From Escherichia coli (GTDB taxonomy: Bacteria > Pseudomonadota > Gammaproteobacteria > Enterobacterales > Enterobacteriaceae), in NCBI RefSeq assembly GCF_030013595.1, contig NZ_CP122768.1: 64,000 nucleotides of DNA. One strand, written 5' to 3'. A program made the position numbers and the translations under genes. Below the pieces are notes generated by a model. The model was not told where the DNA came from. It did not search any database and worked only from the letters and a program-made list of their open reading frames with translations. Numbering within the stretch: position 1 is the stretch's first letter; the number at the start of each line of letters is the position of its first letter. Positions 1-64,000 of the stretch are shown piece after piece.

Positions 1-41
1 GAAGGGAGCCCGTCTTCAGGAATGGATGCCTGTCTTTTTCA

Positions 42-82
42 CTGTAAATATCCTGGCATTATTAATGTCAGGATATTTACAG
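42..82. repeat. Large palindrome/hairpin downstream of ykgG (14-bp perfect arms, 13-nt AT-rich spacer)
   Basis: CTGTAAATATCCTG (42-55) and CAGGATATTTACAG (69-82) are exact reverse complements. The spacer GCATTATTAATGT is itself nearly palindromic. Confidence 0.7.
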
Positions 83-186
83 AAGAGCAGCATAACCATG
101 ACGGAACGGGGTTAAGTCAGGTTGTCCTTAGCGCTATTCGCAACCTCGTGCCGCCTTCAGGTTTATGTCCAGACTTCATATCTCTC

Positions 187-882
187 TCAGCAATCCTCAA
201 TAATCAGATACACCGCTTTCACCGGACCATGAACCCCGACGACTTTGATAAGCTCAATATCCGCCGTTGAACTAGGGCCGCTAATGATGTTAATGCAGGA
301 CGGCATTCGTTCACCGGCCTGCGCTTTCTGATGCAATTTTTCTGCGAGTTGCGCTACACGCGGCAGGATTGTGCTTTTACGCAGGATAAAAAGAGAAGAT
401 TCCGGGAGCAGGCTCAATGAACGCCCGCGCTCGGCGGCGGAAAAAAGAACCACGCCTCCCGATTCGGTTAAACCATATTCAGCATACACGACACCCACTT
501 TAGCCTGCTCTGCCTGCGAGATATTCTCGGCACCTTTCGCCAGATCCCAAACAACGGCATTGCATTCCTGCTGCAAACGTTCGCTAATCCCCAATTCCTC
601 CAGCCTCGTGTCACCGCTAATCACGACCGACTGATCTCCCAGCTCTTTACACAGACGTATTGCAGCTTCTGCCGCCTTCGCCTCGCTGGTCAGCTCACAG
701 CGCGTCAACATAACATCGCTGGCAAACTGAATAAACGCGTCACAGCGCTGCTGTTGGTTAAGTGCGGTAAGCCGCTCGTTAGCATAGTTGTTAAGCGGCG
801 CATCTTCTGCTTGCGGTTCAAGTCGCAACGGGCGACCCAGTGCCTGAGCAACGTTATTCAAAAATTCGCTCCGATTATCCAT
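187..882 (-). CDS. ykgG: LutC/YkgG family protein (LUD domain, lactate-utilisation-like)
   Basis: 231-aa product from the ATG at 880-882 (MDNRSEFLNNVAQALGRPL...), which matches my recollection of E. coli YkgG. The 280-aa ORF-track version starts inside ykgF. There is an 8-nt overlap with the ykgF stop. Confidence 0.85.
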   Translation of the reverse strand: MDNRSEFLNNVAQALGRPLRLEPQAEDAPLNNYANERLTALNQQQRCDAFIQFASDVMLTRCELTSEAKAAEAAIRLCKELGDQSVVISGDTRLEELGISERLQQECNAVVWDLAKGAENISQAEQAKVGVVYAEYGLTESGGVVLFSAAERGRSLSLLPESSLFILRKSTILPRVAQLAEKLHQKAQAGERMPSCINIISGPSSTADIELIKVVGVHGPVKAVYLIIEDC

Positions 883-2302
883 TCTTTTTCTCCTGCGCCT
901 GATGTTTCTTAAACCAACTACGGAAACTCTCTCCGTCAGCTTCAGGAAGATCGCGTGCTTCCATCCAGTCGCTAATCGCGCCAAATTTGAGTGGTGTTTT
1001 GCCGCCATTGATAAACCAGCTTGCCGCATGAGCGCCGGCCATCATCCCGACTTTCCACAATCCTGGATGACTATTGGCATAAGCGAACATTTTTATCGCC
1101 CGTTGCTCTGCTTTTGCGGTGATCCCTTTTTCAGCCATCACCCGACGATGACGCAAAATCAGTTTTGACAGCGGAATACGCACCGGACACACGTTGTCAC
1201 AAGCAGTGCATAAAGAGCAGGCGTAGGGTAAATCTTTAAAATCTTTATAGCCGCCAAGTAGCGGAGAAATCACCGCACCAATTGGCCCTGGATAAATAGA
1301 GCCATATCCATGACCGCCAATATGGCGATATGCCGGACAAGTATTCATACAAGCCCCGCAGCGAATACAGCGCAGCACATCCCGAAATTCAGAGGCCAGC
1401 ACCTCAGAACGCCCGTTATCGACAATAACCAGATGAAACTCTTCAGGACCATCAACGTGCCCAGCTTCGCGCGGTCCTGTCAGCCAGGTGTTGTATCCCG
1501 TCAAACGTGCACCAACGGCACTGCGCGCCAGCATGGTGATCAATACATCTACCTCGGCAAACGTGGGAGCAATACGCTCCATTCCCATCACTGCAATATG
1601 CGTTTTAGGCAGCGTGGTACACATTCGCGCATTACCTTCATTGGTCACCAGGCATACCGAACCGGTCTCTGCCACCGCGAAATTACAGCCGGTAATACCT
1701 ATTTCAGCACTGAGGAAATCTTCGCGGATTTTTTGCCGAATGAATAAGGTCATTGCTTCAGGCGTTTCCGGCCCCTCATAGCCCAGACGTTCATGTAGCA
1801 CTCGACGGATCTGATGGCGATCTTTATGAATTGCCGGGACCACAACATGAGAGGGCGGATCTTGATCCAGCTGGAGAATGTATTCACCCAGATCGGTTTC
1901 AATCACCTGAATCCCAGCATCCTGCAACACATGATTGACACCAATCTCTTCGGTCACCATCGATTTAGATTTCACCACCTTCCGGGCATTTTTGCGTTGG
2001 GCAACCTGTAAAATATAGCGGGTGGCGTCTTCTTTGGTTTTTGCAAAATAGACGTGACCGCCGTTTTGCGTCACTTTTTCTGAGAGCTGGTACAGATAAG
2101 CGTCGAGATTACTCAGAACATGATCACGTATCTGGGCGGCCCGATCGCGCCACTCCTCCCAGTGCCCCAATTCATCGACCATTTTTTGCCGATTTGCCCC
2201 AATACGCTGCTGCGCGTTTGCCACCGCTTTGCGCATGATCGGATCTTCAATTTGCTGACGGATGCGTGTCTTAAAATCTGTATTACTGGTTTTGATCGAC
2301 AT
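875..2302 (-). CDS. ykgF: LutB/YkgF iron-sulfur oxidoreductase subunit
   Basis: 475 aa with two ferredoxin-type 4Fe-4S motifs (CIRCGACMNTCP and CSLCTACDNVCP). Sits in the ykgE-F-G operon context. Confidence 0.9.
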   Translation of the reverse strand: MSIKTSNTDFKTRIRQQIEDPIMRKAVANAQQRIGANRQKMVDELGHWEEWRDRAAQIRDHVLSNLDAYLYQLSEKVTQNGGHVYFAKTKEDATRYILQVAQRKNARKVVKSKSMVTEEIGVNHVLQDAGIQVIETDLGEYILQLDQDPPSHVVVPAIHKDRHQIRRVLHERLGYEGPETPEAMTLFIRQKIREDFLSAEIGITGCNFAVAETGSVCLVTNEGNARMCTTLPKTHIAVMGMERIAPTFAEVDVLITMLARSAVGARLTGYNTWLTGPREAGHVDGPEEFHLVIVDNGRSEVLASEFRDVLRCIRCGACMNTCPAYRHIGGHGYGSIYPGPIGAVISPLLGGYKDFKDLPYACSLCTACDNVCPVRIPLSKLILRHRRVMAEKGITAKAEQRAIKMFAYANSHPGLWKVGMMAGAHAASWFINGGKTPLKFGAISDWMEARDLPEADGESFRSWFKKHQAQEKKNG

Positions 2303-2312
2303 CTTTATATCC

Positions 2313-3032
2313 TCAGCGGCTCATCAACACTTCAGCAATATGCATCACTTTGACTTTCTGCCCTTCCCGTTGTAATCGCCCACTGATGTTCAGCAGGCAA
2401 CTCACGTCAGCACCAATTAAATACTCAGGGCGGACTTCCATCAGGTGCGCAACCTTTTCTTTCACCATCTCGCCGGATATTTCGGCCATTTTGACCGAGA
2501 ACGTGCCGCCAAATCCGCAGCAGGTATCCTGTTCAGCAAAGGTCAACAGCTCCAGTCCACGCACATTTTTCAGTAACGTAAGTGGCTCGTCCTTCACCCC
2601 CAGCTTACGGGCCAGGCTACAAGATGGGTGATACACCGCTCTCCCTTGCAAACTGGCACCTACATCGACTACCCCTAATGTATTAACAATAAAAGAGGTG
2701 AGATCCTGCATACGCGCGGCAACCTTTTCGGCACGTGATACCCATTCAGGTTCATCCGCCAGATACGTCGGGTAACTTTTTACGGCATAGGTGCAAGAGC
2801 CAGCCGGTGAAATAATGGGATCGTCGTTATCCTCCAGTGCGGCGATCAGATTTTTCATCCCTGGAATCGCTTCTTTGATATAACCACTATTGATCGCAGG
2901 CTGACCGCAGCATCCCTGTTTCTCCGGGAAATTTACGCGACAGCCGAGTTTTTCCAGTAGCAGCACGGAGTCTCGTGCCATTCTTGATTTCAGGGCGTCA
3001 CCAATACAGGTGACAAAGAAATTGACATTCAC
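2313..3032 (-). CDS. ykgE: LutA/YkgE Cys-rich (CCG-domain) oxidoreductase subunit
   Basis: 239 aa with CCG motifs (GCCGQPA, DTCCGFGG). First gene of the ykgEFG operon. Confidence 0.9.
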   Translation of the reverse strand: MNVNFFVTCIGDALKSRMARDSVLLLEKLGCRVNFPEKQGCCGQPAINSGYIKEAIPGMKNLIAALEDNDDPIISPAGSCTYAVKSYPTYLADEPEWVSRAEKVAARMQDLTSFIVNTLGVVDVGASLQGRAVYHPSCSLARKLGVKDEPLTLLKNVRGLELLTFAEQDTCCGFGGTFSVKMAEISGEMVKEKVAHLMEVRPEYLIGADVSCLLNISGRLQREGQKVKVMHIAEVLMSR

Positions 3033-3560
3033 AACTAATACTCCATTACTTCATGCCCATTTATGCCCGATGGTTCCCCCCTTCCGGGGGATCAATCATC
3101 AATAAATATGGCGTTCTTTTTTAATTGGCTAGCAACATACCACCCCTCATTTGTATGACAAATGATAATCTTTCATCCAAACTTCAAATGCAATAACTAA
3201 TTTTATTTCTTTCGGCATCGCTCACATTTTATAGGGAAATCGACGATCATTTTTGGCATAAGAAATCCATTTAAAAAGGCTACATCCCTTATACCTATTC
3301 AGTGCTACTTATTCAGGGGTTATTGAGATATACACTGATGGTGTACAAACAAAATCACCAACAATAATTACGTATCAAGTAATAATCGGCATTTTATTTA
3401 ATTGAAGCAATTTAGTTTGCATTTTTATTTAAAAACTGAGCTAGAGTCCATCAGAAAAAAAATATATAAAGCCCAAACCACCGTTGGAAATAGAAATAGT
3501 TGAAAGGCTCACAACTCCCGGAATGCGGATTATCTTTGCCCTGATTTCTGGCGGTTTTAT

Positions 3561-4415
3561 TCAGGGTGCAAGCTGTCTGACCCTTTCCCGATATTCTCCC
3601 GGAGTACAACCAAACTCGCGGACAAACGCCTTGTGAAAAGATGATTCACTGGCATAGCCTACTGACTCAGCGATCACCACAACAGGGAGCGTTTCCCGGG
3701 AAAACATCTGGGCCGCTATTTGTAGACGCAACTTTGTTAATACAGCTAGCGGCGTGGTTCCGGAAACATCACGGAAAAGCTGGGCAAAACTTGCCCGGGA
3801 CATGTGGGCGATGCTGGCCAGCGATTCGACGGTCCAGGCATGTCCTGGCATTTCCAGCATTTGCTGTATTACCGCACCAAGACGTGGATGCAGAAGCAAA
3901 CTGAGAATGTTTTTCTCTGTATTAACCTGTGCAATCCACTCACGCACCGCGAGGGTAAAGAATGTAGCGCAGATCTGGCTACACAGAGCATCCACTCCCG
4001 GCATTGCCGATCTGGATTCCTGTTGTAAAAACGGGATCGCCTCCCTCAGCCAGTTATATTCCACGCTATGGTTCACTGGTGCTACAAACAGCGTTTCCGG
4101 CAAAGACGTTAAAAAATAACGCGCCGAATGTTGCAGCCGAAGAGTGCCACAGACAATACAGGTCGATTCATTATCGACATGACTCAGGCGATGAGCTGAA
4201 TTTTGTGGTAGCAGGACCACATTTCCCGGGCGTAATGTAAAAATCTCTCCCGTCGGCATTTCCAGCTTCGCCGCTCCTTGCGTTAACGCATGCCAACGAA
4301 TAACCGACAATTCCCCGGCACCATGTGGAAGTTGCCAGTCACTTCCTAACACGCAATTCTTATCGATCGTTCCTTGTGGAGCGTTAAGCATCAACAAACG
4401 GCTAAGAGCATCCAT
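3561..4415 (-). CDS. rclR: AraC-family reactive-chlorine-responsive activator RclR (YkgD)
   Basis: 284 aa with a C-terminal AraC-type double HTH (..SRASFAQLFRDVSGTTPLAVLTKLRLQIAAQMF..GYASESSFHKAFVREFGCTPGEYR). Divergent from rclA. Confidence 0.9.
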   Translation of the reverse strand: MDALSRLLMLNAPQGTIDKNCVLGSDWQLPHGAGELSVIRWHALTQGAAKLEMPTGEIFTLRPGNVVLLPQNSAHRLSHVDNESTCIVCGTLRLQHSARYFLTSLPETLFVAPVNHSVEYNWLREAIPFLQQESRSAMPGVDALCSQICATFFTLAVREWIAQVNTEKNILSLLLHPRLGAVIQQMLEMPGHAWTVESLASIAHMSRASFAQLFRDVSGTTPLAVLTKLRLQIAAQMFSRETLPVVVIAESVGYASESSFHKAFVREFGCTPGEYRERVRQLAP

Positions 4416-4641
4416 ATCAGACTCCTGAGTAGTTTTTTAATTACAAACACCAACAATCTTAGTCAATAATTAATCTAATACCATCAAATAGTTAATCATG
4501 ATTTTTGTTTTGTGATTCTGATTAAGAAAAAGAAAATACCAGACGATAAGACAAAATATCAAGCGTTGTGAAGAAATGTTATGTGCTCTTTTGCGTCTAT
4601 AGTCATGATGTCAAATGAACGCGTTTCGACAGGAAATCATC

Positions 4642-5862
4642 ATGAATAAATATCAGGCAGTGATTATTGGTTTTGGCAAGGCTGGAAAAACATTAGCCGT
4701 CACGCTGGCAAAAGCAGGTTGGCGTGTGGCTCTCATCGAACAATCAAATGCAATGTATGGCGGGACCTGTATTAATATCGGCTGTATCCCAACCAAAACA
4801 TTGGTTCATGACGCACAGCAGCACACAGATTTTGTCCGTGCCATACAGCGTAAAAATGAAGTGGTTAATTTTTTACGTAATAAGAATTTTCATAATCTTG
4901 CGGATATGCCCAATATCGACGTGATCGACGGCCAGGCGGAGTTTATCAATAATCATAGCCTGCGTGTTCATCGGCCTGAGGGAAATCTGGAGATTCATGG
5001 CGAGAAAATTTTTATTAATACCGGTGCACAAACCGTGGTTCCGCCAATTCCTGGAATTACCACCACGCCTGGTGTATATGACAGCACCGGATTACTTAAT
5101 CTAAAAGAATTGCCTGGGCATTTAGGTATTTTGGGCGGCGGATATATTGGCGTTGAGTTCGCCTCTATGTTCGCTAATTTTGGCAGCAAGGTAACCATTT
5201 TAGAAGCAGCTTCGCTGTTTTTGCCTCGGGAAGATCGGGATATTGCTGATAATATCGCGACGATTTTACGCGATCAGGGCGTCGATATTATCCTCAATGC
5301 CCATGTGGAGCGAATCAGTCACCATGAAAATCAAGTGCAAGTGCATAGCGAGCACGCCCAACTGGCGGTGGATGCACTGTTAATAGCTTCCGGTCGTCAA
5401 CCAGCTACCGCTTCGTTACATCCAGAAAATGCCGGTATCGCAGTAAACGAGCGCGGGGCAATTGTCGTTGACAAGCGATTACATACCACCGCAGACAATA
5501 TTTGGGCGATGGGAGATGTTACCGGCGGGCTGCAATTTACTTACATATCACTAGATGATTACCGCATTGTACGTGATGAGTTACTGGGTGAAGGCAAACG
5601 TAGTACTGATGATCGGAAAAATGTGCCTTATTCCGTATTTATGACACCGCCCCTGTCCAGGGTTGGTATGACAGAAGAACAAGCCAGAGAGAGTGGTGCT
5701 GATATTCAGGTGGTGACATTGCCTGTAGCTGCAATTCCGCGCGCCAGAGTGATGAACGATACCCGTGGGGTATTAAAAGCGATTGTTGATAATAAAACCC
5801 AACGTATATTAGGGGCATCACTGCTGTGTGTTGACACGAGAGTATTCAAAACACGCCAATAA
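4642..5862 (+). pseudogene. rclA: rclA (ykgC) 5' portion, truncated by island insertion; 398 native codons plus 8 foreign codons (TRVFKTRQ*)
   Basis: MNKYQAVIIGFGKAGK (FAD-binding GxGxxG) and the GGTCINIGCIPTK redox-disulfide motif. The native sequence ends at ..GASLLCVD (5834). The remaining 42 codons are found at 16583-16711. Confidence 0.9.
5835..5841. repeat. Left junction direct repeat (attL core candidate) CACGAGA
   Basis: The identical 7-mer recurs at 16583-16589, exactly where the rclA reading frame resumes. A TATTCAA motif lies adjacent (5843-5849). Confidence 0.6.
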
Positions 5863-5903
5863 CCTCTTGATTCAATTGAAGTCGAAAATTTTAAGTCAAA
5901 AAT

Positions 5904-5929
5904 CGTATAGCTTAACGTGTAGCTAAAAA
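5904..5929 (+). repeat. Island-internal arm repeat, left copy (CGTATAGCTTAACGTGTAGCTAAAAA)
   Basis: Near-identical (1 mismatch) direct repeat of 16432-16457. Contains a palindromic TAGCTA hexamer (5920-5925). Confidence 0.7.
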
Positions 5930-5987
5930 TGTTTGCTGCAAAAGTATACAATTTTAACCGTTATGACTCCCTGTTATCCGTTATCAA

Positions 5988-6156
5988 GCTGGTGGATGAT
6001 CATGGATAACCCGTTATGGGAATCCCCATATCGGCATCAGGCCCATGCCATAACAAAAACCCCATATTCGTGGGTTTTCTGTGTTGTGGCTATTCTGCCG
6101 TTGCCGTGCTGGTGGATATTTCCGGTATGTGGCTCACCATATCGGCATCACGCCCA
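5988..6156 (+). repeat. Imperfect ~120-bp tandem duplication upstream of the cos-like site
   Basis: GCTGGTGGAT occurs at 5988-5997 and 6108-6117. CCATATCGGCATCA(G/C)GCCCA occurs at 6026-6045 and 6137-6156 (19/20 identical). Confidence 0.65.
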
Positions 6157-6201
6157 CCAGCGCGACGCATTTTTTTAATTTCGCGGGTGTAAAAATTTGA
6201 C

Positions 6202-6216
6202 GGGGCGGGCGGTCCT
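6202..6216 (+). other. Candidate lambdoid cosN-like site (GGGGCGGGCGGTCCT)
   Basis: TTGACG|GGGGCGGGCGGTCCT resembles the lambda cohesive-end region TTACG|GGGCGGCGACCT (recalled). It is flanked by the repeat A(T)TTTCCG(G)TATGTGGCT at 6118-6134 and 6262-6278, and by a GGGAT-UUCG-ATCCC hairpin at 6234-6247. Confidence 0.45.
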
Positions 6217-6479
6217 ATAAGCAATGGGGGGTAGGGATTTCGATCCCCCCTCCTGAATGCAATTTTCCGTATGTGGCTGTGCGGCAATCATACTCGTCAC
6301 ATGTTTTTGACAATAAAAGGCCCGACCGTGAGACTCACAAACAAAAAAGTTACGGAGAAACAGGGGATCGGGCTCGGTTGCCGCTAAATCTATTCAATTA
6401 AAAGAAGATGTCAATAGGGAAAACGAAAAAAAACAATGCTGATATTGTCATAATTTGAACAAAACCACTATATGTAGTT

Positions 6480-6710
6480 TTAGTTCATGAGGTTAGTCGC
6501 TACCAGATGCGTCAATAGTTTTTTGCTATTAATAATCCCTCTTTTTCCATCGGGAGCTTTGCACTTGTCACTACCTGGTAACTCCTGGTGGCGTTCCTGT
6601 TGCAGCACAACGGAAACAGGCGCTGAACACCTGTTAATTTTGCTTGCAGGTTGTTTGATTTCGGCAATGCTGCGGATCATCTCCAGCATATCGGCTTCGG
6701 TGATGGTCAT
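6480..6710 (-). CDS. Hypothetical 76-aa protein (last gene of the satellite late block)
   Basis: ATG preceded by AAGGTG 7 nt upstream on the minus strand. No family recognised. Confidence 0.5.
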   Translation of the reverse strand: MTITEADMLEMIRSIAEIKQPASKINRCSAPVSVVLQQERHQELPGSDKCKAPDGKRGIINSKKLLTHLVATNLMN

Positions 6711-6717
6711 GATTTAC

Positions 6718-6994
6718 ACCTTAGGAAATCTTAGGGGCTGGTTGACACTTTCCGGCTTAAGACCTTAACAAATCTTAACATCGCAGGTTGACACACTTGA
6801 CACTTTTTCGCGAAAAACCTTATCAAACCTTAGCATTTCTAAGCATGGCAACTTGACACTTTTCGCGATTTTTTCGGCTTTTTGACGTGGTAAATCTGGC
6901 GCAAAGCCAGTAACGGCGGGGTTTACAGCGAGGTTGACACTTTTTCGCGTTCAGAGTGTAAAGTGTCAACCTGGCAAGCTGCTCAACTTGACAC
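6718..6994. repeat. Iteron array: TTGACAC repeats interleaved with paired ACCTTA/ATCTTA half-sites
   Basis: TTGACAC at 6742, 6788, 6797, 6853, 6934 and 6988. Variant TTGACGT at 6882. Inverted copy at 6963-6969. Three A(C/T)CTTA pairs with 10-bp spacing at 6718/6728, 6762/6772 and 6817/6827. Confidence 0.85.
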
Positions 6995-7003
6995 TTTTTG
7001 AGG

Positions 7004-7531
7004 TCATTGATGGCCTGATTTTTCCCACTCAGCCAGGGCGTTTAGTCCGGCTTCACTCCAGTTATCCAGCTCATCGGGACAATCACCTGCAACATAGCAG
7101 AGCTCACAACGCAGCATACGAATTGCCAGCCTGGCATTTTCCCGAAAATCATACTGCTCAAAGTAATATTGCCCAGCATAATCCTCAAGGCAGATAGCAC
7201 CATCATCAAGAAATTGCACTTCACAGCATAGTTCCCCGGCTGCATCCTGTACACGCTGCTGTATGTCATTGTCCGTTACTGGTGCAGGGATTTTACCGTC
7301 TCTGGCCTTAACTGCTTTCCAGAACTCGCCCCACGTCATTTCCAGCGTTCTCTCTGGCCACATTTCAGAAACGGTATCTTTTCCCTGTGCTGGTGGGCTG
7401 TTCCGCTGCTCTGTCGCTTCCACATCGATTTTTTTACCGGACATGACCACTTCGCCTTTCTCGATCCAGTCGTAAACTGTCTGGCGGCTTACGCCTTTGT
7501 GTTTGGCATATTCTGCCTTGCTCATAAACAT
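7004..7531 (-). CDS. Nu1/TerS-like N-terminal HTH protein (candidate small terminase or packaging-redirection factor)
   Basis: The N-terminus MSKAEYAKHKGVSRQTVYDWIEKGEVVMSGKKI parallels the lambda Nu1 winged-HTH (MEVNKKQLADIFGASIRTIQNWQEQGMPV, recalled). GAGGGGA RBS. The gene abuts the TTGACAC array. Confidence 0.5.
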   Translation of the reverse strand: MFMSKAEYAKHKGVSRQTVYDWIEKGEVVMSGKKIDVEATEQRNSPPAQGKDTVSEMWPERTLEMTWGEFWKAVKARDGKIPAPVTDNDIQQRVQDAAGELCCEVQFLDDGAICLEDYAGQYYFEQYDFRENARLAIRMLRCELCYVAGDCPDELDNWSEAGLNALAEWEKSGHQ

Positions 7532-7701
7532 GACACTTCCCCTCAGACTGTATTAATGCGCCGGAAAGCGCGTGTATTTAAATCATCCCAGGAACCGTTG
7601 AGCACCAATTAGTTGCGCGAAGTAATCGGCACCAGCGTTCCGAACAATTTCCAACTTAACGTTCTGATCATTGTTTCCTGCTGCAGGGACAATCCCACGA
7701 T

Positions 7702-8355
7702 TCATAGCCAGCGCCCGGATATTTCTTCCAGTTTTTCCAGAGCTGGCTTGCAGGCCGCATCAATAACTTCACGGACCATTCCGGCGAGCTGTTCTTCTTC
7801 TGTCGGCGTTGTTACTTCCACACCTGATGGTTTCCCGCCCTTATCCCATACGCCCAACGGTACGAGCGCAACGTGATCGATAAGAAATGGCGTACCCTCA
7901 ATGAAAAAATTGTCCTCGCCCATTACATCAGGAACTTCTGCCCCACCGGACGCACCACAAAACACAACCGACGGGCTGGTGGATACCTCCCCCCGTGCTT
8001 TCTGGATGTAATCGATGATTTCCTGCCCGTAAATCCGGCATACGCCCCACACCTCGTCACCGCGAATATACGGCAACATGACGGTGCCAATAATGCGCGA
8101 CCGTTCGCCCACGTCTTCAAGGGTTTTGCTTTCGGGATGGTCGATAATGACGGGTACTCCGGCGCAACGTTCCAGGAACTGCGGATTGAGATAAGTTTGC
8201 GGTGAACGCCAGACAAATTCTTTTTCTTCGGCGCGATAGGCCATTCCGGTTCCTGTGATACGCAGGTTAATCAGCCACATGTTGGAAAACTGATAAGGCG
8301 ACGGTAGCTGACCGTCCCGAATCTGCTTTGCCGCCTCAATTTCTGTTAAAAGCAT
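7702..8355 (-). CDS. Putative prohead protease/scaffold-like protein (GPO / DUF2213-like)
   Basis: 217 aa. Segment order VIIDHPE .. IGTVMLPYIRGDEVWGVCRI .. VSTSPSV .. LIDHVALVPLGVWD parallels P2 gpO (RINLEH .. KWALFAKI .. VYTSMEI .. YLVGLAVTDDPA, recalled). The similarity is weak. Confidence 0.35.
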   Translation of the reverse strand: MLLTEIEAAKQIRDGQLPSPYQFSNMWLINLRITGTGMAYRAEEKEFVWRSPQTYLNPQFLERCAGVPVIIDHPESKTLEDVGERSRIIGTVMLPYIRGDEVWGVCRIYGQEIIDYIQKARGEVSTSPSVVFCGASGGAEVPDVMGEDNFFIEGTPFLIDHVALVPLGVWDKGGKPSGVEVTTPTEEEQLAGMVREVIDAACKPALEKLEEISGRWL

Positions 8356-8419
8356 AATGTCCCCCGGTTATAAGCAATAAGCCCCACCAAATCCGGCAGG
8401 GCTGAAATCAGCACGTTTT

Positions 8420-9004
8420 TCATGCCCCCGCGAGGCTTGCAACGTTAATTTTAACCAGGCGACGGGGAGGGATTTTGAAAGCACTAAGCCAGTTATTCGG
8501 ATCCCCCTGATATTCAGTAATCCGCCGTCCGGCTTCATCCATTCTTACGGTTTTACGCAAATAGCCCGGCGTATTTTCCACAGCCCACTGAACACTGTCT
8601 TTTGCAGCCTGGTAAATCTGATCTTCCAGCACCGCCAGCGTTGCAGAATCTGAAACGGAACGAATATCCACATCACTGAATTTTTTAGCCAGCTTCTGTG
8701 CACCAATTAATGCACGCTTGCGGTAATCCATCGACTTTTCACCAGCAAACGGGGCTGGAGCGCGACGGCCCATATTGCTGTATGCGGAATCCGCTTTAGC
8801 CTGGGCTTCTGCCAGTGAGGATTCATCTTCGACTGACGCGACGATGTTTTTATTCGCGTCATCCTCGTCCGCTTTTGTGAAATCCTGTGCGGGGATCGCA
8901 TTCAGAATTTCGATAATCTCCTGCGGAGTGCTGCCCTGCGACTCTGACAGAGCGTTAACCACCTCCATCAGTTTTAATCGCAAATCTTCTTTGCTTGCTG
9001 GCAT
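8420..9004 (-). CDS. Hypothetical 194-aa protein with acidic/helical N-half (possible scaffold or capsid-size factor)
   Basis: ATG at 9002-9004 with an AGGTGG RBS (the ORF-track GTG start lies 9 nt upstream). Located between the protease-like gene and a small RBS-bearing ORF. No family recognised. Confidence 0.5.
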   Translation of the reverse strand: MPASKEDLRLKLMEVVNALSESQGSTPQEIIEILNAIPAQDFTKADEDDANKNIVASVEDESSLAEAQAKADSAYSNMGRRAPAPFAGEKSMDYRKRALIGAQKLAKKFSDVDIRSVSDSATLAVLEDQIYQAAKDSVQWAVENTPGYLRKTVRMDEAGRRITEYQGDPNNWLSAFKIPPRRLVKINVASLAGA

Positions 9005-9043
9005 TTTTACCACCTCTCTTTTTTCACCAAAAAATCACGACCA

Positions 9044-9223
9044 TCAGGCCGGACGTTCTACGGGATAAAGCGCCCGCTGCATTAAACGCCGGGCGACCTC
9101 ATGAATGCTCGGAGCAATCCCCAGCGGAGAATTGCGGCGTTCCTCGTCCTGGATGCGCTGTAATGCTTCAATCTGATCACGAGCGAGTAAAACGGGTTTC
9201 ACGCTGGCTTTTCTCATAGTCAT
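9044..9223 (-). CDS. Hypothetical 59-aa protein
   Basis: MTMRKASVKPVLLARDQIEALQRIQ... The start at 9221-9223 is preceded by AGGAG 5 nt upstream. First ORF after the bidirectional terminator region. Confidence 0.45.
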   Translation of the reverse strand: MTMRKASVKPVLLARDQIEALQRIQDEERRNSPLGIAPSIHEVARRLMQRALYPVERPA

Positions 9224-9352
9224 ATCTCCTGAACAAAACAATGATTATGATTGCACAAACTGAAATAACGATCTACATCATTGCAATTTATGAAACAATA
9301 ACGCATGATGATCGCGTTCTTCCCATTGACTTCAATCACCTGAAAAACAAAG

Positions 9353-9381
9353 CCCGCAACACTTCTGGCTGCGGGTTTTTT
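9353..9381 (+). terminator. Intrinsic terminator on the + strand with no convincing + strand gene upstream
   Basis: CCCGCA (9353-9358) pairs with TGCGGG (9370-9375), followed by TTTTTT. Confidence 0.5.
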
Positions 9382-9389
9382 ACTGGCAC

Positions 9390-9413
9390 AAAAAAGCCGG
9401 GAAAAATCCCGGC
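9390..9413 (-). terminator. Intrinsic terminator after the PerC-like gene
   Basis: GCCGGGA (9396-9402) pairs with TCCCGGC (9407-9413). On the minus strand the hairpin is followed by a T6 run (A-run at 9390-9395 on +). Confidence 0.65.
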
Positions 9414-9418
9414 CTCCG

Positions 9419-9706
9419 TCACTGACTGCAATTTTTCGATCCAGGGTATTTCCTGAATGCCTTACCATTGGGCTGATGTAATCCCATCCCGGCATGTGCC
9501 CGGCTGATGGTTTCGCGCATTTCCCCGAAATTATCCTGCCTTGCTGGTGGGCGTGCTGCCTTGCGGATACATTCCGCGCGACGTTTTGCCGCCTGTTCCC
9601 GTGCCTTGTCATCATTCGCCAGCATGATGACCTCAGCCCACCGCGCCGCCGCTCTCCGGTACAGACCACGCGCTTCCAGTGCTTCCGCTTTGCTGTCGTG
9701 AATCAT
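9419..9706 (-). CDS. PerC/Pch-like small transcriptional activator
   Basis: 95 aa. The N-terminal motif KAEALEARGLYRRAAARWAEV fits the LE.xG.xRRAA.RW signature I recall for the PerC family. ATGA overlap with the upstream ProQ-like gene. Confidence 0.5.
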   Translation of the reverse strand: MIHDSKAEALEARGLYRRAAARWAEVIMLANDDKAREQAAKRRAECIRKAARPPARQDNFGEMRETISRAHAGMGLHQPNGKAFRKYPGSKNCSQ

Positions 9707-10245
9707 GCGCCTGTTTTCTCCTTTGCTGCCCGGCGCTGACGTTTGCGCTTCTCATTCAGCGCCACCAGCCGCGTTTCTGCGTCCTGTTGTTCCTGTGGTG
9801 TCACCTCGCCGCACGGCTGGCCTTTCAGGTCGTAGCGTACCCCACCAGCCATTAAGGCGCGGTAATAGCGCGGACACTGCGCATAAGATGCCAGCGTCGC
9901 ACGCAATGCCCCTGGACCGAATGCCAGCCCCCTGACGGCGAGATCCTGCATCAGGTCGTCGAATATCCCCACCTTAAGCGGCTTCGGTGCTTCCCGGCTG
10001 AATAATTCAGGCCACAACTCAGTGAGGCGGTTAACGCGCCTGCGGTTTTTGCGCTGGCGTTTGGTCATATGCCGCCACGGTGTCGCCCCTGTGGGCTTCT
10101 GCTGCGCTTTCTGGTTACCGGGCATCACTTTATGCGCCGATGTGGTTTTATCCTGCTCCTGCGCCGCCTGCGTCGTTTTCTGCGGCGTGCCGTAAATGCC
10201 TTTCGGTTTTCTGTTAATGGTCAGCTTAGTCATGCTTTGCCCCAT
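9703..10245 (-). CDS. ProQ/FinO-domain RNA-binding protein
   Basis: LTELWPELFSREAPKPLKVGIFDDLMQDL...ALRATLASYAQCPRYYRALMAGGVRYDLKGQPCGEVTPQE aligns residue-for-residue in pattern with the ProQ N-terminal domain (FPHCFS..RPLKIGIFQDL..LRSALRLYTSSWRYL..RVDLDGNPCGEL, recalled). Confidence 0.75.
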   Translation of the reverse strand: MGQSMTKLTINRKPKGIYGTPQKTTQAAQEQDKTTSAHKVMPGNQKAQQKPTGATPWRHMTKRQRKNRRRVNRLTELWPELFSREAPKPLKVGIFDDLMQDLAVRGLAFGPGALRATLASYAQCPRYYRALMAGGVRYDLKGQPCGEVTPQEQQDAETRLVALNEKRKRQRRAAKEKTGA

Positions 10246-10326
10246 CGTTTTTACTGGTTGCTACGTTGCCCAACGGCACTGACACAACATTCTGTTTTCA
10301 TTTTTAACATTCCTGATTTTTTAATT

Positions 10327-10708
10327 CCTCACCTGCTGCACAGTGAAAATTTATGAAGTTAATAACAATATGATTTTAAATGTATTTTTAAGTACTCACT
10401 TTTTAATCCTTATATATACGCAAAAGTGAGGTAAATAGTTAAGTTTTAGTTAATATCTTGCATGGTGTGTTTTTTAACCTACCTGTTATTTTTATTACCT
10501 CATTTCTATTAACTCACCATTCCTCACTTTTGTTCCTCACTTTTTATTATTCTTGTTCTGCTCCTCAGTCGTTTTCTTTATTGTTGTAATCTGTTGTTTT
10601 GCAATGTGTTTTTAACTCCTCACTTTTTGACCTATATACAGGTGAGAAAGTGAGGAGTGGCGTTGATTTTTTGTTAAATTACCCGCCATCCTCACTTTTG
10701 CTCCTCAC
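10327..10708. repeat. Replication-origin iterons (CCTCAC(T)TTT) in AT-rich DNA directly 3' of the replicase gene
   Basis: CCTCAC at 10327, 10522, 10535, 10618, 10690 and 10703. Inverted GTGAGG at about 10426 and at 10650. Variants ACTCAC (10394) and CCTCAT (~10498). Long T/A tracts lie between them. Confidence 0.8.
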
Positions 10709-10711
10709 TTT

Positions 10712-12127
10712 TTACAGTGGGCGCACATAATCACCGTCAATAGCGATTACGCCGTCGCTTTCCAGCTTGTACAGCCAGCGCCGGAAGTTTTTCATTTCAT
10801 ACCCCAGCTTTTTCATATCATCGCGGAGAAGGGCGATAGTGCACGCCTCCCCGTGTGCTGTTCGCGTTCTGATGCACTGCCATAGCGCAGCGTGATTTTC
10901 CGTCTTGTTCCCGGCCTCCTCGATGCGTTCCAGTTCAACAGGTGGGCGCGGCTTATCCACAACCACCAGCGACGTGATTAACTCCCCGTCAGTGTCGGTA
11001 AAAAGCTCCACCACGCGTAAATCATATGCAGCCTCTTTCAGTTCCTCCGCGTCCTTCATTTTGGTGCAGGAGATAACCAGGGCTTCACTGTCCGCACCTT
11101 CACGGCGAATACGGTATTCAGCGTCCAGAGATGCACGAAATGCACTGGAACCACGCGCCCCTTTTGTTTCATCCTTGCCGGAATGGTGAACCACCAGTAC
11201 CGTGGCCCCTGTGCGTCGTTTCAGTTCGTCACATCCACGGATAAACGCCCCCATATCCCGCGCGTCATTTTCATCATTACCGCCAAAGCAACGCGCCAGC
11301 GTATCCAGAATAATCATGCGTACCGGTTTACCCGTTTCCCGTTCAACCTGACGGGAAGCGATGACCATTTCATCAACATCAAGCGGGACCGCCGGAAAAA
11401 TCGGGCGGTTTACCAGGTACAGATTTTTCACCCGTTCATCATTAACGATTTCCCATGCTTTGATACGACGAGGAACACCGATCCCGCCCTCACCAACGAC
11501 ATACATAACCGCACCATGTACAACCCTGCGACCTCCCCAGTGGCGACCAGTGGCAACATGACACGCCCAGGAACACGCGAGGAACGATTTATAGGAACCG
11601 CTCGCGCCGTATGTGCTGCACAACGAATTAGCCGGAATCACGCCCTTAACGACATAATCAAGCTGTGTGTCGTATCCTGCAGATCCAATACTCATTGGTA
11701 GCGTGGTTTTTCGCTGGCTGTATTGCTCGTCAGTAAGTATTTCCCCGCGCTCTGCCTGTTCGCGGATCCGTTGCAGGTAGTCGTGCCAGTTCTCCAGCTT
11801 CTGGCTGTGCATTCCCTCAGGGTAATAATTCGCATCCCGTACACCTGCCGCCGCCAGTTTTTGCCCGATGGCATTAATATTTGACGGCTTGATGTGGCCT
11901 GCCTTGTACAGCCGGACACAATAGCGACCATCGTCGATAATTTTCAGGTCTGCCAGTTCGTCAAGCTGGCTGTCTCCCAGCCATACAGGCGGAACATTGT
12001 CGCCAGCAAGTCGCCCGTCCTGTTCCTGCCATTGTTTCGCGTGCGCCCAGGCATCACTACCCGCAAAAATAATGACTTCGGTCATTTTGTCGTGTGGCTG
12101 TTTTTTTAAGTTCGGTGCCAGTTTCAT
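10712..12127 (-). CDS. Satellite replicase: RepA/AAA_25-type (RecA-fold) ATPase with N-terminal primase-like region and C-terminal wHTH
   Basis: 471 aa. Walker A YGASGSYKS, Walker B MIILDTLARCFGG, and VLVVHHSGKDETKGARGSSA (DnaB/RepA-like motif). Iterons follow the stop codon. Confidence 0.75.
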   Translation of the reverse strand: MKLAPNLKKQPHDKMTEVIIFAGSDAWAHAKQWQEQDGRLAGDNVPPVWLGDSQLDELADLKIIDDGRYCVRLYKAGHIKPSNINAIGQKLAAAGVRDANYYPEGMHSQKLENWHDYLQRIREQAERGEILTDEQYSQRKTTLPMSIGSAGYDTQLDYVVKGVIPANSLCSTYGASGSYKSFLACSWACHVATGRHWGGRRVVHGAVMYVVGEGGIGVPRRIKAWEIVNDERVKNLYLVNRPIFPAVPLDVDEMVIASRQVERETGKPVRMIILDTLARCFGGNDENDARDMGAFIRGCDELKRRTGATVLVVHHSGKDETKGARGSSAFRASLDAEYRIRREGADSEALVISCTKMKDAEELKEAAYDLRVVELFTDTDGELITSLVVVDKPRPPVELERIEEAGNKTENHAALWQCIRTRTAHGEACTIALLRDDMKKLGYEMKNFRRWLYKLESDGVIAIDGDYVRPL

Positions 12128-12423
12128 TTTGTGCCCCTGAATGCGTTAATCATGTTTTTCATTTTCTGAATATTTGCCCGTGCCTTTGCGTTGCTGGTGG
12201 GCTGTTTGCGTGGTGTGGCCTGTATCAGTGAAAAATCACGCCGGAACTGATAAACAGGCATCACGCAGTCGTAGCTGTACCCATCACGGCGGTAAGTAAC
12301 GCACCGTCCGGCAATACTTTTAATCGTTACCGTGCCGCCGTAGTTATCCCGGAAAATATCGCCGGGGCGGATTTCAGGCCGAGGGAGACCACTGGCAGTA
12401 AAGCCAGAATTTTTCTTTTTCAT
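12124..12423 (-). CDS. Small conserved protein (DUF4222-like)
   Basis: 99 aa. IRPGDIFRDNYGGTVTIKSIAGRCVTYRRDGYSYDCVMPVYQFRRDF resembles DUF4222 proteins of P4-like prophages (recalled). ATGA overlap with the replicase. Confidence 0.45.
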   Translation of the reverse strand: MKKKNSGFTASGLPRPEIRPGDIFRDNYGGTVTIKSIAGRCVTYRRDGYSYDCVMPVYQFRRDFSLIQATPRKQPTSNAKARANIQKMKNMINAFRGTK

Positions 12424-12427
12424 GGTT

Positions 12428-12628
12428 TTATTTTCCTGTCAGCAGTTCCGGTTTTATTTCCGCACGAATACAGAGTTCAGAAAAAAATTCAGGAGAACCA
12501 ACAATCTCATTACTTTTCAGTCGGCATTGTGATTTCACTTTCCCTTTATCCAGGTAAACCAGTATGCGTCCGGTGAAATCATCTGGCACACTCAGGGTAA
12601 TTGTCATTGTTGCTTGCTGATTATCCAT
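12428..12628 (-). CDS. Hypothetical 66-aa protein, one copy of a ~45-aa DxFTG module
   Basis: VPDDFTGRILVYLDKGKVKSQCRLKSNEIVGSPEFFSELCIRAEI. 8-nt overlap with the upstream gene. Confidence 0.55.
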   Translation of the reverse strand: MDNQQATMTITLSVPDDFTGRILVYLDKGKVKSQCRLKSNEIVGSPEFFSELCIRAEIKPELLTGK

Positions 12629-12986
12629 GATTCACCCCCTGAATAACCTGATAACCGCAACTGGTCAGCAATTCGATAAATTCCGGCAGTGTTCCGAAAC
12701 AGCAATCATCTCGCAGCCGTTCTCGGGATACTTCAACGCCGTTTTCGTAGTGACTCACCATGCGTCCGGTAAAATGCAGATCATCATCGTGATGGCTCGT
12801 TAACGGCTTAATCAGTCGCGCACGTTCTGCCAGCTCCAGCAATGCTTCAACGCTTCCGGCAATTGCACCATCCGGCAGGTGATAATTACTTGCCACGCGT
12901 CCATTCTCCACGTTAACCAGTAGCTGCCCGGTGAATTTCTCATCAAACTGAATGCTGTTAAGGTCAGAAATTGACAGGTTAATCAT
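12621..12986 (-). CDS. Hypothetical 121-aa protein, two copies of the same DxFTG module
   Basis: FDEKFTGQLLVNVENGRVASNYHLPDGAIAGSVEALLELAERARL and DDDLHFTGRMVSHYENGVEVSRERLRDDCCFGTLPEFIELLTSCGY. 8-nt overlaps on both sides. Confidence 0.55.
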   Translation of the reverse strand: MINLSISDLNSIQFDEKFTGQLLVNVENGRVASNYHLPDGAIAGSVEALLELAERARLIKPLTSHHDDDLHFTGRMVSHYENGVEVSRERLRDDCCFGTLPEFIELLTSCGYQVIQGVNHG

Positions 12987-13344
12987 GGCGTACCTCCTGG
13001 CGAATACGGGCAGCGAATACCATCACGCAGCCATCAGGAGATTGCTGGCGTGCTTCCTGTTCGCTGGTGGCCACGATGTGAATCACGCGCGGTTGTGCGG
13101 TGCTCAGGGCGATAAAACGCCAGATAAAATTGTTTTCGCATTTCTGAATAAACAGCGTGTTTTCTTCGCGCCCTTTCCATGTTGCCGAGATATAGCCCAT
13201 GCCATTGAGCATCTCGCAGGCATCAACCAGCGTATCAGCGGCTACGTGTACAGTGTTTTTACCGTCAGCTATGCAATCACGGTGCACCGCCAGGAAGGTG
13301 TATATAAATTTAGGGTGAGTTTGGGTATGCTGTGTTCCAGCCAT
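12979..13344 (-). CDS. Icd-like (host cell division inhibitor-like) protein
   Basis: 121 aa from the ATG at 13342-13344 (GAGGT RBS): MAGTQHTQTHPKFIYTFLAVHRD ... NNFIWRFIALSTAQPRVIHIVATSEQEARQQSP..VFAARIRQE. This is the FIW.F.A / SE.EAR signature of Icd-like proteins (recalled). It is the only credible part of the 478-aa ORF. Confidence 0.55.
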   Translation of the reverse strand: MAGTQHTQTHPKFIYTFLAVHRDCIADGKNTVHVAADTLVDACEMLNGMGYISATWKGREENTLFIQKCENNFIWRFIALSTAQPRVIHIVATSEQEARQQSPDGCVMVFAARIRQEVRHD

Positions 13345-13446
13345 AATCGTTACCTCATTTAACGGTTTGGTTAGAAGCCCCGTTACTGCTCCAACAGTGC
13401 GGGGCTTCGTCGTTTCAATTGCTGAATTGCATGTATCAGCCCTTGT

Positions 13447-13499
13447 GGTATTCAGATTACATTTTGGTGAATACCATTTCAAGTCTTTTTTGGTATTCA
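13447..13499. promoter_or_regulatory. Operator-like repeats in the divergent region between the Icd-like operon and the RHH gene
   Basis: GGTATTCA (13447-13454), inverted TGAATACC (13468-13475), and GGTATTCA again (13492-13499). A 9-bp-stem hairpin GAAGCCCCG..CGGGGCTTC lies at about 13373-13407. Confidence 0.45.
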
Positions 13500-13543
13500 C
13501 TTTTGTATTACACTGCATCCCGTTATTAATCGGAGGTGCAAAC

Positions 13544-13849
13544 ATGTCCACGAGTTCTGTTAACAATAAGTCACAGCAACTGAATGCCAGATTTCCACAT
13601 GAAGTAGTGAGTGGCATTGAGGCATCCCTACAGCCAGGGGAAACTAAAGCGAATTTTATAGTTACGGCTGTACGCGGTGAGATCGCCCGCCGCCAGGCAG
13701 AAGGAAGCGGAGAAAACCCCCTGGTTTCTTCGCTCGATGCGCTGGCGCAGGTGGAAAAAATCGGAGTCAAAGCTGCCGAGGAGATCGGGCAGCTCGTCAC
13801 CGTCGCACGTGAAGAACTCCAGCGCCGCAAGGCCAAAGAATCAGAATAA
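13544..13849 (+). CDS. YlcI/YnfO-family (DUF3950, ribbon-helix-helix-like) protein, candidate island regulator
   Basis: 101 aa from the ATG at 13544 (GGAGG RBS 7 nt upstream). KSQQLNARFPHEVVSGIEASL..KANFIVTAVRGEI resembles K-12 YlcI (NIRFPNQMIEQINIAL..GNFSAWVIEAC, recalled). It is one of very few + strand genes in the island. Confidence 0.6.
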   Translation: MSTSSVNNKSQQLNARFPHEVVSGIEASLQPGETKANFIVTAVRGEIARRQAEGSGENPLVSSLDALAQVEKIGVKAAEEIGQLVTVAREELQRRKAKESE

Positions 13850-13906
13850 TAACTATCATCGCCGTGGTGTGAGGAACTCCGGCGCATTGCTTTACAGGTA
13901 CACAGA

Positions 13907-14107
13907 ATGACCAACAAAGAATCAACCAAAACACCATCACCAACCCGGAAGAGACGTCGCAAAAATATGACGCACGAGCATGAATCAGACAGATTCGCGC
14001 CGTGTGCGTTTGTCCTTGAGACGTTCCTTAAAGAGTACAGGCGCACAAAATTAGGGCCACATACCTGGAAAACATCGCGACATAGCGATATTAAAGAGCA
14101 GGAATAG
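13907..14107 (+). CDS. Possible basic 66-aa protein
   Basis: ORF only. Weak RBS, Lys/Arg-rich N-terminus, lies upstream of the + strand terminator. Confidence 0.25.
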   Translation: MTNKESTKTPSPTRKRRRKNMTHEHESDRFAPCAFVLETFLKEYRRTKLGPHTWKTSRHSDIKEQE

Positions 14108-14216
14108 CCCACCAGCAAGTCAGCATATTCACCATAATGACCCTCGGTTAAACCTAGAGTCATTGGTGCAAACCTGACACATTGCCCACCAGCCAGCAAA
14201 TCGCTATGATATTTGG

Positions 14217-14268
14217 GCTTATGTTTAGTGTTTTCCCATTGGCGACCGCCCCCGGTCGCCTTTGTTTT
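14217..14268 (+). ncRNA. Candidate ~50-nt small RNA (promoter plus strong terminator, no ORF)
   Basis: TTGCCC (14182-14187), a 17-nt spacer, then TATGAT (14205-14210). The terminator has GGCGACCG (14241-14248) pairing with CGGTCGCC (14253-14260), a CCCC loop, and TTTGTTTT. Confidence 0.3.
14241..14268 (+). terminator. Strong intrinsic terminator ending + strand transcription before alpA
   Basis: 8-bp GC-rich stem, 4-nt loop, U-tract. Confidence 0.75.
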
Positions 14269-14364
14269 GCCCGTTATCCGGCAATTGTGGCGCTTCGCCA
14301 CACGGTTGATATAATTCCCCTGCACTGATCCATTTTTTTCGCAGCAGGTTAATTGTTCGCAAGG

Positions 14365-14389
14365 GCGCTCCGGCAACGGGGCGCTTTTT
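14365..14389 (+). terminator. Second + strand intrinsic terminator
   Basis: GCGCTCC (14365-14371) pairs with GGGGCGC (14378-14384; one G-U pair), followed by TTTTT. Confidence 0.5.
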
Positions 14390-14419
14390 GTTATGTTCAT
14401 CGCGTTACGCCTCACACCA

Positions 14420-14626
14420 TTACGCAGCCGTTCCGCGCGCTTCTTCCTCGCGCTCTTTCAGCCAGGCCAGCACTTCATCTTCATACCAGCCAACACGACG
14501 CAGACCGATTTTGAAGCCTTTCGGGAATTTTCCGGCGTTGATCATGTCCTGTAGCGAACTGTCTGCCTTGATGCGCAGAATATTTTTTACTTCCTGACGG
14601 GTAAGTATTTTTCTGATTGTTTCCAC
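14420..14626 (-). CDS. alpA: AlpA-family transcriptional regulator / excisionase-like HTH protein
   Basis: 68 aa. ILTRQEVKNILRIKADSSLQDMINAGKFPKGFKIGLRRVGWYEDEVLAWL is the typical AlpA/CP4-57 regulatory motif. Confidence 0.85.
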   Translation of the reverse strand: METIRKILTRQEVKNILRIKADSSLQDMINAGKFPKGFKIGLRRVGWYEDEVLAWLKEREEEARGTAA

Positions 14627-14697
14627 TATGTTTTACCTCGTTAATCCGGCGTATTCCGGTGATAAATACGGTAAAACAGGGCAGGGCGGGAAAAACA

Positions 14698-14731
14698 GTA
14701 CCCACCGTTTTAAAACGGTACCCACTGTTTT
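14698..14731. promoter_or_regulatory. Direct repeats upstream of alpA (GTACCCAC(C/T)GTTTT x2 around a CCGTTTTAAAACGG palindrome)
   Basis: Copies at 14698-14711 and 14718-14731. They lie between the upstream terminator and the alpA start. Confidence 0.45.
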
Positions 14732-14760
14732 TATCTCATTGATTACGCTTTTCTTTCTGC

Positions 14761-14791
14761 AAAAAAATAGCGACCGCAAAGGGCCGCTATT
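14761..14791 (-). terminator. Intrinsic terminator separating the int-orf unit from alpA
   Basis: The minus strand reads AATAGCGGCCCTTTGCGGTCGCTATTTTTTT, a hairpin followed by a T7 run. Confidence 0.6.
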
Positions 14792-14795
14792 GTGA

Positions 14796-15026
14796 TTACC
14801 GTTTCCACTTCTTAGGTCGCCCACCGCATTTAAGGCTGGTGGGCCTCAGCACCTTGTCGATGCTTTCAGCCAGATTTTTCGATGCACCACGCGAGCGCAA
14901 AAAACTGACTACCTCGTGTTTTGTGGGGGCTGTTGATTTGTCTTCCGGATCGTATGTTGACCAGAATTCACGATTTGCCATTAACGCCAGTTGCAGCCCT
15001 TCGCCGTAGGCGGTGGTATTTTGCAT
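14796..15026 (-). CDS. Hypothetical 76-aa protein downstream of int
   Basis: ORF with a basic C-terminus (GGRPKKWKR). No family recognised. Confidence 0.45.
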   Translation of the reverse strand: MQNTTAYGEGLQLALMANREFWSTYDPEDKSTAPTKHEVVSFLRSRGASKNLAESIDKVLRPTSLKCGGRPKKWKR

Positions 15027-15124
15027 AATAGAATTTTCATATACTCCGGCCTTGTCGTTAAATTTGTGGCAATTATACGATGGTTTGGCATGGTTTGCAT
15101 CGCTTTTACTGGCTTTTTGTACAG

Positions 15125-16366
15125 CTACACGGCACGGATACCCCTTTTACCGCTGGCTATGGTCACTCCGGTAGCTGCAGCCTCCACAAATTCACCCCAC
15201 CAGCGCATAAGCACCACGCGCTTTTCCAGGTAGTTACTTCGGTTATATGCCCGCCTTACCTCGTTCGTGTCCACGTGTGCGAGTGCGGCCTCGATTACGT
15301 CCGGTTCGAATCCTTCCTCGTTCGCTGCTGTGCTGAATATGGCGCGTAATCCGTGAGACACCAGCACACCAGCGTAACCCATCCGGCGTAATGCAGCGTT
15401 AGCGGTCTGGCTGCTCATTGGCAGCATCGGATTTTTAAGGCTGGGAAAAACGTGTTCCCTGTGTGCGCTGATTGGCTTCATGGTTTCCAGTACAGCCATA
15501 GCCTGACCGCAAAGGGGGATCACATGGTCACGGCGCATCTTCATGCGTCCGGCTGGAATCGTCCAGGTTTCGGCATCGAGATCTATTTCTTCCCAGCGTG
15601 CGGCGGCTGCTTCGGCTGGGCGTGCTACGGTCAGCAGTTGCCACTCAATCAGCAATCTGGTTTGCCGTTCTATGCTGGCGACCGATAAATCGTGCATTAG
15701 CTGCGGTAGCTGTTCCGGTCGGATGGTTGGCATGTGCTTTTTGGTGGGTGAGGGGAATGCCTTGCGGACGTTCGCGGCGGTGTTGATGTCAATCAGCCCA
15801 CTGTTGGCGGCAAAATCCATCACTTCATTGATGCGCTGCAAAACGCGTTTCAGAGTTTCCAGGTTGCCGCGTGCTTTAATGGGGGTGAGTATCTCAACAA
15901 AGCGGCGAGCGGTGAGGGTATCTATTGGCGTGTTTCCGATGTACGGGAATACGTATTTTTCCAGGGATCGCCAGATATCCTTAATCGTGTTGTAAGCCAG
16001 ATTCTGGCCTTTTTTCATCTCGTACCAGTCCGAGGCAACTTTTTCGAACGTGTTGCCCTTTTTCCGGCTCTCTGCTTCACGTTTCCGGCGTTCATGGTCC
16101 TGTGGGTCAGTTCCCTTTGCTATTAGTGACCTGTATTCATTCCGTCGCTCTCTGGCATCAGACAGGGAAACATCATTCAGCGATCCAAGGCTGATAATAG
16201 TCCGTTTTTTATCTGCCGGGCGGTAGTACGTAAAACGCCATATTTTTGATCCGGAGGGCTTCACCAGAAGAAATAATCCTCCGCCATCCTGCAGGGTGTA
16301 TTCCTTTTCCCCTGGTCGTGCGTTTTTGATCTCCGTAATGGTTAGTGGGGTGGTTTTTCGTGCCAT
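15125..16366 (-). CDS. int: P4-type tyrosine integrase (DUF4102 arm-binding N-domain)
   Basis: 413 aa. N-terminus TEIKNARPGEKEYTLQDGGGLFLLVKPSGSKIWRFTY. Catalytic region ...LTVARPAEAAAARWEEIDL...HGLRAIFSTAANE...ALAHV..NEVRRAYNRSNYLEKR (R..HxxR..Y). Confidence 0.92.
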   Translation of the reverse strand: MARKTTPLTITEIKNARPGEKEYTLQDGGGLFLLVKPSGSKIWRFTYYRPADKKRTIISLGSLNDVSLSDARERRNEYRSLIAKGTDPQDHERRKREAESRKKGNTFEKVASDWYEMKKGQNLAYNTIKDIWRSLEKYVFPYIGNTPIDTLTARRFVEILTPIKARGNLETLKRVLQRINEVMDFAANSGLIDINTAANVRKAFPSPTKKHMPTIRPEQLPQLMHDLSVASIERQTRLLIEWQLLTVARPAEAAAARWEEIDLDAETWTIPAGRMKMRRDHVIPLCGQAMAVLETMKPISAHREHVFPSLKNPMLPMSSQTANAALRRMGYAGVLVSHGLRAIFSTAANEEGFEPDVIEAALAHVDTNEVRRAYNRSNYLEKRVVLMRWWGEFVEAAATGVTIASGKRGIRAV

Positions 16367-16383
16367 GTTTTTTTACCCATCGG

Positions 16384-16457
16384 TAGCTATATGCCTGGTC
16401 GTAGCTATACGGCTTTAGCTACACGCTGGACCGTATAGCTAAACGTGTAGCTAAAAA
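16384..16457. repeat. Integrase-proximal arm-site cluster: five palindromic TAGCTA hexamers plus the right copy of the 26-bp arm repeat
   Basis: TAGCTA at 16384, 16402, 16416, 16436 and 16448. CGTATAGCTAAACGTGTAGCTAAAAA at 16432-16457 matches 5904-5929. Confidence 0.7.
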
Positions 16458-16504
16458 ATCCGGTTATAACCCTATCTTACCGATTCAATCCGGCGACTGA
16501 AAAC

Positions 16505-16540
16505 AACAAAAAAGCCCGTTAATCAGTAAATTAACGGGCT
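16505..16540 (-). terminator. Strong hairpin/terminator just inside the right island end
   Basis: AGCCCGTTAAT (16513-16523) pairs perfectly with ATTAACGGGCT (16530-16540). On the minus strand it is followed by TTTTTTGTTGTTTT. Confidence 0.65.
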
Positions 16541-16582
16541 TTCAATAGGTTACCGATGCTGTCCGATATTCAATTTGGTCGG

Positions 16583-16589
16583 CACGAGA
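16583..16589. repeat. Right junction direct repeat (attR core candidate) CACGAGA
   Basis: Identical to 5835-5841. A TATTCAA motif lies at 16567-16573. Confidence 0.6.
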
Positions 16590-16711
16590 TGATCAATATA
16601 GTGAAAATGGTGATGGATGCCGGGCTGCCTTATAGCATATTACGCGATCAGATATTTACTCATCCGTCGATGAGCGAATCACTCAATGATCTATTTTCAT
16701 TAGTCAAATAA
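16583..16711 (+). pseudogene. rclA: rclA 3' fragment (last 42 codons plus stop)
   Basis: HEMINIVKMVMDAGLPYSILRDQIFTHPSMSESLNDLFSLVK* is the C-terminal interface-domain segment, with the HPxxxE dyad, of the oxidoreductase begun at 4642. Confidence 0.9.
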
Positions 16712-16819
16712 ACTCAAAATCAGACGCCAGAACAAATATTCTGGCGTCTCAGAGAAAAGAATCTTATTAATTCCCTGTTACTTTATAACTTCTTAATCAC
16801 TTCATTGATGGTATTTTAT

Positions 16820-17056
16820 ATGTTTAAAAAACCTGTTTTATTTGCAACACTATTATCTGGCGTTATGGCATTTTCCACCAATGCAGATGATAAAATAATT
16901 CTGAAACATATCAGCGTCTCGTCAGTATCAGCATCACCGACAGTTCTTGAGGATGCCATTGCTGATATGGCCAGAAAATATAATGCTTCATCCTGGAAAG
17001 TTACATCGATGCGAATTGATAATAATTCAACCGCAACAGCAGTATTGTATAAATAA
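16820..17056 (+). CDS. rclB: RclB (YkgI), small periplasmic DUF1471/YhcN-family protein
   Basis: 78 aa from MFKKPVLFATLLSGVMAFSTNA (signal peptide). Position between rclA and rclC. Confidence 0.85.
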   Translation: MFKKPVLFATLLSGVMAFSTNADDKIILKHISVSSVSASPTVLEDAIADMARKYNASSWKVTSMRIDNNSTATAVLYK

Positions 17057-17067
17057 GGATGTTCACA

Positions 17068-17661
17068 ATGGAAAAATACCTGCACCTGTTAAGTCAGGGA
17101 GATAAAATTGGCCTGACATTGATTCGTCTGAGTATTGCGATTGTTTTTATGTGGATTGGGTTATTAAAGTTTGTCCCTTACGAGGCAGACAGCATTACAC
17201 CATTCGTCGCAAACAGTCCACTAATGTCGTTCTTTTATGAACACCCGGAAGACTATAAACAGTATCTGACTCACGAAGGCGAATACAAACCAGAAGCAAG
17301 GGCATGGCAAACGGCCAATAATACCTATGGTTTTTCCAACGGTCTTGGCGTCGTGGAGGTGATTATTGCTCTGCTGGTTTTGGCTAATCCTGTCAATCGC
17401 TGGTTAGGTTTATTGGGAGGGCTGATGGCATTTACCACACCGTTGGTAACACTCTCATTTTTAATCACCACCCCGGAGGCATGGGTACCCGCATTGGGTG
17501 ACGCTCATCATGGTTTCCCTTATTTATCCGGTGCTGGTCGCCTGGTATTGAAAGATACTCTGATGCTGGCAGGTGCTGTCATGATAATGGCAGATTCGGC
17601 GCGGGACATTCTTAAACAACGCAGTAATGAATCCAGTTCAACGTTAAAAACTGAATATTGA
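17068..17661 (+). CDS. rclC: RclC (YkgB), DUF417 inner-membrane protein
   Basis: 197 aa from MEKYLHLLSQGDKIGLTLIRLSIAIVFMWIGLLKF. Multiple TM segments. Confidence 0.85.
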   Translation: MEKYLHLLSQGDKIGLTLIRLSIAIVFMWIGLLKFVPYEADSITPFVANSPLMSFFYEHPEDYKQYLTHEGEYKPEARAWQTANNTYGFSNGLGVVEVIIALLVLANPVNRWLGLLGGLMAFTTPLVTLSFLITTPEAWVPALGDAHHGFPYLSGAGRLVLKDTLMLAGAVMIMADSARDILKQRSNESSSTLKTEY

Positions 17662-17820
17662 TAATCCGAACACTGTCTGTTGTTCACTTTTTCAGGCGTC
17701 AGGCCCCCTTTCTGATGATGAAGCCTGACGCCATATTACCGGAGATATGACAGAGTGAAGATCAATATCACTCCCCTGTTAAAAGATTCTTGTCGTCTCA
17801 GGTAAAATACATGATTAATA

Positions 17821-18705
17821 TCAATCATGTATTTTTACAGCAAGACAACCACGAACAAACTCAGGATTAAAATGTTTTACCGATTCCCCAACATAACCCA
17901 AATCAAGCGAACTAATTTGCGCCATTTCTTTCTCTGTCAGTGAGAAATCCCAAATAGCAAAATTTTCTTCGATACGCTGTTGATGTGTCGATTTCGGAAT
18001 AACGACCACTCCCCGTTGAATATTCCAACGCAGAATGACTTGAGAAATCGATTTTTGATGGGCATCTGCAATACTCTGAAGCAGATTATTTTCAAAGGGT
18101 TTATGTCGTCCACCACCTAACGGAGCCCATGCTTCAGGCTGCACGATATAATACTTCATGGTTGCCAGCGCCTCTGGTTGGGCAAAATAGGGATGCAACT
18201 CGACCTGGTTGACCATCGGTTTAACTCTTACCGTTTCACAAAAGTTCGCCAGAACATGAGGATAGAAATTGGAAACCCCAATCGCTTTTAATTTGCCCTC
18301 TTCATAGGCATCTTCGAGTGCACGCCACGCACTGAAATAATCGCGCATAGCCTGGTGCAATAAATAGAGGTCGAAGTATTCTAGTCCCGATTTTTTTAAT
18401 GACGCTTCAATACCTGCTTTTGCCGTATCCTGATTCAACATATCCTGCACCCACAATTTAGACGTTATAAATAACTCTTCTCGGGTACATAAACCTTCAG
18501 ATATGGCTTCACGAACGGCTTCACCGACGGCATCTTCATTACCGTATACCGCTGCAGTGTCGATGAGTCGATAACCCGTGCGGATAGCATTCAGCACTGA
18601 CTGTTTGCACACGTCTTTATCGGTAACCTGAAAAACACCAAATCCCATCATCGGCATTTTCAGATTGTTACTTAATACGGAAAATTCCACTGTCAGTCCC
18701 TCCAT
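17821..18705 (-). CDS. Aldo-keto reductase family protein
   Basis: 294 aa. MPMMGFGVFQV.., [22 protein letters not shown], and IPKSTHQQRIEENF AKR signatures. Confidence 0.85.
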   Translation of the reverse strand: MEGLTVEFSVLSNNLKMPMMGFGVFQVTDKDVCKQSVLNAIRTGYRLIDTAAVYGNEDAVGEAVREAISEGLCTREELFITSKLWVQDMLNQDTAKAGIEASLKKSGLEYFDLYLLHQAMRDYFSAWRALEDAYEEGKLKAIGVSNFYPHVLANFCETVRVKPMVNQVELHPYFAQPEALATMKYYIVQPEAWAPLGGGRHKPFENNLLQSIADAHQKSISQVILRWNIQRGVVVIPKSTHQQRIEENFAIWDFSLTEKEMAQISSLDLGYVGESVKHFNPEFVRGCLAVKIHD

Positions 18706-18904
18706 TAGGCATGAACAATGAGTCTACGTTAAAACGTAACCTCAAATTAGTATGTGGATTTTGATATCACTTATGCAAAAAATTCATTAATAATGTAGGA
18801 CTGAAACCTCTCTATTTTTGGGGCAATGAAGCAGACGCTATCAGTGCTTTTGCCTTGGGCCTTGCTGTTTTTGATACACTTAGGGCCCAGGGCATAACGA
18901 AAAT

Positions 18905-19795
18905 GTGCGATATGACAAAGAATTAATGGAGAATGTGATGATCAGGCAGAAGATTCTACAGCAGCTCCTGGAGTGGATTGAGTGCAATCTCGAGCACCCT
19001 ATTTCAATCGAAGATATCGCACAGAAATCTGGCTACAGCAGACGCAACATCCAGCTTCTTTTCCGAAATTTCATGCATGTGCCTTTGGGAGAATACATTC
19101 GCAAACGAAGGCTTTGTCGTGCCGCCATTCTTGTCCGGCTCACCGCGAAATCTATGCTTGATATTGCACTCTCTTTGCATTTTGATTCACAGCAGTCATT
19201 CAGCCGCGAATTTAAAAAGTTATTCGGCTGCTCTCCCCGTGAATACCGCCACCGTGATTATTGGGATCTCGCAAATATCTTCCCTTCTTTTTTAATACGT
19301 CAACAGCAAAAGACGGAGTGTAAATTAGTCAACTTTCCTGAGACACCTATTTTTGGCGATTCATTTAAATATGACATTGAAGTGTCGAATAAATCACCGG
19401 ATGAAGAAGTCAAACTGCGACGTCATCATTTAGCCAGATGTATGAAGAGTTTTAAGACGGATATCTATTTCGTCTCCACATTCGAACCGTCAACAAAATC
19501 GGTCGATTTGCTCACAGTTGAAACTTTTGCCGGTACGGTATGTAAACAAACCGATTCAGAGATGCCGAAAGAGTGGATAATTAACCGAGGACTGTATGCC
19601 TCTTTCCGCTATGAAGGTGAGTGGGAGCACTACTCTGAATGGGTGCGAAACCTCTATCTGATGGAATTACCTGCCAGGGGGTTAGCCAGAGTGAACGGCA
19701 GTGATATTGAGCGGTTTTATTACAATGAAAACTTCGTCGAAATCGATAGCAATAACATTGTTTGCGAAATTTTTATCCCCGTTCGTCCGGTTTAG
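18905..19795 (+). CDS. ykgA: AraC-family regulator with C-terminal GyrI-like effector domain (YkgA)
   Basis: HTH region ISIEDIAQKSGYSRRNIQLLFRNF...SLHFDSQQSFSREFKKLFGCSPREYR, plus a ~150-aa C-terminal domain. The start may be one of the internal Met codons in the first ~12 residues. Confidence 0.75.
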   Translation: MRYDKELMENVMIRQKILQQLLEWIECNLEHPISIEDIAQKSGYSRRNIQLLFRNFMHVPLGEYIRKRRLCRAAILVRLTAKSMLDIALSLHFDSQQSFSREFKKLFGCSPREYRHRDYWDLANIFPSFLIRQQQKTECKLVNFPETPIFGDSFKYDIEVSNKSPDEEVKLRRHHLARCMKSFKTDIYFVSTFEPSTKSVDLLTVETFAGTVCKQTDSEMPKEWIINRGLYASFRYEGEWEHYSEWVRNLYLMELPARGLARVNGSDIERFYYNENFVEIDSNNIVCEIFIPVRPV

Positions 19796-19915
19796 CTGTA
19801 GCGATGTTTACATGAATTTATAACGAGACTACTGTCAGGCAATTCAATAAATAATGGCGTTGAAGATGTCAACGCCATTATTGTTTATTAGAATGTTACT
19901 TTCATATTCTCAATA

Positions 19916-22900
19916 TTATTTCATCGCCTCCTCGCCCTTTGCCGTATCGGCATCCACCGCGGTAATGGTCACCGTCACTGGCTTCATTTCGTACCCGCCA
20001 TACGTCAGGGCGTTAAATGTAAACGTATAGACACCTGGCTTGTTGGTACTAAATGTACGCGTGATTTTTCCGCTCACGAAATGGTCATTTTTCGACGGCA
20101 GGAATTGATAATCCTTCTCCGTCACTCCTTCCGGCGTCTGAATGTCGACCCACACATTCCCCCCAACAGGGTTATTTGCCGAGAACAGGGTCACCTCCAG
20201 CTTCGCAGTCGATTTCCCATCCGCCACCAGCGATTGCACATCAGATGATGCGGTGAGCTCCGCGTTTTTATCATCCGCGACGAATTTAGATTCGGCAGTT
20301 TTCGTTGATACCTGACCGTTGGTCTGACTCACTTGCGCCTTGAGTGTGTATGTCGCCGCAACAGTAGTGGTAGCGGTGAAAATAGCCTGCCCTTGCTCAT
20401 TCGTTGTCGCAGTGCCATTCGGTTCCAGGTTTAACGAAGCCGGGCTGGCAGTCAGCGTCACTTCGCTATCTTTCACCAAATTCTTATTGGCATCAGTCAC
20501 CGTAACTTTATACGTTTGTTTGGCTTTGCCGTCCGCCAGTGCATAGTTGCCAATCACCTCAATACCGGAGACGGTTGCGGTAGCCTTATCGGCTACAAAC
20601 GTTATAGTCTGCGTATTCGAAGGCTGGCTATTCCCTGCCGATGCCGTGATCTCATACGTTCCGGCAGTCACTGAAACCACCTGCAACTCTGCTTTCCCCT
20701 CATCGTTGGCTTTCACCCAGACATTATCGCCTGTAAGCGGCTTGACACCCCGAGGCAGATTAAAGGTCACCAGAGTTCCTGGAACAGGGTTACCGTTTTT
20801 ATCCTCAACGGTCGCCGTCAGCGTAAAGGCATCTTTGCCGTTTGCCACTTTTTGAACGGCGGTGTCTACCTGCAGGTTTGCCTGACCGGTGCTGGCATCC
20901 GCGTTGAATTTCACCGTGACCGTCTTCTGAGAGTTTTTCACCGCGGCCGCGATTTCAAGTTCCCCTGCAACGGTTGATATCAATTCAATATCCGCTTTAC
21001 CTGCCGCATTGGTTGTTACTGTATTCCCCGTCTTGCTAGTCACACCCTGCGGTAAAGTCAGCGTAACTTCTTGCCCCTGCAACGGGTTACCATAGCTGTC
21101 CACGACGGTCAGGGTTACCTGGTTAGCAGACTGTCCATTTGCCAGTTGGTTATTCACCTTCACCGCCATATCACTGATCACTGCCCGGGAAGCGTCGCCT
21201 GCAACATTCAGCACCAGTGGCTGAGCAACGGCATTTTGGCCGTTCACTCGCGGCATCACAGACAACTGACCCGCGGCAGATCCCAGCGTTAAGGTCGCCA
21301 CGTAGACCCCATTACCTTTCTCTGTCCAGTTTCCTGCTGAAGGACGCTCACTCCCCGTGCTGGCGGCACCGCTAAACACTGGTGCATCTGGCTTCAGCCC
21401 GGTGACCGGGTTCCCGTACGCATCCTTCACGGTGAAGGTGAGTTCCGTCGTCGTTTTAACCGTTGGAGTCTTATTGTCCGCAACAAGCGTAGAGTTCGCT
21501 GATGACATCTCCCCGGCGATGACCGTCAACTGCGCGGCTTCGGTGGCTGCTGGCTGGCCGTTGAAGAGAGGCATGACACGAAGCTCGCCCGTCTTTCCGC
21601 CTGTGGTCAACGTAGCAACATAGGAACCGTCACCTTTTTCGGTCCAACTGGAAATAGTCGCCCCTTCAGAGGCGGTCCCCGTCAAACTTGCCGACAACGA
21701 AAGACCACTGATAGCGTTGCCATGCGCATCTTTCGCCACCAGCGTCACGGTTGTGCTTTCGCCGGCTTTTACGCGATCTGCGGCTACAGACACTGTCGAC
21801 TGGCCTGAAGATAACGCATCAGCCACCACGGTTACTTTTGCCGCGTTTGCTGCCGCATCCTGTCCATTTAGCTTCGGCATAACTTCTAATTCACCCGCCG
21901 TAGAGCCGAGAGTAATCTGCGCAGTCCACGTCCCATCACCATTATTTGTCCAGCCAGATGCCGTAGAACCTACAGCAGCGGCACCCGCTAATGACGGCGC
22001 TTCCGGCGTGAGGCTGGTCACAGGGTTGTCATTGGCATCTTTTGTCGACCAGATTGCCGTAAGCGTACCGCCGACCACCGGTTTATCAGGATTCAGTGTG
22101 ATGGACGAATGTGCTGCATCAAGCGGCCCGGCAACAAACTTCAGCGTTTGTTGTAATGTGCCCAGCTGATACTGCTCGCTGAAGGCACGCACAACAACGT
22201 TTCCGGCACGGGTCGAAGAAACCGTGGCGCTGTAAACCCCTAGTTTTATTTCCGAAATGGCACCAACGGTTACACCATTAGTGTCTTGCGGAACAAGTCG
22301 CAGGCGGCTGGCTTCTCCCGTCACCGGATTACCCTCGGAGTCCACCGCTGTCAGTGTCAGCGTGTAGGCTTGCTGACCATCAGCAACCACATCACCTGAC
22401 TGCTCGTTAGCGCTCAGGGTGGAGTTTGCCACATCCATCATCGTGGCCCGCAGTTCTGCAGTGACAGTTTTGCTCATGTCATCAACGCTAACAGTAATCG
22501 TTGCCTCACCTGACTGCGTTCCGGTAGTAAAGACAGACTGATACACCCCTGCTTCAGTTTCGGTGAACTCACCCAGTGTTGGCTTTGCCTGTGATTTAGT
22601 GGCCTTCAGGGTACGAGTCACAATATTTCCAGCCGGTTTGAAGGTTAGTTCAGTCTTGATCTGATCTTTCATGCCCGTGACTGGCTGGCCCTCGGCGTCG
22701 CGCAGAGACAGCACCAGCGGCTTTTGCTCATTACCGTTAGCAAGCATTTGAATACGGCTCTGACCGTCAAGCGTTAACACCGTACGATCGGCGCTCATAC
22801 CAGCTCCGCTAATAACCACTTCTGTCTGCACACGTTTCGAGGCATTGCCTTTGTTATCGTAGGCAATCGCTGAAATCGCATAATAATTGTCTTTGCCTGC

Positions 22901-24169
22901 CTGATAAGCCGGGAGCGTCACTTGCCACTGATTGCCCTGTCCCGTAATTTTTCCGCCTGCGGCCAGCAAAGACGGCGCTTCCCATTGCACATTTTTCAGA
23001 CCGTGTGTTGCTTTGCTGACCACAAGCCCCAGGGAAACCGTCTGACCGCCCTTACCTTCAATCCGCTCAGGCAGAGCAATACGGATCACTTCAGATTTGC
23101 GGTACTCAAGAACGATGTTGTTATTACGCTCAACCAGGTCATAGCGGCTGCCTGCCAGCATTCGACGCTCGCGAATGCGGTCTGTATCGAGTTGTTTTTC
23201 CAGAGGTTCGCCAATCCGATAATTAACTTCCAGGCCAAAGCGAGTGTCATTCTCACCACTCTTGCCCTGCTTATGCCCGGCACTCAGGGTCAGAAGAGGC
23301 ACTGGCGTGTAATTCACTTCAGCGGTAATCGCATGTGGATCTTTCTGGCGTTTATCTTTACCAAACAGCCCGACTTCATCGCCATAATACTGTTCATACA
23401 TCAGGCTTGCGCCAAGCTGCGGCCAGGCAGGTAAATAGCCCTCAGCACGAATATCCCAGCCATTCGCCGGGCGTTCCTGATAATCCTCAACATCCGGCGA
23501 TTTTTTCCAGCCAGAAGCCCGGATATAACCATTGGCGCTCAATTTCAAATAATCACGCCAGTATTCCGCACCAACACCAATGCGGGTATGACTACGGGAT
23601 AAATCATGATCGATAAAAGTATTCACCCCCGCCATCCAGTCATTTCCTGAAAAATGACGCCAGCCAAAACCAATATTTGACTGAGTACGATCGTCGGTAC
23701 GATGTATTGCTCCCTGAGTGAACAACATATTTGTCGGCGTATCATAAATCGGATAAAGCATTTCCAGCGAAGAATCCTTCAGCGAGAAATCTTTATCGAC
23801 ATTCAGTTTGACGCGCGCAGTACCATATTTCCCGAGCCACTCCTGTATTTCCTGGTTAGCTTTAGCGGTGGCCATTCCGGTAATAAAGTTACGTGTCGCA
23901 TCGCTATCTGGCTGACTGCTTAAAAATGTCCCGGCATTTGCGGCAAACGACGCGACATTTTGCTCCACGTTATTATCAGCAGTTACCGTAGTATTTCCCA
24001 TGCTCAACCGTGGCTGAACCGCATGCTGCGCATGTGCCGCCATTACTGGGGTAAAGGTGACAGCGAGTGGGAAAAGAACCTGAACAGAGATATTTGCCCA
24101 CGCCACGCAGCGGGCCAGAACTGAATAACGAAATCGTGGTTGTTTATGACCTGTTTTATAACGTGACAT
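19916..24169 (-). CDS. eaeH: Full-length intimin/invasin-family inverse autotransporter adhesin EaeH/FdeC
   Basis: 1417 aa. N-terminal signal/anchor, a beta-barrel region (..GFGWRHF..YLPAWPQLGASLMYEQYYG..), then a long array of Big (Ig-like) repeats. Confidence 0.9.
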   Translation of the reverse strand: MSRYKTGHKQPRFRYSVLARCVAWANISVQVLFPLAVTFTPVMAAHAQHAVQPRLSMGNTTVTADNNVEQNVASFAANAGTFLSSQPDSDATRNFITGMATAKANQEIQEWLGKYGTARVKLNVDKDFSLKDSSLEMLYPIYDTPTNMLFTQGAIHRTDDRTQSNIGFGWRHFSGNDWMAGVNTFIDHDLSRSHTRIGVGAEYWRDYLKLSANGYIRASGWKKSPDVEDYQERPANGWDIRAEGYLPAWPQLGASLMYEQYYGDEVGLFGKDKRQKDPHAITAEVNYTPVPLLTLSAGHKQGKSGENDTRFGLEVNYRIGEPLEKQLDTDRIRERRMLAGSRYDLVERNNNIVLEYRKSEVIRIALPERIEGKGGQTVSLGLVVSKATHGLKNVQWEAPSLLAAGGKITGQGNQWQVTLPAYQAGKDNYYAISAIAYDNKGNASKRVQTEVVISGAGMSADRTVLTLDGQSRIQMLANGNEQKPLVLSLRDAEGQPVTGMKDQIKTELTFKPAGNIVTRTLKATKSQAKPTLGEFTETEAGVYQSVFTTGTQSGEATITVSVDDMSKTVTAELRATMMDVANSTLSANEQSGDVVADGQQAYTLTLTAVDSEGNPVTGEASRLRLVPQDTNGVTVGAISEIKLGVYSATVSSTRAGNVVVRAFSEQYQLGTLQQTLKFVAGPLDAAHSSITLNPDKPVVGGTLTAIWSTKDANDNPVTSLTPEAPSLAGAAAVGSTASGWTNNGDGTWTAQITLGSTAGELEVMPKLNGQDAAANAAKVTVVADALSSGQSTVSVAADRVKAGESTTVTLVAKDAHGNAISGLSLSASLTGTASEGATISSWTEKGDGSYVATLTTGGKTGELRVMPLFNGQPAATEAAQLTVIAGEMSSANSTLVADNKTPTVKTTTELTFTVKDAYGNPVTGLKPDAPVFSGAASTGSERPSAGNWTEKGNGVYVATLTLGSAAGQLSVMPRVNGQNAVAQPLVLNVAGDASRAVISDMAVKVNNQLANGQSANQVTLTVVDSYGNPLQGQEVTLTLPQGVTSKTGNTVTTNAAGKADIELISTVAGELEIAAAVKNSQKTVTVKFNADASTGQANLQVDTAVQKVANGKDAFTLTATVEDKNGNPVPGTLVTFNLPRGVKPLTGDNVWVKANDEGKAELQVVSVTAGTYEITASAGNSQPSNTQTITFVADKATATVSGIEVIGNYALADGKAKQTYKVTVTDANKNLVKDSEVTLTASPASLNLEPNGTATTNEQGQAIFTATTTVAATYTLKAQVSQTNGQVSTKTAESKFVADDKNAELTASSDVQSLVADGKSTAKLEVTLFSANNPVGGNVWVDIQTPEGVTEKDYQFLPSKNDHFVSGKITRTFSTNKPGVYTFTFNALTYGGYEMKPVTVTITAVDADTAKGEEAMK

Positions 24170-24720
24170 TGAGATAATTTCCTGATGAACGAATTAACGA
24201 ACATAGGCAGACACAAATAGTGGCGTCTGCTTGTCAGAAAAACCGGGGATTTCCCGGTTTCCTTTTCCGCAGAAAAGGAAATACCTTTATGTAAGAAAGT
24301 ACACCGCCACCTAATATATCCAGTGTCTGTAGCCACTCATCAGGTGGTTGGGCGCGGGATTATATTTTTATTTATGGGTTAAAAATTTAGCTTTTTGTGC
24401 AAGTTATTAAATAGATACTTAAGTTATATTTCTTACTCTGCGGGCAGTGAATAATTCATTATTAAGAGTGAATAATAATGACCTGTCTTTAATTAATCGC
24501 TATTGGGAATACGTCGAAGTAGGTATATACACCAGGATAAACCAATATATTTTTTATGGATATTCATTTTCCTTCATCAGACTGTGAATTGCAGGGATAT
24601 CGAACTTGCACGACTCATCGCAACACTTAAGCAGATTTATGAATTTCGTTCATAACCCCTGACAAATCCTGCCGTCTAATCGAGCTTTTCCCTTTACGTT
24701 ATGCTTCTCATGAACGATAA

Positions 24721-27644
<2,924 letters not shown>

Positions 27645-27887
27645 CTAAACTTTCAGGAGATTTATTATGAATAAACGTATCCTCACGATTGCGCCATTCT
27701 TCTTACCGATATTCTGACACACATCATTAACTTTCTATTTTTACTCTTTTCTCCACCATAAATTCAATAAAAGCACTAACAGTAATTATAAATAAAAACA
27801 AAGCCAAAAATCCTGGTTCCAAAGCTGGTAACAACTAACCAGTTAAAATATACGCATCAAAATCAGATAAACATTTGAGGTATTGTC

Positions 27888-28131
27888 ATGACAAATAAAC
27901 ACCTATCACTGTTTTCTCCTTTTATGCTGACAGAAAAAAAATAAAGCCATGTAATCGTATCGTTATGGCTCCTATGACGACCTGGTCAGCTAATCCTGAT
28001 GGAACCATCTCTGAGCAAGAACTCGAATATTATAAACGTCGCTCACAAAATATTGGTTTAGTAATTACAGGATATACCTATGTCACGCCAAGGAAATTCA
28101 GGCATCGAAAGGAACTGGCTGGTTTCCGTTA
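27888..28131 (+). pseudogene. Remnant of an Old-Yellow-Enzyme-type NADH:flavin oxidoreductase (frameshifted, 5' part only)
   Basis: MTNKHLSLFSPFMLTEKK* then, at +1, KIKPCNRIVMAPMTTWSANPDGTISEQELEYYKRRSQNIGLVITGYTYVTP... The frameshift is in an A8 run. The homology ends at about 28100. Confidence 0.6.
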
Positions 28132-28611
28132 ATGGATTAAATATCTATTACTCTCCCGAGTGTAAAACTATCAAACCAATGAGTAACCGATACAGCCTCG
28201 CAAATTCTTTCAGATAATTAACCCGTCACTGCGGCACGTTCTCTCATAAGGCGTGCCTGCTGTGTAATCCAGTATGGATCCAGCATAGTTGACGGCTTAA
28301 TAGACTCAATTCCTTTCCCAGGTTACCAACAACGATATCTTGTATAACACCCCAGAAGATACGACATTATGATGAGATGAGGTATGCTCCTCAGCGCCAA
28401 TCAACGCCAGGGCTGGGCCAGTTTTGAGATCAGACTCATTCCCGGACTGACTTCAGGCGACATATATCAATGACGTTGGGGCAATAAAAGATAGCCGATG
28501 TAATACATCTATTCAAATTTGTGATACATGTCAAAAAATTGGTTGACCAAACTCGTTATTTATATAAGGGCACTTACGAAGTGCACTCTTTTTTAAAGCG
28601 AGGAAGTACCA

Positions 28612-28713
28612 ATGAAAGAGAATAAAGTACAACAAATCAGTCATAAACTGATTAATATCGTTGTTTTTGTCGCAATTGTAGAATACGCCTATTTATTTCT
28701 CCATTTCTATTAA
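28612..28713 (+). CDS. ykgR: Small membrane protein YkgR (33 aa)
   Basis: MKENKVQQISHKLINIVVFVAIVEYAYLFLHFY*, with GAGGAAG RBS. Below the ORF-track size cutoff. Confidence 0.7.
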   Translation: MKENKVQQISHKLINIVVFVAIVEYAYLFLHFY

Positions 28714-29042
28714 TAACGGCAATAAACTGTTCACTTCAGTGATATTAAAAAATATGCATCCTCTCCCTTTTTTGTAAGTAATTATTATATCCGTGGGAGA
28801 GGAATACACGCTGTCCGGCAATCAATCAAACTGCGATAAATCATCGGCCAGTAAAATGGAGATAGCCTCCATTCTCGAAAAATTCATACTCTCAGCGAAA
28901 CCATCACTCATCAAGGCGTTTATGGGAGCGTCGCCAATGGCTGCTAACAATGCCAGACTTCCCCGTTGCCGAAATTCCACATACCACAAATGGTCACAGG
29001 GATTGGGTGTTGAAATGATCCGGATGAGCATGTATCTTTATG

Positions 29043-29060
29043 GTTATGTTATAACATAAC
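29043..29060. promoter_or_regulatory. Zur box (perfect 18-bp palindrome) in the ykgM promoter
   Basis: GTTATGTTATAACATAAC is its own reverse complement, 9 nt upstream of the ykgM ATG. It matches the Zur operator core TGTTATAACA-type consensus (recalled). Confidence 0.8.
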
Positions 29061-29068
29061 AGGTAAAA

Positions 29069-29335
29069 ATGATGAAGCCCAATATCCATCCTGAGTATCG
29101 TACTGTGGTGTTCCACGACACCAGTGTTGATGAGTACTTTAAAATCGGCTCGACTATCAAAACAGACCGTGAGATTGAGCTGGATGGCGTAACGTATCCG
29201 TACGTGACAATTGATGTCTCCTCTAAATCGCACCCGTTCTATACAGGGAAGCTGAGAACAGTGGCATCAGAAGGAAATGTTGCACGATTCACCCAACGTT
29301 TTGGTCGTTTTGTTAGCACGAAAAAGGGGGCATGA
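29069..29335 (+). CDS. ykgM: Zinc-independent ribosomal protein L31 paralog (type B)
   Basis: M(M)[28 protein letters not shown].. lacks the CxxC zinc ribbon. The second ATG at 29072 gives the 87-aa form. Confidence 0.9.
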
Positions 29336-29475
29336 TGAAAGTCCTTAACTCTCTGCGTACCGCAAAAGAACGCCATCCAGACTGTCAGATTGTGAAGCGA
29401 AAAGGACGGCTATATGTGATTTGTAAATCTAATCCACGTTTTAAGGCCGTTCAGGGTCGTAAGAAAAAACGTTGA
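29335..29475 (+). CDS. ykgO: Zinc-independent ribosomal protein L36 paralog (type B)
   Basis: [46 protein letters not shown] (46 aa). The ATG overlaps the ykgM TGA (ATGATG). Below the ORF-track cutoff. Confidence 0.9.
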
Positions 29476-29525
29476 TTCAAAATTCGACGAATTAACGATA
29501 TTTGTCTGATTAATAATCAGACCGG

Positions 29526-29564
29526 ATTAATGTTGGTGTATTTATTACACCAGCATTAATTTTC
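29526..29564 (+). terminator. ykgMO intrinsic terminator
   Basis: ATTAATGTTGGTGTA / TACACCAGCATTAAT is a 15-bp stem (one G-U pair) followed by TTTT. It is preceded by the palindrome GTCTGATTAATAATCAGAC (29504-29522). Confidence 0.7.
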
Positions 29565-29881
29565 CTGAGGATGTATCTTCCTGTTCATTTAAGGTCAACT
29601 GCCTGACGTTTCTCTCCGAATATTCCATTATATTAATGTTGACTTGTTGACCAGGTGCGCCCTGTATGCTGGCATCAACTCTCTTTTAGACTGAACACGC
29701 CACTCAGTTTCCTCCCTTTGCGACGCAGCCTGCATTTACACTCAAACGGTTAAGATGATAAATGTGGTAAATCTGTTGGTACTGACATAAAAACGTTTAC
29801 GCCACAGGAACGGCCTGATCCACCGGTAACCCCATCGCCGACGTTCGAGTGCCAGTTAGAGTAACGCGCACAGATGACTGA

Positions 29882-30106
29882 ATGCAGTGCCCTGGCAAAG
29901 AGGCCATCGTTCCTGTGACAACTGGCAGTCTTCGTTTAACTTCACTTAATTTGGCTCTTAGGGGGCTTACCGGACAGATGACGTACTTACACCTGTTTAA
30001 TTTTTCATCACTTATTGGGATGAACACCCATAACCATTTTGTGCGGCATGTTAATCCATTAAAACACCTTACTGATTGGCAAATCATCTTTAATTATGAC
30101 TCATGA
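29882..30106 (+). CDS. ykgL: Small uncharacterised protein at the ykgL position
   Basis: 74-aa ORF between ykgO and ecpR, where K-12 annotates ykgL. Identity is not verifiable here. Confidence 0.35.
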   Translation: MQCPGKEAIVPVTTGSLRLTSLNLALRGLTGQMTYLHLFNFSSLIGMNTHNHFVRHVNPLKHLTDWQIIFNYDS

Positions 30107-30489
30107 TAGTTTTATATTCTATTTCTTATCATTTAAACTTGTTTTTTTACTAGTCCATTACACAACACATTAAGACTATTCCTAACACCTCAGGGCAAAG
30201 TTCCTGGCTAATATAAAATGCAAGTAAGAATTGAACGTTATATTGCCAATAACCTTATGAAACTGAATGTCTTTTTCTTCTTATCAAAAAAGCAATATTT
30301 TCATTTTTTGTAAATATTGACTTAACCATGGAATTCCTTTTCTGTTCACATATTGACACTCATCAGGAAAAAAACATAAATTTAAACCTAATCGAAATAA
30401 TTAAAACTTAATCTCGTTTAACCTATATTGATATGTGCTACGTATCTTATTTACTTCCGATTTACTAAAGAAACTGAATGTACCTGTAA

Positions 30490-31101
<612 letters not shown>

Positions 31102-31175
31102 ACTCCAGGCAAGTTAGTTTTAAAAAATGACTCACAGGGACATCACGTCCTCAATTCAACTCGGGAAGAAAAGCA

Positions 31176-31763
31176 ATGAAAAAAAAGGTTCTGGCAATAG
31201 CTCTGGTAACGGTGTTTACCGGCATGGGTGTGGCGCAGGCTGCTGACGTAACAGCTCAGGCTGTAGCGACCTGGTCAGCAACAGCCAAAAAAGACACCAC
31301 CAGTAAGCTGGTTGTGACGCCACTCGGTAGCCTGGCGTTCCAGTATGCCGAAGGCATTAAAGGTTTTAACTCACAGAAAGGTCTATTTGACGTAGCTATC
31401 GAGGGTGACTCAACGGCTACCGCCTTTAAACTGACCTCACGTCTTATCACCAACACCTTAACCCAGTTGGATACCTCAGGTTCCACACTGAATGTGGGCG
31501 TTGATTATAACGGCGCGGCAGTCGAAAAAACTGGCGATACCGTGATGATCGATACCGCCAACGGCGTACTGGGCGGCAACCTTAGCCCACTGGCTAACGG
31601 TTACAATGCCAGCAATCGTACCACCGCACAGGATGGTTTCACTTTCTCCATCATCAGCGGCACCACCAATGGTACCACCGCAGTAACCGATTACAGCACT
31701 CTACCGGAAGGCATCTGGAGCGGCGACGTTAGCGTACAGTTCGACGCTACCTGGACCAGTTAA
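31176..31763 (+). CDS. ecpA: Common pilus major subunit EcpA (MatB)
   Basis: 195 aa. Signal peptide [22 protein letters not shown]. Thr/Ser/Gly-rich pilin. Confidence 0.9.
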
Positions 31764-31818
31764 TCTCTCTGATGTACCAGCAGGGGTCCCCCCTGCTTTA
31801 TTCCTGGACGGAATTGTT

Positions 31819-32487
31819 ATGAAAAAGCACCTTCTGCCTCTCGCTCTGCTGTTTTCCGGAATATCTCCGGCCCAGGCGCTGGATGTCGGCGATATATCAT
31901 CGTTTATGAACAGTGACAGCAGCACGCTGAGCAAAACGATCCAAAACAGTACCGACAGTGGCCGCCTCATCAATATCCGTCTCGAACGGCTCTCTTCACC
32001 GCTTGACGACGGGCAGGTTATCGCAATGGACAAGCCGGATGAGTTGCTACTCACTCCCGCCAGCTTGCTGCTACCCGCCCAAGCCAGCGAAGTGATCCGC
32101 TTCTTCTATAAGGGACCAGCAGATGAAAAAGAGCGCTACTACCGCATTGTCTGGTTTGATCAGGCCCTCAGTGATGCGCAGCGCGATAATGCCAACCGTA
32201 GCGCTGTGGCCACTGCTTCCGCCCGCATCGGCACCATTCTGGTCGTCGCCCCCCGCCAGGCGAACTACCACTTTCAGTACGCCAACGGCTCCCTGACAAA
32301 TACAGGAAATGCGACGCTGCGGATCCTCGCCTACGGCCCCTGCCTGAAAGCCGCCAATGGTAAAGAGTGTAAAGAGAATTACTACCTGATGCCGGGCAAG
32401 TCGCGTCGTTTTACCCGCGTGGACACGGCGGATAACAAAGGACGGGTTGCACTTTGGCAGGGTGATAAGTTCATTCCCGTGAAATAG
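31819..32487 (+). CDS. ecpB: EcpB periplasmic chaperone
   Basis: 222 aa with signal peptide. Paralogous to EcpE (shared motifs ..[10 protein letters not shown] / [10 protein letters not shown]). Confidence 0.88.
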
Positions 32488-32512
32488 ATAGCTGTGCAGA
32501 TGGATAATGACA

Positions 32513-35038
32513 ATGCCTTTACGACGGTTCTCCCCAGGACTGAAAGCCCAGTTTGCCTTCGGCATGGTCTTTTTGTTCGTTCAGCCCGATGCCAGCGCTG
32601 CTGACATAAGTGCGCAGCAAATAGGTGGGGTGATTATTCCGCAGGCCTTCAGTCAGGCGCTTCAGGACGGCATGAGCGTCCCACTTTATATTCATCTCGC
32701 CGGTAGCCAGGGGCGCCAGGACGATCAGCGAATCGGCAGCGCTTTTATCTGGCTGGATGATGGACAGCTACGCATCCGGAAAATACAGCTGGAAGAGAGT
32801 GAAGATAACGCCAGTGTCAGCGAACAAACTCGACAGCAGCTGATGGCTCTGGCGAACGCCCCGTTCAATGAGGCCCTTACCATCCCCCTGACTGACAACG
32901 CGCAGCTGGATCTCAGCTTGCGCCAACTGCTGCTGCAGCTAGTGGTCAAGCGCGAAGCGCTGGGCACCGTACTACGCTCACGTAGCGAAGACATCGGGCA
33001 GTCCAGTGTTAACACCCTCAGCAGTAATCTGAGCTATAACTTCGGCGTCTATAACAACCAGTTGCGTAACGGCGGGAGCAACACATCCAGCTATCTGTCG
33101 CTGAATAACGTTACTGCACTGCGCGAACATCACGTGGTGCTCGACGGCTCGCTGTACGGGATCGGTAGCGGTCAACAGGACAGTGAATTATATAAAGCGA
33201 TGTATGAACGCGATTTTGCCGGTCACCGATTTGCCGGTGGAATGCTCGATACCTGGAACTTGCAGTCCTTAGGGCCGATGACCGCCATTTCAGCAGGGAA
33301 GATTTACGGCCTTTCCTGGGGAAACCAGGCCAGCTCCACCATCTTCGACAGCAGCCAGTCAGCCACGCCAGTGATCGCCTTTTTACCGGCGGCGGGCGAA
33401 GTACATCTCACCCGTGATGGGCGGCTACTAAGCGTTCAGAACTTCACCATGGGCAATCATGAAGTGGATACCCGGGGTCTACCGTACGGTATTTACGATG
33501 TGGAAGTTGAGGTAATCGTTAACGGTCGCGTGATCAGCAAACGCACTCAACGGGTCAATAAGCTGTTTAGCCGGGGGCGCGGCGTCGGTGCACCACTGGC
33601 GTGGCAGATATGGGGCGGTAGCTTTCATATGGATCGCTGGTCGGAAAACGGGAAAAAGACGCGACCAGCTAAAGAGAGTTGGCTGGCAGGTGCCTCGACC
33701 TCCGGCTCACTGAGTACGCTTAGCTGGGCGGCAACGGGATATGGATACGATAATCAGGCGGTGGGCGAAACCCGTCTGACGCTGCCGCTTGGGGGGGCGA
33801 TCAACGTTAACCTGCAAAATATGCTGGCCAGTGACAGCTCATGGAGCAACATCGCCAGCATCAGCGCCACTCTACCGGGAGGCTTTAGTTCGCTGTGGGT
33901 TAATCAGGAAAAAACCCGCATTGGCAATCAATTGCGACGTAGCGATGCCGACAACCGTGCAATCGGCGGCACACTCAACCTGAACTCACTGTGGTCGAAG
34001 CTGGGCACATTCAGCATCAGCTACAATGATGACCGCCGTTACAACAGCCATTATTACACGGCAGATTACTATCAAAATGTCTACAGCGGTCCCTTTGGTT
34101 CGCTTGGCCTGCGGGCCGGTATTCAGCGCTATAACAACGGCGACAGCAACGCCAATACAGGGAAATATATCGCTCTCGATCTCTCGCTACCACTGGGCAA
34201 CTGGTTTAGCGCAGGGATGACCCATCAAAACGGCTACACCATGGCAAACCTGTCAGCACGCAAACAGTTTGATGAAGGAACCATTCGCACTGTTGGTGCC
34301 AATCTGTCACGAGCCATCTCCGGCGATACCGGTGATGACAAAACCCTCAGCGGTGGGGCGTATGCACAGTTCGACGCTCGTTACGCCAGCGGAACGCTGA
34401 ACGTTAATAGCGCGGCGGACGGCTACATCAATACCAATTTGACCGCCAACGGCAGCGTCGGCTGGCAGGGTAAAAACATCGCTGCCAGCGGGCGGACCGA
34501 TGGCAACGCTGGGGTGATATTCGACACTGGCCTGGAGAACGATGGTCAGATCAGCGCCAAAATCAACGGGCGGATTTTCCCGCTTAACGGCAAGCGTAAC
34601 TATCTCCCGCTCTCTCCCTATGGAAGATATGAGGTGGAGTTGCAGAACAGCAAAAACTCACTCGACAGTTACGATATCGTCAGCGGTCGCAAAAGTCATC
34701 TGACTCTCTATCCAGGCAATGTCGCTGTCATTGAGCCAGAGGTGAAGCAGATGGTTACCGTCTCCGGTCGTATCCGTGCGGAAGACGGCACACTGCTGGC
34801 TAACGCACGGATTAACAACCATATCGGCCGAACCCGAACCGATGAAAACGGCGAGTTTGTCATGGACGTGGATAAGAAATACCCCACTATCGATTTTCGC
34901 TACAGTGGCAATAAAACCTGCGAAGTGGCACTGGAACTCAACCAGGCGCGCGGTGCCGTCTGGGTCGGTGATGTGGTCTGCAGCGGCCTCTCATCGTGGG
35001 CGGCGGTGACGCAGACAGGAGAAGAGAATGAGAGTTAA
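32513..35038 (+). CDS. ecpC: EcpC outer-membrane usher
   Basis: 841 aa from [29 protein letters not shown]. Large beta-rich protein between the chaperone and tip-adhesin genes. Confidence 0.88.
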
Positions 35039-36671
35039 CCTACTGATAGCGATGATAATCTTTGCGCTAATCTGGCCTGCAACCGCGCTCAGAGCGGCAG
35101 TGAGCAAAACAACCTGGGCGGATGCTCCGGCACGCGAGTTTGTGTTTGTCGAAAACAACTCAGACGACAACTTTTTCGTCACGCCTGGCGGGGCGCTGGA
35201 TCCGCGCCTGACCGGTGCCAACCGCTGGACCGGTTTAAAATACACTGGCTCAGGAACCATCTATCAGCAAAGCCTCGGCTACATTGATAACGGTTACAAC
35301 ACCGGCCTTTATACCAACTGGAAGTTTGATATGTGGCTGGAAAATTCACCAGTTTCATCTCCTTTAACTGGCTTGCGCTGCATCAACTGGTACGCAGGGT
35401 GTAATATGACCACCAGTCTTATCCTGCCGCAAACCACCGACGCCAGTGGATTTTATGGCGCGACGGTGACCAGCGGCGGCGCGAAGTGGATGCACGGCAT
35501 GTTGTCAGACGCGTTTTACCAGTATCTGCAACAAATGCCCGTCGGCAGCAGCTTTACAATGACCATCAATGCCTGCCAGACCTCTGTGAACTATGACGCC
35601 AGTAGCGGCGCACGCTGTAAGGATCAGGCCTCCGGCAACTGGTATGTTCGCAACGTCACCCATACGAAAGCAGCAAATCTGCGGTTGATAAATACCCACT
35701 CGCTGGCGGAAGTATTTATCAACAGCGACGGAGTACCGACTCTGGGCGAAGGGAACGCCGACTGCCGGACGCAAACCATCGGCAGCCGTTCAGGATTAAG
35801 TTGTAAGATGGTTAACTATACCCTGCAAACAAACGGACTCAGCAACACCTCAATCCATATCTTCCCGGCGATCGCCAACTCGTCGTTAGCCTCGGCCGTC
35901 GGGGCGTACGATATGCAGTTCAGTCTGAATGGCAGTTCATGGAAACCGGTGAGCAATACTGCCTATTACTACACCTTCAACGAGATGAAGAGCGCAGACT
36001 CGATCTATGTTTTCTTCTCGAGCAACTTCTTTAAGCAGATGGTGAACCTCGGGATCAGCGATATCAACACCAAAGATCTATTCAACTTTCGCTTTCAGAA
36101 CACCACATCACCGGAGTCTGGCTGGTATGAATTTTCTACCTCCAACACGCTGATTATCAAACCCCGTGATTTCAGCATCAGTATTATCTCCGATGAATAT
36201 ACTCAGACACCGTCGCGGGAGGGATATGTTGGCAGCGGCGAGTCGGCACTCGATTTCGGCTATATCGTAACCACCAGCGGTAAAACAGCTGCCGACGAAG
36301 TGCTGATCAAGGTGACCGGACCCGCGCAGGTGATTGGCGGGCGCTCCTATTGTGTCTTCAGCTCCGATGACGGTAAGGCGAAAGTACCGTTCCCGGCGAC
36401 ACTTTCCTTTATTACCCGCAACGGAGCTACAAAAACCTACGATGCCGGGTGCGATGATAGCTGGCGGGATATGACCGATGCGCTGTGGTTGACCACACCG
36501 TGGACTGATATCTCTGGCGAAGTGGGGCAGATGGATAAGACCACAGTCAAATTTTCGATTCCAATGGATAACGCCATTTCGCTGCGTACGGTAGATGATA
36601 ACGGCTGGTTTGGCGAAGTCAGCGCTTCAGGAGAAATTCATGTTCAGGCGACGTGGCGTAACATTAACTAA
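35028..36671 (+). CDS. ecpD: EcpD tip adhesin / polymerised minor pilin
   Basis: 547 aa with signal peptide [23 protein letters not shown]. Overlaps the ecpC end by 11 nt. Confidence 0.88.
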
Positions 36672-37350
36672 GGCCCTGCTGACAGCGGTCTGTATGCTGG
36701 CGGCACCTTTGACACAGGCGATTTCGGTCGGCAATCTGACATTTTCGCTGCCGTCCGAGACTGACTTTGTCAGCAAACGTGTAGTGAATAACAACAAAAG
36801 CGCACGGATATACCGTATTGCCATCAGTGCTATCGATAGCCCGGGCAGCAGTGAATTGCGCACCCGACCGGTGGATGGTGAACTGCTTTTCGCCCCCCGC
36901 CAGCTGGCGTTGCAGGCTGGTGAGAGCGAGTATTTTAAATTTTACTATCATGGTCCACGGGATAACCGCGAGCGCTACTACCGGGTCTCATTTCGCGAGG
37001 TCCCCACTCGCAACCAGACAAGACGCAGCCCAACCGGCGGCGAGGTCAGCACGGAGCCGGTGGTGGTGATGGATACCATTCTGGTAGTACGACCTCGTCA
37101 GGTTCAGTTTAAATGGTCCTTCGACAAGGTGACAGGAACGGTAAGTAACACTGGCAACACGTGGTTTAAGCTACTGATTAAGCCAGGATGTGATTCGACC
37201 GAAGAGGAAGGCGATGCCTGGTATCTACGTCCGGGAGACGTAGTTCATCAGCCTGAGTTACGTCAGCCGGGGAATCATTATCTGGTCTATAACGACAAAT
37301 TCATTAAGATTAGCGATTCCTGTCCTGCTAAGCCCCCTTCGGCGGACTAA
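36640..37350 (+). CDS. ecpE: EcpE second chaperone
   Basis: 236 aa from [27 protein letters not shown]. The ORF-track start at 36595 lies inside ecpD. Confidence 0.85.
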
Positions 37351-37663
37351 GACTTATCCATCGGACGAGGGAAGAACTCCACCTCAGAGACTCAAATAAT
37401 CGTTTAAATGATGTGGAAGCGATCGTCAATGTCACCTGTAATGATGGGCTTTCTCATATGTACACCATAGTGTTCAGGAGACACGGAAAGGTACCAGGCA
37501 GCCTGCTAACGAGTGGTTTATTCACGAATTAGTACGTAAAATCGGTAACGGCTGGAAATCATTCAATACTCACACTATCGAAAGTACACCAGCCAACCGC
37601 GGTACGTTCTTACATACGATGTACCGCTGTTCTCTTTACGATTTATAGCTGTACTGGTGAATT

Positions 37664-37993
37664 ATGAGCAATCTGAATCCATGCATGACGTGTGGTGCCT
37701 GTTGTGCATTTTTCCGCGTCTCTTTTTACTGGGCCGAAGCCGACGATGCTGGCGGTACCATTCCCGCCAGGCTCACTGAACAAATATCCCCTTTTCACCG
37801 ATGCATGAGCGGTACCAATCAGAAAAACCCCCGATGTATTGCCCTTGCAGGAACACCGGGCAAAAATGCCTGCTGCACGATATATAAAAATCGATCGTCC
37901 ACGTGCAGAGAATTCGCCATGTCTGGTGAGAACGGAGTCGTCAATGAGGCTTGCAATCGTGCAAGAGCTAAATACGGGCTGACACCGTTATAA
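37664..37993 (+). CDS. ykgJ: YkgJ-family zinc/iron-chelating (CxxCxxCC) protein
   Basis: 109 aa. N-terminus [15 protein letters not shown]. Confidence 0.85.
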
Positions 37994-38014
37994 ATATGCA
38001 ATAATTAATTGCAC

Positions 38015-38048
38015 TGCCCCGCCAGCTATAATCGCGGGGCTTCGTTTT
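38015..38048 (+). terminator. ykgJ intrinsic terminator
   Basis: GCCCCGC (38015-38021) pairs with GCGGGGC (38033-38039), followed by TTCGTTTTT. Confidence 0.7.
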
Positions 38049-38199
38049 TCAGGGATAACAAAACCCGAAACTTCTTCCATCTGCCAGCAACAATGCCTCT
38101 TCCTCTATAGTGTTCTCCGGATCTACAGCATCCTGAAGTAGCGCGATGTACTCATTGGCTATCTGCATCAGAAAGTTAAAAACAATGTTTTTAACCTAT

Positions 38200-38229
38200 A
38201 AAAATGGCGCTTTATTTGCGCCATTTTTA
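38200..38229. terminator. Bidirectional hairpin terminator downstream of yagU
   Basis: AATGGCGC tttattt GCGCCATT, flanked by A-runs and T-runs. Confidence 0.7.
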
Positions 38230-38241
38230 TCATTCAATGCA

Positions 38242-38856
38242 TTATCTGTTTGAGCCTAAAGGGATCTCAGGGTCTGGCTCATGAGTAATTCTGTTTCGTA
38301 AATCTCTGCGAATAATTTCAATGGACCAGAACCAGACTAAATGTCCAAAAATTTCAGAAACATTCTCATACCAAGGGAGATCAAACAGAGGTGGCGTCAG
38401 TCCCATGAGAGGGAATGAAATCATATGAACAAAAAGTTGGGCTAAAGCACCTGCCAGTAAGCCCTGCCAGAGTTTAATTTTTGGAAATACTTCAGCGACC
38501 ACACAATAACCGACAGCAAACACTATCGAAAAGATAATGTGCGTAACACCAACCCAGTTAAAGACATGCCCGGCAAAGGTATAAACAGCCGCATTGGGAT
38601 CTGTCAGCCCCAACCAGTCTCGAAGAAAAATATACGGAGGATTGAGAAAATTACGGGAGCAATCAATTTGCCCAGCAGCCCTGATTAATGATTCCGGGCC
38701 ACACGCTGCATTAAACATATCCACCGGGCTACGTGGCGGCAATGGAACTTCAGCCCCCCACTTCACAAATGCGGAAACAACGCCAGCAATCAGCCCAATG
38801 AATGCAGCAAGACCATAACGTCTGCGGTTCGGTGGAGTTTGTTCAAATATATTCAT
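38242..38856 (-). CDS. yagU: DUF1440 inner-membrane protein YagU
   Basis: 204 aa with several TM helices. Matches my recollection of YagU. Confidence 0.85.
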
Positions 38857-39261
38857 ATCTACCCTGCTTGTACCATTATGTTATACACCTCTTCAGGAGT
38901 ATTCATAAAACAAGACAAATGTAAAGAACCGTATTGTTTTGTATAATGCAATGGTGCCTAATCGCCAATTAATATAAGCACCATCATTTCTCCCTATTTT
39001 TATATTAGAAGTGACAACGATTTGCAGGGTAATGCAGAGCTGACAATCACAGGTTTCCTTATCGGTTTTTGCATCGCACAACTAAAGCAATAAACTAGCT
39101 CCCGTCATCGGCGAATATGAATTAATTAGCCGGGCTCATAGCTGCATTCGCGTTTTAAGAATAATCCTCCTGCTCTCACCGACTATGCTTAACGTTTAAA
39201 AAAGCATCAGCACTCTCGCAACGCACTCTTATTTTCCCCTTTAGAATACCGGAGGCCTGGT

Positions 39262-39951
39262 ATGAGCAACCAAGGCGAATACCCCGAAGATAATCGGGTT
39301 GGGAAGCACGAGCCGCACGATTTTAGTTTGACCCGTCGCGATCTGATTAAAGTCAGCGCCGCAACGGCGGCGACCGCCGTGGTTTATCCTCATTCTACGC
39401 TTGCAGCAAGCGTTCCGGCAGCTACACCCGCGCCAGAGATAATGCCCCTGACACTTAAGGTGAGCGGCAAAACCGAGCAGCTTGAGGTGGATACCCGAAC
39501 CACGCTACTGGACGCTTTGCGTGAAAATCTGCATCTGATCGGTACCAAGAAAGGTTGCGATCACGGGCAGTGCGGAGCCTGTACCGTGCTGGTCAATGGT
39601 CGCAGGCTTAATGCCTGCCTGACGCTTGCAGTCATGCATCAGGGGGCCGAGATCACCACCATTGAAGGCCTGGGTTCACCAGATAATCTTCACCCCATGC
39701 AGGCGGCCTTTATCAAGCATGATGGCTTCCAGTGCGGCTACTGCACCTCCGGGCAAATTTGCTCATCAGTAGCGGTGCTAAAAGAGATTCAGGACGGCAT
39801 TCCCAGTCACGTCACGGTCGATTTGGTTTCCGCTCCAGAAACAACTGCCGATGAGATCCGTGAACGTATGAGCGGCAACATCTGTCGCTGTGGTGCATAC
39901 GCTAACATCCTTGCCGCCATTGAAGATGCTGCGGGGGAGATAAAATCATGA
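39262..39951 (+). CDS. paoA: Periplasmic aldehyde oxidoreductase 2Fe-2S subunit PaoA (YagT)
   Basis: Tat signal ([19 protein letters not shown]). Cluster motifs [11 protein letters not shown] and [14 protein letters not shown]. Confidence 0.92.
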
Positions 39952-40904
39952 AGGCGTTTACCTATGAACGAGTGAACACCCCGGCCGAGGCGGCACTTAG
40001 CGCTCAGCGCGTACCCGGCGCAAAATTTATCGCTGGCGGGACCAATCTGCTGGACCTGATGAAGCTGGAAATTGAAACGCCAACCCACCTTATCGATGTG
40101 AACGGGCTCGGGCTCGATAAGATTGAAGTGACCGACGCGGGTGGGCTGCGCATCGGCGCACTGGTACGGAACACCGACCTGGCAGCTCACGAGCGCGTGC
40201 GTCGTGATTATGCGGTACTCTCCCGCGCCCTGCTCGCTGGCGCGTCTGGTCAGTTACGCAATCAGGCAACCACCGCAGGTAATCTGCTCCAGCGCACGCG
40301 CTGCCCCTATTTTTACGACACCAATCAGCCCTGCAATAAGCGCCTGCCCGGAAGCGGCTGCGCGGCACTTGAAGGCTTTAGCCGTCAGCACGCGGTGGTA
40401 GGCGTAAGCGAAGCCTGCATTGCCACCCATCCGAGCGATATGGCGGTCGCAATGCGGTTGCTGGATGCGGTGGTGGAAACCATCACGCCGGAGGGAAAGA
40501 CTCGCAGTATCACACTGGCTGATTTTTATCACCCTCCGGGAAAAACGCCGCACATTGAAACCGCCCTGCTTCCCGGTGAGCTTATCGTTGCGGTGACGTT
40601 ACCTCCGCCGCTCGGCGGAAAACATATCTACCGCAAGGTGCGCGATCGCGCCTCCTACGCCTTTGCCCTTGTATCGGTCGCGGCGATTATTAAGCCTGAC
40701 GGCAGCGGGCGCGTCGCGCTGGGCGGAGTAGCACATAAGCCCTGGCGCATTGAGGCTGCGGATGCTCAGCTATCCCAGGGGGCGCAGGCCGTGTATGACG
40801 CGCTGTTCGCCAGCGCCCATCCCACCGCTGAAAATACCTTTAAACTCCTGTTGGCGAAGCGAACGCTTGCCTCCGTACTGGCTGAAGCGAGGGCACTGGC
40901 ATGA
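39948..40904 (+). CDS. paoB: PaoB (YagS) FAD-binding subunit
   Basis: 318 aa. [17 protein letters not shown]_binding_5 motif. ATGA coupling to paoA and paoC. Confidence 0.92.
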
Positions 40905-43099
40905 AATTTGATAAACCCGCAGGGGAAAACCCGATCGATCAGCTGAAGGTTGTCGGTCGTCCCCATGACCGCATCGACGGACCGCTGAAAACTACCGGCA
41001 CGGCACGCTACGCCTACGAATGGTATGAAGAAGCTCCCAACGCCGCCTATGGTTATATCGTCGGTTCCGCCATTGCCAAAGGATGCCTCACCGCCCTCGA
41101 TACGGACGCCGCGCAAAAAGCGCCGGGCGTACTGGCTGTCATTACCGCCAGTAACGCCGGGGCACTCGGCAAAGGCGACAAAAACACCGCCAGGCTGTTA
41201 GGCGGCCCGACTATTGAGCACTATCATCAGGCCATTGCGCTGGTAGTGGCCGAGACCTTCGAACAGGCGCGAGCGGCGGCCTCGCTGGTGCAGGCGCACT
41301 ATCGCCGTAATAAAGGAGCTTACTCCCTGGCGGACGAGAAACAGGCCGTCAGTCAGCCGCCGGAAGACACGCCCGATAAAAATGTTGGTGACTTTGACGG
41401 GGCTTTCACCTCCGCTGCGGTGAAGATTGATGCTACCTACACGACCCCGGACCAGAGCCATATGGCGATGGAGCCGCATGCCTCGATGGCCGTCTGGGAT
41501 GGGAATAAGCTTACCCTCTGGACCTCAAATCAGATGATTGACTGGTGCCGCACCGATCTGGCAAAAACGCTGAAAGTGCCCGTGGAGAATGTGCGTATTA
41601 TCTCCCCGTATATCGGTGGAGGGTTTGGCGGCAAGCTGTTCCTGAGAAGCGATGCGCTGCTGGCGGCCCTCGCCGCCCGTGCGGTGAAACGTCCGGTTAA
41701 AGTGATGCTCCCCCGCCCCACTATTCCCAATAACACAACGCACCGCCCCGCCACCCTTCAGCACCTGCGTATCGGTGCCGACCAGAGCGGGAAAATCACT
41801 GCTATCTCACATGAAAGCTGGTCCGGAAACCTGCCCGGCGGCACGCCGGAAACGGCGGTACAGCAAAGCGAATTTCTTTACGCAGGGGCGAATCGTCATA
41901 CCGGCCTGCGGCTCGCCACGCTTGATTTGCCGGAAGGGAACGCCATGCGTGCGCCCGGCGAAGCCCCCGGTCTGATGGCGCTCGAAATCGCGATCGATGA
42001 ACTGGCGGAAAAAGCAGGCATCGATCCCGTCGAGTTTCGCATCCTGAATGACACTCAGGTTGACCCCGCCGACCCGACGCGCCGCTTCTCTCGCCGTCAG
42101 CTTATTGAGTGCTTGCGCACCGGAGCGGATAAATTTGGCTGGAAGCAGCGCAACGCCACACCCGGACAGGTACGCGACGGGGAGTGGCTAGTCGGCCACG
42201 GTGTTGCGGCGGGCTTTCGCAATAATCTGCTGGAAAAATCGGGTGCTCGGGTTCACCTAGAACAAAACGGCACCGTTACCGTGGAAACGGACATGACCGA
42301 TATTGGCACCGGCAGCTACACAATTCTGGCTCAGACGGCAGCGGAAATGCTTGGCGTACCGCTGGAGCAGGTTGCGGTTCACCTCGGCGATTCCAGTTTC
42401 CCGGTTTCTGCGGGTTCTGGTGGACAATGGGGCGCGAATACCTCCACCTCCGGCGTTTACGCCGCCTGTGTGAAACTTCGCGAAATGATTGCCTCGGCAG
42501 TCGGGTTTGATCCTGGGCAGTCGCAGTTTGCCGACGGCAAGATTACCAACGGTACCCGAAGCGCCACGCTACATGAGGCCACCGCAGGCGGCAGGCTGAC
42601 AGCGGAAGAGAGCATTGAATTCGGAACACTGAGCAAGGAGTACCAGCAATCGACCTTTGCCGGGCATTTTGTGGAGGTCGGCGTGCATAGCGCGACGGGA
42701 GAAGTTCGGGTCCGGCGTATGCTCGCTGTGTGTGCTGCAGGACGCATCCTGAATCCGAAAACCGCACGCAGCCAGGTCATTGGCGCAATGACTATGGGCA
42801 TGGGCGCGGCACTGATGGAGGAGCTGGCGGTGGATGACCGTTTGGGCTACTTCGTTAATCACGATATGGCGGGGTATGAGGTGCCGGTTCATGCGGATAT
42901 CCCAAAACAGGAGGTGATTTTCCTGGATGATACCGACCCCATATCCTCCCCGATGAAGGCCAAAGGTGTCGGTGAGCTGGGCCTGTGCGGCGTGAGCGCG
43001 GCTATCGCCAACGCGGTGTATAACGCCACCGGTATTCGGGTACGGGATTATCCCATCACTCTGGATAAGCTGCTCGATAAGCTGCCGGATGTGGTTTAA
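40901..43099 (+). CDS. paoC: PaoC (YagR) molybdopterin-binding catalytic subunit
   Basis: 732 aa xanthine-dehydrogenase-family Mo subunit (..GGGFGGK.., ..[10 protein letters not shown]..). Confidence 0.92.
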
Positions 43100-43108
43100 G
43101 GAGGAACA

Positions 43109-44062
43109 ATGTCATACCCACTTTTTGACAAAGACGAGCACTGGCATAAGCCAGAGCAGGCGTTTCTCACCGATGACCACCGGACCATTCTGCGCTTCGC
43201 CGTAGAGGCGCTAATGTCCGGTAAAGGAGCGGTGCTGGTGACGCTGGTGGAAATACGCGGCGGCGCGGCGCGCCCGCTCGGGGCTCAGATGGTGGTGCGC
43301 GAAGATGGTCGTTACTGCGGTTTTGTCTCTGGCGGCTGCGTGGAGGCCGCTGCCGCTTTTGAAGCGCTGGAGATGATGGGCTCAGGCCGCGATCGCGAAA
43401 TTCGCTATGGCGAAGGTTCGCCGTGGTTTGACATCGTTCTGCCCTGCGGCGGTGGGATCACGCTGACGCTCCATAAACTACGCTCGGCACAGCCTCTGCT
43501 CGCCGTGCTGAACCGCCTGGAACAGAGAAAACCGGCGGGTCTGCGCTACGATCCGCAAGCACAATCGCTGGTGTGCCTGCCCACGCAAACCCGGACAGGC
43601 TGGAATCTCAATGGCTTTGAGGTGGGGTTCAGGCCATGCGTCAGGCTGATGATTTACGGACGTTCTCTTGAGGCGCAGGCAACCGCGAGTCTTGCAGCAG
43701 CCACAGGCTATGACAGCCATATCTTCGATCTTTTTCCGGCCTCAGCCAGCGCTCAGATCGATACCGATACGGCGGTCATTTTGCTGTGCCATGATCTCAA
43801 CCGGGAGCTGCCAGTGTTGCAGGCCGCGCGAGAAGCAAAACCCTTTTATCTCGGCGCATTGGGCAGCTATCGAACCCACACTTTACGTCTGCAAAAGCTC
43901 CACGAGCTGGGATGGTCCAGGGAGGAGACAGCGCAAATCCGGGCACCCGTCGGGATATTCCCCAAAGCCCGGGATGCGCATACTCTGGCACTCTCCGTGC
44001 TGGCAGAAGTCGCCGCTGTACGTCTCCGTCAGGAGGATTCATGCCTGCCCCCATCGTCCTGA
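43109..44062 (+). CDS. paoD: PaoD (YagQ) XdhC/CoxI-family molybdenum-cofactor insertion chaperone
   Basis: 317 aa. VTLVEIRGGAARPLGAQMVV and GFVSGGCVE motifs. Confidence 0.88.
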   Translation: MSYPLFDKDEHWHKPEQAFLTDDHRTILRFAVEALMSGKGAVLVTLVEIRGGAARPLGAQMVVREDGRYCGFVSGGCVEAAAAFEALEMMGSGRDREIRYGEGSPWFDIVLPCGGGITLTLHKLRSAQPLLAVLNRLEQRKPAGLRYDPQAQSLVCLPTQTRTGWNLNGFEVGFRPCVRLMIYGRSLEAQATASLAAATGYDSHIFDLFPASASAQIDTDTAVILLCHDLNRELPVLQAAREAKPFYLGALGSYRTHTLRLQKLHELGWSREETAQIRAPVGIFPKARDAHTLALSVLAEVAAVRLRQEDSCLPPSS

Positions 44063-44148
44063 TCCTCGCGGCGGGGCGTGGGGAGCGCTTCCTCACCTCC
44101 GGGGGAAATACCCATAAATTAAGAGAAAAATCTGCAGTAGCCGTTTAA
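44041..44148 (+). pseudogene. 5' stub of a MobA/MocA-like nucleotidyltransferase (35 codons)
   Basis: MPAPIVLILAAGRGERFLTSGGNTHKL.. is the LAAGxGxR NTP-transferase N-terminus. The start overlaps the paoD end by 22 nt. The frame ends at 44146-44148. Confidence 0.5.
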
Positions 44149-44167
44149 GAAAATCACCTAAATCGTT

Positions 44168-44197
44168 TAAAAGAGCGCCCAACCCATAGTGGGCGCT
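44168..44197 (-). terminator. Intrinsic terminator of the MFS gene
   Basis: AGCGCCCA (44174-44181) pairs with TGGGCGCT (44190-44197). On the minus strand it is followed by CTTTT. Confidence 0.55.
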
Positions 44198-44240
44198 TAT
44201 CGCCTTGTGTAACTTATTCAGCAACGCGCGCCTCGCCGGA

Positions 44241-45434
44241 CTAAAGCGCACCGGCCTTCTGGCGTGCGGTAACAAAGGTCAGTACGCCAGCGCAAAGGAG
44301 CAGCACGCTACTCATAGCAAACGTGCTCTGCCAGCCAAGGCGGTCAAACACAATGCCTCCTGCCGTTGATCCAAGGGCGATGGCGAGCTGAATCACCGCG
44401 ACCATGAGCCCGCCTCCGGCTTCGGCGTTGTCAGGCAACGTACGCGCAATCCATGTCCACCATCCGGTTGGCGCGGCGGTGGCCAGCATGCCCCAGAGTC
44501 CTAACAGCAGCGAGACCGTCCAGACGTGATGCCCGGTAAGCATCAGACCGATGGCAATGACGGCCATCAGTCCGGGTATGGCCATCAGCGTGGGGTAGAA
44601 TTTTCTGTTGAGAAATGCCGAAACAACCAGCGTGCCAATAAAACCGGCCACGCCGATAATCAGCAAAATCGACGACAAGCCTAAGGAATTAACCCGTGTC
44701 ACCGACTCCAGAAACGGGCGCACATAGGTGAATAGCGCAAACTGCCCCATGAAAAACAGGCCACAAGCTATCATGCCGACCACAACCATGCGGCGGCTAA
44801 ATAAGCGGAATACCGCGCCACATGAAGTGTGGCTTTTATTCGCATCCATGCTTGGCAGGCTGATGCACTGCCAGATAAAGGCGACAACCGCGATGGGCAC
44901 CAGGCACAAGAAAGCGCCTCGCCATCCGACCGTAGCCCCCAGATAGCTTCCCAGCGGTGCGGCCACGACCGTCGCCAGCGCATTACCGGCGTTGAAAATT
45001 GCCAGCGCACGCGTGACCTGATGCTGCGGCACCAGACGAATCGCCGTTGCCGCTGACATCGACCAGAATCCGCCAATAGCCACACCAATCATCGCACGAC
45101 CGACCATATACATCAGATAACTGGAAGCCAGCGCAATAATAAGCCCCGATACGGCCATCAGAACCGTCATCCCCAGCAGCAGGAACTTACGATTCATCTT
45201 TCCAGCTAGCGTTGAAAGCGTCAGGCTGGTCAGAACCGCCAGCGCGCCGGAGATAGCAATCCCCTGCCCTGCCAGCCCCTCCGTCACGCCTAAATCGCGG
45301 GTAATCGGCGTGAGCAGGCTGACGGGCATAAATTCAGAAGCAATCAGCACAAACACGCACAGGGTCATGGCAAAAATACCGCCCCAGTATGCGCGCTGAT
45401 GATGAGGTGATAGTGTTTGGCTTAGTGTCGACAT
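44241..45434 (-). CDS. MFS transporter (12-TM, drug/sugar efflux-like)
   Basis: 397 aa, highly hydrophobic, with the typical MFS loop motif (..LAGKMNRKF..). Confidence 0.8.
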   Translation of the reverse strand: MSTLSQTLSPHHQRAYWGGIFAMTLCVFVLIASEFMPVSLLTPITRDLGVTEGLAGQGIAISGALAVLTSLTLSTLAGKMNRKFLLLGMTVLMAVSGLIIALASSYLMYMVGRAMIGVAIGGFWSMSAATAIRLVPQHQVTRALAIFNAGNALATVVAAPLGSYLGATVGWRGAFLCLVPIAVVAFIWQCISLPSMDANKSHTSCGAVFRLFSRRMVVVGMIACGLFFMGQFALFTYVRPFLESVTRVNSLGLSSILLIIGVAGFIGTLVVSAFLNRKFYPTLMAIPGLMAVIAIGLMLTGHHVWTVSLLLGLWGMLATAAPTGWWTWIARTLPDNAEAGGGLMVAVIQLAIALGSTAGGIVFDRLGWQSTFAMSSVLLLCAGVLTFVTARQKAGAL

Positions 45435-45509
45435 AGTGAAATTTCACAAAGATCAGGATAAAAGCCACCAGCCTATGGCCGATGGCTTTGCATCAATTCA
45501 GGAGAGGTT

Positions 45510-46646
45510 TTATTTCAGTTTGGTCTGGAAAAATTGTTCGAACTTCGCGAAAGGTATTTTTCCGGCCACGTTATCGTACAGGTCCACGTGATTTGCCCCT
45601 GGTACCACCACCAACTCTTTGTCGTTACTGCCAACCGCCTTGTAAGCATCTTCAGCAAAATAACGTGAATGCGCTTTCTCACCGGTCACAATCAGCGTCG
45701 GAATGGTGATTTCACTGGCGTAGCTCAACAGCGGCATATTCATAAATGACAGCGGCATCGTTGCCGTCCACGCCCCGGTAGAGTTAACGGAACGTTCGTG
45801 GAAGCCGCGCGGCATGCGATAGTAGTCAAAGAACTCTTTCAGTACCGGATGAGGATTTGCCGGCAGCGTTTCTGGCAGAATGCGCTCGCCCGCACTGACC
45901 TTGCCGTTGCTGTCGACATTAATATCATGACCACCGTGAGCGAACGTTCCGCTCTTCGCATCCTTCCAGCGCTGTTCATTCAGATATTGCAGAACAGCAC
46001 GACGGTCGGCGGTAGAATAACGGTCTTTGCCATCCCCCACACCATGACCCATCGCCCGGCTCATGTCATACATCACGCTGGTAGCTACCGCTTTAACGCG
46101 GGTATCCATCGCTACGTCGTTCAGCGCCATGCCGCCCCAGCCACAAATACCGAGCAGCCCGATACGGTTGCGATCTACCTCTTTTTGCAGCCCTAAGAAA
46201 TCCACCGCCGCGCTGAAATCTTCAGTGTTGATATCCGGTGAGGCGACGTTTCGCGGATAGCCGCCGCTTTCCCCGGTGTAAGAAGGATCGAACGCCAAGG
46301 TAACAAACCCTCGTTCCGCCAGCGTCTGCGCATACAGGCCGCTGGATTGCTCTTTCACCGCGCCAAATGGCCCACTGACCGCAATCGCCGCCAGCTTGCG
46401 ATCGCCACGGTCTTTAGGCAGGTAAAGATCGCCCACTAAGGTGATGCCATATCGGTTCGGGAACGAGACTTTACGGTGATCGACTTTCTGGCTCTCGGCG
46501 AACGTTTTATCCCATTTATCTGTCATGGACACAGGGGCATTAGGATTGGTTGAATCAGCATAACTCATTGTCGTGACTCCACTTAATGATGCGAAAAGCA
46601 GCATGGTCGGCATCGCGGTTTTTAGCGTGCGGGTGAAGGCTTTCAT
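45510..46646 (-). CDS. Secreted alpha/beta hydrolase-fold protein
   Basis: 378 aa from MKAFTRTLKTAMPTMLLFASLSGVTTMSYA (signal peptide). Nucleophile-elbow-like GICGWGG. Confidence 0.7.
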   Translation of the reverse strand: MKAFTRTLKTAMPTMLLFASLSGVTTMSYADSTNPNAPVSMTDKWDKTFAESQKVDHRKVSFPNRYGITLVGDLYLPKDRGDRKLAAIAVSGPFGAVKEQSSGLYAQTLAERGFVTLAFDPSYTGESGGYPRNVASPDINTEDFSAAVDFLGLQKEVDRNRIGLLGICGWGGMALNDVAMDTRVKAVATSVMYDMSRAMGHGVGDGKDRYSTADRRAVLQYLNEQRWKDAKSGTFAHGGHDINVDSNGKVSAGERILPETLPANPHPVLKEFFDYYRMPRGFHERSVNSTGAWTATMPLSFMNMPLLSYASEITIPTLIVTGEKAHSRYFAEDAYKAVGSNDKELVVVPGANHVDLYDNVAGKIPFAKFEQFFQTKLK

Positions 46647-46832
46647 AAAAATCCCCATAAAAAACAACAGAGAGATACAGGTTTCCGACGGACAACGCTG
46701 CGGTGCTTTGCTTTGATGGGGTCATTATAGTGAGCAGAATTAGTGCTGATTAGGGGGCGATTAATGCTAAGATTAATACCATATTGTTATAAATTAATGT
46801 GGAGATTGCCGGCATGAAGGGGGGATGTTTCA

Positions 46833-47717
46833 ATGGCGAAAAGGGAGAACTACAACGAGCTGTACCTGTTTATGCAGGTGGTGCGAGAAGGCAGCTTTAC
46901 CGCAGCGGCTCAGCGGCTGGGTCTTGCTCAGTCAGGAGTCAGCCGTTCTGTTCGCGAGCTTGAAGAAAGGCTGGGCGTCCAGCTGCTAGTGCGCACCACG
47001 CGTAAACTGTCGCTGACACAAGCAGGCGAGCAGCTCTACCAGAAGACGGCATCTGGATTTGAAATGTTAGATCTTGGGCTTGCCACGCTGGCGCACTATC
47101 GAGAGACGCCCTCCGGCACGGTGCGTATCAATGCCAGCCAGCACGCGATTGATAAATGCCTGCTGCCAAAGCTGGCGGTATTTAAACAGAGATATCCTGA
47201 TATCCGGCTTGAACTGATAAATGAGAGCCGGTTCGTCGATATCATCGAGGAAAGATTCGATGCAGGTGTCCGCCTGGGGCCTGAAGTCGGCCAGGGTATG
47301 GTCGCGGTACGCATCACGCCCGATATGGAGATGGCAATTGTGGGGACTCCGGAACATTTTCGTCGCTATGGTTTTCCGCAAACCCCGGCGGATTTAAAGG
47401 CGCATCCCTGTATCGCCTATCAGTTTGCCGACGGCAGCGTATACCAGTGGGAACTCAATCAGGATGATAAAAAAATCACTCATCGCCCTGAAGGGCAATG
47501 GGCCCTATCCGACAGCTATATGGAAGCAGAAGCCGCCCGGCTGGGCCTCGGATTGGCCTATGTTCCTGTTGAACTGGTCGCGGATGATTTAGAACACGGT
47601 AAGCTTATCAGGGTGTTGCAGCGTTACAGCCTGCGAATGGAGGGATTGTTTCTCTATTACCCTCATCGCAACGTCTCCCCCGCCCTGCGGATGGTCATTG
47701 ATACATTGAAAATCTGA
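46833..47717 (+). CDS. LysR-family transcriptional regulator
   Basis: 294 aa. HTH FTAAAQRLGLAQSGVSRSVRELEERL. Divergent from the hydrolase/MFS pair. Confidence 0.85.
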   Translation: MAKRENYNELYLFMQVVREGSFTAAAQRLGLAQSGVSRSVRELEERLGVQLLVRTTRKLSLTQAGEQLYQKTASGFEMLDLGLATLAHYRETPSGTVRINASQHAIDKCLLPKLAVFKQRYPDIRLELINESRFVDIIEERFDAGVRLGPEVGQGMVAVRITPDMEMAIVGTPEHFRRYGFPQTPADLKAHPCIAYQFADGSVYQWELNQDDKKITHRPEGQWALSDSYMEAEAARLGLGLAYVPVELVADDLEHGKLIRVLQRYSLRMEGLFLYYPHRNVSPALRMVIDTLKI

Positions 47718-47940
47718 ACGTTAACAACGACCGACTCTTCACTGTGCAAAATTGTGTCAGGTAGTCCCTCTGCGTTCAATTCCAGGGTCTGTACAGTCTG
47801 CTTTGAGCGAGAAAGAGGGGACTATCCAGCAATGGAGATCACCCAAAAGAAAAAACCACCTGGCTCCCTCGACAACCTTCATCCAGGCATTTAGCCTCAA
47901 TCAACATTTTTATATCTGTCAGGTTACTTCATGATGAAAA

Positions 47941-48205
47941 CTGATCATTATCGTTGTTTTTGTTGCAATAGTAGAATACGCGTATTTATTCCTCCATCTC
48001 TATTAATAACGGCAATAAACTGTTCACTTCACTGATATTTAAAATATGTATCCTTTTCAAGCTGTTCAGCGGCGTAAGAAAAAGTATTAATTATGAATTC
48101 GATGATTTAACCATATCTGTCTGATTGGTAATCATCCGTGATTAATGCTGGTCTATTGATTACGCCAGCATTAACCGCTTAGGGATGTATTCTTCCTGTT
48201 CATAT
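47941..48205 (+). repeat. Decayed second copy of the ykgR...ykgO locus (internal ~0.68-kb deletion)
   Basis: 47941-48054 aligns with 28648-28762 (ykgR 3' half plus downstream). 48055-48205 aligns with 29439-29590 (the last ~10 ykgO codons, read here as ..AVQRRKKKY*, plus the terminator region). Confidence 0.8.
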
Positions 48206-48283
48206 AGCCCTCGAAAAAGAGAGAAAATAAAACTGTGTCCAATATTAATTTACCACTCCAGACCGAAGCATCGGTGGGATTAG

Positions 48284-48517
48284 CAGAATGATCTGCGTCT
48301 GATGTTGAGGCTGGCTCTTGCCGGCGCAGGCATAACAATTGCCACTCAGGAAACTTTCAGGCCATATATTGAAAGCGGTAAGCTTGTATCGCTGCTTGAT
48401 GACTTTCTTCCACAATTTCCGGGCTTCTATCTGTATTTCCCACAGCGTCGCAATATTGCACCAAAGCTCCGCGCCCTGATTGACCACGTCAAGGAATGGC
48501 GGCAGCAATTGGCTTAA
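48284..48517 (+). pseudogene. yagP: C-terminal remnant of a LysR-family regulator (yagP-like)
   Basis: ..DLRLMLRLALAGAGITIATQETFRPYIESGKLVSLLDDFLPQFPGFYLYFPQRRNIAPKLRALIDHV.. is the LysR effector-domain C-terminus only. An in-frame stop lies at 48281. Confidence 0.7.
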
Positions 48518-48644
48518 ATGTCTGCACCTGCACTGCCTGATGTCAGAACAGTATTTTGATGAATTGCCAGGGTTACAATGGCACAAATACGGCACAGGAG
48601 GAAAATGTGGTGTAATTGAATGTGAGGTAACTACTTGATTTAAA

Positions 48645-48690
48645 TGGTGCCGATAAGAGGAGTCGAACCTCCGACCTTCGCATTACGAAT
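48645..48690 (-). pseudogene. ptwF: Pseudo-tRNA-Thr: 3' 46 nt of a thrW-like tRNA (ptwF-like att remnant)
   Basis: The minus strand reads ATTCGTAATGCGAAGGTCGGAGGTTCGACTCCTCTTATCGGCACCA, i.e. anticodon-loop half (CGT), T-arm, 3' acceptor strand and CCA. No 5' half is present. Confidence 0.8.
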
Positions 48691-48855
48691 TAGCGAGACC
48701 AGTGATTCAAGATGTTCACATCCGTTTCAGCATACAATAAAAAATATATAAAAATCAACAAAATAGACATAAATGCAGTATCAAGATGTTTCGCCTTGTT
48801 TCTGATGATATCATGTTAAATGTGTACCCCACTGTGTACCCAAAAGGCTGAAGAT

Positions 48856-50175
48856 ATGACTTTTACTATTACACAAGACAGACAATTGGCTTCATTGACC
48901 GTTACTAAAGAAGAAAAAGAAATCTTATTTGCTGTAAAATCTAAAGCTGGGGGAGGACTCTTTATACGCGTTCGTTATGGTAGCGACAATAAAAGCTGGA
49001 TTTATCGTTATCGAATAGCTCAAAAGCCAGCTAAATTAACACTAGGTAGTTACCCTGCCATGGGATTAGCTCAAGCTCGTAAAGCTCATGCGGATGCAAT
49101 TGAATTAGTAAGAAAAGGTATAGATCCTCGTCATATTAGAAAAAATGAAAAACAAAAAAATGAACAAATGATTATTTACTCTGAATTATGGAAAGATTGG
49201 ATAGAATTCAGAAAGACAAGTAAACCAATTAGCACCAGACCCCTTGCAGATTATGAAGGGACTTATCACCGCCACCTTGAAAAAGCATTAGGAAACCTTC
49301 GCATTGACGAACTTACCAAAAGCGTTATTTTTGAACATCTCAGTAATGTAAGAAAAACCAGTTCTGAAGCAGTTCGTAAAGGATTAATTATTCTAAATAT
49401 GACTCTTGATCATGCCAACTTACAGGGTATGCTTGAGCATAACCCAGCACGACTGCTCAAACCAGCAATGTTTGGTGCATCGATGAATAAACCTCGCGAG
49501 CGATGGCTTCCTGAGAATGAACTCCGGATGCTATGGAAGGCTTTGGATGATGCTACTGTTGGAGGAGGCTCCATTGCATCTGGTGGCTATGGAATTTCCT
49601 CTAGTGTGGTATTATCTCATTCTGTCGCAAATGCACTCCGTTTGATTATTTTCACAGGAGTGCGCCGCTCTGAAGCGGCACAAATGCGCTGGGATCAAAT
49701 TAATGGAGAGCGTTGGACCATACCAGCCACTAAAAATGGGAAAAGCCATATTGTTACTTTACATCCGTATATGCTTTCTTTAATAAAAACACAACGTGAA
49801 TTCACTGAAGGTGCATATGTTTTTGGTTCTACTAGCAAACCTGGCTTTCCCATCACAAATGACGCTCTGACTCGCGCGTTAGAAAGGGTTCGCTCTAAGT
49901 ATCTAGCCGAACTTACTCCATTTTCTCCTCATGATCTGCGTAGAAGTGTTGCGACTGGATGCGCTGAATACCTTGATGCTCCAGAGCGCCTAATAGAGTT
50001 ACTGTTAAATCATGTACCCAAAGACCGTTTAATACGAACATATCAAGTCGGACAACAAGCTGAAAAATTAAAAAATTTATTTATAGAATGGGGGAATTTT
50101 ATTATGAATAACGTCATTACTGTGCAGCAGAATGCTCCGGATAATGTTATTCATATAAAATTTGGGAACAGATGA
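48856..50175 (+). CDS. intF: Tyrosine integrase (IntF/CP4-6-type), AT-rich
   Basis: 439 aa from MTFTITQDRQLASL. DUF4102-like N-terminus (GGLFIRVRYGSDNKSWIYRYR). C-terminal ..FTGVRRSEAAQMRW.., ..HDLRRSVATG.., ..LLNHV..IRTY. Confidence 0.85.
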   Translation: MTFTITQDRQLASLTVTKEEKEILFAVKSKAGGGLFIRVRYGSDNKSWIYRYRIAQKPAKLTLGSYPAMGLAQARKAHADAIELVRKGIDPRHIRKNEKQKNEQMIIYSELWKDWIEFRKTSKPISTRPLADYEGTYHRHLEKALGNLRIDELTKSVIFEHLSNVRKTSSEAVRKGLIILNMTLDHANLQGMLEHNPARLLKPAMFGASMNKPRERWLPENELRMLWKALDDATVGGGSIASGGYGISSSVVLSHSVANALRLIIFTGVRRSEAAQMRWDQINGERWTIPATKNGKSHIVTLHPYMLSLIKTQREFTEGAYVFGSTSKPGFPITNDALTRALERVRSKYLAELTPFSPHDLRRSVATGCAEYLDAPERLIELLLNHVPKDRLIRTYQVGQQAEKLKNLFIEWGNFIMNNVITVQQNAPDNVIHIKFGNR

Positions 50176-50267
50176 TAAAAATACATGCATGGTCTGAGAT
50201 ACCCTGTCTACTCGACCATGCAGTATGGTTCAACTAAATCAGTCACAACAAGAAATGATTAGTTTTA

Positions 50268-51116
50268 TTAGATATTGTATGGGATTATTTCTGGATAATA
50301 CTTCGCAATGATGTCATTTAGCCGATCAACCAGTTCTGGTTTTCTGAACGTGATATGCGCGGAGCCCTTCTTAAAGTATCTGATGCTGAACATCTCATCT
50401 TCATAGCAGGCTTTGCCCTGAACGGAGCGGATGTGATCATCCAGCCGAATAATGATATTTTCCCGGCTGTCGGGGATCGGTTTGCCGCTGAACAGGTGCA
50501 GCATTCTTTCCAGGTCGGCAAGTCGATCTGCCTGTTGCCCGGTGATAAGATGCAATCCCCACCGGTCCCACCTCACCAGATTGTTGACGATAATTTTACT
50601 GCCAAATTTACAGGGGCAATTGGTTTTGTAATCCCAGCTCAGTCCCCTGAAGACGTTGATGCCCCCACGCTCAAACACTTCATCCTTATTCTGGTGTAGT
50701 TGCTCAAACGTACTCAGTATATTCTCTTCACTGATTTCCGGAAAATTATCGTACTCCAGTGACCGGTACCATGTATCACGGGCCTGTGCATCCATTAAGG
50801 AAAGCATCCCTGAACGTTGCATCAGGTCACGCCAGATTTCACGGTCAAGGTTGCGGGTGATGGCTTTCATTGCCGTTTCAGGTTTCTCCATCAGCCAGCA
50901 ACCGCAGCGAAAATCCTGTTTCATGGCCCAGTCCGGAGCAGTTTTACCTCCAATACTTTCTGTCATTGCTGATATTTCAGCCAGTTGCCGGATAAGTGTG
51001 TCGATTTGCAGCAGTGTGCTCTTTCGTACAGCCAAAATGTGGCGGATACTGGTTGAGCAGATAACGTCCGTATGCCCGTTGACCACTTCCGGACGGGAGA
51101 TTGTGATGTCTGACAT
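50268..51116 (-). CDS. DUF4942-domain protein
   Basis: 282 aa. The position after yeeW/cbtA is typical of CP4-type islands. Family assignment from recollection. Confidence 0.55.
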   Translation of the reverse strand: MSDITISRPEVVNGHTDVICSTSIRHILAVRKSTLLQIDTLIRQLAEISAMTESIGGKTAPDWAMKQDFRCGCWLMEKPETAMKAITRNLDREIWRDLMQRSGMLSLMDAQARDTWYRSLEYDNFPEISEENILSTFEQLHQNKDEVFERGGINVFRGLSWDYKTNCPCKFGSKIIVNNLVRWDRWGLHLITGQQADRLADLERMLHLFSGKPIPDSRENIIIRLDDHIRSVQGKACYEDEMFSIRYFKKGSAHITFRKPELVDRLNDIIAKYYPEIIPYNI

Positions 51117-51200
51117 TATCGGTTTCCCTTTTGGTTTATAAACGAAAACGCCAGCCCTGTTCAGGCTGACGTCAGTGGAATGAAGTATGGTGAGTGATAT

Positions 51201-51623
51201 TTACCGCTTCTGGTGCAGAAGCTGCAGATGACGAAGAGTACGGACATCCTCCCGGGCCTGTTCGATACAGGGCAACAGTGCTACCGAATCCGTTTTATCC
51301 TCATCGTTGTCAAAGATAATTCCCGATTCGCAGTCGATATTGTCCTGCAGCCACGCAATGAGGATATCCAGCGCTGTTTCAGTGGTTAATGGCATCACGC
51401 TCTGTATCACTGTATTGTCTTCCGGCAACTGATGAGGGCTGGCAGAAGTCGCCGGTGTTTCGGTAGCGTCACGTTCATTCACCACGCGGAGTGAATAACC
51501 GTTTTCAGCGACTTTGTTAATCAGTTCAGCGAGCTCAATACCATCGACGTCAACGACAATGCGCCCCATGTTCAGCGCCTGCGCATTAATGCTGTCGGCT
51601 TCCAGCGTCAGGGCCAGTTTCAT
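51201..51623 (-). CDS. yeeW: YeeW-like protein (full length)
   Basis: MKLALTLEADSINAQALNMGRIVVDVDGIELAELINKVAENGYSLRVV.. matches the YeeW N-terminus (recalled). ATGA overlap with the cbtA-like gene. Confidence 0.6.
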   Translation of the reverse strand: MKLALTLEADSINAQALNMGRIVVDVDGIELAELINKVAENGYSLRVVNERDATETPATSASPHQLPEDNTVIQSVMPLTTETALDILIAWLQDNIDCESGIIFDNDEDKTDSVALLPCIEQAREDVRTLRHLQLLHQKR

Positions 51624-51997
51624 TGTTTCGCCCCCGGATGTTTACCCAGGGTAATGTTATTTACCGTTCTGTAGTTGTCGCGTGTCATCAGGCCGGTTGC
51701 CCGGCGTGCCCGGAGGATATCAATACTGTTTATTAACTGAGAACGGGTACAGGCGCTGAATCCCGGCTGGTCGGTACGTACCAGTGCGTATTTTTCAACG
51801 AGAAAGTTCACCGCATCGCACAGTGAAATGCCTGCCTCAATATGCTGCTCAATCACACGTTCATCAGCGAACGGTGTGTCATTCAGCGTAAGGCCGTAGT
51901 GCTGATCCAGCAGTCGGGTGAGCAGTGTCTGCCAGATTTCAACCGGAGACGGGCGTGAACTGGCCGCCTGCCCGGGTAATACAGGTAATGTTTTCAT
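51620..51997 (-). CDS. cbtA: CbtA/YkfI/YpjF-family type IV toxin (cytoskeleton-binding)
   Basis: 125 aa from MKTLPVLPGQAASSRPSPVEIWQTLLTRLLDQHYGLTLNDTPF.. The ORF-track 172-aa form overlaps the antitoxin gene. Confidence 0.85.
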   Translation of the reverse strand: MKTLPVLPGQAASSRPSPVEIWQTLLTRLLDQHYGLTLNDTPFADERVIEQHIEAGISLCDAVNFLVEKYALVRTDQPGFSACTRSQLINSIDILRARRATGLMTRDNYRTVNNITLGKHPGAKQ

Positions 51998-52086
51998 ACT
52001 GAAGATTTTCCTGAAATGCAGAGATGAAAAATGGAAAAGTGGCGTGGTGAAAGCACCAGGCCGGAGCAGAAGGTTATTCTGGAGAG

Positions 52087-52455
52087 TTACTTTTTCGTTT
52101 CGGGCGTCGGATAAACAGCCATATAAACGTAGCCACAACTGCCGAGGGTGTCGGCTTCGCAGGTCAGCCCTTTTGCATACAGCGTGACGGTATGCTGATG
52201 GCGGGGATTCAGTTCACCGCTGGTGAGCATGAGCTCCAGTTGTTTCATCAGCAGCGGAAAGGCCTGGTCTAGGTGGTACGAATCCGCGTCGCTGAACCGC
52301 CCTCTGATACCGGCGCGGTCGGCAAGGTAATGCAACCGGTTGCCTTCCTGTACCAGACGGGCACCAAAACAGGGCGTCACGGTGCAGGGCAGTCCCCACC
52401 AGGTGCGGTCGTTATTGTCGTCGGGAAGCGTTGTCCCGGGGAGTGTGTCTGACAC
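52087..52455 (-). CDS. cbeA: CbeA/YafW/YfjZ-family type IV antitoxin
   Basis: 122 aa. GTG start with GAGGA RBS. MSDTLPGTTLPDDNNDRTWWGLPCTVTPCFGARLVQEGNRLHYLADRAG.. Confidence 0.85.
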   Translation of the reverse strand: MSDTLPGTTLPDDNNDRTWWGLPCTVTPCFGARLVQEGNRLHYLADRAGIRGRFSDADSYHLDQAFPLLMKQLELMLTSGELNPRHQHTVTLYAKGLTCEADTLGSCGYVYMAVYPTPETKK

Positions 52456-52534
52456 GATAAAATCCTCACAGAAAATTGGTTAAGAATGGTCCGGTGGTGG
52501 CGATAATTCTGCTCTTCTGAATGCCCTTCCAGAC

Positions 52535-52756
52535 TCAGTTCAGGGTGACGCTCATCAGCCGGACATACGGACCAAAACTGTCCTTCCGGCGTTCTGCAAA
52601 CACAGCCAGCACACCGGGAATATCCTGTACTTCACGGCCGGTATATGTATCCGTGCTACCGTGCCAGCGGTATTTACCGGTACAGAACGGAAAAAGACGG
52701 GATGCAGGATGCTGACGGTGAATACGCATGGCTTCACCACGGGTGATGATTTTCAT
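52535..52756 (-). CDS. yeeT: DUF987 protein (YeeT/YkfH-like)
   Basis: 73 aa. MKIITRGEAMRIHRQHPASRLFPFCTGKYRWHGS.. Confidence 0.75.
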   Translation of the reverse strand: MKIITRGEAMRIHRQHPASRLFPFCTGKYRWHGSTDTYTGREVQDIPGVLAVFAERRKDSFGPYVRLMSVTLN

Positions 52757-52842
52757 GAGAATAGTCCTCCTGAATGTGAAAGTAAGAAACAGCTGAGAAA
52801 GAGAAACTGAAGTGATATGAAGGTGATTGTGACGGTGACGGG

Positions 52843-53319
52843 TTAAAGCAGACCGTGTTCCGCAAAGGAGAAAACCTGGCTGCCACCGATTATCAGATGG
52901 TCCGGTACCCGGATATCCACCAGGGCCAGTGCCTGTACCAGACGCTCAGTGATAAGGCGGTCTGCCTTGCTGGGGGTGACTTCACCGGACGGGTGATTGT
53001 GCGCCAGCACCACGGCAGCGGCATTGTGGTACAGGGCGCGTTTAATCACCTCCCGGGGATGGACTTCTGTGCGGTTGATGGTGCCAGTGAAGAGGGTTTC
53101 ACCGGCAATCAGCTGATTCTGGTTGTTCAGATACAGCACCCGGAACTCTTCCCGCTCCAGTCCCGCCATGTTCAGTATCAGCCATTCCCGTGCCGCATGC
53201 GTGGAGGTGAAGGCCACGCCGGGTTCATGAAGATGGCGGTCCAGGGTTTTCAGGGCCCGTTGAATGAGGCTGCGCTCGCCGGGCGTCATCTCTCCGGGCA
53301 GAAAGGAAAGCTGTTGCAT
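52843..53319 (-). CDS. yeeS: RadC-like JAB/MPN-domain protein (YeeS/YkfG-like)
   Basis: 158 aa from MQQLSFLPGEMTPGER. JAMM motif VLAHNHPSGEVTPSKADRLIT. Confidence 0.8.
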   Translation of the reverse strand: MQQLSFLPGEMTPGERSLIQRALKTLDRHLHEPGVAFTSTHAAREWLILNMAGLEREEFRVLYLNNQNQLIAGETLFTGTINRTEVHPREVIKRALYHNAAAVVLAHNHPSGEVTPSKADRLITERLVQALALVDIRVPDHLIIGGSQVFSFAEHGLL

Positions 53320-53334
53320 TGTGCTTCTCTCCAT

Positions 53335-53820
53335 TCAGTCGATGATGCGCATAATGGCGCTGCATTCCGGATGCTGCAGGGCGTAATCCCGCAGCCGGTA
53401 ATAATGGACCGTCATGGCATAACACTCCGTACGACAGGCATGATGACTGTACGTCATCAGACAGGCAGCAATGCCGGCGGCTTCCGGGCTCATTTCAGCG
53501 CGGTTGCCGTTCATGACATTGAACAGTACCCATATTTCGTCATCATCGTCATCCGGTTCGGGTGCCATAAATGCCCCGCCGTTGTTCAGAGTGTACAGAT
53601 TCCAGATACCACCGCAGTAGTCTTCGCTCAGACGGTCCATCCAGCCGAAAACACGGGGCTCCAGGGTCACCCACTGTGGAATGAGACCAAAGTGCTGCGG
53701 CCAGAAGCTGATGCGCTGTTCATCAGGGACTATGGTGGCAACCAGCTGAGGCTGGTCATTCCCTGATGCAGCGGTTACGGAAACAGAAGGAGTGGTGGAA
53801 TTATGCGAGACGGTTGTCAT
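53335..53820 (-). CDS. Antirestriction-family protein (YafX/YfjX-like, KlcA/ArdB-type)
   Basis: 161 aa. ..ISFWPQHFGLIPQWVTLEPRVFGWMDRLSEDYCGGIWNLYTLNNGGAFMAP.. Confidence 0.7.
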   Translation of the reverse strand: MTTVSHNSTTPSVSVTAASGNDQPQLVATIVPDEQRISFWPQHFGLIPQWVTLEPRVFGWMDRLSEDYCGGIWNLYTLNNGGAFMAPEPDDDDDEIWVLFNVMNGNRAEMSPEAAGIAACLMTYSHHACRTECYAMTVHYYRLRDYALQHPECSAIMRIID

Positions 53821-53911
53821 GAGATTATTCCTTATAAAAAGTAAATGAATGGAAGAAACCCCGGGGGAAGGGACAAACGTGAGTCAGAACTGCGCTTTCA
53901 GGGAAAAGGCA

Positions 53912-54730
53912 TCAGCACATGCTCTCCAGCAGCGTTTCAGCCATTACCCACAATGCGCGATTGAGCTTAATGTCGGTGTCGATGCTGTGAATGGCACGGG
54001 TATGGATACGTTTCCCTCTGGCACTGCGACCGGAAATTCCGCCTTTCAGCATATTCTCCTGAATGGTCTGATAAGCACTCCACAGGTCCTTACCGTAATC
54101 CTCCCGGCGTCGTGGTGTCAGAATGTCGGCGGTGGTGACGGGCTGATGTTCGTCACCATAACGGTAAGTCAGTGCCGCCTGTGCCAGCGCCTGGCGTGCC
54201 GGTGGCGGCAGAATCAGCGACTGCATGGCATCACGCTTTTCCTCAATCCGCTCAAACACGCCCACCACCTCGTAAGCCCCTTCAATAACTTTCTCCACCA
54301 CATTTCCCCGGTGTGGAACACGCAATTCTCCCAGAGACTGACCGCAGACCAGTCCATTGGTACAAATGGCACGAAAATATCCGGGTAACATCTGGTAGCT
54401 GGATGAACCGTCATGGGAGTTGAGCAGAATAATTTCAGGGACATGCTGACCGGTTATCTGCCCGGCCCGCCGCAGACGCAGCATGTGTTTTGTGTATTCC
54501 CGGCGGCTCTGGTCGCGCACGCGGGTCTGGCAGGCAAAGAACGGCTGAAAGCCTTCCTGCTGCAGATTTTCCAGGACGGTGATAGTGGGAATGTACGCAT
54601 AGTGTTCACTTCGGGAGGTATGTCGGTTTTCCCCAAAAATACTCGGTACATGGCGCATCAGTTCTTCGTGTGTCAGCGGACGGTCACGGCGTATCTGGTT
54701 TACATGACCAAAACGACTCGCTAATCGCAT
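53912..54730 (-). CDS. DUF932 protein (YafZ-like)
   Basis: 272 aa. MRLASRFGHVNQIRRDRPLTHEELMRHVPSIFGE.. Confidence 0.7.
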   Translation of the reverse strand: MRLASRFGHVNQIRRDRPLTHEELMRHVPSIFGENRHTSRSEHYAYIPTITVLENLQQEGFQPFFACQTRVRDQSRREYTKHMLRLRRAGQITGQHVPEIILLNSHDGSSSYQMLPGYFRAICTNGLVCGQSLGELRVPHRGNVVEKVIEGAYEVVGVFERIEEKRDAMQSLILPPPARQALAQAALTYRYGDEHQPVTTADILTPRRREDYGKDLWSAYQTIQENMLKGGISGRSARGKRIHTRAIHSIDTDIKLNRALWVMAETLLESMC

Positions 54731-54769
54731 TATTTGCTCCTTATGAATGAGTTAGCGGTATAAATGAAT

Positions 54770-55472
54770 AAATATCCTCCGGCATAGCCGGAGGTTTTTC
54801 AAATGCGCCTGTAAGGCTCTGTTACCAGCCGCGCCCTAACAGGCGCATACGATCTGACATTTGCATTCAACTTCGTTACTTACGGCCCGTAAACGGGCTG
54901 CCCGGATATGGAATCGATAACTGCTCCCCCATTTTATCCTCTTCAAGCTGGTGCTTTATGTAGTCCTGTATCTTCGCCGTGTTCTTACCCACCGTATCGA
55001 CATAGTACCCTCGGCACCAGAACTCCCTGTTTCTGTATTTGAATTTCAAATCCCCAAACTGCTCGTAAAGCATCAGACTGCTTTTCCCTTTCAGATATCC
55101 CATAAAGCCGGATACGCTCATTTTGGGTGGGATTTCCACAAGCATATGGATATGATCTGCGCAGCACTCTGCTTCCAGAATCCGTACGCTTTTCCACTCA
55201 CACAGCTTTCTCAAAATACTGCCTATCGCCCTACGCTTCTCTCCGTAAAACGCCAGTCTTCGGTATTTCGGCGCAAAAACTATGTGATATTTACAGTTCC
55301 AGCGGGTGTGCGCTAAGCTCTTTTCGTCCCCCATTGGGACCCCCTTTTGATTTCTTGTTTGACACTTGCAGTTGCCAGACCGCAAGGTGTTTTAACAAAT
55401 CAAAAGGGGTTTTAATAACTGGCTCAAAGCTGAAAGCTTTCCGGAACCCCCAGCCTAGCTGGGGGTTTTCTG
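54770..55472 (-). mobile_element. IS200 (IS200/IS605 family); boundaries approximate
   Basis: Contains tnpA. The upstream end has the hairpin ACCCCCAGCCTAGCTGGGGGT (55446-55466). The downstream end has the inverted repeat ATGCGCCTGT..ACAGGCGCAT (~54813-54860). Size is about 0.7 kb as expected. Confidence 0.7.
54876..55334 (-). CDS. tnpA: IS200 Y1 (HUH) transposase TnpA
   Basis: 152 aa from MGDEKSLAHTRWNCKYHIVFAPKYRR. HUH motif CCADHIHMLV. Confidence 0.92.
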   Translation of the reverse strand: MGDEKSLAHTRWNCKYHIVFAPKYRRLAFYGEKRRAIGSILRKLCEWKSVRILEAECCADHIHMLVEIPPKMSVSGFMGYLKGKSSLMLYEQFGDLKFKYRNREFWCRGYYVDTVGKNTAKIQDYIKHQLEEDKMGEQLSIPYPGSPFTGRK

Positions 55473-55477
55473 TGCAC

Positions 55478-55508
55478 AAAAAGCCGCGTCTCCCGGAGAA
55501 GACGCGGC
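55478..55508 (-). terminator. Intrinsic terminator after the DUF905 gene
   Basis: GCCGCGTCT (55483-55491) pairs with AGACGCGGC (55500-55508). On the minus strand it is followed by TTTTT. Confidence 0.7.
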
Positions 55509-55530
55509 CTGATGGGTGAAATGAAGACGT

Positions 55531-55764
55531 TTATTGCCTGAGAATTCCCTCACTGGCGAGATACGGATTTAGCTGTTTTCCGGCATCAGGTTCAAAATTC
55601 CAGTACCGCCAGCGCAACTGACCTTCAGCATTACGGATAACCAGCCGGAAATGCGTTCCCTGGTCATCTTCAATAAGCACATTGCGGTAAGCTGTTGTGA
55701 CGGCAACCGCCTGTTCGCGTGAGAAAGGGCCTTCGGGTAATAAACGTGATGTACAACCCGGCAT
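55531..55764 (-). CDS. DUF905 protein (YkfF/YfjR-neighbour type)
   Basis: 77 aa from [52 protein letters not shown].. AGGGAG RBS. Confidence 0.7.
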
Positions 55765-55834
55765 ATCTGTTGCTCCCTGAAAGTAAAAGGCCCCGGTCAT
55801 GATGACCGGGGCCTGAAGGGGAGTGACCTGATTA

Positions 55835-58681
55835 TCAGAAAGTCACATTCAGCGTGGCCTGACCGTTATAACCTTCAGCGCTGCTGCCGCTGACGCTGTG
55901 GGCATAACCGGCCTGAACGCCCAGGGTGATATTTTCCCGGACACGGGCTTCCAGTCCGGCCTGCAGGTCCAGTGACGTGCCATTCTGGGATGGTGAGAAC
56001 GTCATGTTACTGCCGGCTGCGGCTGTACCCATGCTCATGTCACCCCGGGAGCTGAAGGTGCGGATAACAGAAGGCTGTACCCACCAGTTCACCGGCAGTT
56101 CACGCACACTGTGTTTTGCACTGTCGCGCAGGGTGTCACGGGATGAGGTGCCTTCACCAAAGGTCATATCGTTGTGGCTGCCCAGACGGAAACCGGCACG
56201 CACATGTTGTGCACTGCCATGCCCGAACTTCACATAACCGGCGTTATCCTGGCCGTCATCCAGGGAAAGTCCCTGCCAGGTATACTGCAGTTGTGGCTCC
56301 AGCATCAGGTTGTCAGTGATACTGAAGGGCAGACCGGTTTCCAGTGAGCCCAGCCAGCCCCAGCCCCGGGCGCGGAAGTCGTTATTGTCCGATGACGCTT
56401 TCATGCTGTGGCGGGTTCCCTGTGCCACAATGTCAGCCCACAGGCCGGAGGACGTGTGTGTCAGATTCAGGTATCCGCCCAGGCTGCCGGCATCATCCCG
56501 GACCGTGCCGGCACGGGAGCCGTCATCATCCTTAACATCAACGGAAGAATGGCCTGCAGCGCCATATACCCCCGTGGTCACAGACATACCGGCAACCTCT
56601 GTTCTCAGCAGGTCACCCTCCAGACGGACGAAGCCATAGCTGCCGCTGCTTTCCGGCGTGGCCCCACGGGCAATACCGCCGTTGTTATCGTGACCGAGAT
56701 GACCGCCCTGAATGCTGAGACGGACGCTGTTATTTTCACCGTTTACACCGGTCTGATGGCTGCGGGAGCCTGCCAGAATCCGGTCATAGTCCATTGCCTG
56801 TGTCAGCATGGAGGCATACAGGGGGACTTCAGCACGATAAGCATTTTCACTGCGCAGGTACCAGTCTTCATCGCTGTCACGGTTCAGGGTGTAGTTAAAG
56901 ACACCGGCCTGAAGCGGGCGACTCAGGGCAAACGCACCTTCTTCTGTGGTGGCACCATTCTGTGCATCCACAACCCGGATACCCTGTCCGGAGGTTGCCA
57001 CCCCGAGGTTACTGTTTCCGACATTTGTGAACGCAAGCCAGGTTTTGCCGGTTGCCTGACCACCATTAATCACCAGCTGGTCAGGGGCATTGCTGCCATC
57101 AAGGCGAACACGCATATTGATGGTGCCACCCTGACCGGTGAGGTTACTGGTGGTCAGTTTATGGAACGTTACCGGGGCGTCGCCTTTTGCAACAGCACGG
57201 CTCAGGACGGCATCCTGTGTCGTCTGATTATCAAAGCGAATCTCCCCTGCGTTAACAATATCGCCGGTACTGACCACATCACCATTCAGTACCATGCTGG
57301 CGCCTTTACTGAGCTGTGTTCTGCCACTCAGACTTCCCCCGGCAGCCAGCATCAGTGTCCCACGATGTCCGACAGTGGTGTTGCTGGCCTGTCCCCCGGC
57401 ATTAACCGTAAAGCTACCGCCATTTTCCAGCAGCAGGCCGCTGGCCTGACCGGATATACCATCAATACTGAACTTACCGCTGGCATTGGTCCCCTCAACA
57501 GTGGCACCACTGTCTGCAATCAGGGCACCACCGGATGTCATGGTGACACCTGTTGCCTTACCACCGGCAGACACTGCCAGGGTACCGCCGTCATCCACCC
57601 GTGTTTTCTGCGCTGAATGGCCCTCCAGTACATCCAGGCGACCGCCGGACTCCAGAACAAGGCCGTCAGCCTTACCGTTTTCCACCGTGAAATTGCCCAG
57701 ACGGTTGCTGCCGGTGACGGTTGCCGCCGTACTGGTGACCAGTGCGCCCCCCTGCTTCAGGGTGACATTCGTGGCTGTACCACCGGCGTTCACCTGCAGC
57801 TTGCCTTTCTGGTTAACGGTGGTGAAATCCGCCAGACCACCTTCCTTGATAATCTGCCAGCCGTCACTGTTTACAACAGTGCCAGACGCCGTACCGCCGT
57901 TGTGCACATACTGGTACCCCCCATTCAGCGTGGTATCCAGTGCGTGACCATGTACAGTCTGGTCGCCGCCGGCATAAACCACAGTGGTATTTACCGTTCC
58001 TTCAGCAGCCACAATCTGACGACCATTTTTATTGATGGTGGTGCGTACGGCATCTCCGTAGACGGTCTGCCCGGTATCACCATTTTCTGCATCCGGTCCC
58101 CCTTCCGCGCCGGTATTCACAACCGTGTCGGTTGCCACTGCGCCGGATTTGACGGCCTGCCAGCCCTTCTCATTAATGACAGTACCCGTTGCAATCCCGC
58201 CTTCATGTACCCACTGCTCACCGCCGTTCAGAGTGGTGTTCACTGCCTGCCCCTGAAGGCTCTGTCCGCCTCCGGCACTGATAACCGTGTCTGAAACGCT
58301 TCCTCCGGCATTCACTCTCTGAAGACCACCACCGGTGACAGTAGTGTTGTTGGCGATACCGCCATTTTGTATCCATTGTCCGCCGGTATTGGCCTCGTTA
58401 TCCGGCCCATACTCCAGACCGGTACTGATGGTCATTCCGTTGGCCGTACCGAAGACAATCTGGTTGTCATGATTTTCCAGTGTTCCGCCGCTCACGGTTT
58501 CTCCCGTCTGTACAACCGTGTCAGCAGCCAGTGCCGGGACTGATGTGACAGCAGCAAGAGACAGCGCAACCGCCACACCGGCGCGTTTTCCCCGTGAGCG
58601 GGCCAGTTCGGAGGTCACCACCAGGGTGCCCGTAATGTGATTCCATACCAGCCTGTAGCTGGTGTTCAGATGTCGTTTCAT
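55835..58681 (-). CDS. flu: Antigen 43-family self-associating autotransporter adhesin
   Basis: 948 aa from [35 protein letters not shown] (extended signal peptide). Repetitive beta-helix passenger (..GG.A..T.V..GG.Q.V..). C-terminal beta-barrel ending ..GQATLNVTF. Confidence 0.9.
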
Positions 58682-58898
58682 CAGCTTTTCCTTACAGAGG
58701 GTGAATAAAAAAGCCGGTACCCACAAATATGGGTACCGGCAGGTACAAAACAGCATGGTCAGATAAAGTGGTTTTTCCCGGACATAAATGCTTCTCCTCT
58801 CTCATCCGCCAGAGAAGTATCAGTCCGTTGTGTGCAATTCCGTTCTGCATGATGAAGAGATTCAGCTGCCTTTTCGCAGACCATTAACCACTATAAAC

Positions 58899-58934
58899 GA
58901 TCGATGGTAACGATCGATACATGTTTTATCGATC
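58899..58934. promoter_or_regulatory. Three clustered GATC sites: the Dam/OxyR phase-variation switch of agn43
   Basis: GATC at 58899, 58912 and 58931, each within CGATCG, about 220-250 nt upstream of the flu start, as in K-12 agn43 (recalled). Confidence 0.7.
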
Positions 58935-59052
58935 GTTTTATTCTATTAACAGCAAGGCAGTCACGCAAGAGAAAGAGGTGGGTATGAGGTGTTTGTGTCA
59001 TGTTTTCAGTTGGTTAACGCAATGTAATCAGGCATTTCCCCTGGCAGAGTGT

Positions 59053-59925
59053 TCAGAAGAAAATCCAGTTCCATACAGCGCGGGCAACAGAGACCACCGT
59101 GTCACGGACGACACGCAGAACCGTACGAGCCACAGAGGCAATACAGACGCTCTCCGCCGTGTCAAATATCCGGTCCACCGCACCGGTAAACTGTTCACGG
59201 GCCTGCCCCCGGACAGATTCCGTGCACAACTCGTCCTGCAGGCGGGTCATCAGGGGACTGGCGGCATGGTCGGGAAGTGCTGTCATGAGCGCACTGACCA
59301 GCGTATCCAGTTCCCAGCCGGTGCGGGCCGATACGGCCACAACCGGATGTACGGGCCGGAACAGCCGGAATACCGCATCTGTTTTCTCACGAATGTTCTG
59401 TTCCTGTGCGGGAGAAGGCTGAATACCTGCCATATCCCATTCATGGCAGGGCTCCGTTTTGTCGGCCTGCGTCACCACAAACAGCACCTGCTGATGTCCC
59501 CGGTGCAGGATGTGTCGCCAGAAATACTCATCCACAGACAGGGCACGGTCATCGGCTTTAATCAGCCACAGTACCAGGTCAAGTTCAGGCAGAATGTCAC
59601 GGTACAGGGCTTCATACTCTGCATCCCTGTCCCGGCTCTCGCCCACCCCGGGTAGGTCAGTGATAACCATGCTGTGACCATGGCCACTCAGACGGAAGCG
59701 CTGCGCTTCCCGGGTGCCGGCGTGAACATCACTGACCGGGGTGACCTCCCCCTGAAACAGTGCATTACAGAGTGAGGATTTACCGGCCCCGCTTTTCCCC
59801 ATAATGCCAATCACGGGTTCGTGGCTGGTGAGTTTGCGCAGATGTTCCAGGATGTGACGGGAAAGTGAGTAAGGAAGAGAAGAAAGTGGTTTTTCAATTG
59901 CCTCAATGGCATCAGACGGATTCAT
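59053..59925 (-). CDS. yeeP: YeeP/YkfA-like GTPase (50S ribosome-binding GTPase family)
   Basis: 290 aa from MNPSDAIEAIEKPL. P-loop GIMGKSGAGKSSL, then DLPGVGE. Confidence 0.8.
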   Translation of the reverse strand: MNPSDAIEAIEKPLSSLPYSLSRHILEHLRKLTSHEPVIGIMGKSGAGKSSLCNALFQGEVTPVSDVHAGTREAQRFRLSGHGHSMVITDLPGVGESRDRDAEYEALYRDILPELDLVLWLIKADDRALSVDEYFWRHILHRGHQQVLFVVTQADKTEPCHEWDMAGIQPSPAQEQNIREKTDAVFRLFRPVHPVVAVSARTGWELDTLVSALMTALPDHAASPLMTRLQDELCTESVRGQAREQFTGAVDRIFDTAESVCIASVARTVLRVVRDTVVSVARAVWNWIFF

Positions 59926-60255
59926 ACATGTATTCCCGGTGAAAAAAGACAAAACCCCGCGCACCGGAAAGGTGGCGGGGGATTCACGGAGATAATATCT
60001 GTCTGAAATTATTTAGGATGCAGGTATCTTCAGATAATCGCACCCCCAGAATTTTATTCTTAATAGTTGAATAGTGGTATTTGGTTTCCCTGAGAGAATA
60101 TAAAGATGAATCATGCTGTATTGAGTTTGATTCTATTTGTACTGAGACAGGTATCTTCATGATTATAATCAAAAGCCGGGTGGATTGGTCTGGCGCTAAT
60201 TATTTTCTCGAATAAACTCACTAATTATTGTAACCATCCCAAAGGAGATGATTTT

Positions 60256-62400
60256 ATGTATAATTGTGGTGAATCATATTCAGAATACGACATATCATTA
60301 TCTGACGATGAAAACTATAACGATGACTATTATCGTGAGCGCCCGTGCCCGGGAGAAGTTTTCGGCTATGATAATGATGTACCACGGTTTAGTAAGATTG
60401 CACGGTCTTATTTGCTCCACGTGGGTAGCCTTGACTGGACCAAGATAAATCCGGATATCTTTGGCTCCATGATTCAGGCAATTGCCGAAGATGAAGAGCG
60501 CGGAGAGCTGGGTATGCATTACACCAGCGTACCCAACATCTTAAAAGTTTTGAATCCACTATTTCTTGACGACCTGCGTGCACAGCTGGACGAGGCTGGT
60601 GACAATCCACGTATGTTGCTGAACCTGCGCAAACGCATTTCCCACATTCGTGTGTTCGACCCAGCGTGCGGTTCTGGGAACTTTTTGGTTATCGCGTATA
60701 AGGAAATGCGTGCCATTGAGGCCGAAATCAACAAGAGGCGCAGTGAGCCGGATCGTGCCTCGGATATTCCACTTACCAACTTTCGCGGGATTGAACTACG
60801 AGATTTCCCGGCAGAAATCGCCCGCCTTGCGCTTGTTATCGCTGAGTACCAATGTGATGTGCTGTACCGTGGGCTGCGGCTGGCCTTGGCTGAGCTTCTT
60901 CCTTTACGCAACGAAAATTGGATTACTTGTGGCAATGCACTGCGGCTCGACTGGTTAAGAATTTGTCCGCCAACGGGAACCAGTGTGAAATTACATGGTG
61001 ACGACTTGTTTGGATCACCGCTTGATCAGGCAGAGATTGACTTTGAAAATGAAGGAGGAGAGACATATATTTGTGGAAATCCTCCATACAAGGGTAGCCA
61101 AACCCAAACTGATGACCAAAAAAATGATCTAAAAGCCATATTCGAGAAACGCACAACTAATTGGAAGTCATTGGATTATGTTGCAGGTTGGTTTATGAAG
61201 GCTGTCGACTACGGTAGTCAAACTAACTCGTCTGCTGCGTTCGTCTCAACTAATTCCATTTGTCAAGGTAGACAGGTCGAAACCCTTTGGTCGTTGATTT
61301 TTGCAGCCAAGCATGAAATATCCTTTGCTTATACGTCCTTCAAATGGGCAAATCTTGCTAGCCACAATGCGGGAGTGAGTGTCATTGTTGTGGGAATTTC
61401 TAATCATGTTAAGGGCCCCCGGAAAATATTTTCCACAACTGAGGATTTGGGGACCATCATAAAAGAAGTAGACAACATCAATGCGTATCTTGTCGCGGGT
61501 AAAAGCACAATTGTTGCACAGCGAAGTTTTCCTTTATCCGAAGTAAGTGTAATGGATTTTGGTTCAATGGCGAACGATGGTGGTGGCCTTCTTTTTGACA
61601 GTTCAGAATCAAGTCGTGCAGTTAATGATTATGGTGCTGATATTTGTTATTTTCGAAAGGCTTGGGGAGCTAAGGAGTTTATTTCTGGAACTCCTAGAGC
61701 TTGCCTGTGGTTAAATAAAGACAGTGCTAAAAAAGCAATTCTGAACTCTTGGATTTCAGACCGAATTGAGATCACACGTAAGGCCAGAGCAAATAGTCCT
61801 CGGGCAGCGACAAAAAAACTAGCAGATATTGCTTACAGATTTGGTGAAGTGAGGCAAGACGGCAGCGAGCGAATCATTATTGTTCCCAGTGTCAGTTCTG
61901 AACGTAGGGAGTATCTTCCATGTGGTTATCTCGATGTTGGTTCAATCGTTATCGCTCCGAATCTTGCTTTCTATGATTCCCCGCTTTGGAATATGGCGCT
62001 TATTGCTTCTAGGTTGCATTTGGTATGGGTGGCGACAGTCTGCGGGCGTATCAAAACTGACTATCGCTACTCTAATACCCTTGGCTGGAATACTTTCCCT
62101 GTCCCACCACTCACTGAGAAAAACAAGGCCGACCTTACGCGTTGCGCAGAGGATATCCTACTGGCGCGGGAACACCACTTCCCTGCGACTATTGCGGATT
62201 TGTATGATCCCGCGAACATGCCCCCTGACCTGCGTGCTGCCCATGAACGAAACGACGAAGTGCTGGAACGCATCTATATAGGGCGACGATTCAAGAACGA
62301 CACTGAGCGGCTGGAAAAGTTGTTCGACCTCTACACGAAAATGATTGCTTCGACTGCACCGGTCAAAGGTAAGAAGCGCAAAGCAGGAAATAACGAATGA
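60256..62400 (+). CDS. MmeI/PglX/YeeA-family gamma-class N6-adenine DNA methyltransferase (apparently lacking the usual N-terminal domain)
   Basis: 714 aa. INPDIFGSMIQ..GMHYTS helical-spacer motif, motif I VFDPACGSGNFLV, motif IV CGNPPYKG, and a long C-terminal TRD-like region. Confidence 0.8.
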   Translation: MYNCGESYSEYDISLSDDENYNDDYYRERPCPGEVFGYDNDVPRFSKIARSYLLHVGSLDWTKINPDIFGSMIQAIAEDEERGELGMHYTSVPNILKVLNPLFLDDLRAQLDEAGDNPRMLLNLRKRISHIRVFDPACGSGNFLVIAYKEMRAIEAEINKRRSEPDRASDIPLTNFRGIELRDFPAEIARLALVIAEYQCDVLYRGLRLALAELLPLRNENWITCGNALRLDWLRICPPTGTSVKLHGDDLFGSPLDQAEIDFENEGGETYICGNPPYKGSQTQTDDQKNDLKAIFEKRTTNWKSLDYVAGWFMKAVDYGSQTNSSAAFVSTNSICQGRQVETLWSLIFAAKHEISFAYTSFKWANLASHNAGVSVIVVGISNHVKGPRKIFSTTEDLGTIIKEVDNINAYLVAGKSTIVAQRSFPLSEVSVMDFGSMANDGGGLLFDSSESSRAVNDYGADICYFRKAWGAKEFISGTPRACLWLNKDSAKKAILNSWISDRIEITRKARANSPRAATKKLADIAYRFGEVRQDGSERIIIVPSVSSERREYLPCGYLDVGSIVIAPNLAFYDSPLWNMALIASRLHLVWVATVCGRIKTDYRYSNTLGWNTFPVPPLTEKNKADLTRCAEDILLAREHHFPATIADLYDPANMPPDLRAAHERNDEVLERIYIGRRFKNDTERLEKLFDLYTKMIASTAPVKGKKRKAGNNE

Positions 62401-64000
62401 ACAATAAAATCAAGAATGTACCTTCCGTTTCCGTTACTTATGCACGTAATGGCGCATCAACCAAAGCTAATGTGCTTGGGATGCGTCCTATGCAGGAGAG
62501 AGCTTATGAAAAGCGCGGCGAGCAGTACTTGCTTATCAAATCACCACCGGCATCAGGTAAAAGCCGCGCACTGATGTTCATAGCACTCGACAAACTCGAA
62601 AACCAAGGGATTAAACAGGCAATCATCGTTGTGCCGGAAAAATCTATCGGCGCGAGTTTCAACGATGAACCGCTATCGCAGTTTGGATTCTGGGCTGATT
62701 GGCATGTCGAACCTAAGTGGAACCTATGCAACGCGCCCGGTAACGACAACGGGGGCAAGGTAAGATCTTTTGGCTCTTTTCTTGAAAGTAGCGACAAGGT
62801 GCTTGTTTGCACACACGCAACCTTTCGCTTCGCGGTCGATGCCTATGGCGTAGAAGCGTTTGACGATCGCCTGATCGCCGTCGATGAATTCCACCATGTG
62901 TCAGCTAACCCGGATAACAAGCTTGGTCAGCATCTGGGGCAGTTCATCGCGCGTGATAAGACACACATCGTTGCCATGACCGGCTCCTACTTCCGTGGTG
63001 ATGCGGAGGCCGTTTTGGCTCCTCAGGATGAGTCCAGGTTCGATACCGTCACCTATACCTACTACGAACAACTCAACGGTTACGAATACCTCAAGCAACT
63101 CGATATCGGCTACTTCTTTTACAGTGGCTCCTACGTCGATGACATCCTTAATGTCCTCGATCCTGACAAAAAGACCATTATCCATATACCCAACGTCAAT
63201 TCGCGCGAGAGCACGAAGGATAAAATCAAGGAAGTGGAGCATATTCTTAGCGAGCTTGGCGATTGGCAAGGTGCGGATCCTGCGACTGGTTTCCAGCTAG
63301 TCAAATGCCTCGATGGCCGAATGTTGCGTATAGCTGATCTGGTGGACCCAACTAGTCAAGGCAAGATTCAGGAAAGCCTTCGTGCTGCAGAAATGAAGAC
63401 AGACCGTGACTATGTAGACATCATTATTGCACTTGGTATGGCGAAGGAAGGTTTTGACTGGATTTGGTGCGAACATGCGCTGACCGTTGGCTACCGTGCC
63501 AGCCTGACTGAGATCGTGCAGATTATCGGTCGCGCTACTCGCGACGCGCCGGGTAAAAACCGCGCAAGGTTTACTAACCTGATCGCCGAGCCGGATGCTG
63601 TTGAGGGGGCTGTCACCGAGGCAGTCAACGATACCTTGAAAGCCATCGCGGCAAGCCTGCTGATGGAGCAAGTATTAGCTCCGCGCTTCGAGTTCAAGCC
63701 TAAGAACCCAGAAAGTGGTCCGGCCCCAGGCTTTGATTATGGTGATGGTGGATATGACCCGGATAGCTGTAATTTTGGTGTTAATGAGCAGACAGGGACG
63801 TATCAAATCGAGATTAAGGGACTTGCCGAGCCCAGGAGCAAAGAGGCGGCACGCATCTGCCAGGAAGATTTAAACGAAGTGATCGCGGCCTTTGTGCAGG
63901 ATAAGCCCGCCATCGAACGAGGCCTGTTCGATGAAGAGCTGATTCCTGAAGAGTTAACTCAGGTTCGTATGGGTAAGATCATCAAAGAAAAGTATCCTGA
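62397..64000 (+). CDS. SF2 (ResIII/DEAD-like) helicase-ATPase, partial (open at window end)
   Basis: The ATG at 62397 overlaps the methyltransferase TGA (ATGA). Read by hand, with no stop through 64000 (>534 codons). Motif I KSPPASGKS, motif II VDEFHHV, motif VI QIIGRATR. Absent from the ORF track because it has no stop. Confidence 0.8.
   Translation, partial: MNNKIKNVPSVSVTYARNGASTKANVLGMRPMQERAYEKRGEQYLLIKSPPASGKSRALMFIALDKLENQGIKQAIIVVPEKSIGASFNDEPLSQFGFWADWHVEPKWNLCNAPGNDNGGKVRSFGSFLESSDKVLVCTHATFRFAVDAYGVEAFDDRLIAVDEFHHVSANPDNKLGQHLGQFIARDKTHIVAMTGSYFRGDAEAVLAPQDESRFDTVTYTYYEQLNGYEYLKQLDIGYFFYSGSYVDDILNVLDPDKKTIIHIPNVNSRESTKDKIKEVEHILSELGDWQGADPATGFQLVKCLDGRMLRIADLVDPTSQGKIQESLRAAEMKTDRDYVDIIIALGMAKEGFDWIWCEHALTVGYRASLTEIVQIIGRATRDAPGKNRARFTNLIAEPDAVEGAVTEAVNDTLKAIAASLLMEQVLAPRFEFKPKNPESGPAPGFDYGDGGYDPDSCNFGVNEQTGTYQIEIKGLAEPRSKEAARICQEDLNEVIAAFVQDKPAIERGLFDEELIPEELTQVRMGKIIKEKYP

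Follow-up and report, generated by a model that had tools for sequence, protein, structure and literature searches.

The window analyzed here, a 64,000-nucleotide stretch of Escherichia coli DNA, carries a 10,748-bp element (positions 5842-16589) that interrupts rclA and is best explained as a PICI-type satellite of the E. coli int-alpA-rep lineage with an uncharacterized hijack module, inserted by way of an rclA pseudo-att site. We regard this explanation as probable, a judgment that covers the identity of the element, its insertion route, its helper, and the roles of its late genes together. The architecture agrees with the PICI-like organization proposed in the initial annotation, with int, a small ORF, alpA, an Icd/DUF4222/replicase operon, 3' iterons, and ProQ and PerC genes within ~10.7 kb (Table 1).

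Table 1. Features of the island and of the interrupted rclA gene (window coordinates).
Position	Strand	Feature	Basis or remark
4615-5862	+	rclA 5' part	Truncated at ~codon 408, then 7 element-encoded codons
5835-5841	+	CACGAGA, left 7-bp crossover core (attL)	Junction and comparison with intact rclA
5904-5927	+	Two tandem arm-type repeats CGTRTAGCTWAA, left attP arm	Repeat family common to right end
5965-6190	.	Non-coding left end, two ~110-nt direct repeats	76% identical
6480-6710	-	Small ORF downstream of repeat array, 76 aa as longest reading	Family-less
6742-6996	.	Array of six exact TTGACACTT (AAAGTGTCAA) repeats	Five one way, one inverted
7004-7531	-	175-aa satellite-specific protein	Last core gene
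7702-8355	-	DUF2213 protein, 217 aa	Assemblin/T4 gp21 prohead-protease fold
8420-9004	-	194-aa protein	phrog_6216, tblastn, BLASTP
9044-9217	-	57-aa conserved hypothetical protein	100% identical to WP_001224090.1 of ETEC6335
9353-9375	-	Terminator-like hairpin after perC	Divides accessory genes from late block
9419-9706	-	PerC-family transcriptional activator	Pfam PF06069, E 2e-32; accessory/virulence-regulator gene
9703-10233	-	ProQ/FinO-family protein	Pfam PF04352, E 8e-24; start from RefSeq homolog
10387-10714	.	Origin-like iteron field, CCTCACTTT in both orientations around AT-rich DNA	Immediately 3' of repA
10712-12127	-	RepA-type replicative helicase/initiator	Pfam AAA_25, 2e-44
12124-12423	-	DUF4222 protein	Pfam PF13973, 2.7e-24
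12428-12986	-	Two overlapping phrog_340 genes, 66 aa (12428-12628) and 121 aa (12621-12986)	PHROG match
12979-13458	-	Icd-like (cell-division-inhibitor-like) gene, start tentative	NF033153, phrog_1743/6196, RefSeq CDS mapping
13544-13849	+	YlcI/YnfO-family gene	tblastn from ETEC6335 annotation, 76% identity
14420-14626	-	AlpA-family regulator	Pfam PF05930
14691-14732	.	21-bp inverted (also direct) repeat	65-105 bp upstream of alpA
14766-15026	-	76-aa ORF (14796-15026) and terminator-like hairpin (14791-14766)	
15125-16366	-	P4-type tyrosine integrase	Arm-DNA-bind_3, Phage_int_M, and catalytic domain
16414-16455	.	Right attP arm-type repeats TTTAGCTACACG / CGTATAGCTAAA / CGTGTAGCTAAA	Repeat search
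16510-16543	-	Strong hairpin with T-run	Element edge upstream of int
16576-16589	+	TGGTCGGCACGAGA, copy of tRNA-Pro 3' end	Ends in right CACGAGA (attR)
16590-16711	+	rclA displaced 3' end	Followed by rclB, rclC

That a 10.7-kb element lies inside rclA, as initially annotated, is real: in the near-isogenic pig isolate HCP5S3_I2, rclA is uninterrupted, with flanks 99.8-100% identical to those of the window (99.9% for the rclA 5' flank against the intact locus), and megablast homology to related islands spans window positions 5835-16593. Of the 5,426 complete E. coli genomes compared, 5,092 carry rclA uninterrupted at this site. The empty-site join put forward earlier (5700-5834 joined to 16583-16750) was incorrect, being 4 nt short and out of frame. 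The intact rclA sequence is gttgaCTCCCACGAGAtg and the left junction in the window is gttgaCACGAGAgt, such that 4 nt of rclA (CTCC) have been lost directly left of CACGAGA; this loss beside the core could impair excision of the rclA copy. RefSeq annotates the same truncated rclA as a pseudogene in ETEC6335 and U90, and rclB and rclC now lie 10.7 kb from the rclA promoter. rclA itself is a chlorine-stress gene.

The 7-bp direct repeat CACGAGA noted at the outset is indeed present at 5835-5841 and 16583-16589. Its copy number gives no sign of enrichment, with 3 copies in the window where 5.8 would be expected by chance; its significance stems instead from its being the sole block common to the element attP, the tRNA-Pro attB, and rclA. 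The 14 nucleotides at the right end, TGGTCGGCACGAGA, match exactly the 3' end of tRNA-Pro as found at the ETEC6335 cognate site. The normal target of the integrase is the tRNA-Pro 3' end (proL, yejO/yejM locus), a published PICI site. rclA, which has nothing but the 7-bp core in common with it, is a secondary site, rarely used and not the element's own; the rclA junction occurs in 4-5 of the 5,426 complete genomes, against ~110 copies at tRNA-Pro, and in U90 it is the exact conservative recombination product. The integrase, the P4 type of which is borne out by its Pfam domains, is 99.8% identical to WP_000101918.1, a protein annotated in other genomes both beside tRNA-Pro and in rclA. The left arm-type repeats are presumed to be arm-binding sites of the integrase, which has an Arm-DNA-bind_3 domain, and the hairpin at the element edge probably shields int from outside transcription. 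The non-coding repeats at the left end have no match in Rfam, and of the two units only A is more stably folded than its shuffled versions (z from -2.7 to -3.6).

Profile searches agreed with most earlier assignments in the early and accessory regions. The integrase is followed, as described, by a small ORF and a terminator, and the predicted AlpA, DUF4222, RepA/AAA_25, ProQ/FinO-like, and PerC-like proteins all match the corresponding Pfam models. AlpA is the master activator in characterized Gram-negative PICIs (PMC6092414, PMC11773190), and the 21-bp repeat upstream of alpA is a candidate operator; PerC homologs are listed among the accessory genes of E. coli PICIs (PMC6092414). The two proteins originally recognized by a DxFTG module are phrog_340 paralogs, the 121-aa protein having two modules, with a DNA repeat family there too. 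For the Icd-like gene, the domain was correctly recognized, but the 478-aa ORF (12979-14415) is not the gene: the NF033153 match covers the last ~45 aa (domain, aa 430-473), and only the last ~160 codons (~12979-13458) match the Icd-like protein of the closest relative, the stretch before them being non-coding. The YlcI/YnfO-family gene is the only plus-strand gene of the element. RepA matches phrog_2850 over its full length and, weakly, the primase-like phrog_864 on aa 3-135. The iteron origin proposed 3' of the replicase is substantiated by seven exact copies of CCTCACTTT, the only ones in the 64 kb, all within 10423-10711; the motif recurs alongside the same RepA allele (L001) but not alongside another allele (L005).

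In the late block, the DUF2213-like gene was upheld and, judging from homology, it and the 194-aa gene together represent a single head protease/scaffold gene of helper type, split in two, which the island carries in place of the known packaging genes. The 194-aa gene had been listed as an unknown; its presence stands, but it corresponds to the C-terminal half of the head protein. Both proteins match phrog_6216 at different positions, the 194-aa protein aligning to positions 405-544. The Rac-SA53 head protein has homology to both: its C-terminal domain (aa 295-423) corresponds to residues 63-191 of the 194-aa protein (64% identity in BLASTP), and its N-terminal half to the DUF2213 protein (54% identity). 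In phages, the counterpart is a single protein encoded between the portal/MuF-like and major capsid protein genes. No NUDIX domain was found in the 194-aa protein, although RefSeq names its homologs so; we propose that it is a scaffold or targeting domain. The putative catalytic residues of the DUF2213 protease were assigned from conservation. A stand-alone form of ~223 aa is conserved in E. coli, Citrobacter, Salmonella, Enterobacter, Klebsiella, and Pantoea, and the window protein diverges from most relatives after aa 215, in its last residues.

The 175-aa protein begins with a near-invariant winged helix (aa 1-43), which a disordered linker connects to a variable dsRBD-like alpha/beta C-domain. 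Its earlier description as a Nu1-like HTH protein holds for the HTH but not for Nu1/TerS homology, with no sequence similarity detected to Rpp or any TerS. The best fold match of the N-domain is an excisionase, the fold class is common to TerS DNA-binding domains and RppC, and the protein belongs to the broad Xis/TerS/Rpp winged-helix class. The second repeat array was confirmed: six exact copies of TTGACACTT fall in 6742-6996, and the rest of the 64 kb has one. The array has a seventh, one-mismatch copy (7530-7538), which overlaps the start of the 175-aa gene. The lambda-like cos candidate was not upheld, as no cosN match with ≤2 mismatches occurs in 5842-7700. The array and the 175-aa gene are found together in five E. 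coli elements and also in IMG/VR contigs, with protein identity ranging from 99% to ~39%, and the AAAGTGTCAA array is absent from Rpp-type PICIs and the Rac-type phage. The protein and the array probably constitute a packaging-specificity cassette, the array being a candidate binding site for the protein and a putative pac-like packaging site. The small ORF downstream of the array has no family match in profile searches; the RefSeq annotations of cq9 and HNSQ2209 place a protein of 59 aa at a similar position, downstream of the 175-aa gene.

Because the split head protease/scaffold gene is of the Rac type, the likely helper, as homology and co-occurrence suggest, is a lambdoid phage of the Rac-SA53 type whose packaging module (Terminase_2/Terminase_6N) is of the headful kind. 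Among the 5,426 genomes, the satellite module is present in 33 and the Rac-SA53-type head module in 89; at least 14 carry both, a lower bound from 60 of the 89 helper-module genomes, against 0.54 expected by a statistic that ignores clonality, many carriers being related pig ETEC. No helper prophage was found in the 64-kb window.

In the scenario that we envisage, the P4-type integrase recombined attP with the rclA pseudo-att site through the shared 7-bp core, splitting the rclABC operon and leaving the 4-nt deletion at the left junction. A helper phage would induce alpA, and the island would excise, replicate from the iteron origin beside repA, and be packaged into helper-made particles. The DUF2213 protease domain and the C-terminal-domain protein may enter, or compete in, helper procapsid assembly, and the pair might redirect capsid size or interfere with the helper. 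The 175-aa protein would bind the adjacent AAAGTGTCAA array and mark island DNA for the helper terminase, as a functional counterpart of Rpp and cos or of satellite TerS and pac.

The derivation of the DUF2213 and 194-aa genes from one phage gene, in reversed order, and the small pseudogene remnants that RefSeq marks in some relatives would also fit a decayed full prophage, in which the two genes are broken head-gene fragments. This is very improbable, however: every ORF of the element is intact, most of its proteins are 99-100% identical to copies elsewhere, at other att sites, the stand-alone DUF2213 form is conserved in E. coli and beyond, and the same compact 10-11-kb layout, which matches published PICIs, is found again, with its att sites intact, at several places in the chromosome. 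Furthermore, in line with the initial annotation, profile searches of the element turned up neither portal or TerL genes nor any for capsid, tail, or lysis. Placing the element among P4-like satellites or capsid-forming PICIs (cfPICIs), not classical PICIs, would account for the P4-type integrase, AlpA, the Icd-like gene, the length of ~10-11 kb, and the one head-morphogenesis homolog, the protease, but we give this little credence: Psu, Delta, and Sid, already reported as unrecognizable, and the P4 alpha-primase yielded no matches, capsid, portal, TerL, and connector genes are missing, and lambda cosN, the sole target of the cos search, is absent.

It is unlikely, albeit not negligibly so, that the late module of a PICI-type island serves antiphage interference or regulation and not packaging or capsid redirection, with the protease and C-domain proteins poisoning helper head assembly and the 175-aa protein acting on the array as a transcription factor or recombination directionality factor. 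The best folds for its N-domain include excisionases and BldC-type regulators that bind repeat arrays, one source calls its Pantoea homolog "Repressor," and PICIs commonly interfere with helpers (PMC6092414). However, ~900 bp separate the array from the att core, and O104:H4 has other genes between the array and the element end, which argues against a directionality-factor role. In addition, the 175-aa cassette holds the position of rpp/terS in related PICIs, and there was no match in PADLOC defense models. Interference and capsid redirection are compatible with each other.

A PICI-type satellite with a putative packaging and head module can be compared with several known systems. EcCIATCC25922, one of the E. 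coli PICIs at the yejM/tRNA-Pro site (Fillol-Salom et al. 2018, PMC6092414, Table S1), has the same cognate chromosomal target as the island, tRNA-Pro beside yejM, a similar length (~11 kb), and the same front-end order: a 413-aa P4-type integrase, a 76-aa ORF, AlpA, an Icd-like gene, a divergent YlcI/YnfO gene, DUF4222, and the replicase, followed by the origin. Its late module, however, encodes SSB, a major capsid protein, a head decoration protein, and a RefSeq "terminase small subunit," whereas that of the island has ProQ/FinO, PerC, the split protease/scaffold, and the 175-aa protein with the AAAGTGTCAA array; furthermore, rclA is outside the eight published E. coli PICI att sites (PMC6092414). 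EcCIMP1, an E. coli PICI (Pick et al. 2025, PMC11773190), resembles the island in its int, AlpA, PerC, and primase genes, its tRNA integration site, and its helper, which is not lambda and with which it has a few morphogenesis-like genes in common; it differs in its length of 20 kb, its location at tRNA-Thr, and Kapi1 as its helper. Compared by description, its gene list (PMC11773190) names no DUF2213 gene or counterpart of the 175-aa protein. EcCICFT073-type PICIs redirect packaging through Rpp and cos (Fillol-Salom et al. 2019, PMC6739421; Feiss lab review, PMC9026076). In contrast, the sequence of the 175-aa protein shows no resemblance to RppC, the island has no lambda-type cosN, its presumed helper is a headful phage, and it carries a multi-copy array where the review proposes a single R3-like site and reports that repeated R sequences are absent (PMC9026076).

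The head protein of Rac-SA53 and Certevirus (PdC23, Chronis), phrog_6216, contains the same Pfam DUF2213 domain, but is a single protein of 430-553 aa, sometimes with an N-terminal NUDIX domain, encoded between the MuF-like and capsid genes, whereas the island has two genes, in reversed order and without the linker. Among the proteins of other satellites, CpmB imitates the C-terminal end of the scaffold protein of the helper, and Ccm is homologous to capsid proteins. Although SaPI CpmA/CpmB, SaPIbov5 Ccm, and P4 Sid, which redirect capsid size, are unrelated to the island proteins, which also include a protease-fold domain, the 194-aa protein parallels CpmB in copying the C-terminal domain of a helper-type head protein, and by analogy the island proteins could likewise join helper procapsid assembly.

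Megablast of window positions 5700-16750 against 5,426 complete E. coli genomes traced island homology across 5835-16593, and the joined flanks matched an uninterrupted rclA in 5,092 of these genomes. The 24.9 kb to the right of the element are 100% identical in two pig isolates, one of which, the near-isogenic HCP5S3_I2, retains an intact rclR-rclA-rclB-rclC locus and matches the left flank of the window at 99.93% identity across 5,835 nt. The interruption of rclA described in the initial annotation is thereby confirmed, and the flank identity of HCP5S3_I2 together with its intact locus indicates a recent insertion. The empty-site sequence proposed at that stage had to be corrected: it is out of frame (303 nt versus 307 nt) because the 4 nt (CTCC) to the left of the core are missing in the window. 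Outside the element, the window consists of core chromosome (fdeC, ecp, pao), in which no tRNA gene and no prophage, including a helper prophage, was found. RclA has lost its last 33 codons, and hence its C-terminal 33 residues, and rclB and rclC now lie 10.7 kb from the operon promoter; from this truncation and separation, the strain is predicted to be defective in the reactive-chlorine response and less resistant to hypochlorite.

The closest relatives of the element (97-98% identity over 82-89% of the query) adjoin tRNA-Pro, between yejO and yejM, and none lies in rclA. At its right border the element carries TGGTCGGCACGAGA, the 3' end of tRNA-Pro in reverse complement. The deduced attP shares 17 bp (TTTGGTCGGCACGAGAG) with the attB of the tRNA, whereas the rclA site, gttgactccCACGAGAtgat, has only CACGAGA in common with attP. 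We infer that these 7 bp constitute the strand-exchange (overlap) region. The 7-bp direct repeat that had served to delimit the element is thus present at both borders as the core common to attP, tRNA attB and rclA, but it was rejected as evidence by itself, its three copies in the window not exceeding the 5.8 expected. The integrase, which is 99.8% identical to WP_000101918.1, combines an Arm-DNA-bind_3 N-terminal domain with central and catalytic domains (Pfam), and arm-type repeats CGTRTAGCTAAA inside both element ends fit the former domain; taken with the tRNA-Pro 3' end carried by the element and the junctions at the cognate site, this domain organization is that of P4-type tyrosine integrases targeting tRNA 3' ends.

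WP_000101918.1 is annotated in three contexts, namely, tRNA-Pro, rclA of ETEC6335 and rclA of U90. Among the 5,426 genomes, the left rclA junction was found in three and the right one in four plus one divergent relative, compared with about 110 places where the same attP arm lies at tRNA-Pro, which points to rclA as a minor secondary site of an integrase with its own cognate site at tRNA-Pro/yejM. Three of the four rclA carriers contain a second arm copy, which in ETEC6335 was confirmed at tRNA-Pro. Fillol-Salom et al. 2018 (PMC6092414) list eight att sites of E. coli PICIs, among them yejM and not rclA, and nothing relevant on rclA as an integration site was found in the literature searched. 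The rclA junctions of U90 are the exact product expected of conservative recombination; directly left of the core, 3 nt were lost in the ETEC6335 rclA copy, 4 nt (CTCC) in the window and 1 nt in the tRNA-site copy. These losses affect three of the four left junctions, all right junctions being exact, and may have been left by recombination that was imprecise or aborted where the integrase cleaves. The U90 island lies at the same rclA junctions and has the same integrase accession combined with another late module, reflecting either module exchange or independent insertion of two islands. This insertion is a documented instance of a PICI integrase acting at a secondary site, and nature here supplies a read-out of its crossover core, CACGAGA.

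Pfam, PHROGs, NCBIfam and RefSeq CDS mapping back the integrase, a 76-aa ORF followed by a terminator, AlpA, an Icd-like protein, two phrog_340 paralogues, DUF4222, RepA/AAA_25, ProQ/FinO, PerC, a 57-aa ORF, and the late 194-aa, DUF2213 and 175-aa HTH proteins, upholding the initial calls for the integrase, AlpA, Icd-like, DUF4222, RepA, ProQ, PerC, DUF2213 and HTH genes. The integrase gene, alpA and the replication module follow one another in a single direction, and the predicted iteron origin was likewise recovered directly 3' of repA, with seven exact copies of CCTCACTTT there and no further copy in the 64 kb; this motif goes with the identical RepA allele and is missing where the allele differs. 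At 478 aa, the longest ORF was dismissed as an artefact, only its 3' end being Icd-like; the opposite strand carries a YlcI/YnfO-like gene.

Coordinates of features in the window and in the loci compared with it
Feature	Sequence	Coordinates	Strand
Core repeat CACGAGA, left and right	window	5835-5841; 16583-16589	
Reverse complement of tRNA-Pro 3' end	window	16576-16589	
Integrase gene	window	15125-16366	-
cosN-like match	window	14814-14825	
21-bp repeat	window	14691-14732	
alpA	window	14420-14626	-
478-aa ORF (artefact)	window	12979-14415	
YlcI/YnfO-like gene	window	13544-13849	+
repA	window	10712-12127	-
Iterons	window	10423-10711	
194-aa protein gene	window	8420-9004	-
DUF2213 protein gene	window	7702-8355	-
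175-aa protein gene	window	7004-7531	-
Repeat array	window	6742-6996	
Second short motif	window	6713-6836	
Two ~110-nt direct repeats	window	5965-6190	
Left junctions compared	window	5830-5842	
	L001	3000-3008	
	L005	1610-1617	
	L006 (U90)	16148-16157	
U90 island; late module with SSB, major capsid protein, head decoration protein, 'terminase small subunit'	L006 (U90)	16157-27195	
AAA-ATPase and DUF4435 genes	L009 (O104:H4)	6429-8385	
DUF2213-type island at smrA	L091 (cq9)	220-11502	
Rac-type prophage	L091 (cq9)	18527-49901	
Rac-type portal gene	L091 (cq9)	42777-44213	
Rac-type portal gene	L004	5079-6515	
194-aa homologue named 'NUDIX hydrolase'	L010	9271-9855	

As first noted, Pfam, PHROG and NCBIfam scans of the element detected no portal, TerL, capsid, tail or holin/lysis genes, the exception among structural genes being the protease-fold protein and its partner domain, and the size of 10,748 bp falls within the PICI range of about 8-15 kb. 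The initial statement that P4 sid/psu/delta analogues are lacking also stands: no element ORF had a Pfam or PHROG match to the P4 psu-delta-sid operon, epsilon or alpha primase, and the replicase is of the RepA/AAA_25 type, placing the element outside the P4-like satellites. Nor did we detect a major capsid protein, portal, TerL or head-tail adaptor/connector of its own, as found in cfPICIs. The layout is that of Gram-negative PICIs (PMC6092414), and the front-end gene order and annotated families match those of EcCIATCC25922, located at the same tRNA site. The SatelliteFinder PICI model calls for at least four of five components, that is, integrase, regulator, primase-replicase, capsid morphogenesis and terS (de Sousa et al. 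2023); the integrase, AlpA and replicase are present, and the terS-like signal is a weak PHROG match over 42 residues. Overall, the element displays all PICI features testable in sequence and fails the tests for the cfPICI, P4-like and Rpp families. The PICI class itself is known, because the lineage is annotated in RefSeq and relatives have been published; the rclA site and the late module, comprising a split protease/scaffold and a winged-helix/array cassette, look undescribed in the literature searched.

Several smaller features were observed as well. A 21-bp repeat, in inverted or direct reading, located 65-105 bp upstream of alpA, may be an operator for a helper signal or for AlpA itself. 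The non-coding left end contains two ~110-nt direct repeats (76% identical, no Rfam match), of which unit A, unlike unit B, folds better than shuffled sequences (z -2.7 to -3.6). Rfam yielded only sub-threshold chance matches over the whole element, and PADLOC defence models found nothing among ten small or unknown proteins.

The late module points to a likely helper. The DUF2213 protein matches phrog_6216 at profile positions 115-315 and the 194-aa protein matches the same profile at 405-544; phages encode both parts in one protein, as in Rac-SA53, Actinobacillus pPE4, Pantoea PdC23, Klebsiella Chronis and RothC/D, and Yersinia vB_YenM, some full-length versions having an N-terminal NUDIX domain. 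The phage gene occupies the slot usual for the head protease/scaffold, in the order TerS (Terminase_2), TerL (Terminase_6N), portal, MuF-like, phrog_6216-type gene, phrog_6268 and major capsid protein. Identity to the Rac-SA53 protein reaches 54% over its residues 1-220 and 64% over residues 295-423. The DUF2213 protein has the assemblin fold of prohead proteases, that of T4 gp21 and the herpesvirus proteases. Among 34 homologues, H73, S127 and D160 never vary and H161 almost never does, a pattern compatible with a catalytic centre of the His/Ser (+His/Asp/Glu) kind. The satellite thus encodes the two parts of a helper-type head protease/scaffold in two genes, whose order is reversed. Decay of a formerly intact gene would be an alternative; however, a stand-alone DUF2213 form of ~223 aa is kept in several enterobacterial genera, and the DUF2213 gene is therefore not a broken one. 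PDB sequence searches with the three late proteins returned nothing, and nothing relevant on DUF2213 together with satellites was found in the literature searched. Several near-identical 194-aa homologues are named 'NUDIX hydrolase' in RefSeq; the 194-aa protein of the window shows no detectable NUDIX domain, and the naming probably goes back to full-length phage proteins with the N-terminal NUDIX domain. The Rac-type portal is called 'anti-CBASS protein Acb1 family protein' or 'DUF1073' in RefSeq, and the Rac-SA53 copy was identified as a portal by Pfam Phage_portal_3 and phrog_146.

Across the 5,426 genomes, the satellite pair occurs in 33 (47 places) and the Rac-SA53-type head module in 89. 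At least 14 of the 33 satellite genomes are among the 60 of the 89 helper genomes listed, compared with 0.54 expected (hypergeometric P = 2e-17, a value inflated by shared ancestry because many of the carriers, which come from pig, goat, cow, otter, baboon and water, are related ETEC). This offers a concrete candidate helper-satellite pairing of a Rac-SA53-type prophage with a DUF2213-type PICI. Co-occurrence is also the sole, indirect sign of the helper-dependent induction, replication, packaging and high-frequency transfer, and of the interference with the helper, expected of a PICI. The terminase type suggests headful packaging by the candidate Rac-type helper, which fits the absence of lambda cosN in the island. 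In several strains, satellite and candidate helper are close on the chromosome. Strain cq9 carries a full Rac-type phage at ttcA (intR, xisR, recET and head module) ~7 kb from a DUF2213-type island with another integrase at smrA; embedding of the satellite in the helper (~33-kb spacing) was considered and rejected, the neighbouring att sites smrA and ttcA accounting for the spacing. Two 'DH5alpha' records (H190 and H197; 4.83 Mb) hold a complete Rac-SA53-type head module, like E. coli W, and their strain label looks doubtful.

The remaining late gene encodes a 175-aa protein whose first 42 residues are almost invariant and the remainder variable, with an N-terminal TerS-like winged-helix DNA-binding domain and a dsRBD-like C-terminal domain. 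Homologues occur across Enterobacterales and on numerous IMG/VR contigs ~9-17 kb long, where the gene typically lies close to one of the ends; the one large contig inspected (IMG/VR locus L047) is not a phage but a satellite adjoining an unrelated P2-like prophage. Immediately downstream of the gene lie six exact copies of TTGACACTT, with one copy elsewhere in the window, substantiating the iteron array initially listed after the late block. All relatives examined have the array along with the gene, among them the O104:H4 island with its different replicase and upstream module. The array was found with homologues down to ~39% identity, with a variant motif in a few; it is absent from Rpp-type PICIs and from the Rac-type terminase region. 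We infer that protein and array form a protein-site cassette. A second short motif, YTAAGRTTT (e.g., CCTTAACAAATCTTA), is interleaved with the array. In the O104:H4 island, AAA-ATPase and DUF4435 genes directly follow the 175-aa gene and array, a pairing that resembles the PARIS defence system, and the equivalent position in the window is non-coding.

Several explanations of the cassette can be weighed. For a borrowed phage TerS, tblastn against 50,697 phage records found no homologue of the 175-aa protein, which argues against this origin. For membership in the Rpp family, phmmer against the PDB, including RppC (6HLK, 6HN7), gave no match at E <= 1, and sequence homology to RppA, RppB or RppC was not found. 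Mimicry of a helper pac site was rejected, the AAAGTGTCAA motif not being clustered in the Rac-type terminase region. The lambda-like cos candidate of the initial annotation was not borne out, as no match to lambda cosN (GGGCGGCGACCT) with up to 2 mismatches, and hence no lambda-type cosQ-cosN arrangement, exists in 5842-7700; one cosN-like match in the element lies inside a small ORF and is at chance level. Terminal direct repeats were absent from 80 IMG/VR loci. Our best guess for the cassette is a role in packaging specificity, because the gene is the last core gene, the rpp/terS slot in related PICIs, with a conserved DNA-binding half and a variable other half. A regulatory role is also conceivable.

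Taken together, these observations lead us to a tentative proposal, held at less than even confidence: the island would represent a distinct PICI lineage parasitising Rac-type headful lambdoid phages by two new means. The split and reordered prohead protease/scaffold copy would remodel or sabotage the assembly of helper capsids, and a satellite-only winged-helix and dsRBD-like protein would bind the many copies of AAAGTGTCAA in the array and bring the helper terminase to the DNA of the island. The cassette would be conserved across Enterobacterales, with the adjacent capsid-hijack module swapped per helper. Given that the 175-aa protein and array are widespread in Enterobacterales and in satellite-sized IMG/VR contigs, working out the function of this protein would explain the packaging of a large set of 'Type B/C' PICI-like islands that are still unclassified. 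The hijack module so indicated would differ from the Rpp/cos route, TerS/pac of SaPIs, the capsids of cfPICIs and Sid of P4.

Follow-up and report, generated by a model that had tools for sequence, protein, structure and literature searches.

How did a host oxidant-defence gene come to be divided by more than 10 kb of inserted DNA, and what would the division cost the cell? In the window, as we call the whole 64-kb stretch of Escherichia coli DNA analysed here, the two parts of rclA flank such an insert (Table 1). We propose that a PICI-type satellite integrated at a secondary site in rclA, that the remaining RclA is inactive, that rclB and rclC are uncoupled, and that the knockout is irreversible; we give this reading a probability of roughly 85%.

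Division of rclA

Residues 1-398 of RclA are encoded at 4642-5835 on the plus strand, with 99.5% identity to the K-12 protein and with the GFGKAG and CINIGC motifs present. Beyond 5835 the frame continues through eight island codons (TRVFKTRQ) to a stop at 5860-5862. Residues 400-441 are encoded at 16583-16708 on the same strand (100% identity to K-12), followed by the stop at 16709-16711. Translation of the two halves thus bears out a preliminary description, made from the sequence, in which a satellite splits rclA and leaves an eight-codon run-on and an in-frame distal tail; its end point for ..GASLLCVD (5834) needs correcting, as the Asp398 codon ends at 5835.

That description also placed a His-Glu pair among the 43 lost residues, and Ser399-Lys441 does contain H426-P-S-M-S-E431; a catalytic role is ascribed to this His and Glu, in RclA and in homologous proteins (PMC11107202). 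Of the 110 positions of the Pfam profile Pyr_redox_dim, 1-70 are kept on the truncated protein and 73-108 lie on the tail. Because His426, Glu431 and about one third of the dimerisation domain (~40 of 110 profile positions) are gone, the truncated RclA is predicted to be inactive, and HOSCN/HOCl-protective reductase activity should be absent.

The exact 406-aa truncated RclA is also called in an independent Logan assembly (SRR19716120), and PGAP annotates rclA as a pseudogene in each of the five comparable genomes with an rclA insertion. No second rclA was found within the 64-kb window; plasmid-borne intact rclA does occur in E. coli, with 151 plasmid matches to the window's rclA segment in a collection of 5,426 genomes.

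Table 1. Features of the interrupted rcl locus and of the inserted island (window coordinates).
Feature	Position	Strand	Basis
rclR (284 aa, intact), whose product regulates the divergent rclA promoter	3561..4415	-	ORF; rclR annotation in matching loci
rclR-rclA intergenic region, undisturbed, RclR-dependent rclA promoter	4416..4641		collinear with K-12 and ETEC6335; promoter per PMC12096828
Truncated rclA: codons 1-398 (to 5835), eight island-encoded codons, stop	4642..5862	+	
Left (integrase-distal) junction: core copy CACGAGA, preceding rclA CTCC missing	5835..5841	+	alignments with K-12 rclA, attP and five other rclA insertions
Repeat CGTATAGCTTAACGTGTAGCTAAAAA, putative arm-type integrase-binding site	5904..5929	+	direct repeat family D13, second copy near other end; conserved in attP contigs
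TTGACAC(TTTTT) repeat cluster in gene-poor distal end; packaging or regulatory role conjectural	6742..7003		repeat families D2, D5, D10, I12, I21
HTH protein, weakly similar to terminase small subunits	7004..7531	-	phrog_57 (E 5e-7), HTH_17; related islands annotate DUF1441/TerS here
DUF2213 / head-maturation-protease-like protein	7702..8355	-	PF09979 (E 2e-6); phrog_6216 (E 2e-79); phrog_530
Protein matching C-terminal part of phrog_6216	8420..9013	-	phrog match
PerC-family transcriptional activator	9419..9706	-	phrog_994, phrog_10396; PGAP name in ETEC6335
ProQ/FinO-family RNA-binding protein	9703..10245	-	PF04352 (E 8e-24)
Iterons, CCTCACTTTT and inverted copies, just 3' of helicase gene	10387..10714		repeat families D1, D14, I1, I3, I6
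RepA-type helicase, satellite replication initiator (pri-rep equivalent)	10712..12127	-	AAA_25 (E 2e-44); phrog_2850 (E 2e-248); phrog_906
DUF4222 protein	12124..12423	-	PF13973 (E 3e-24)
Two small phrog_340 proteins (12428-12628, 12621-12986)	12428..12986	-	phrog matches
Icd-like / repressor-like domain, ORF start uncertain	12985..13143	-	phrog_6196, phrog_1743; PGAP "Icd-like" in related islands
Two small ORFs (YlcI/YnfO-like phrog_6522; phrog_21027), sole island genes on rclA strand	13544..14107	+	phrog matches
Best rclA-strand terminator-like hairpin in island, GGCGACCGCCCCCGGTCGCC then TTTGTTTTGC	14241..14260	+	terminator scan
Further rclA-strand terminator-like site	14361-14388	+	terminator scan
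AlpA-family regulator	14420..14626	-	PF05930 (E 4.5e-8); phrog_66
Tyrosine integrase, 413 aa, intact, arm-DNA-binding domain	15125..16366	-	PF00589, PF22022, PF13356
GTAGCTA-type repeats including second D13 copy (16432-16457); putative arm-type sites and integrase promoter region	16384..16457	+	repeat search
Strong hairpin and T-tract	16510..16543	-	terminator scan; identical sequence beside tRNA-Pro in STEC379
Right junction TGGTCGGCACGAGA, reverse complement of last 14 nt of tRNA-Pro(GGG) proL	16576..16589	-	junction comparison
Orphaned rclA tail: codons 400-441 and stop, with His426 and Glu431	16583..16711	+	
rclB, intact	16820..17056	+	ORF; YdgH/BhsA-like domain
rclC, intact	17068..17661	+	ORF; DUF417

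Identity of the insert

By its gene content, the ~10.75-kb insert in rclA is a Gram-negative PICI-type phage satellite. Its genes for integrase, AlpA, RepA-type helicase, ProQ/FinO, PerC, and protease-like and TerS-like proteins all lie on the minus strand, and the iteron stretch is, from its position and repeat structure, the probable replication origin. As judged from sequence, the rclA satellite resembles Gram-negative PICIs of the EcCICFT073/EcCIO42 type (Fillol-Salom et al. 2018, PMC6092414) in its size (~11 kb), the integrase and alpA at one end, a single transcription direction, a replication initiator followed by iterons, and few packaging- or capsid-related genes. At proL, E. coli 042 has a related island whose gene order matches. 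Unlike these PICIs, the rclA satellite occupies a protein-coding gene and not the tRNA site of its family. With satellite phage P4 it shares a P4-type tyrosine integrase of the kind acting at a tRNA 3' end, an AlpA/Vis-like regulator, an Icd-like gene and helicase-based replication; however, its gene order is that of PICIs, and no match to the sid, psu, delta or epsilon families was found among the satellite ORFs scanned.

proL as the normal attachment site

The window integrase shares 99.5-99.8% identity with those of proL islands and of four other rclA insertions. With its adjacent arm (97-98% nucleotide identity) it adjoins tRNA-Pro in every close full-length match sampled, and also in STEC379. 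A query with the P-arm located 93 places in 89 genomes; among the matches listed, 59 of 60 overlap tRNA-Pro, and proL is the dominant site of this integrase family (about 89 of the 93 copies with this P-arm). The attP site, directly observed in two metagenome contigs, carries no replacement for the rclA tail and has a 17-bp core, TTTGGTCGGCACGAGAG. Empty K-12 proL carries the same 17 bp, whereas rclA shares only CACGAGA (7 bp) plus a few flanking bases. Because of this difference and the proL-like right junction, rclA is, on comparison of these sites, a secondary (off-target) site of a family whose primary site is the 3' end of the tRNA-Pro gene proL. The preliminary description had overlooked this. 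The integrase and attP belong to a proL-targeting family, and the right junction has the proL-like bases TGGTCGG. proL itself lies outside the 64-kb window.

Junction damage and predicted excision product

At the right junction, 16576-16582 comes from the satellite attP (the proL-like TGGTCGG), and the core copy in common with rclA, where CACGAGA spans codons 399/400-402, occupies 16583-16589. Alignment with uninterrupted rclA, a check that the preliminary description had proposed, confirmed the split, but the halves do not perfectly abut: 4 nt (CTCC/TCCC) are missing at the left junction, including the Ser399 codon. Assuming a crossover within CACGAGA, recombination across its two copies would yield GTT GAC ACG AGA TGA (Val-Asp-Thr-Arg-stop), a protein ending after 400 residues. 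Excision could therefore not repair rclA in this allele, and the knockout appears irreversible in this strain.

Variable-length junction damage is a described property of PICIs at tRNA-Pro (PMC10111431), and it was reproduced here at proL, where 0, 1, 2 or 4 nt are lost. The rclA deletions (0, 1, 3 or 4 nt) share one endpoint, just 5' of CACGAGAG, at the integrase-distal junction, as in the tRNA-fragment damage of Williams (2002, as cited in PMC10111431). In that case the damaged DNA is a tRNA fragment, whereas here it is rclA coding sequence at a secondary site, and the addiction-like role suggested for the damage, as relayed by that citation, has no obvious counterpart. Since the lost bases are rclA's own, the damage is independent of both tRNA sequence and attP polymorphism.

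The likely course of events would then be as follows. The tyrosine integrase normally recombines the attP core with the identical 3' end of proL; in rclA it would have used a secondary site sharing CACGAGA and a few flanking bases. At the integrase-proximal junction, the crossover would have left proL-like bases from the satellite, and the 4 nt of rclA next to the crossover would have been lost at the integrase-distal junction as PICI damage of the kind seen in displaced tRNA fragments. RclA truncated at residue 398 would provide no protective reductase, induction of rclB and rclC would be lost, and excision would leave a 4-nt deletion.

Separation of rclBC from the rclA promoter

rclABC is thought to be a single operon read from the rclA promoter, with no promoter assigned to rclB-rclC, and delta-rclA, delta-rclB and delta-rclC mutants are each sensitive to HOSCN (PMC12096828). 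As the preliminary description stated, more than 10 kb now separates this promoter from rclB-rclC: 10.75 kb of opposite-strand genes. A consensus scan of 16583-16820, which a weak promoter could escape, detected nothing promoter-like. Between 4300 and 17800, 33 terminator-like sites were counted, an enrichment over the 16.1 +/- 4.0 of shuffled sequence. The hairpin cited earlier as an example (16513-16540) is real, extending over 16510-16543, yet its T-tract lies on the minus strand; it may serve as a replacement terminator just 3' of the proL tRNA at the normal site. All island genes near rclB point away from it, and terminator-like sites (14241-14388) lie beyond the nearest ORFs of the plus strand. 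With ~10.7 kb of convergent genes and of terminators on the plus strand in between, rclBC is very probably no longer served by the RclR-controlled promoter, and its induction should be lost; the rclB and rclC coding sequences are intact.

Recurrence at the same position

Among 5,426 complete E. coli genomes, five have different satellites at precisely this rclA position (8.8-12.3 kb, with differing cargo). Their integrases are 99.8% (four) or 82.8% (one) identical to that of the window, and the position has been hit by two integrase sub-lineages. The right junction is identical in all six insertions, the window's included, while the left junctions of the other five are intact or lack 1, 3 and 3 nt, against 4 in the window. 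The undamaged left junctions of U90 and MFDS1022581 mean that excision there would restore wild-type rclA; in TW08637 the frame would shift and a stop would follow at once. ETEC6335, U90 and Z1323CEC0010, hence at least three of the five, have proL occupied as well.

Off-target insertions of HE-PICIs have been described (Tommasini et al. 2023, PMC10111431), as have lambda secondary sites and off-target integration (Rutkai et al. 2006, as cited in PMC10111431). The rclA satellites resemble these in having a clear primary site, occupied in at least three of these genomes, and a rare second site sharing a short attP core; they differ in that one secondary site, in a host oxidant-defence gene, is hit repeatedly by two sub-lineages. 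The literature and supplements searched do not list rclA as an integration target. The mechanism is ordinary, and the modest new interest lies in the recurrent off-target site.

Alternative explanations

The preliminary description left open a satellite-mediated knockout or an excision-dependent switch. The satellite does split rclA, but the predicted excision product ends in a stop, and a dedicated, reversible rcl switch, in which cue-driven excision restores rclA (regulated gene integrity, or active lysogeny), is highly improbable. Recurrence at one position in several independent events, as seen here, has been taken as a hint of such regulation (Mageeney et al. 2020, PMC7192596). As with the comK, sigK and mlrA prophage switches treated there, a conserved domain is interrupted and no replacement gene end is carried, and in U90 and MFDS1022581 wild-type rclA is restorable. 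However, this integrase is not site-dedicated but found mostly at proL, the right junction has tRNA-like bases and identity with rclA is just 7 bp, excision would not restore the frame in the window or TW08637, and there is no known link between the excision cue and rclA function. In the 5,108 genomes that gave a full-length match, no rclA allele had an excision scar (lacking 1, 3 or 4 nt). Induction of a helper phage usually ends in lysis. PICI excision is coupled to such induction (PMC6092414).

A silent insertion, with the 398-residue RclA still active and rclBC read from its own promoter or from the island, is unlikely. The 51-codon ORF 16556-16711, which joins the rclA tail in frame to an island-derived ATG (16556), might complement the truncated protein, and rclB/rclC RNA is 10-fold below that of rclA, for which more complex operon regulation is suspected (PMC12096828). 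Against this stand the detached catalytic residues and reduced interface domain, the uniform PGAP pseudogene calls, the lack of a promoter-like site 5' of 16556 or rclB in the consensus scan, and the orientation and terminators of the neighbouring island genes. We also consider it very unlikely that one ancient insertion was spread by homologous recombination, in place of repeated site-specific integration off target. E. coli readily exchanges chromosomal segments, and the right junction is the same in all six; yet the islands differ in size, cargo, integrase subfamily and left-junction state, their distal arms diverge (TATTCAAAAC... against TAGTTTAATTG...), and between the window and ETEC6335 the flanks show about 3-11 mismatches per 500 bp as far as either junction. 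The chance of an assembly or chimera artefact is negligible, as the truncated RclA recurs in the independent short-read assembly, five complete genomes have equivalent junctions, and the junction structure is exactly that expected from integrase-mediated recombination.

Structure of the split rclA gene and its product

As judged from the ORF list and translation, rclA of the window starts at 4642, contains both GFGKAG and CINIGC, and stays normal up to ...GASLLCVD, whose last codon (Asp398) is at 5833-5835. Eight foreign codons (TRVFKTRQ) and a stop codon at 5860-5862 follow, while the remainder of the gene, 42 codons (HEMIN...SLVK) and a stop, is found at 16583-16711. A tblastn search of the window with the 441-aa K-12 RclA gave two matches only: 4642-5838 for residues 1-399 (99.5% identical) and 16583-16708 for residues 400-441 (100% identical), hence no second rclA copy within the 64 kb. 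Both translation and tblastn therefore bear out the claim of the preliminary description that the island splits rclA, and place the halves at 4642-5835 and 16583-16711. Alignment with uninterrupted rclA upheld the position of the split as well, but the halves do not abut, as four nucleotides (CTCC) are missing at the left junction.

Truncated RclA retains GFGKAG, the FAD-binding GxGxxG motif, along with CINIGC, the CxxxxC redox disulfide, and matches Pyr_redox_2 with an E-value of 1e-61. The 43 residues lost include His426 and Glu431, which by tblastn lie on the detached tail, in agreement with the earlier assignment of the His-Glu pair to the lost segment. In the structural study of Har the key catalytic residues are two cysteines, a histidine and a glutamate, and the catalytic residues superpose in Har, RclA (6KGY), MerA, GR and TrxR (PMC11107202); solved homologues align with RclA as far as residues 429-441. 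The Pfam domain Pyr_redox_dim spans residues 328-435 of intact RclA, and is represented in the truncated protein by profile positions 1-70 of 110 only and in the orphan tail by positions 73-108. The truncated product accordingly has neither a C-terminal His-Glu pair nor a complete dimerisation domain. Given the loss of that pair and of about one third of the interface domain, it is reasonable to expect that truncated RclA is inactive. In each of the five comparable genomes rclA carries a pseudogene annotation from PGAP.

Among about 15 billion proteins, the exact 406-aa truncated RclA was found in one contig only, from the Logan assembly of SRR19716120. That contig (contig 15) ends at the island edge, 2 nt past the truncated-RclA stop, where an assembly could be expected to break had that genome more than one copy of the island or of its end, for instance a second one at proL. 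At the other edge an island ATG is in frame with the tail and opens a 51-codon ORF (16556-16711) for MLSDIQFGR plus RclA residues 400-441. Upstream of this ATG no promoter-like site was detected, and the AGG that precedes it by nine bases is weak.

proL as the normal attachment site of the island

The integrase gene and adjacent arm (window 14400-16582) have matches over at least 80% of their length in 104 complete E. coli genomes, and every close match sampled, at 96.6-98.4% identity, overlaps tRNA-Pro. The STEC379 island is flanked on one side by yejO and on the other by the proL tRNA gene next to yejM. The last 190 bases of the arm match 93 places in 89 genomes, with overlap of tRNA-Pro in 59 of 60 among the matches listed. 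Integrases 99.5-99.8% identical to that of the window sit at proL. Furthermore, TGGTCGGCACGAGA (16576-16589), just left of the rclA tail, is the reverse complement of the last 14 nt of tRNA-Pro(GGG).

The attP was seen directly, as joined island ends reading ...CCGATATTCGATTTGGTCGGCACGAGAGTATTCAAAAC..., in two metagenome contigs, L011 (CYGL01000727.1, 10,713 bp; attP at 8135-8167) and L012 (AVOA01000223.1; attP at 2855-2887). Each holds a complete attP and runs from the integrase gene through it into the satellite distal end, an arrangement that fits excised, circular or tandem forms of the island's relatives; no terminal overlap was found in L011. A search for attP or rclA junctions in IMG/VR returned only one integrated left junction, from another enterobacterium, and the same search among GTDB species representatives returned nothing. 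The empty K-12 proL site reads ...GATTTTTGGTCGGCACGAGAGGATTTG..., and attP and the proL attB have a 17-bp stretch in common, TTTGGTCGGCACGAGAG.

Integration at rclA

At the insertion site wild-type rclA reads GTTGACTCCCACGAGATGATC, where the identity with attP is confined to CACGAGA (7 bp) versus 17 bp at proL; rclA and the proL site also have TTG upstream and GAT downstream in common. The right junction, TTTGGTCGG-CACGAGA-TGATC, is exactly the left part of attP, the core and the right part of rclA. Given the dominant primary site at proL, the 7-bp core and this hybrid right junction, the insertion is, as read from the sequence, a secondary-site integration by a proL-targeting integrase. It resembles off-target integration in that the integrase family has another dominant primary attB, and in that rclA and attP share a short core only, with junctions that are attP/target hybrids. 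The preliminary description makes no link to proL, which the sequence alone would not have revealed; the link comes from the integrase and arm matches, the attP and the right junction.

In the classical picture integration turns to secondary sites where the primary one is unavailable (PMC10111431). The proL site is also occupied by an island in ETEC6335, U90 and Z1323CEC0010, three of the genomes with an insertion in rclA, which fits that picture. proL lies outside the window, which contains no tRNA gene.

A long query found only ETEC6335, missing the other genomes because it required similar cargo, while a 160-nt right-junction query found five. Coverage was full in four complete genomes (MFDS1022581, U90, Z1323CEC0010 and ETEC6335), and TW08637 has a different arm with the same TTTGGTCGG-CACGAGA-TGAT junction. 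Insertions at the rclA position thus occur in five of 5,426 complete genomes, and rclA accounts for 4 of the 93 places (about 4%) with the window's arm. The islands in these five genomes are 8.8-12.3 kb long with differing cargo and two kinds of distal arm; three encode major-capsid and head-decoration genes, and that of TW08637 a major-capsid gene. Their integrases are 99.8% identical to that of the window in four genomes and 82.8% in TW08637. Compared with ETEC6335, the window has flanks that diverge all the way to either junction and a replication module of only 95% identity. Given these differences and those at the left junctions, the rclA insertions are several independent events at one nucleotide position.

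In ETEC6335 one and the same integrase protein is encoded by the proL island and the rclA island, and their distal 4.8 kb match at 99.85% identity. Elsewhere the identity falls to 96.7-97.8%, and a primase pseudogene segment is additional in the rclA copy; the two are mosaic relatives, not a simple duplication.

Loss of target bases at the left junction

The left junction expected from attP and rclA is GTTGACTCC-CACGAGAG-TATTC, while the window has GTTGA-CACGAGAG-TATTC, the four bases CTCC short. At rclA this junction is full in U90 and MFDS1022581, and lacks 1 nt in TW08637, 3 nt in ETEC6335 and Z1323CEC0010 and 4 nt in the window. A similar series was found at proL, where loci L003, L008, L009, L010 and L013-L019 were compared together with the IMG/VR contig L005. 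There the integrase-distal copy is full in Z0117EC0133, 1 nt short in STEC367, STEC383, ETEC1732, EC43 and the proL copy of ETEC6335, 2 nt short in EC-107, and 4 nt short in STEC379, UMNF18, ETEC1747 and L005, which comes from another enterobacterium. The missing bases at proL always end just 5' of CACGAGAG, so that the losses are nested, and the tRNA-side copy is complete in every proL locus compared. The 4-nt-short form was also seen with a 78%-identical integrase family.

The nested losses at proL are the junction "damage" described for PICIs and not seen for prophages in PMC10111431, which cites Williams 2002 and gives as the suggested effect a tRNA gene debilitated upon excision. In rclA the lost bases are the target's own and were never in attP; therefore the damage is independent of the tRNA sequence and of attP variation. 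That the damage also occurs in a protein-coding target suggests that the integrase reaction itself causes it.

Other origins of the short junction were considered and set aside. A pre-existing rclA allele without the Ser399 codon would explain the window, but none was found among the 5,108 genomes with full-length matches, the best of which are wild type (97.6%). An attP without TCGG combined with a crossover in TTTGG, and a heterologous 7-bp overlap like that of Tn916 or IntDOT, would both explain the missing bases; both were dropped since the metagenome attP has the full 17-bp core. Against both also stand the undamaged left junctions at proL (Z0117EC0133) and at rclA (U90 and MFDS1022581).

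Consequences of excision

Recombination in silico between the two CACGAGA copies of the window gives GTT GAC ACG AGA TGA, that is Val-Asp-Thr-Arg-stop. Excision from the window would thus regenerate a full attP, ...TTTGGTCGGCACGAGAGTATTC..., and leave the rclA junction GTTGACACGAGATGATC, 4 nt short. Applied to the other genomes, the same operation ends the frame with a stop in TW08637, removes Ser399 but keeps the frame in ETEC6335 and Z1323CEC0010, and restores wild-type rclA in U90 and MFDS1022581. No rclA excision scar lacking 1, 3 or 4 nt was found among the 5,108 genomes having the region, and for a GGTCGGC replacement allele of rclA the wild-type sequence remained the best match. Excision of PICIs is coupled to induction of a helper phage (PMC6092414).

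An excision-dependent switch of the operon, suggested in the preliminary description, is not compatible with these results for the allele in the window, as excision would leave the Val-Asp-Thr-Arg-stop reading and the integrase is not dedicated to rclA. Unlike in regulated gene integrity or active lysogeny, for which Mageeney et al. give criteria, excision would yield no intact ORF in the window, with restoration in U90 and MFDS1022581 only, and the same integrase is at proL in most genomes. The window insertion is predicted to be a permanent knockout of rclA.

It could be proposed that rclA, hit by two integrase sub-lineages, is a preferred alternative dock for proL-type PICI integrases rather than a chance target, which could link either the behaviour of the satellite or the oxidant tolerance of the host to the oxidative burst. 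Under such a scenario, as the site is just downstream of the promoter that RclR controls and HOSCN/HOCl induces, transcription raised by immune-oxidant stress would enter the distal end of the satellite. Alleles with undamaged junctions would regain rclA upon excision, and junction deletions inflicted by the integrase would make such an insertion irreversible, the state seen in the window. We consider this proposal very unlikely, at less than one chance in ten. Returning to rclA as a secondary site for proL PICIs, its recurrent use is new within the searchable literature, as are junction damage in a protein-coding target and its role in deciding whether the knockout is reversible. Nothing on rclA (ykgC) as an integration site was found in the searched literature, including supplements of Williams-lab papers. 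Off-target integration that disrupts a gene was known before, as were the gene content of PICIs and the damage at their junctions, and the island is no new kind of system.

Expression of rclB and rclC

The three genes rclABC are regarded as a single operon that RclR drives from the rclA promoter, and single mutants of each are HOSCN-sensitive (PMC12096828). In the same study rclB and rclC RNA was about 10-fold below rclA RNA, which the authors read as unrecognised complexity. In the window, translation of a transcript from the rclA promoter would end at 5862, and the following 10.7 kb are antisense to island genes. Plus-strand terminator-like hairpins lie on this path at 14241-14260 and 14361-14388, and no promoter-like site was found between the rclA tail and rclB. 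Given this path, its hairpins and the lack of a promoter before rclB, RclR-dependent induction of rclBC is likely lost. The hairpin at 16510-16543, given in the preliminary description (as 16513-16540) as an example of a terminator between the rclA promoter and rclBC, has its T-tract on the minus strand, the wrong direction for that role.

This hairpin is a strong minus-strand intrinsic terminator just inside the integrase-proximal end of the satellite. At proL it directly follows the tRNA, and the tRNA's own terminator is moved to the far island end; given this displacement, the hairpin is probably a replacement terminator, insulating the integrase gene.

Natural loss of rcl function and other rclA contexts

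RclA is the very fast hypothiocyanite reductase of E. coli (PMC9335216), and rclABC mutants are sensitive to hypothiocyanite, an innate-immune oxidant (PMC12096828). The insertion-bearing strains, mostly from livestock or food sources, are predicted natural rcl-null mutants and would make useful ready controls when studying what the operon does in the host. As to satellite biology, satellites already at the tRNA site gain further copies at a reproducible off-target site in a host defence gene, where junction damage can make the insertion irreversible. While not surprising, the finding should be useful to researchers of rcl and of satellites.

The rcl locus is also interrupted by IS1A and by ISVsa5, in one genome each (NZ_AP042623.1 and NZ_CP027126.1). 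The rclA query region finds no match at all in about 300 of the 5,426 complete genomes; together with the other insertions, this indicates that natural rcl loss in E. coli is not rare. The rclA query segment has matches at 151 places on plasmids among the 5,426 genomes, making a second rclA a real possibility in some strains. On p1916D6-1 (NZ_CP046001.1), a 73.5-kb plasmid of swine E. coli, an intact 441-aa rclA without rclR, rclB or rclC lies between two IS1 copies (5248-8285), which looks like an IS1-mobilised rclA.

Gene content and class of the island

Core to core the island measures 10.75 kb, and all its ORFs except two small ones are on the minus strand; the only packaging or structural ORFs are the TerS-like and protease-like ones.

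Intact rcl neighbours and features of the island, the latter in order from its right end
Feature	Position	Strand	Remarks
rclR	3561-4415		Intact
rclB	16820-17056		Intact
rclC	17068-17661		Intact
Tyrosine integrase	15125-16366	minus	With arm-binding domain; first from right end
AlpA-family regulator	14420-14626	minus	
Icd-like/repressor-like domain		minus	Next after alpA
Small phrog_340 proteins		minus	Next after Icd-like domain
DUF4222 protein		minus	Between phrog_340 proteins and helicase
RepA/AAA_25 helicase	10712-12127	minus	
Iterons	10387-10714		Directly downstream of helicase gene; putative origin
ProQ/FinO protein		minus	Next after helicase
PerC protein		minus	Next after ProQ/FinO
Two phrog_6216 ORFs		minus	One with DUF2213, weak head-protease similarity
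HTH protein		minus	Weak likeness to terminase small subunits; last in order

Gram-negative PICIs begin with integrase and alpA, are transcribed in one direction, have an origin beside their replication initiator and carry a few packaging genes (PMC6092414). In gene content and layout the island is like them, with integrase and AlpA at one end of a one-way gene array, its own pri-rep-type helicase with adjacent iterons, and a size in the 10-15-kb class without a full set of phage structural or lysis genes. It is unlike P4-like satellites in that no sid, psu, delta or epsilon family was matched among the island ORFs scanned with Pfam and PHROGs, small ORFs without any match remaining. A 478-codon GTG ORF (12979-14415, minus) spans the variable region, and only its C-terminal end, the Icd-like part, matches a family; it overlaps two plus-strand ORFs with PHROG matches and is probably not a real gene. 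An Rfam scan of 4300-17800 gave no matches, including in the gene-poor stretch 6742-7003, where at least five copies of TTGACAC(TTTTT), both direct and inverted, form a cluster that may be a packaging or regulatory site.

Follow-up and report, generated by a model that had tools for sequence, protein, structure and literature searches.

Cos sites of the lambda class have 12-nt 5' overhangs, a cosQ-cosN-cosB organization and Nu1 as small terminase. The cos sites of phiP27, SfV/SfI and phiE125 form another class, with 10-nt 3' overhangs, the order HNH-cos-terS and a small terminase of the Terminase_4 type; phiP27 itself is a Stx2e (Shiga toxin) phage with HK97-like head and packaging modules. 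Among satellites, the PICI EcCICFT073 has two sites, cos1 and cos2, in which the cosQ and cosN of lambda are combined with a divergent cosB that is read by a heterocomplex of Rpp and TerS (Nu1) (PMC6739421; PMC9026076), and packaging of multimers has been proposed for this island (PMC6092414). SaPIbov5 and other cos-type SaPIs, in the account of Quiles-Puchalt 2014 as cited in PMC6092414, carry the cos of their helpers (phi12/phiSLT) and no terminase of their own, and need the TerS, TerL and HNH protein of the helper.

The locus described here lies in a 64-kb stretch of Escherichia coli DNA, which as a whole is referred to as the window. A first-pass annotation had reported a lambda-like cos candidate at this locus, framed by repeats and accompanied by a hairpin. 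The comparisons presented below make it about 75% probable, as judged from sequence, that positions 6172-6253 are the packaging site of a PICI-like phage satellite (5842-16593), and that this site is a copy of the cos of the phiP27 family.

Organization of the island

The island extends from approximately 5842 to 16593 (10,752 bp) and is collinear with the island of E. coli ETEC6335 over 5835-16593, with 97-99% identity over most of its length. Its left junction (5835-5841) contains a copy of the att core CACGAGA in the 3' end of rclA, and the right copy ends at 16593; the junctions were established by comparison with the attL and attR of an island in tRNA-Pro (L002), which give an att core CACGAGA(G). 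The proposed satellite-type island terminus is thereby borne out. The ETEC6335 copy is located at the 3' end of tRNA-Pro, beside yejM, and the island of the window is inserted in an att look-alike within the 3' end of rclA. The rclA junction is also found in ETEC6335, U90 and Z1323CEC0010, so that ETEC6335 has near-identical islands at two sites, tRNA-Pro and rclA, which points to recent mobility.

The island encodes an integrase (15125-16366), AlpA (14420-14626) and an AAA_25 (RepA-type) helicase (10712-12127). Further products include DUF4222, phrog_340, ProQ/FinO and PerC proteins, and a protein of 175 residues. Two ORFs correspond to the halves of phrog_6216, one of them with DUF2213 and a weak match to a head protease. 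Genes for terminase, HNH, capsid, tail and lysis proteins were not found in the island. All genes are oriented leftward, the direction in which packaging would start. The island has the architecture of a Gram-negative PICI: its size falls in the range of ~10-15 kb, int and the packaging site occupy opposite ends, AlpA and a replication module are encoded, and lysis and tail genes are lacking. The set of genes that defines a cf-PICI (its own capsid, portal, protease, HNH, TerS and TerL) is not present in the island, the weak DUF2213/head-protease-like match being its only resemblance.

The left end of the island (5842) and the cut in the proposed cos are 360 bp apart. Between them, on the plus strand at 5904-5929, is CGTATAGCTTAACGTGTAGCTAAAAA, as read from the sequence, with a second copy at 16432-16457 near the int end; this pair probably represents the integrase arm-type sites of attP, outside cos. 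The first ORF inward from cos encodes 76 residues (6480-6710), and the second (7004-7531, minus strand) the 175-residue protein, with an N-terminal winged helix of the Xis/MerR type. The latter gives a weak Pfam match to HTH_17 and a match to phrog_57 over residues 1-42. Its AlphaFold2 model has a pLDDT of 88.8, and in a Foldseek search the best match is Pukovnik Xis (probability 0.98); the N-terminal domain is an excisionase/BldC-type winged helix, and no PDB match was found by Foldseek for the C-terminal domain. The modelled fold suggests that this protein may be an excisionase or a candidate cos-region binding protein. It was also considered as an Rpp homologue and rejected as such, having no PDB sequence match to RppC and a fold that is only that of the Xis/BldC-type wHTH; it shows no relationship to the Nu1-like proteins that sister satellites encode.

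The cos core is identical to that of phiP27

A BLAST search against phage genomes gives one strong match, the annotated cos-site of phiP27 (82 bp, 85.7% identity, E = 6e-14). Within this match, positions 6172-6215 are identical to the phiP27 cos region over 44 consecutive bases, TTTTTAATTTCGCGGGTGTAAAAATTTGACGGGGCGGGCGGTCC, which supports the identification of the site as a cos. The 10-nt cos-site feature of phiP27 (AJ298298, 21806-21815) corresponds to 6202-6211 of the window (plus strand), the putative cosN, with the cohesive end GGGGCGGGCG. A 3' overhang is predicted from this correspondence, with cuts at 6201/6202 in the minus strand and at 6211/6212 in the plus strand. The string GGGGCGGGCGGTCCT of the first-pass annotation lies at 6202-6216, as reported, and the placement of the start of the cohesive end at 6202 agrees both with the phiP27 feature and with the mapped ends of Burkholderia phages.

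The terminase-proximal, cosB-like part of the core (6172-6201, minus strand), TTTTTAATTTCGCGGGTGTAAAAATTTGAC, comprises +30 to +1 from the cut and is the phiP27 version at all 30 positions. The right, HNH-side flank (6212-6253, plus strand) resembles the phage only in part: GTCC, AGGGATTT and the C-rich CCCCTCC are shared with phiP27, and the flank contains the hairpin at 6226-6250. In phiP27 the cos is located between the HNH gene, L34, and terS, L35, a P27-family small terminase (phrog_83, PF05119, TIGR01558) whose start codon is 45 bp from the cut; next to L35 come the genes for the large terminase, portal and prohead protease, in the packaging arrangement of HK97 type. The island has neither the HNH gene nor terS, and, unlike in phiP27, the terS side of its cos consists of a non-coding, satellite-specific flank and attL. 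Since terminase and HNH genes are missing, the site is a satellite copy of cos and not the site of a phage or prophage.

The core does not support the proposed resemblance to the cosN of lambda. Local alignment to the 350-bp lambda cos junction gives a score of 18, and 72% of random 201-bp pieces of the window score as high; with lambda cosN and 10 bp on either side alone, this is 7% of random pieces. The only common element in cosN is one exact 9-mer, ACGGGGCGG, which is at chance level, and neither cosQ nor R sites or the PICI R3 at fixed spacing were found in the 350-bp junction alignment and the comparison with EcCICFT073. The string ATTTTCCG does occur in the lambda left end, but is an 8-mer only. 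The cos1 and cos2 of EcCICFT073 look quite different: they keep the cosQ and cosN of lambda nearly exactly, which the site in the window does not. Within the island, lambda cosN, GGGCGGCGACCT, is matched with at most two mismatches only at 14814-14825, inside a coding region and without cos context. That the site is a lambda-type cos with a 12-nt 5' overhang, imitating lambdoid cosN and read by a Nu1/gpA terminase as in EcCICFT073, is thus extremely improbable; the shared 9-mer, the 8-mer and the presence of Nu1-family proteins in some sister satellites would agree with it, but the chance-level alignment, the missing cosQ and R sites, the difference from cos1 and cos2 and the failure to find an Rpp homologue do not, and the G-rich string is fully explained without lambda by the exact 44-bp match to phiP27.

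Conservation of the core and mapped ends in related phages

The position of the cut is corroborated by phages of which the DNA ends have been mapped. The GenBank records of two Burkholderia phages, phi1026b and phiE125, have as their first base the equivalent of 6201, and for phi644-2 and phiE125 10-base 3' single-stranded extensions have been reported, 3'-GCGGGCGAAG-5' and 5'-CGCCCGCTTC-3' (PMC2920897); 6202-6211 aligns with GAAGCGGGCG of phiE125/phi644-2. For Shigella phage SfI, direct sequencing of the virion DNA ends gave a 10-nt cos TGCCCGCCCC, and that of SfV is AGCCCGCCCC (PMC3636060). The reverse complement of cosN in the window, CGCCCGCCCC, matches the cos of SfI at 9 of 10 positions. 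The site thus has the two sequence characteristics of the P27/SfV/phiE125 type: a 10-nt, G/C-rich cohesive end that matches mapped ends, and a terminase-side core within ~30 bp from the cut, consisting of a GC box and an A/T tract (+15 to +30). The third characteristic, HNH and terS-terL in cis, is not found in the island, which has no terminase or HNH gene.

A pattern scan for the core retrieves 65 viral contigs and four genomes. Fourteen representatives, drawn from satellites, from phages of E. coli and Burkholderia and from one Salmonella locus, were aligned; four blocks do not vary among them, TTTCGCGGG (6179-6187), T..AAAA.T.GA (6190-6200), GCGGGC (6205-6210) and GT.C. The first of these, on the minus strand at +23 to +15, is unchanged from E. 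coli to Burkholderia and adjoins the A/T tract (+24 to +30). The cos of the SfI/SfV/e14 type and that of phiE125, phi1026b and phi644-2 have the same architecture and the same succession of blocks TTTCGCGGG ... AAAA.T.GA ... GCGGGC, with mapped ends that correspond to 6201/6202; they differ from the window in one to three bases of the overhang and in three to six of positions +1 to +14. The phages in question probably use other terS alleles.

Specificity of the small terminase

Two loci show how the core varies with the small terminase. One (L080) has the HNH gene and right flank of phiP27 together with another terS allele, and its sequence to the left of cosN is completely different. In the other (L083), +1 to +13 are kept, and +15 to +29 are altered together with terS. 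As the left flank changes with the terS allele in both, the left core is taken to carry the specificity for the small terminase. In the island, all 30 positions of this left core are those of phiP27.

A similar location is known from HK97, in which TerS binds +15 to +29; within this stretch the G:C pair at position 21 is critical, and the A-tract at 24-29 is essential (PMC11331095). The left end of HK97 has the same layout, with the start of terS at +50 versus +45 in phiP27. Homology between HK97 gp1 and the P27 TerS is not supported by the searches, in which gp1 has no Pfam family and L35 no PDB match; because homology cannot be demonstrated, HK97 serves as a positional analogy, and the assignment of the TerS site relies on position and conservation only. 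By this analogy, 6172-6201 is likely a candidate binding site for P27-family TerS, comprising TTTCGCGGG and the A/T tract. The idea that the site mimics but differs from the cos of its helper does not fit these data, as the 44-bp core is that of phiP27 throughout, its terminase-proximal 30 bp included.

Repeats and the lineage-specific segment

The repeats around the core are found where they had been described, with GCTGGTGGAT at 5988 and 6108, CCATATCGGCATCA(G/C)GCCCA at 6026 and 6137, and A(T)TTTCCG(G)TATGTGGCT at 6118-6134 and 6262-6278. They had been interpreted as an imperfect tandem duplication of ~120 bp, an interpretation that holds in part. The pair 6011-6045/6122-6156 (35 nt, 83% identity, spacing 111) is equalled in none of 200 shuffles, and the pair 6118-6134/6262-6278 (17 nt, 88%, spacing 144) in 0.5% of them. 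The pair that includes GCTGGTGGAT (20 nt, 80%, spacing 120) is equalled in 7.5% of the shuffles and is not significant by itself. Tandem Repeats Finder detected no tandem array. The different spacings of the blocks, 120 versus 111, and the differing sequence between them indicate a patchy duplication rather than a clean 120-bp tandem.

The duplicated unit is a flank of the core. Its distal copy (5978-6045, plus strand), which has the strings GCTGGTGGAT ... CCATATCGGCATCAGGCCCA and includes members of the 35-nt and 20-nt pairs, contains a near-palindrome TATGGGAATCCCCATA at 6015-6030. The proximal copy (6098-6165, plus strand) ends with CCATATCGGCATCACGCCCACCAGC, a motif that all satellites share without change and that phages do not have. 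An extra segment of 111 bp (6040-6150, plus strand), which carries a terminator-like hairpin at 6061-6074 (terminator scan) and the left ATTTCCGGTATGTGGCT at 6118-6134, is lineage-specific. It is present in the window and in L002, L077 and the islands of its type, L097 and L118, and is absent from L081, L113, L049, L028, L078 and L005. In the latter group, comprising L081 (STEC276), L113, L049, L028/L042, L078 and L005, a single flank unit adjoins the core, ...GCTGGTGGATGATCACGGATAACCCGTTATGGGAATCCCCATATCGGCATCAYGCCCACCAGCG.... It is the 111-bp segment that supplies the second copies of GCTGGTGGAT and CCATATCGGCATCA and the left copy of ATTTCCGGTATGTGGCT, and since this segment is missing in sisters with the same cos, the repeats that were thought to frame the site represent a lineage-specific mosaic and not a feature of cos. 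At the position of the right copy of ATTTTCCGTATGTGGCT (6262-6278, plus strand) other satellites have AATTTTTCGTATATATAT, and the block that is common to the window and the ETEC6335 island ends at 6283.

The absence of a credible ORF from the region agrees with RefSeq and with most homologous places, which have no annotated feature, and a small ORF on the plus strand (5933-6178) may exist. For the left flank as a small gene, changes at third codon positions are suggestive; one relative is frameshifted, and SfV-type versions are read through.

The flank motif and a possible exchange of cos modules

A motif of 25 bp in the flank unit, CCATATCGGCATCA-N-GCCCACCAGC, occurs in all satellite versions and not in phages, and is duplicated in the island of the window. 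According to a metagenome scan, the motif is followed by at least four different modules, namely the P27-type core, the SfI/SfV/e14-type core and two without a G-rich cos. The SfI/SfV/e14-type core of satellites, TTTCGCGGGTATAAAAAATCGATGGGGC(G/T)GGCAGTCC, is one base off the phage version, which accounts for 117 of 121 among the viral-contig matches listed, and its flank contains the published SfI primer cos-R. Contigs that end at cosN were not found in the metagenome scan. One locus (L084) ends 54 nt past the 25-bp motif and has a different downstream module.

These observations bear on whether a factor of the satellite itself takes part in recognition. The cos might be in use with its recognition redirected, in an Rpp-like manner at an HNH-type terminase, for example by the 175-residue protein acting on CCATATCGGCATCA-N-GCCCACCAGC and/or on the palindrome at 6015-6030. 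The motif is invariant across satellite versions, missing from phages and located on the terminase-binding side of cosN, the Xis/MerR-type wHTH of the 175-residue protein belongs to the same fold class as the DNA-binding domains of Nu1 and Rpp, and Rpp itself provides a precedent (PMC6739421). Redirection would however be superfluous where the TerS-side core is already the same as that of the phage. Moreover, compared with sister satellites, the distance between motif and cosN is changed in the window by an insertion of 111 bp, at least four unrelated modules are found downstream of the motif, and the 175-residue protein, without a sequence or fold match to Rpp, could be a plain excisionase. 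On balance, redirection of this kind is unlikely.

A broader reading is that PICI-like satellites of E. coli share a terminal packaging cassette in which helper-matched cos cores are exchanged (P27-type, SfV/SfI/e14-type in most relatives, and at least two others), and in which the 25-bp motif, duplicated in the island of the window, would be recognized by a factor of the satellite that directs HNH-dependent terminases preferentially to satellite DNA. This is put forward as a rather doubtful proposal; if true, it would imply Rpp-like redirection in a class of terminases without a known case.

The mosaicism around the site, a sign of frequent recombination, could also mean that the island has gained a P27-type cos fragment by recombination and carries it passively, as an inactive relic, moving by other means or not at all; the window contains no helper, which would suit this explanation. 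Yet the core is preserved at 44 of 44 positions while both flanks diverge, the same terminal position is occupied in several satellite lineages with different att sites, and parallel satellites have the SfV/SfI-type core in the same place. The parallel occurrence of P27- and SfV/SfI-type cores at one place points to selection for helper matching. Together with the near-identical island copies at two chromosomal sites, this makes an inactive relic very unlikely.

The hairpin and searches for other elements

Within G/C runs to the right of cosN lies the inverted repeat GGGAT-TTCG-ATCCC (6234-6247). The first-pass annotation had regarded the hairpin as very stable, which is an overstatement: folded as DNA, 6226-6250 has a free energy of -7.2 kcal/mol, with z = -0.8 to -0.9 versus dinucleotide shuffles, of which 35-42 out of 200 are as stable. 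Such stability is to be expected of a sequence with so many G and C runs. In related phages AGGGATTT and CCCCTCC are conserved to the right of cosN and the stem is not. A stem formed by GCTGGTGG...CCACCAGC was rejected as a conserved structure, its 5' arm being missing in L028, L049 and L078. An Rfam scan of positions 1-20000 (E <= 1) and a tRNA scan give no match at the site, so that the hairpin is not accounted for by any known RNA or a piece of tRNA. A second cos was not found in the 64-kb window, in which the P27-type core is present once and a P27-type helper is absent.

Proposed mode of packaging

Direct mimicry, in which the island has neither a terminase of its own nor a redirecting factor, is the most economical reading of these data. 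After induction of a P27-type helper, the island would excise, replicate and form concatemers. The helper TerS (Terminase_4/P27 family) would then bind to 6172-6201, most likely to TTTCGCGGG and the A/T tract at +15 to +30, and the large terminase, acting with the HNH endonuclease of the helper, would cut at 6201/6202 and 6211/6212, producing 10-nt 3' cohesive ends GGGGCGGGCG. Packaging would start at the cut and proceed leftward, taking in attP, int and the remainder of the element up to the next cos; in the circular form, int would be packaged first and the cos-proximal genes last. The cutting and packaging, the identity of the helper and the packaged form are all inferred from sequence comparison. 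Repeats and hairpin are not required by direct mimicry. The differences in the right flank could matter if the phage needs that side for termination.

In STEC276, a prophage with a terS-cos-HNH module of the phiP27 type is found alongside a satellite that shares this core. Sister satellites have the SfI/SfV-type core in place of the P27-type core. Complete terS-cos-HNH modules of the phiP27 type are rare, being found in 18 of 5426 complete E. coli genomes; 739 of these genomes contain parts of the satellite module. As a side note, four copies of the island amount to 43.0 kb or 101% of the phiP27 genome (42,575 bp), so that packaging of multimers in full-size heads would be possible; this arithmetic, which fails for the SfV-type relatives, is given no further weight. 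Packaging of monomers in small capsids, formed with the aid of the protease-like genes, would be an alternative.

The identity of the core leads to an exact prediction of the cut site and to a likely binding site of the P27-family small terminase. It also provides a simple sequence marker from which to predict the prophage that can mobilise a given island, which bears on the spread of accessory genes in porcine ETEC/STEC. The island and its relatives indicate a second, common class of helpers, namely HNH-dependent phages of the P27 and SfV/e14 types, one of which is a Shiga-toxin 2e phage.

Comparison with known satellites

In the literature searched, the coverage of which is incomplete, no description was found of a P27/SfV-type cos in E. 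coli satellites, for which only lambda-type sites are described. The island resembles the EcCICFT073-type PICIs in its int, alpA and replication module, in the cos at the far end, in host species and in size. It differs from them at the packaging site: EcCICFT073-type PICIs use Rpp, whereas the island of the window lacks Rpp, and its site is of the P27 type, unaltered in the core on the terminase side.

In function the island comes closest to SaPIbov5, as far as the latter is characterized in the cited account, a satellite that likewise has the cos of HNH-dependent helpers. SaPIbov5 belongs to a Gram-positive host and is unrelated in sequence; according to the same account its capsids are remodelled by the capsid homologue Ccm, for which the only candidates in the island are the DUF2213/phrog_6216 products. 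P4, with its helper P2, provides a further parallel, in that its cos region is essentially identical to that of the helper and is used directly by a satellite without terminase. It differs from the island in its 19-nt 5' ends, in its genes sid, psu, delta and alpha, and in having a defined capsid-size factor. Compared with these systems, the site very probably represents a known parasitic strategy, the copying of the cos of a helper, directed at a type of helper for which the literature searched has no precedent among satellites of E. coli.

Insertion site and island ends

The satellite island splits rclA roughly 32 codons from the end of this gene, whose product is the reactive chlorine resistance oxidoreductase. 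The stretches concerned are 4615-5862 and 16594-16710, with the 3′ remainder of rclA resuming at 16594, beyond the island. Integration took place at a secondary att site in rclA (GTTGACACGAGAT), which is similar to the 3′ end of tRNA-Pro (GTCGGCACGAGAG). The same rclA/island junction is also present in ETEC6335, U90 and Z1323CEC0010. Close to both island ends lie repeated GTAGCTA / CGTATAGCTnAACGTGTAGCTAAAAA elements (5904-5929 and 16432-16457, and also 16376-16410), which are likely the arm-type binding sites of the integrase in attP.

Flanks of the cos site

To the left of cos, the 25-bp motif CCATATCGGCATCA-N-GCCCACCAGC (within 5978-6165) shows no variation across the satellites compared (loci L084-L128), and at least four distinct modules are found downstream of it, i.e., the P27-type cos, the SfV/SfI-type cos and two others. 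An 81-aa ORF on the plus strand (5933-6178) contains a repeated SPYRH(Q/H)AH element; several of its differences between relatives fall at the third codon position, but one relative is frameshifted. The variable segment that adjoins the cos block on the right (6284-6581) is wholly different between the window, where it spans 298 bp, and the tRNA-Pro island of ETEC6335, where it spans 540 bp, although the latter island is otherwise ∼99% identical.

Burkholderia phage loci (L004-L073) carry an inverted repeat directly after cosN, 5-25 bp to its right, which is followed by a T-run and in which pairing is preserved by compensatory changes (GGAGGCGACACCTCC, GAAGGCAGCGCCTTC, GAGGGCCGCGCCCTC). In L004, the DNA fold has a z of −4.4. 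The equivalent position in the satellites is occupied by CCCATAAGCAATGGG.

Island proteins near cos

Two adjacent ORFs on the minus strand each match one part of phrog_6216, a 545-aa PHROG family: the ORF at 7702-8355 corresponds to its N-terminal part and that at 8420-9013 to its C-terminal part. The 7702-8355 ORF has a further match to DUF2213 and a weak one to the head maturation protease family phrog_530. The pair could represent capsid-remodelling or scaffold-like satellite proteins. A 175-aa protein, encoded on the minus strand (7004-7531), belongs to a family that is confined to Enterobacterales and annotated as hypothetical throughout. Its confident AlphaFold2 model comprises a Xis/MerR-type wHTH and a C-terminal α/β domain, the latter having no match in the PDB.

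Packaging genes in other satellites

Nu1-family (lambda-type) small-terminase-like proteins are encoded by L077/L079 (E. coli HZDC01), L076 and L081 (STEC276). These satellites share the terminal module of the window and have a P27- or SfV-type cos core; L079 additionally encodes major-capsid and head-decoration homologues. Such a combination is an unexpected mixture of packaging lineages.

Follow-up and report, generated by a model that had tools for sequence, protein, structure and literature searches.

A PICI-like satellite of Escherichia coli carries the two ends of a phage protease-scaffold fusion as separate genes, on an element that has no capsid gene. One gene encodes a 217-amino acid (aa) protein predicted to be a prohead protease and the other a 194-aa scaffold-like protein. 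We read the pair as the satellite's split version of the helper protease-scaffold, in which a competing short scaffold and a free protease would yield satellite-specific, probably smaller capsids from the helper coat protein, and we consider this reading about equally likely to be right or wrong. On sequence grounds, the pair is a strong candidate module for hijacking the helper capsid or changing its size. A literature search found no description of a split protease/scaffold satellite module.

The satellite and its late module

The analysis covers a window of 64 kb, the whole stretch of E. coli DNA that was examined. Within this window, the satellite occupies positions ∼5838–16593 on the minus strand, inserted in rclA, and these junctions agree with the size of ∼10.7 kb given in a preliminary description of the DNA. 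At its right end, the island carries the tRNA-Pro 3′ end in reverse complement (TGGTCGGCACGAGA), and the sequence CACGAGA is common to the island and rclA at the left junction. Near-identical islands sit at tRNA-Pro in pig ETEC strains. Open reading frames (ORFs) and family scans identify satellite genes for an integrase (15125–16366), an AlpA-like helix-turn-helix (HTH) protein (14420–14626), a DUF4222 protein (12124–12423), a RepA/AAA_25 helicase (10712–12127), a ProQ/FinO protein (9703–10245) and PerC (9419–9706), after which the late module begins. PICIs were recognized as elements of 10–20 kb with an integrase, an AlpA-type regulator, a replication gene of their own and a packaging module but without a full virion set. 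The integrase, AlpA-like HTH, RepA/AAA_25 helicase, PerC, ProQ and late module, all within ∼10.7 kb, place the island among the Gram-negative PICIs, and its gene order is that of EcCICFT073-like elements.

The absence of capsid, portal and TerL genes from the island, reported in the preliminary description, also holds. Pfam and PHROG scans of ten island ORFs (7004–12986) returned no portal, TerL or major capsid homologue, and a tblastn search of the whole 64-kb window with Rac-SA53 head proteins found no match to any of the three; for the remaining small ORFs, between 13.0 and 15.1 kb, the judgement relies only on how RefSeq names the equivalent genes of a near-identical island. A promoter and terminator scan of positions 6300–10400 gave counts not above those of shuffled sequence.

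The pair is always immediately preceded by a gene for a 57-aa protein (9044–9217, minus strand; WP_001224090.1). This accession is annotated at the same position in satellites L001, L002, L006 and L016, and in Pantoea, Citrobacter and IMG/VR satellites the gene ahead of the pair encodes a homologue with 63–73% identity. The protein has no Pfam match; a reading of its sequence suggests a ribbon-helix-helix-like pattern. On the other side of the pair lies the gene for a 175-aa protein (7004–7531, minus strand) with an N-terminal HTH of the small-terminase/excisionase kind. Its residues 1–42 match PHROG 57, 'terminase small subunit' (5.4e-7), and Pfam HTH_17 is found at 4.6e-4, below the family cut-off; the small-terminase resemblance is confined to this N-terminal HTH. 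Other satellites have an Sf6-type TerS (113 aa) and a 275–288-aa protein in the slot of this gene. The 175-aa protein shows no similarity to the Rac-SA53 TerS. An identity as Rpp (DUF1441) was considered and rejected, as the protein has no DUF1441 Pfam match and a PDB sequence search (E ≤ 10) returned no RppC.

Directly downstream of the 175-aa gene, at 6741–7003, is an array of TTGACAC(TTTTTCGCG)-type repeats. Read from the sequence, it holds about six direct copies and one inverted copy, with two exact 16-mers and one copy with three mismatches. Two to four matches to the motif adjoin the gene for the 175-aa homologue in L001, L002, L006 and the Pantoea satellite L010, and none is found in the Rac-SA53 head region. 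The array is a candidate packaging recognition site, and the 175-aa protein a candidate packaging-specificity factor of the satellite.

The two proteins and the phage fusion

Both genes of the pair lie on the minus strand at the positions first assigned to them, 7702–8355 for the 217-aa protein and 8420–9004 for the 194-aa protein. The 217-aa protein had been likened to a protease-scaffold of GPO/DUF2213 type on the strength of four motifs, all of which are present (VPVIIDHPES, RGDEVWGVCRIYG, EVSTSPSVVF and FLIDHVALVPLGVWDKGG); the DUF2213 protease part of that assignment stands, and the GPO family and scaffold parts do not. Pfam family PF09979 (DUF2213, now Pa193_gp24) is matched at 28.2 bits (cut-off 22, E 2.2e-6), over residues 39–168 of the protein and profile positions 33–156 of 167, and RefSeq names the homologues 'DUF2213 domain-containing protein'. 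DUF2213 alone was returned by a Pfam scan at E ≤ 0.1, with no match to PF05929 (Phage_GPO). The resemblance to gpO is architectural and belongs to the phage fusion, not to the 217-aa protein.

The AlphaFold model of the 217-aa protein has the assemblin β-barrel fold and matches T4 gp21 and the herpesvirus assemblins. H73, D160 and S127, the last within a TSP motif, show no variation across 38 homologues, and H161 is kept in at least 90%. These positions follow the His…Ser…His order expected of the family, and the match to catalytic residues is one of conservation and order only. A C-terminal helix spans residues 186–216; the phage gene continues past its protease part with a coiled-coil linker and a C-terminal domain, and the 217-aa protein has neither. 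By family profile and predicted fold, the protein is a free prohead protease domain of the DUF2213 family, with predicted activity.

For the 194-aa protein, an ORF that starts at GTG spans 8420–9013 (197 aa), and the RefSeq length of 194 aa is counted from the ATG at 9004. The acidic N-half and basic C-half noted in the preliminary description are borne out by isoelectric points of 4.1 for residues 1–75 and 9.9 for residues 76–194. Its helical character is seen in the AF2 model (pLDDT 74.5), which is mostly helical with a β-hairpin. In tblastn, residues 60–187 align with residues 295–422 of the Rac-SA53 protein at 65% identity, and identity over this C-terminal domain (residues 60–188) is 55–65% across Rac-SA53-type phage fusions. 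The protein also matches positions 405–544 of the phrog_6216 profile. The extreme C-terminus is the best conserved part of the domain: over the final 36 aligned positions, 30 residues (83%) are the same as in the phage protein, against 58% identity for the rest. What had been called scaffold-like is homologous to the C-terminal half of a phage protease-scaffold gene near the capsid gene. Together with the assemblin fold of the 217-aa model, this homology places the pair with morphogenetic families.

The acidic helical N-arm of the 194-aa protein (residues 1–60) is satellite-specific. Its origin from the helper's post-protease helix, by duplication and complementary deletions, was considered but is not claimed here: one pairwise local alignment gave p = 0.025, others were non-significant, and hhalign gave E 0.43. 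Fold searches returned no specific scaffold match for the 194-aa protein. PDB single-sequence searches with the 217-, 194- and 175-aa proteins gave no match, and PDB profile searches gave nothing other than noise and NUDIX structures, the latter stemming from fusion rows in the alignment.

'NUDIX hydrolase' is the NCBI name for most of the 194-aa family, and the 217-aa protein has some homologues, from phages and metagenomes, in which a NUDIX domain is fused to DUF2213. The two genes could then encode a non-morphogenetic enzyme pair, a NUDIX hydrolase and a DUF2213 partner working in nucleotide or signalling metabolism, which we consider very improbable. The 194-aa protein has no Pfam domain, with PF00293 absent at E ≤ 0.1 and found in none of 101 homologues in the precomputed Pfam annotation of the family; it has no Nudix box, and its predicted fold is helical. 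The fusions carry their NUDIX domain ahead of the protease, on its N-terminal side; the 194-aa protein matches the opposite, C-terminal end. The RefSeq name was evidently inherited from the long fusion protein, and we reject it.

Searches with either satellite protein lead to one and the same gene in a common set of 14 phages, where the protease segment opens the gene and the segment resembling the 194-aa protein closes it; PHROG 6216 spans both. The 217-aa protein is 54% identical to the protease part of the Rac-SA53-like gene. The Rac-SA53-like fusion protein (430–540 aa) comprises a DUF2213 assemblin-fold protease, a long Lys/Ala/Glu-rich coiled-coil arm and a C-terminal domain. The phage gene order is TerS, TerL, portal, MuF, the fusion, phrog_6268 and major capsid; because the gene lies between the portal/MuF and decoration/major capsid genes, we take it to be a protease-scaffold fusion. 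Past the protease, the helper-type genes conserve an internal Shine-Dalgarno sequence with an ATG, an arrangement that recalls λ Nu3 nested in C; in Rac-SA53 these are AGGTGA and the codon of Met190.

A scaffold role of the C-terminal part of the phage protein is suggested by this gene position and by analogy with Pa193 gp24, after which the Pfam family is named. In Pa193 gp24, a helix-turn-helix follows the DUF2213 domain on its C-terminal side; cryo-EM shows the protein bound beneath the five-fold vertices of the capsid, and the authors term it a putative scaffold (PMC11456595). The conserved AQAKADS motif allows the arms of satellite and phage proteins to be compared. The satellite arm measures 60–74 aa from the N-terminus to this motif, and the phage arm 111–118 aa, counted from the internal Met after the protease. 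The satellite arm is ∼45–50 residues shorter, and it is consistently the shorter one across genera; this is a comparison of lengths and not an alignment, since the N-arm has no significant similarity to the helper linker.

Conservation of the split pair and the likely helper

The two halves are separate genes in the same order in every satellite examined. This holds for 19 of 19 satellite-class IMG/VR loci and extends to satellites of Pantoea, Citrobacter and Klebsiella. The fused gene is found in each of the 61 phage-class loci, always together with Rac-SA53-type head genes, and 58 of these loci have the full head set. Cross-genus identity among satellite proteins is 50–61%. For the protease, identity is 56–61% between satellites of different genera and 52–56% between satellite and phage; for the C-terminal domain, the corresponding values are 50–60% and 55–65%. 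The satellites are thus about as far from one another across genera as they are from the phage gene, which argues that the split is old and not a series of recent captures. Both genes are under purifying selection, with dN/dS of 0.09–0.23 at dS 0.12–0.16 for the pair and 0.10–0.23 for the 194-aa gene. We reject a degraded prophage on these ratios and on the cross-genus conservation.

The pair might still consist of helper late genes that the satellite has picked up and that contribute little or nothing of their own, either leftovers of recombination with the helper or back-up copies. This has been proposed for capsid genes in many Gram-negative PICIs and for helper-embedded PICIs, and Gram-negative PICIs often carry helper late genes, of which a knockout was tolerated (PMC10111431). 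Some relatives of the present satellite also have rac52 and SLT tail genes that resemble those of the helper, at identities of up to 83%, and two are embedded in helper prophages. Directly after one of these comes the final (3′) third of a helper-type TerL gene with its downstream head genes, and this satellite is therefore probably inserted in the TerL gene; the other is inserted at codon 17 of a helper capsid gene. However, the same split, reordered form occurs in all satellite loci, from at least five genera, and the age of the split and dN/dS of 0.1–0.2 also count against idle captures. A back-up role does not fit, because the embedded satellites interrupt the TerL and major capsid genes and not the protease-scaffold. 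We regard capture with little or no function as quite unlikely.

Rac-SA53-like phages are the likely helper. At least 13 of the 33 E. coli genomes that bear the pair are also among the 60 listed (of 83) with Rac-SA53-type head genes, against an expectation of 0.5 that treats genomes as independent and ignores clonal relatedness. The satellite and the helper-type class also occur together in five IMG/VR isolate genomes and in P. stewartii ATCC 8199. A tblastn search of the present 64-kb window with Rac-SA53 head proteins found no helper-type prophage. In livestock ETEC/STEC strains, Rac-SA53-like prophages carry the LT-II and EplBA toxins.

Proposed capsid remodelling, possible interference and known systems

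We infer capsid-size remodelling by the pair from several lines of evidence: the helper-derived proteins, their conserved and selected split form, the co-occurrence and embedding of satellite and helper, the shorter arm, and the precedent of CpmB and Rcm. In the proposed mechanism, once helper late genes are on, the 194-aa protein would bind the helper major capsid protein via the shared C-terminal domain and compete with the helper protease-scaffold. Its shorter, different arm would direct satellite-specific, probably smaller, procapsids. Displacement of the helper fusion would leave these procapsids without protease, and we propose that the satellite supplies its 217-aa protease in trans because the helper protease is covalently tied to the displaced scaffold. 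The trans-acting protease would lead to scaffold removal and shell maturation, and the 175-aa HTH protein and TTGACAC array would steer satellite DNA into the shells. The same scaffold competition would lower helper yield.

A more specific version of remodelling is tentative, and we think it somewhat more apt to prove wrong than right. Here the helper fusion has been taken apart so that the shortened scaffold would set a smaller T number, and the detached protease, recruited non-covalently (e.g. through its C-terminal helix and the scaffold N-arm), would mature the small shells; the helper would be an LT-II enterotoxin-converting prophage. Remodelling in either version has points against it. 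The phage C-terminal domain, which one would expect to bring the protease into the procapsid, is missing from the satellite's free protease. The most thoroughly studied E. coli PICI, EcCICFT073, uses capsids of full size, and deletion of its captured capsid-type genes gave no phenotype; captured late genes of Gram-negative PICIs can therefore be dispensable.

The homology and conservation that favour remodelling would equally suit a pair that only interferes with the helper. The free scaffold domain, the protease or both could act as dominant-negative poisons of helper head assembly, by blocking the coat-binding site or by cleaving the helper protease-scaffold too early. The satellite would then be packaged as multimers in normal-size heads, and the lower helper yield would be a defence in effect. 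EcCICFT073-type PICIs do interfere without a change in capsid size and are packaged in phage-size capsids. Nonetheless, it is not obvious why a pure poison would require two conserved genes whose order is fixed and whose putative catalytic residues are intact, and the satellite still needs working heads from the same protein pool. Interference would also leave the consistently shorter arm across genera unexplained. As the whole account of the pair, it is a serious but doubtful possibility.

Remodelling by a scaffold mimic has precedents in S. aureus, where CpmB of SaPI1 and Rcm of SaPIpT1028 compete for coat protein and shrink capsids (PMC12409344). Both are helical and resemble the helper scaffold at the coat contact, and the 194-aa protein likewise shares a helper-type C-terminal domain. 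The pair described here differs in its Gram-negative hosts and has no sequence relationship to CpmB or Rcm. Its helper similarity is homology over ∼130 residues (55–65% identity) and not a short motif, and the scaffold mimic is paired with a satellite prohead protease; size redirection is here predicted from the genes. To our knowledge, no satellite-encoded prohead protease accompanies CpmB- and Rcm-type systems. To redirect capsid size, a protein of this class must first be homologous to the helper scaffold at the end nearest the capsid and have a shorter arm; the sequence of the 194-aa protein appears to provide both. P4 Sid, PLE TcaP and SaPIbov5 Ccm are also satellite proteins that alter helper capsid geometry. 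Of these, Sid and TcaP scaffold the shell from outside, and Ccm is homologous to a capsid protein; we know of none among the three that derives from a helper internal scaffold or comes with a protease.

In P2 gpO, λ C/Nu3 and Pa193 gp24, one gene provides an assemblin-fold protease and a scaffold part that contacts the capsid interior. P2 gpO is a protease-scaffold, and λ Nu3 is nested in C. These are phage genes that stand beside their own capsid gene, whereas the satellite has separate genes, in reverse order, on an element without one. EcCICFT073 and helper-embedded PICIs resemble this satellite in their int, AlpA, replication and PerC genes and in a late zone whose end is formed by a packaging-specificity protein and site. 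The EcCICFT073-type late zone can hold helper-captured genes, and some relatives are integrated inside helper late genes. EcCICFT073 itself has capsid-like and decoration-like genes, Rpp (DUF1441), dependence on λ or phage 80 and full-size capsids, whereas the present satellite has the split protease-scaffold, a different 175-aa HTH protein and an association with Rac-SA53-type phages. Capsid-forming PICIs (cf-PICIs) are described as encoding a prohead protease, like this satellite, within a complete head set (capsid, portal, connectors and terminase), with the helper supplying tails alone; this island, in contrast, has no capsid, portal or TerL gene.

Known satellite routes of capsid-size redirection are few (CpmA/B, Rcm, Ccm, Sid and TcaP), and the genes responsible for capsid size in Gram-negative PICIs have not been identified (PMC6092414). 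The module is a concrete and genetically tractable candidate in E. coli, with the Rac-SA53-like prophages as predicted helper family. The pair is a useful marker for finding this class of satellites and predicting their helpers, and the widespread names 'NUDIX hydrolase' and 'TolA' for these proteins are wrong. If the remodelling reading is true, this would be the first satellite with its own maturation protease but without a capsid gene, and the pair would be the first capsid-size redirection module identified in E. coli PICIs. It would represent a new design principle, in which a helper fusion is split rather than a scaffold invented. Retention of the protease would then imply that scaffold removal is a constraint that satellites must solve.

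A satellite island inside rclA

The stretch belongs to the ykgEFG-rclR-rclA neighbourhood of the E. coli chromosome. The rclA frame (4615-5862) continues into foreign DNA and its final 51 codons reappear at 16556-16711, so that RclA is cut short at residue 415 and the gene is disrupted. Between the two parts lies an island of ∼10.7 kb with nearly all of its genes on the minus strand: an integrase (15125-16366), an AlpA-like HTH protein (14420-14626), DUF4222 (12124-12423), a RepA/AAA_25 helicase (10712-12127), ProQ/FinO (9703-10245), PerC (9419-9706), a 57-aa gene (9044-9217, minus strand), the 194-aa gene (8420-9004, minus strand), the 217-aa gene (7702-8355, minus strand), a 175-aa HTH gene (7004-7531, minus strand) and ∼1.1 kb of non-coding DNA. 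This is the gene content and order of EcCICFT073 and other Gram-negative PICIs. The preliminary description had proposed that the 217-aa and 194-aa products could remodel capsid size from an island of this length without capsid, portal or large terminase genes. All of the features it described are present in the window, the length is confirmed, and none of these three genes came up in the island when ten ORFs (7004-12986) were scanned with Pfam/PHROG and the window was searched by tblastn with Rac-SA53 head proteins.

Near-identical islands in pig ETEC strains lie at tRNA-Pro beside yejM. The right end of the window island retains the reverse complement of the tRNA-Pro 3′ end (TGGTCGGCACGAGA), and at its junctions (5838-5862 and 16556-16593) only CACGAGA is common with rclA. 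Together these identify a secondary-site integration inside rclA (ykgC), away from the usual tRNA-Pro/yejM site. E. coli SA53-3 (L003), the host strain of Rac-SA53 itself, has at its tRNA-Pro site a related satellite that shares the integrase, AlpA and RepA backbone; in the late zone of that satellite, DUF1441 (Rpp-like) and a small terminase replace the protease/scaffold pair. Late modules are evidently exchanged between satellites of a common backbone.

The putative protease/scaffold pair and its phage counterpart

Pfam places the 217-aa protein in DUF2213/Pa193_gp24, and structural modelling assigns it the assemblin protease fold. It had been labelled GPO/DUF2213-type; the DUF2213 half of that label stands, while the GPO half is unsupported because there is no Phage_GPO match, and the P2 gpO family was rejected on the same ground. 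The homologues all have His73, Ser127 (within a TSP motif) and Asp160, and nearly all have His161. We take this His...Ser...His order to be that of assemblin-type proteases, as reportedly described by Cheng et al. 2004. Compared with the ETEC6335 island, the window lacks ∼208 bp between the DUF2213 and 175-aa genes (7638-7708 versus L001:4955-5233). As a consequence, the protein ends in ...ISGRWL (217 aa), where most alleles end in ...ISGRLAQLEKEG (223 aa); the 217-aa allele is shared by strains cq9 and U90 and by IMG/VR locus L018.

The 194-aa protein has the charge asymmetry and helical character first ascribed to it: residues 1-75 are acidic (pI 4.1), residues 76-194 are basic (pI 9.9), and the predicted structure is largely helical, with a single beta-hairpin. 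It falls in no curated family; its homology is to the C-terminal portion of PHROG 6216 proteins. RefSeq/UniRef label most members of its family (P0059-P0146) ‘NUDIX hydrolase’ and some relatives of the 217-aa protein ‘TolA’. Neither protein carries either named domain, and the 194-aa protein corresponds to the end of the phage fusion opposite to the NUDIX domain. Both names are annotation carry-over from long phage proteins with a NUDIX-DUF2213-coiled coil-C-terminal domain architecture, and a NUDIX-type enzymatic role is excluded for practical purposes.

Both proteins match one gene in an identical set of 14 phages. In Escherichia phage Rac-SA53, the 430-aa product of this gene (‘TolA protein / nudix’) is 54% identical to the 217-aa protein over its own residues 3-220 and 65% identical to the 194-aa protein over its own residues 295-422. 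The homologue in Klebsiella phage Chronis (537 aa) has an additional N-terminal NUDIX domain. PHROG 6216 spans the whole architecture, with the 217-aa protein at positions 115-315 and the 194-aa protein at 405-544. By these alignments, the satellite holds both ends of the fusion as separate genes.

The phage gene order is TerS, TerL, portal (DUF1073), MuF-like head morphogenesis protein, fusion, a 205-286-aa protein and a 342-aa major capsid protein. The fusion thus occupies the standard prohead protease-scaffold place, and there is no other scaffold candidate in that part of the head module. The 205-286-aa product is a probable decoration protein; in Chronis it contains an insertion matching virion-structural and tail-fibre PHROGs. 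The DUF2213 family has since been renamed for gp24 of Pseudomonas phage Pa193, a 478-aa protein encoded beside decoration and capsid genes, of which cryo-EM resolved residues 286-326 as a helix-turn-helix bound under the five-fold vertices of the capsid; this segment was interpreted as the remnant of a scaffold (PMC11456595). Given this structure and the gene position, the best reading of the phage gene is a protease, a coiled-coil arm and a capsid-proximal C-terminal domain, in that order.

An in-frame ATG directly after the protease domain is conserved at L004:9562 (Rac-SA53 Met190), in L007 (Met191), in L013 (Met190) and in Chronis (L005, Met299). It is preceded by AGGTGA in the three Rac-type genes and GAGG in Chronis, which suggests that the fusion gene may also yield a nested scaffold-only product of ∼240 aa, much as Nu3 is nested inside C in lambda. 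Some gene callers begin proteins inside the fusion gene at a Met ∼30 codons further downstream (P0148, P0149). An N-terminal NUDIX hydrolase fused to the DUF2213 protease-scaffold recurs in several phages and metagenome contigs (L005:3599-5212; P0036-P0053) and would put a nucleotide-pyrophosphatase into the procapsid; the enzyme might be packaged or ejected. In the STEC719 prophage (L015:20921-22357), RefSeq calls the Rac-SA53-type portal ‘anti-CBASS protein Acb1 family protein’; since its Rac-SA53 homologue is a DUF1073/Phage_portal_3 portal (Pfam, PHROG), this looks like another carried-over name.

Age of the split and the predicted helper

Of 5426 complete E. coli genomes, 33 have the pair, at 47 sites in total and as many as four in one genome; most come from pig, cattle and goat sources. 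The satellites that hold it vary in integrase (tRNA-Pro, tRNA-Thr, tRNA-Gly) and in replication gene, and it therefore travels between them as a module. The order of the 57-aa gene, scaffold-like gene (∼190-199 aa) and protease gene (∼221-224 aa) is conserved beyond E. coli, in satellites of Pantoea agglomerans, P. stewartii, Citrobacter sp. NCU1 and Klebsiella aerogenes. A scan of IMG/VR yielded two cleanly separate classes. Satellite loci match all 194 residues, lie on contigs of mostly 10-18 kb and carry the split pair with a PICI backbone (19/19). Phage loci match residues 60-188 only, lie on contigs of mostly 30-63 kb and have the fused gene alongside head genes of the Rac-SA53 type (61/61), with the full TerS-to-major-capsid set in 58.

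Satellite proteins of different genera share 50-61% identity among themselves and 52-65% with the phage gene. Such divergence means that the split is old and does not reflect a series of recent captures. Among E. coli alleles at dS 0.12-0.16, the protease gene has a dN/dS of 0.09-0.14 and the scaffold-like gene one of 0.10-0.23. Capture of late genes is a general habit of Gram-negative PICIs, and the pair could be such cargo, neutral or held as a back-up. However, the age and uniformity of the split and the purifying selection on it contradict this reading, which we consider improbable. Some relatives (L017:1-1470; L019, L022, L029, L035) have a further 2.8-kb insert between the DUF2213 and 175-aa genes, absent from the window island, whose products are a 205-aa rac52-like protein (79-83% identity to that of the helper) and a second protein, with a lytic-transglycosylase domain, resembling the helper tail gene after rac52; those satellites therefore also took helper tail genes.

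No Rac-SA53-type prophage lies within the 64-kb window. Rac-SA53-type head genes occur in 83 of the 5426 E. coli genomes, and among the 60 of these that were listed are at least 13 of the 33 pair-bearing genomes, against 0.5 expected (hypergeometric p = 4e-16, a value inflated by clonal relatedness). The co-occurring genomes come from diverse sources, otter, crow and baboon among them. Five IMG/VR isolate genomes and P. stewartii ATCC 8199 also contain both classes. In P. agglomerans (L007:9001-16628), the final 111 codons of a Rac-SA53-type TerL (80% identity, from residue 332) come directly after the satellite, and behind them stand portal, MuF, the complete 438-aa fusion gene and the capsid gene; judged from this 3′ part of TerL, the satellite is probably inserted in the terminase gene. 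In IMG/VR locus L036 (9696-20567), a satellite is inserted at codon 17 of the helper major capsid gene, with tail genes following. Helper-embedded PICIs have been described for lambda-type helpers (PMC10111431); the configuration here is the same, with a non-lambda helper family. Co-occurrence and embedding thus predict Rac-SA53-type phages as the helper family with good confidence.

A proposed route to satellite capsids

The C-terminal 130 residues of the 194-aa protein constitute the helper-type C-terminal domain, best conserved in the last 36 aligned residues (30/36 match, versus 52/89 before them). The arm differs and is shorter: 60-74 residues separate the N-terminus of the satellite proteins from the conserved AQAKADS motif, compared with 111-118 in phages, counted from the conserved internal Met after the protease. 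A Lys/Ala/Glu-rich repeat of the phage arm is missing from satellites. The satellite protease, by conservation, appears to keep its catalytic residues. We propose that the 194-aa protein would bind helper coat protein through the common domain, competing with the helper scaffold, and that its different arm would direct a satellite-specific, probably smaller, procapsid. Because the helper protease is fused to its scaffold, such procapsids would lack a protease, so the satellite would supply its own in trans.

The genes could instead interfere with the helper without changing capsid size. The precedent of EcCICFT073, which uses full-size capsids, fits this alternative, but it does not account for the retention of two genes with apparently preserved catalytic residues and an arm that is shorter throughout, and we regard it as unlikely, if still worth considering. 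That a competing scaffold and a trans-acting protease make satellite-specific, probably smaller capsids is, in our judgement, evenly balanced between right and wrong.

Packaging specificity may reside next door. Just downstream of the 175-aa gene, at 6741-7003, lie TTGACAC(TTTTTCGCG) repeats, ∼six direct and one inverted copy. The same motif stands beside homologues of this gene in satellites of E. coli and Pantoea, and the head region of Rac-SA53 contains no copy; the array is probably the satellite packaging recognition site, with which the 175-aa HTH protein would form a packaging-specificity pair. In other satellites, an Sf6-type small terminase fills the slot of the 175-aa gene.

The SaPI proteins CpmB and Rcm mimic the helper scaffold and shrink capsids (PMC12409344). 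If it works as proposed, the module follows the logic of SaPI operon I and of these two proteins in particular, but it is plainly derived from a helper gene, sits in Gram-negative PICIs and comes with a protease of the satellite's own, in an element without a capsid gene. The cf-PICIs also have their own protease but encode a complete head with it. Genes for size redirection in Gram-negative PICIs had not been identified as of the 2018 PICI paper (PMC6092414), and full-text literature searches found no description of this module. While we infer its function, the anatomy of the module and its link to the helper are solid and immediately testable.
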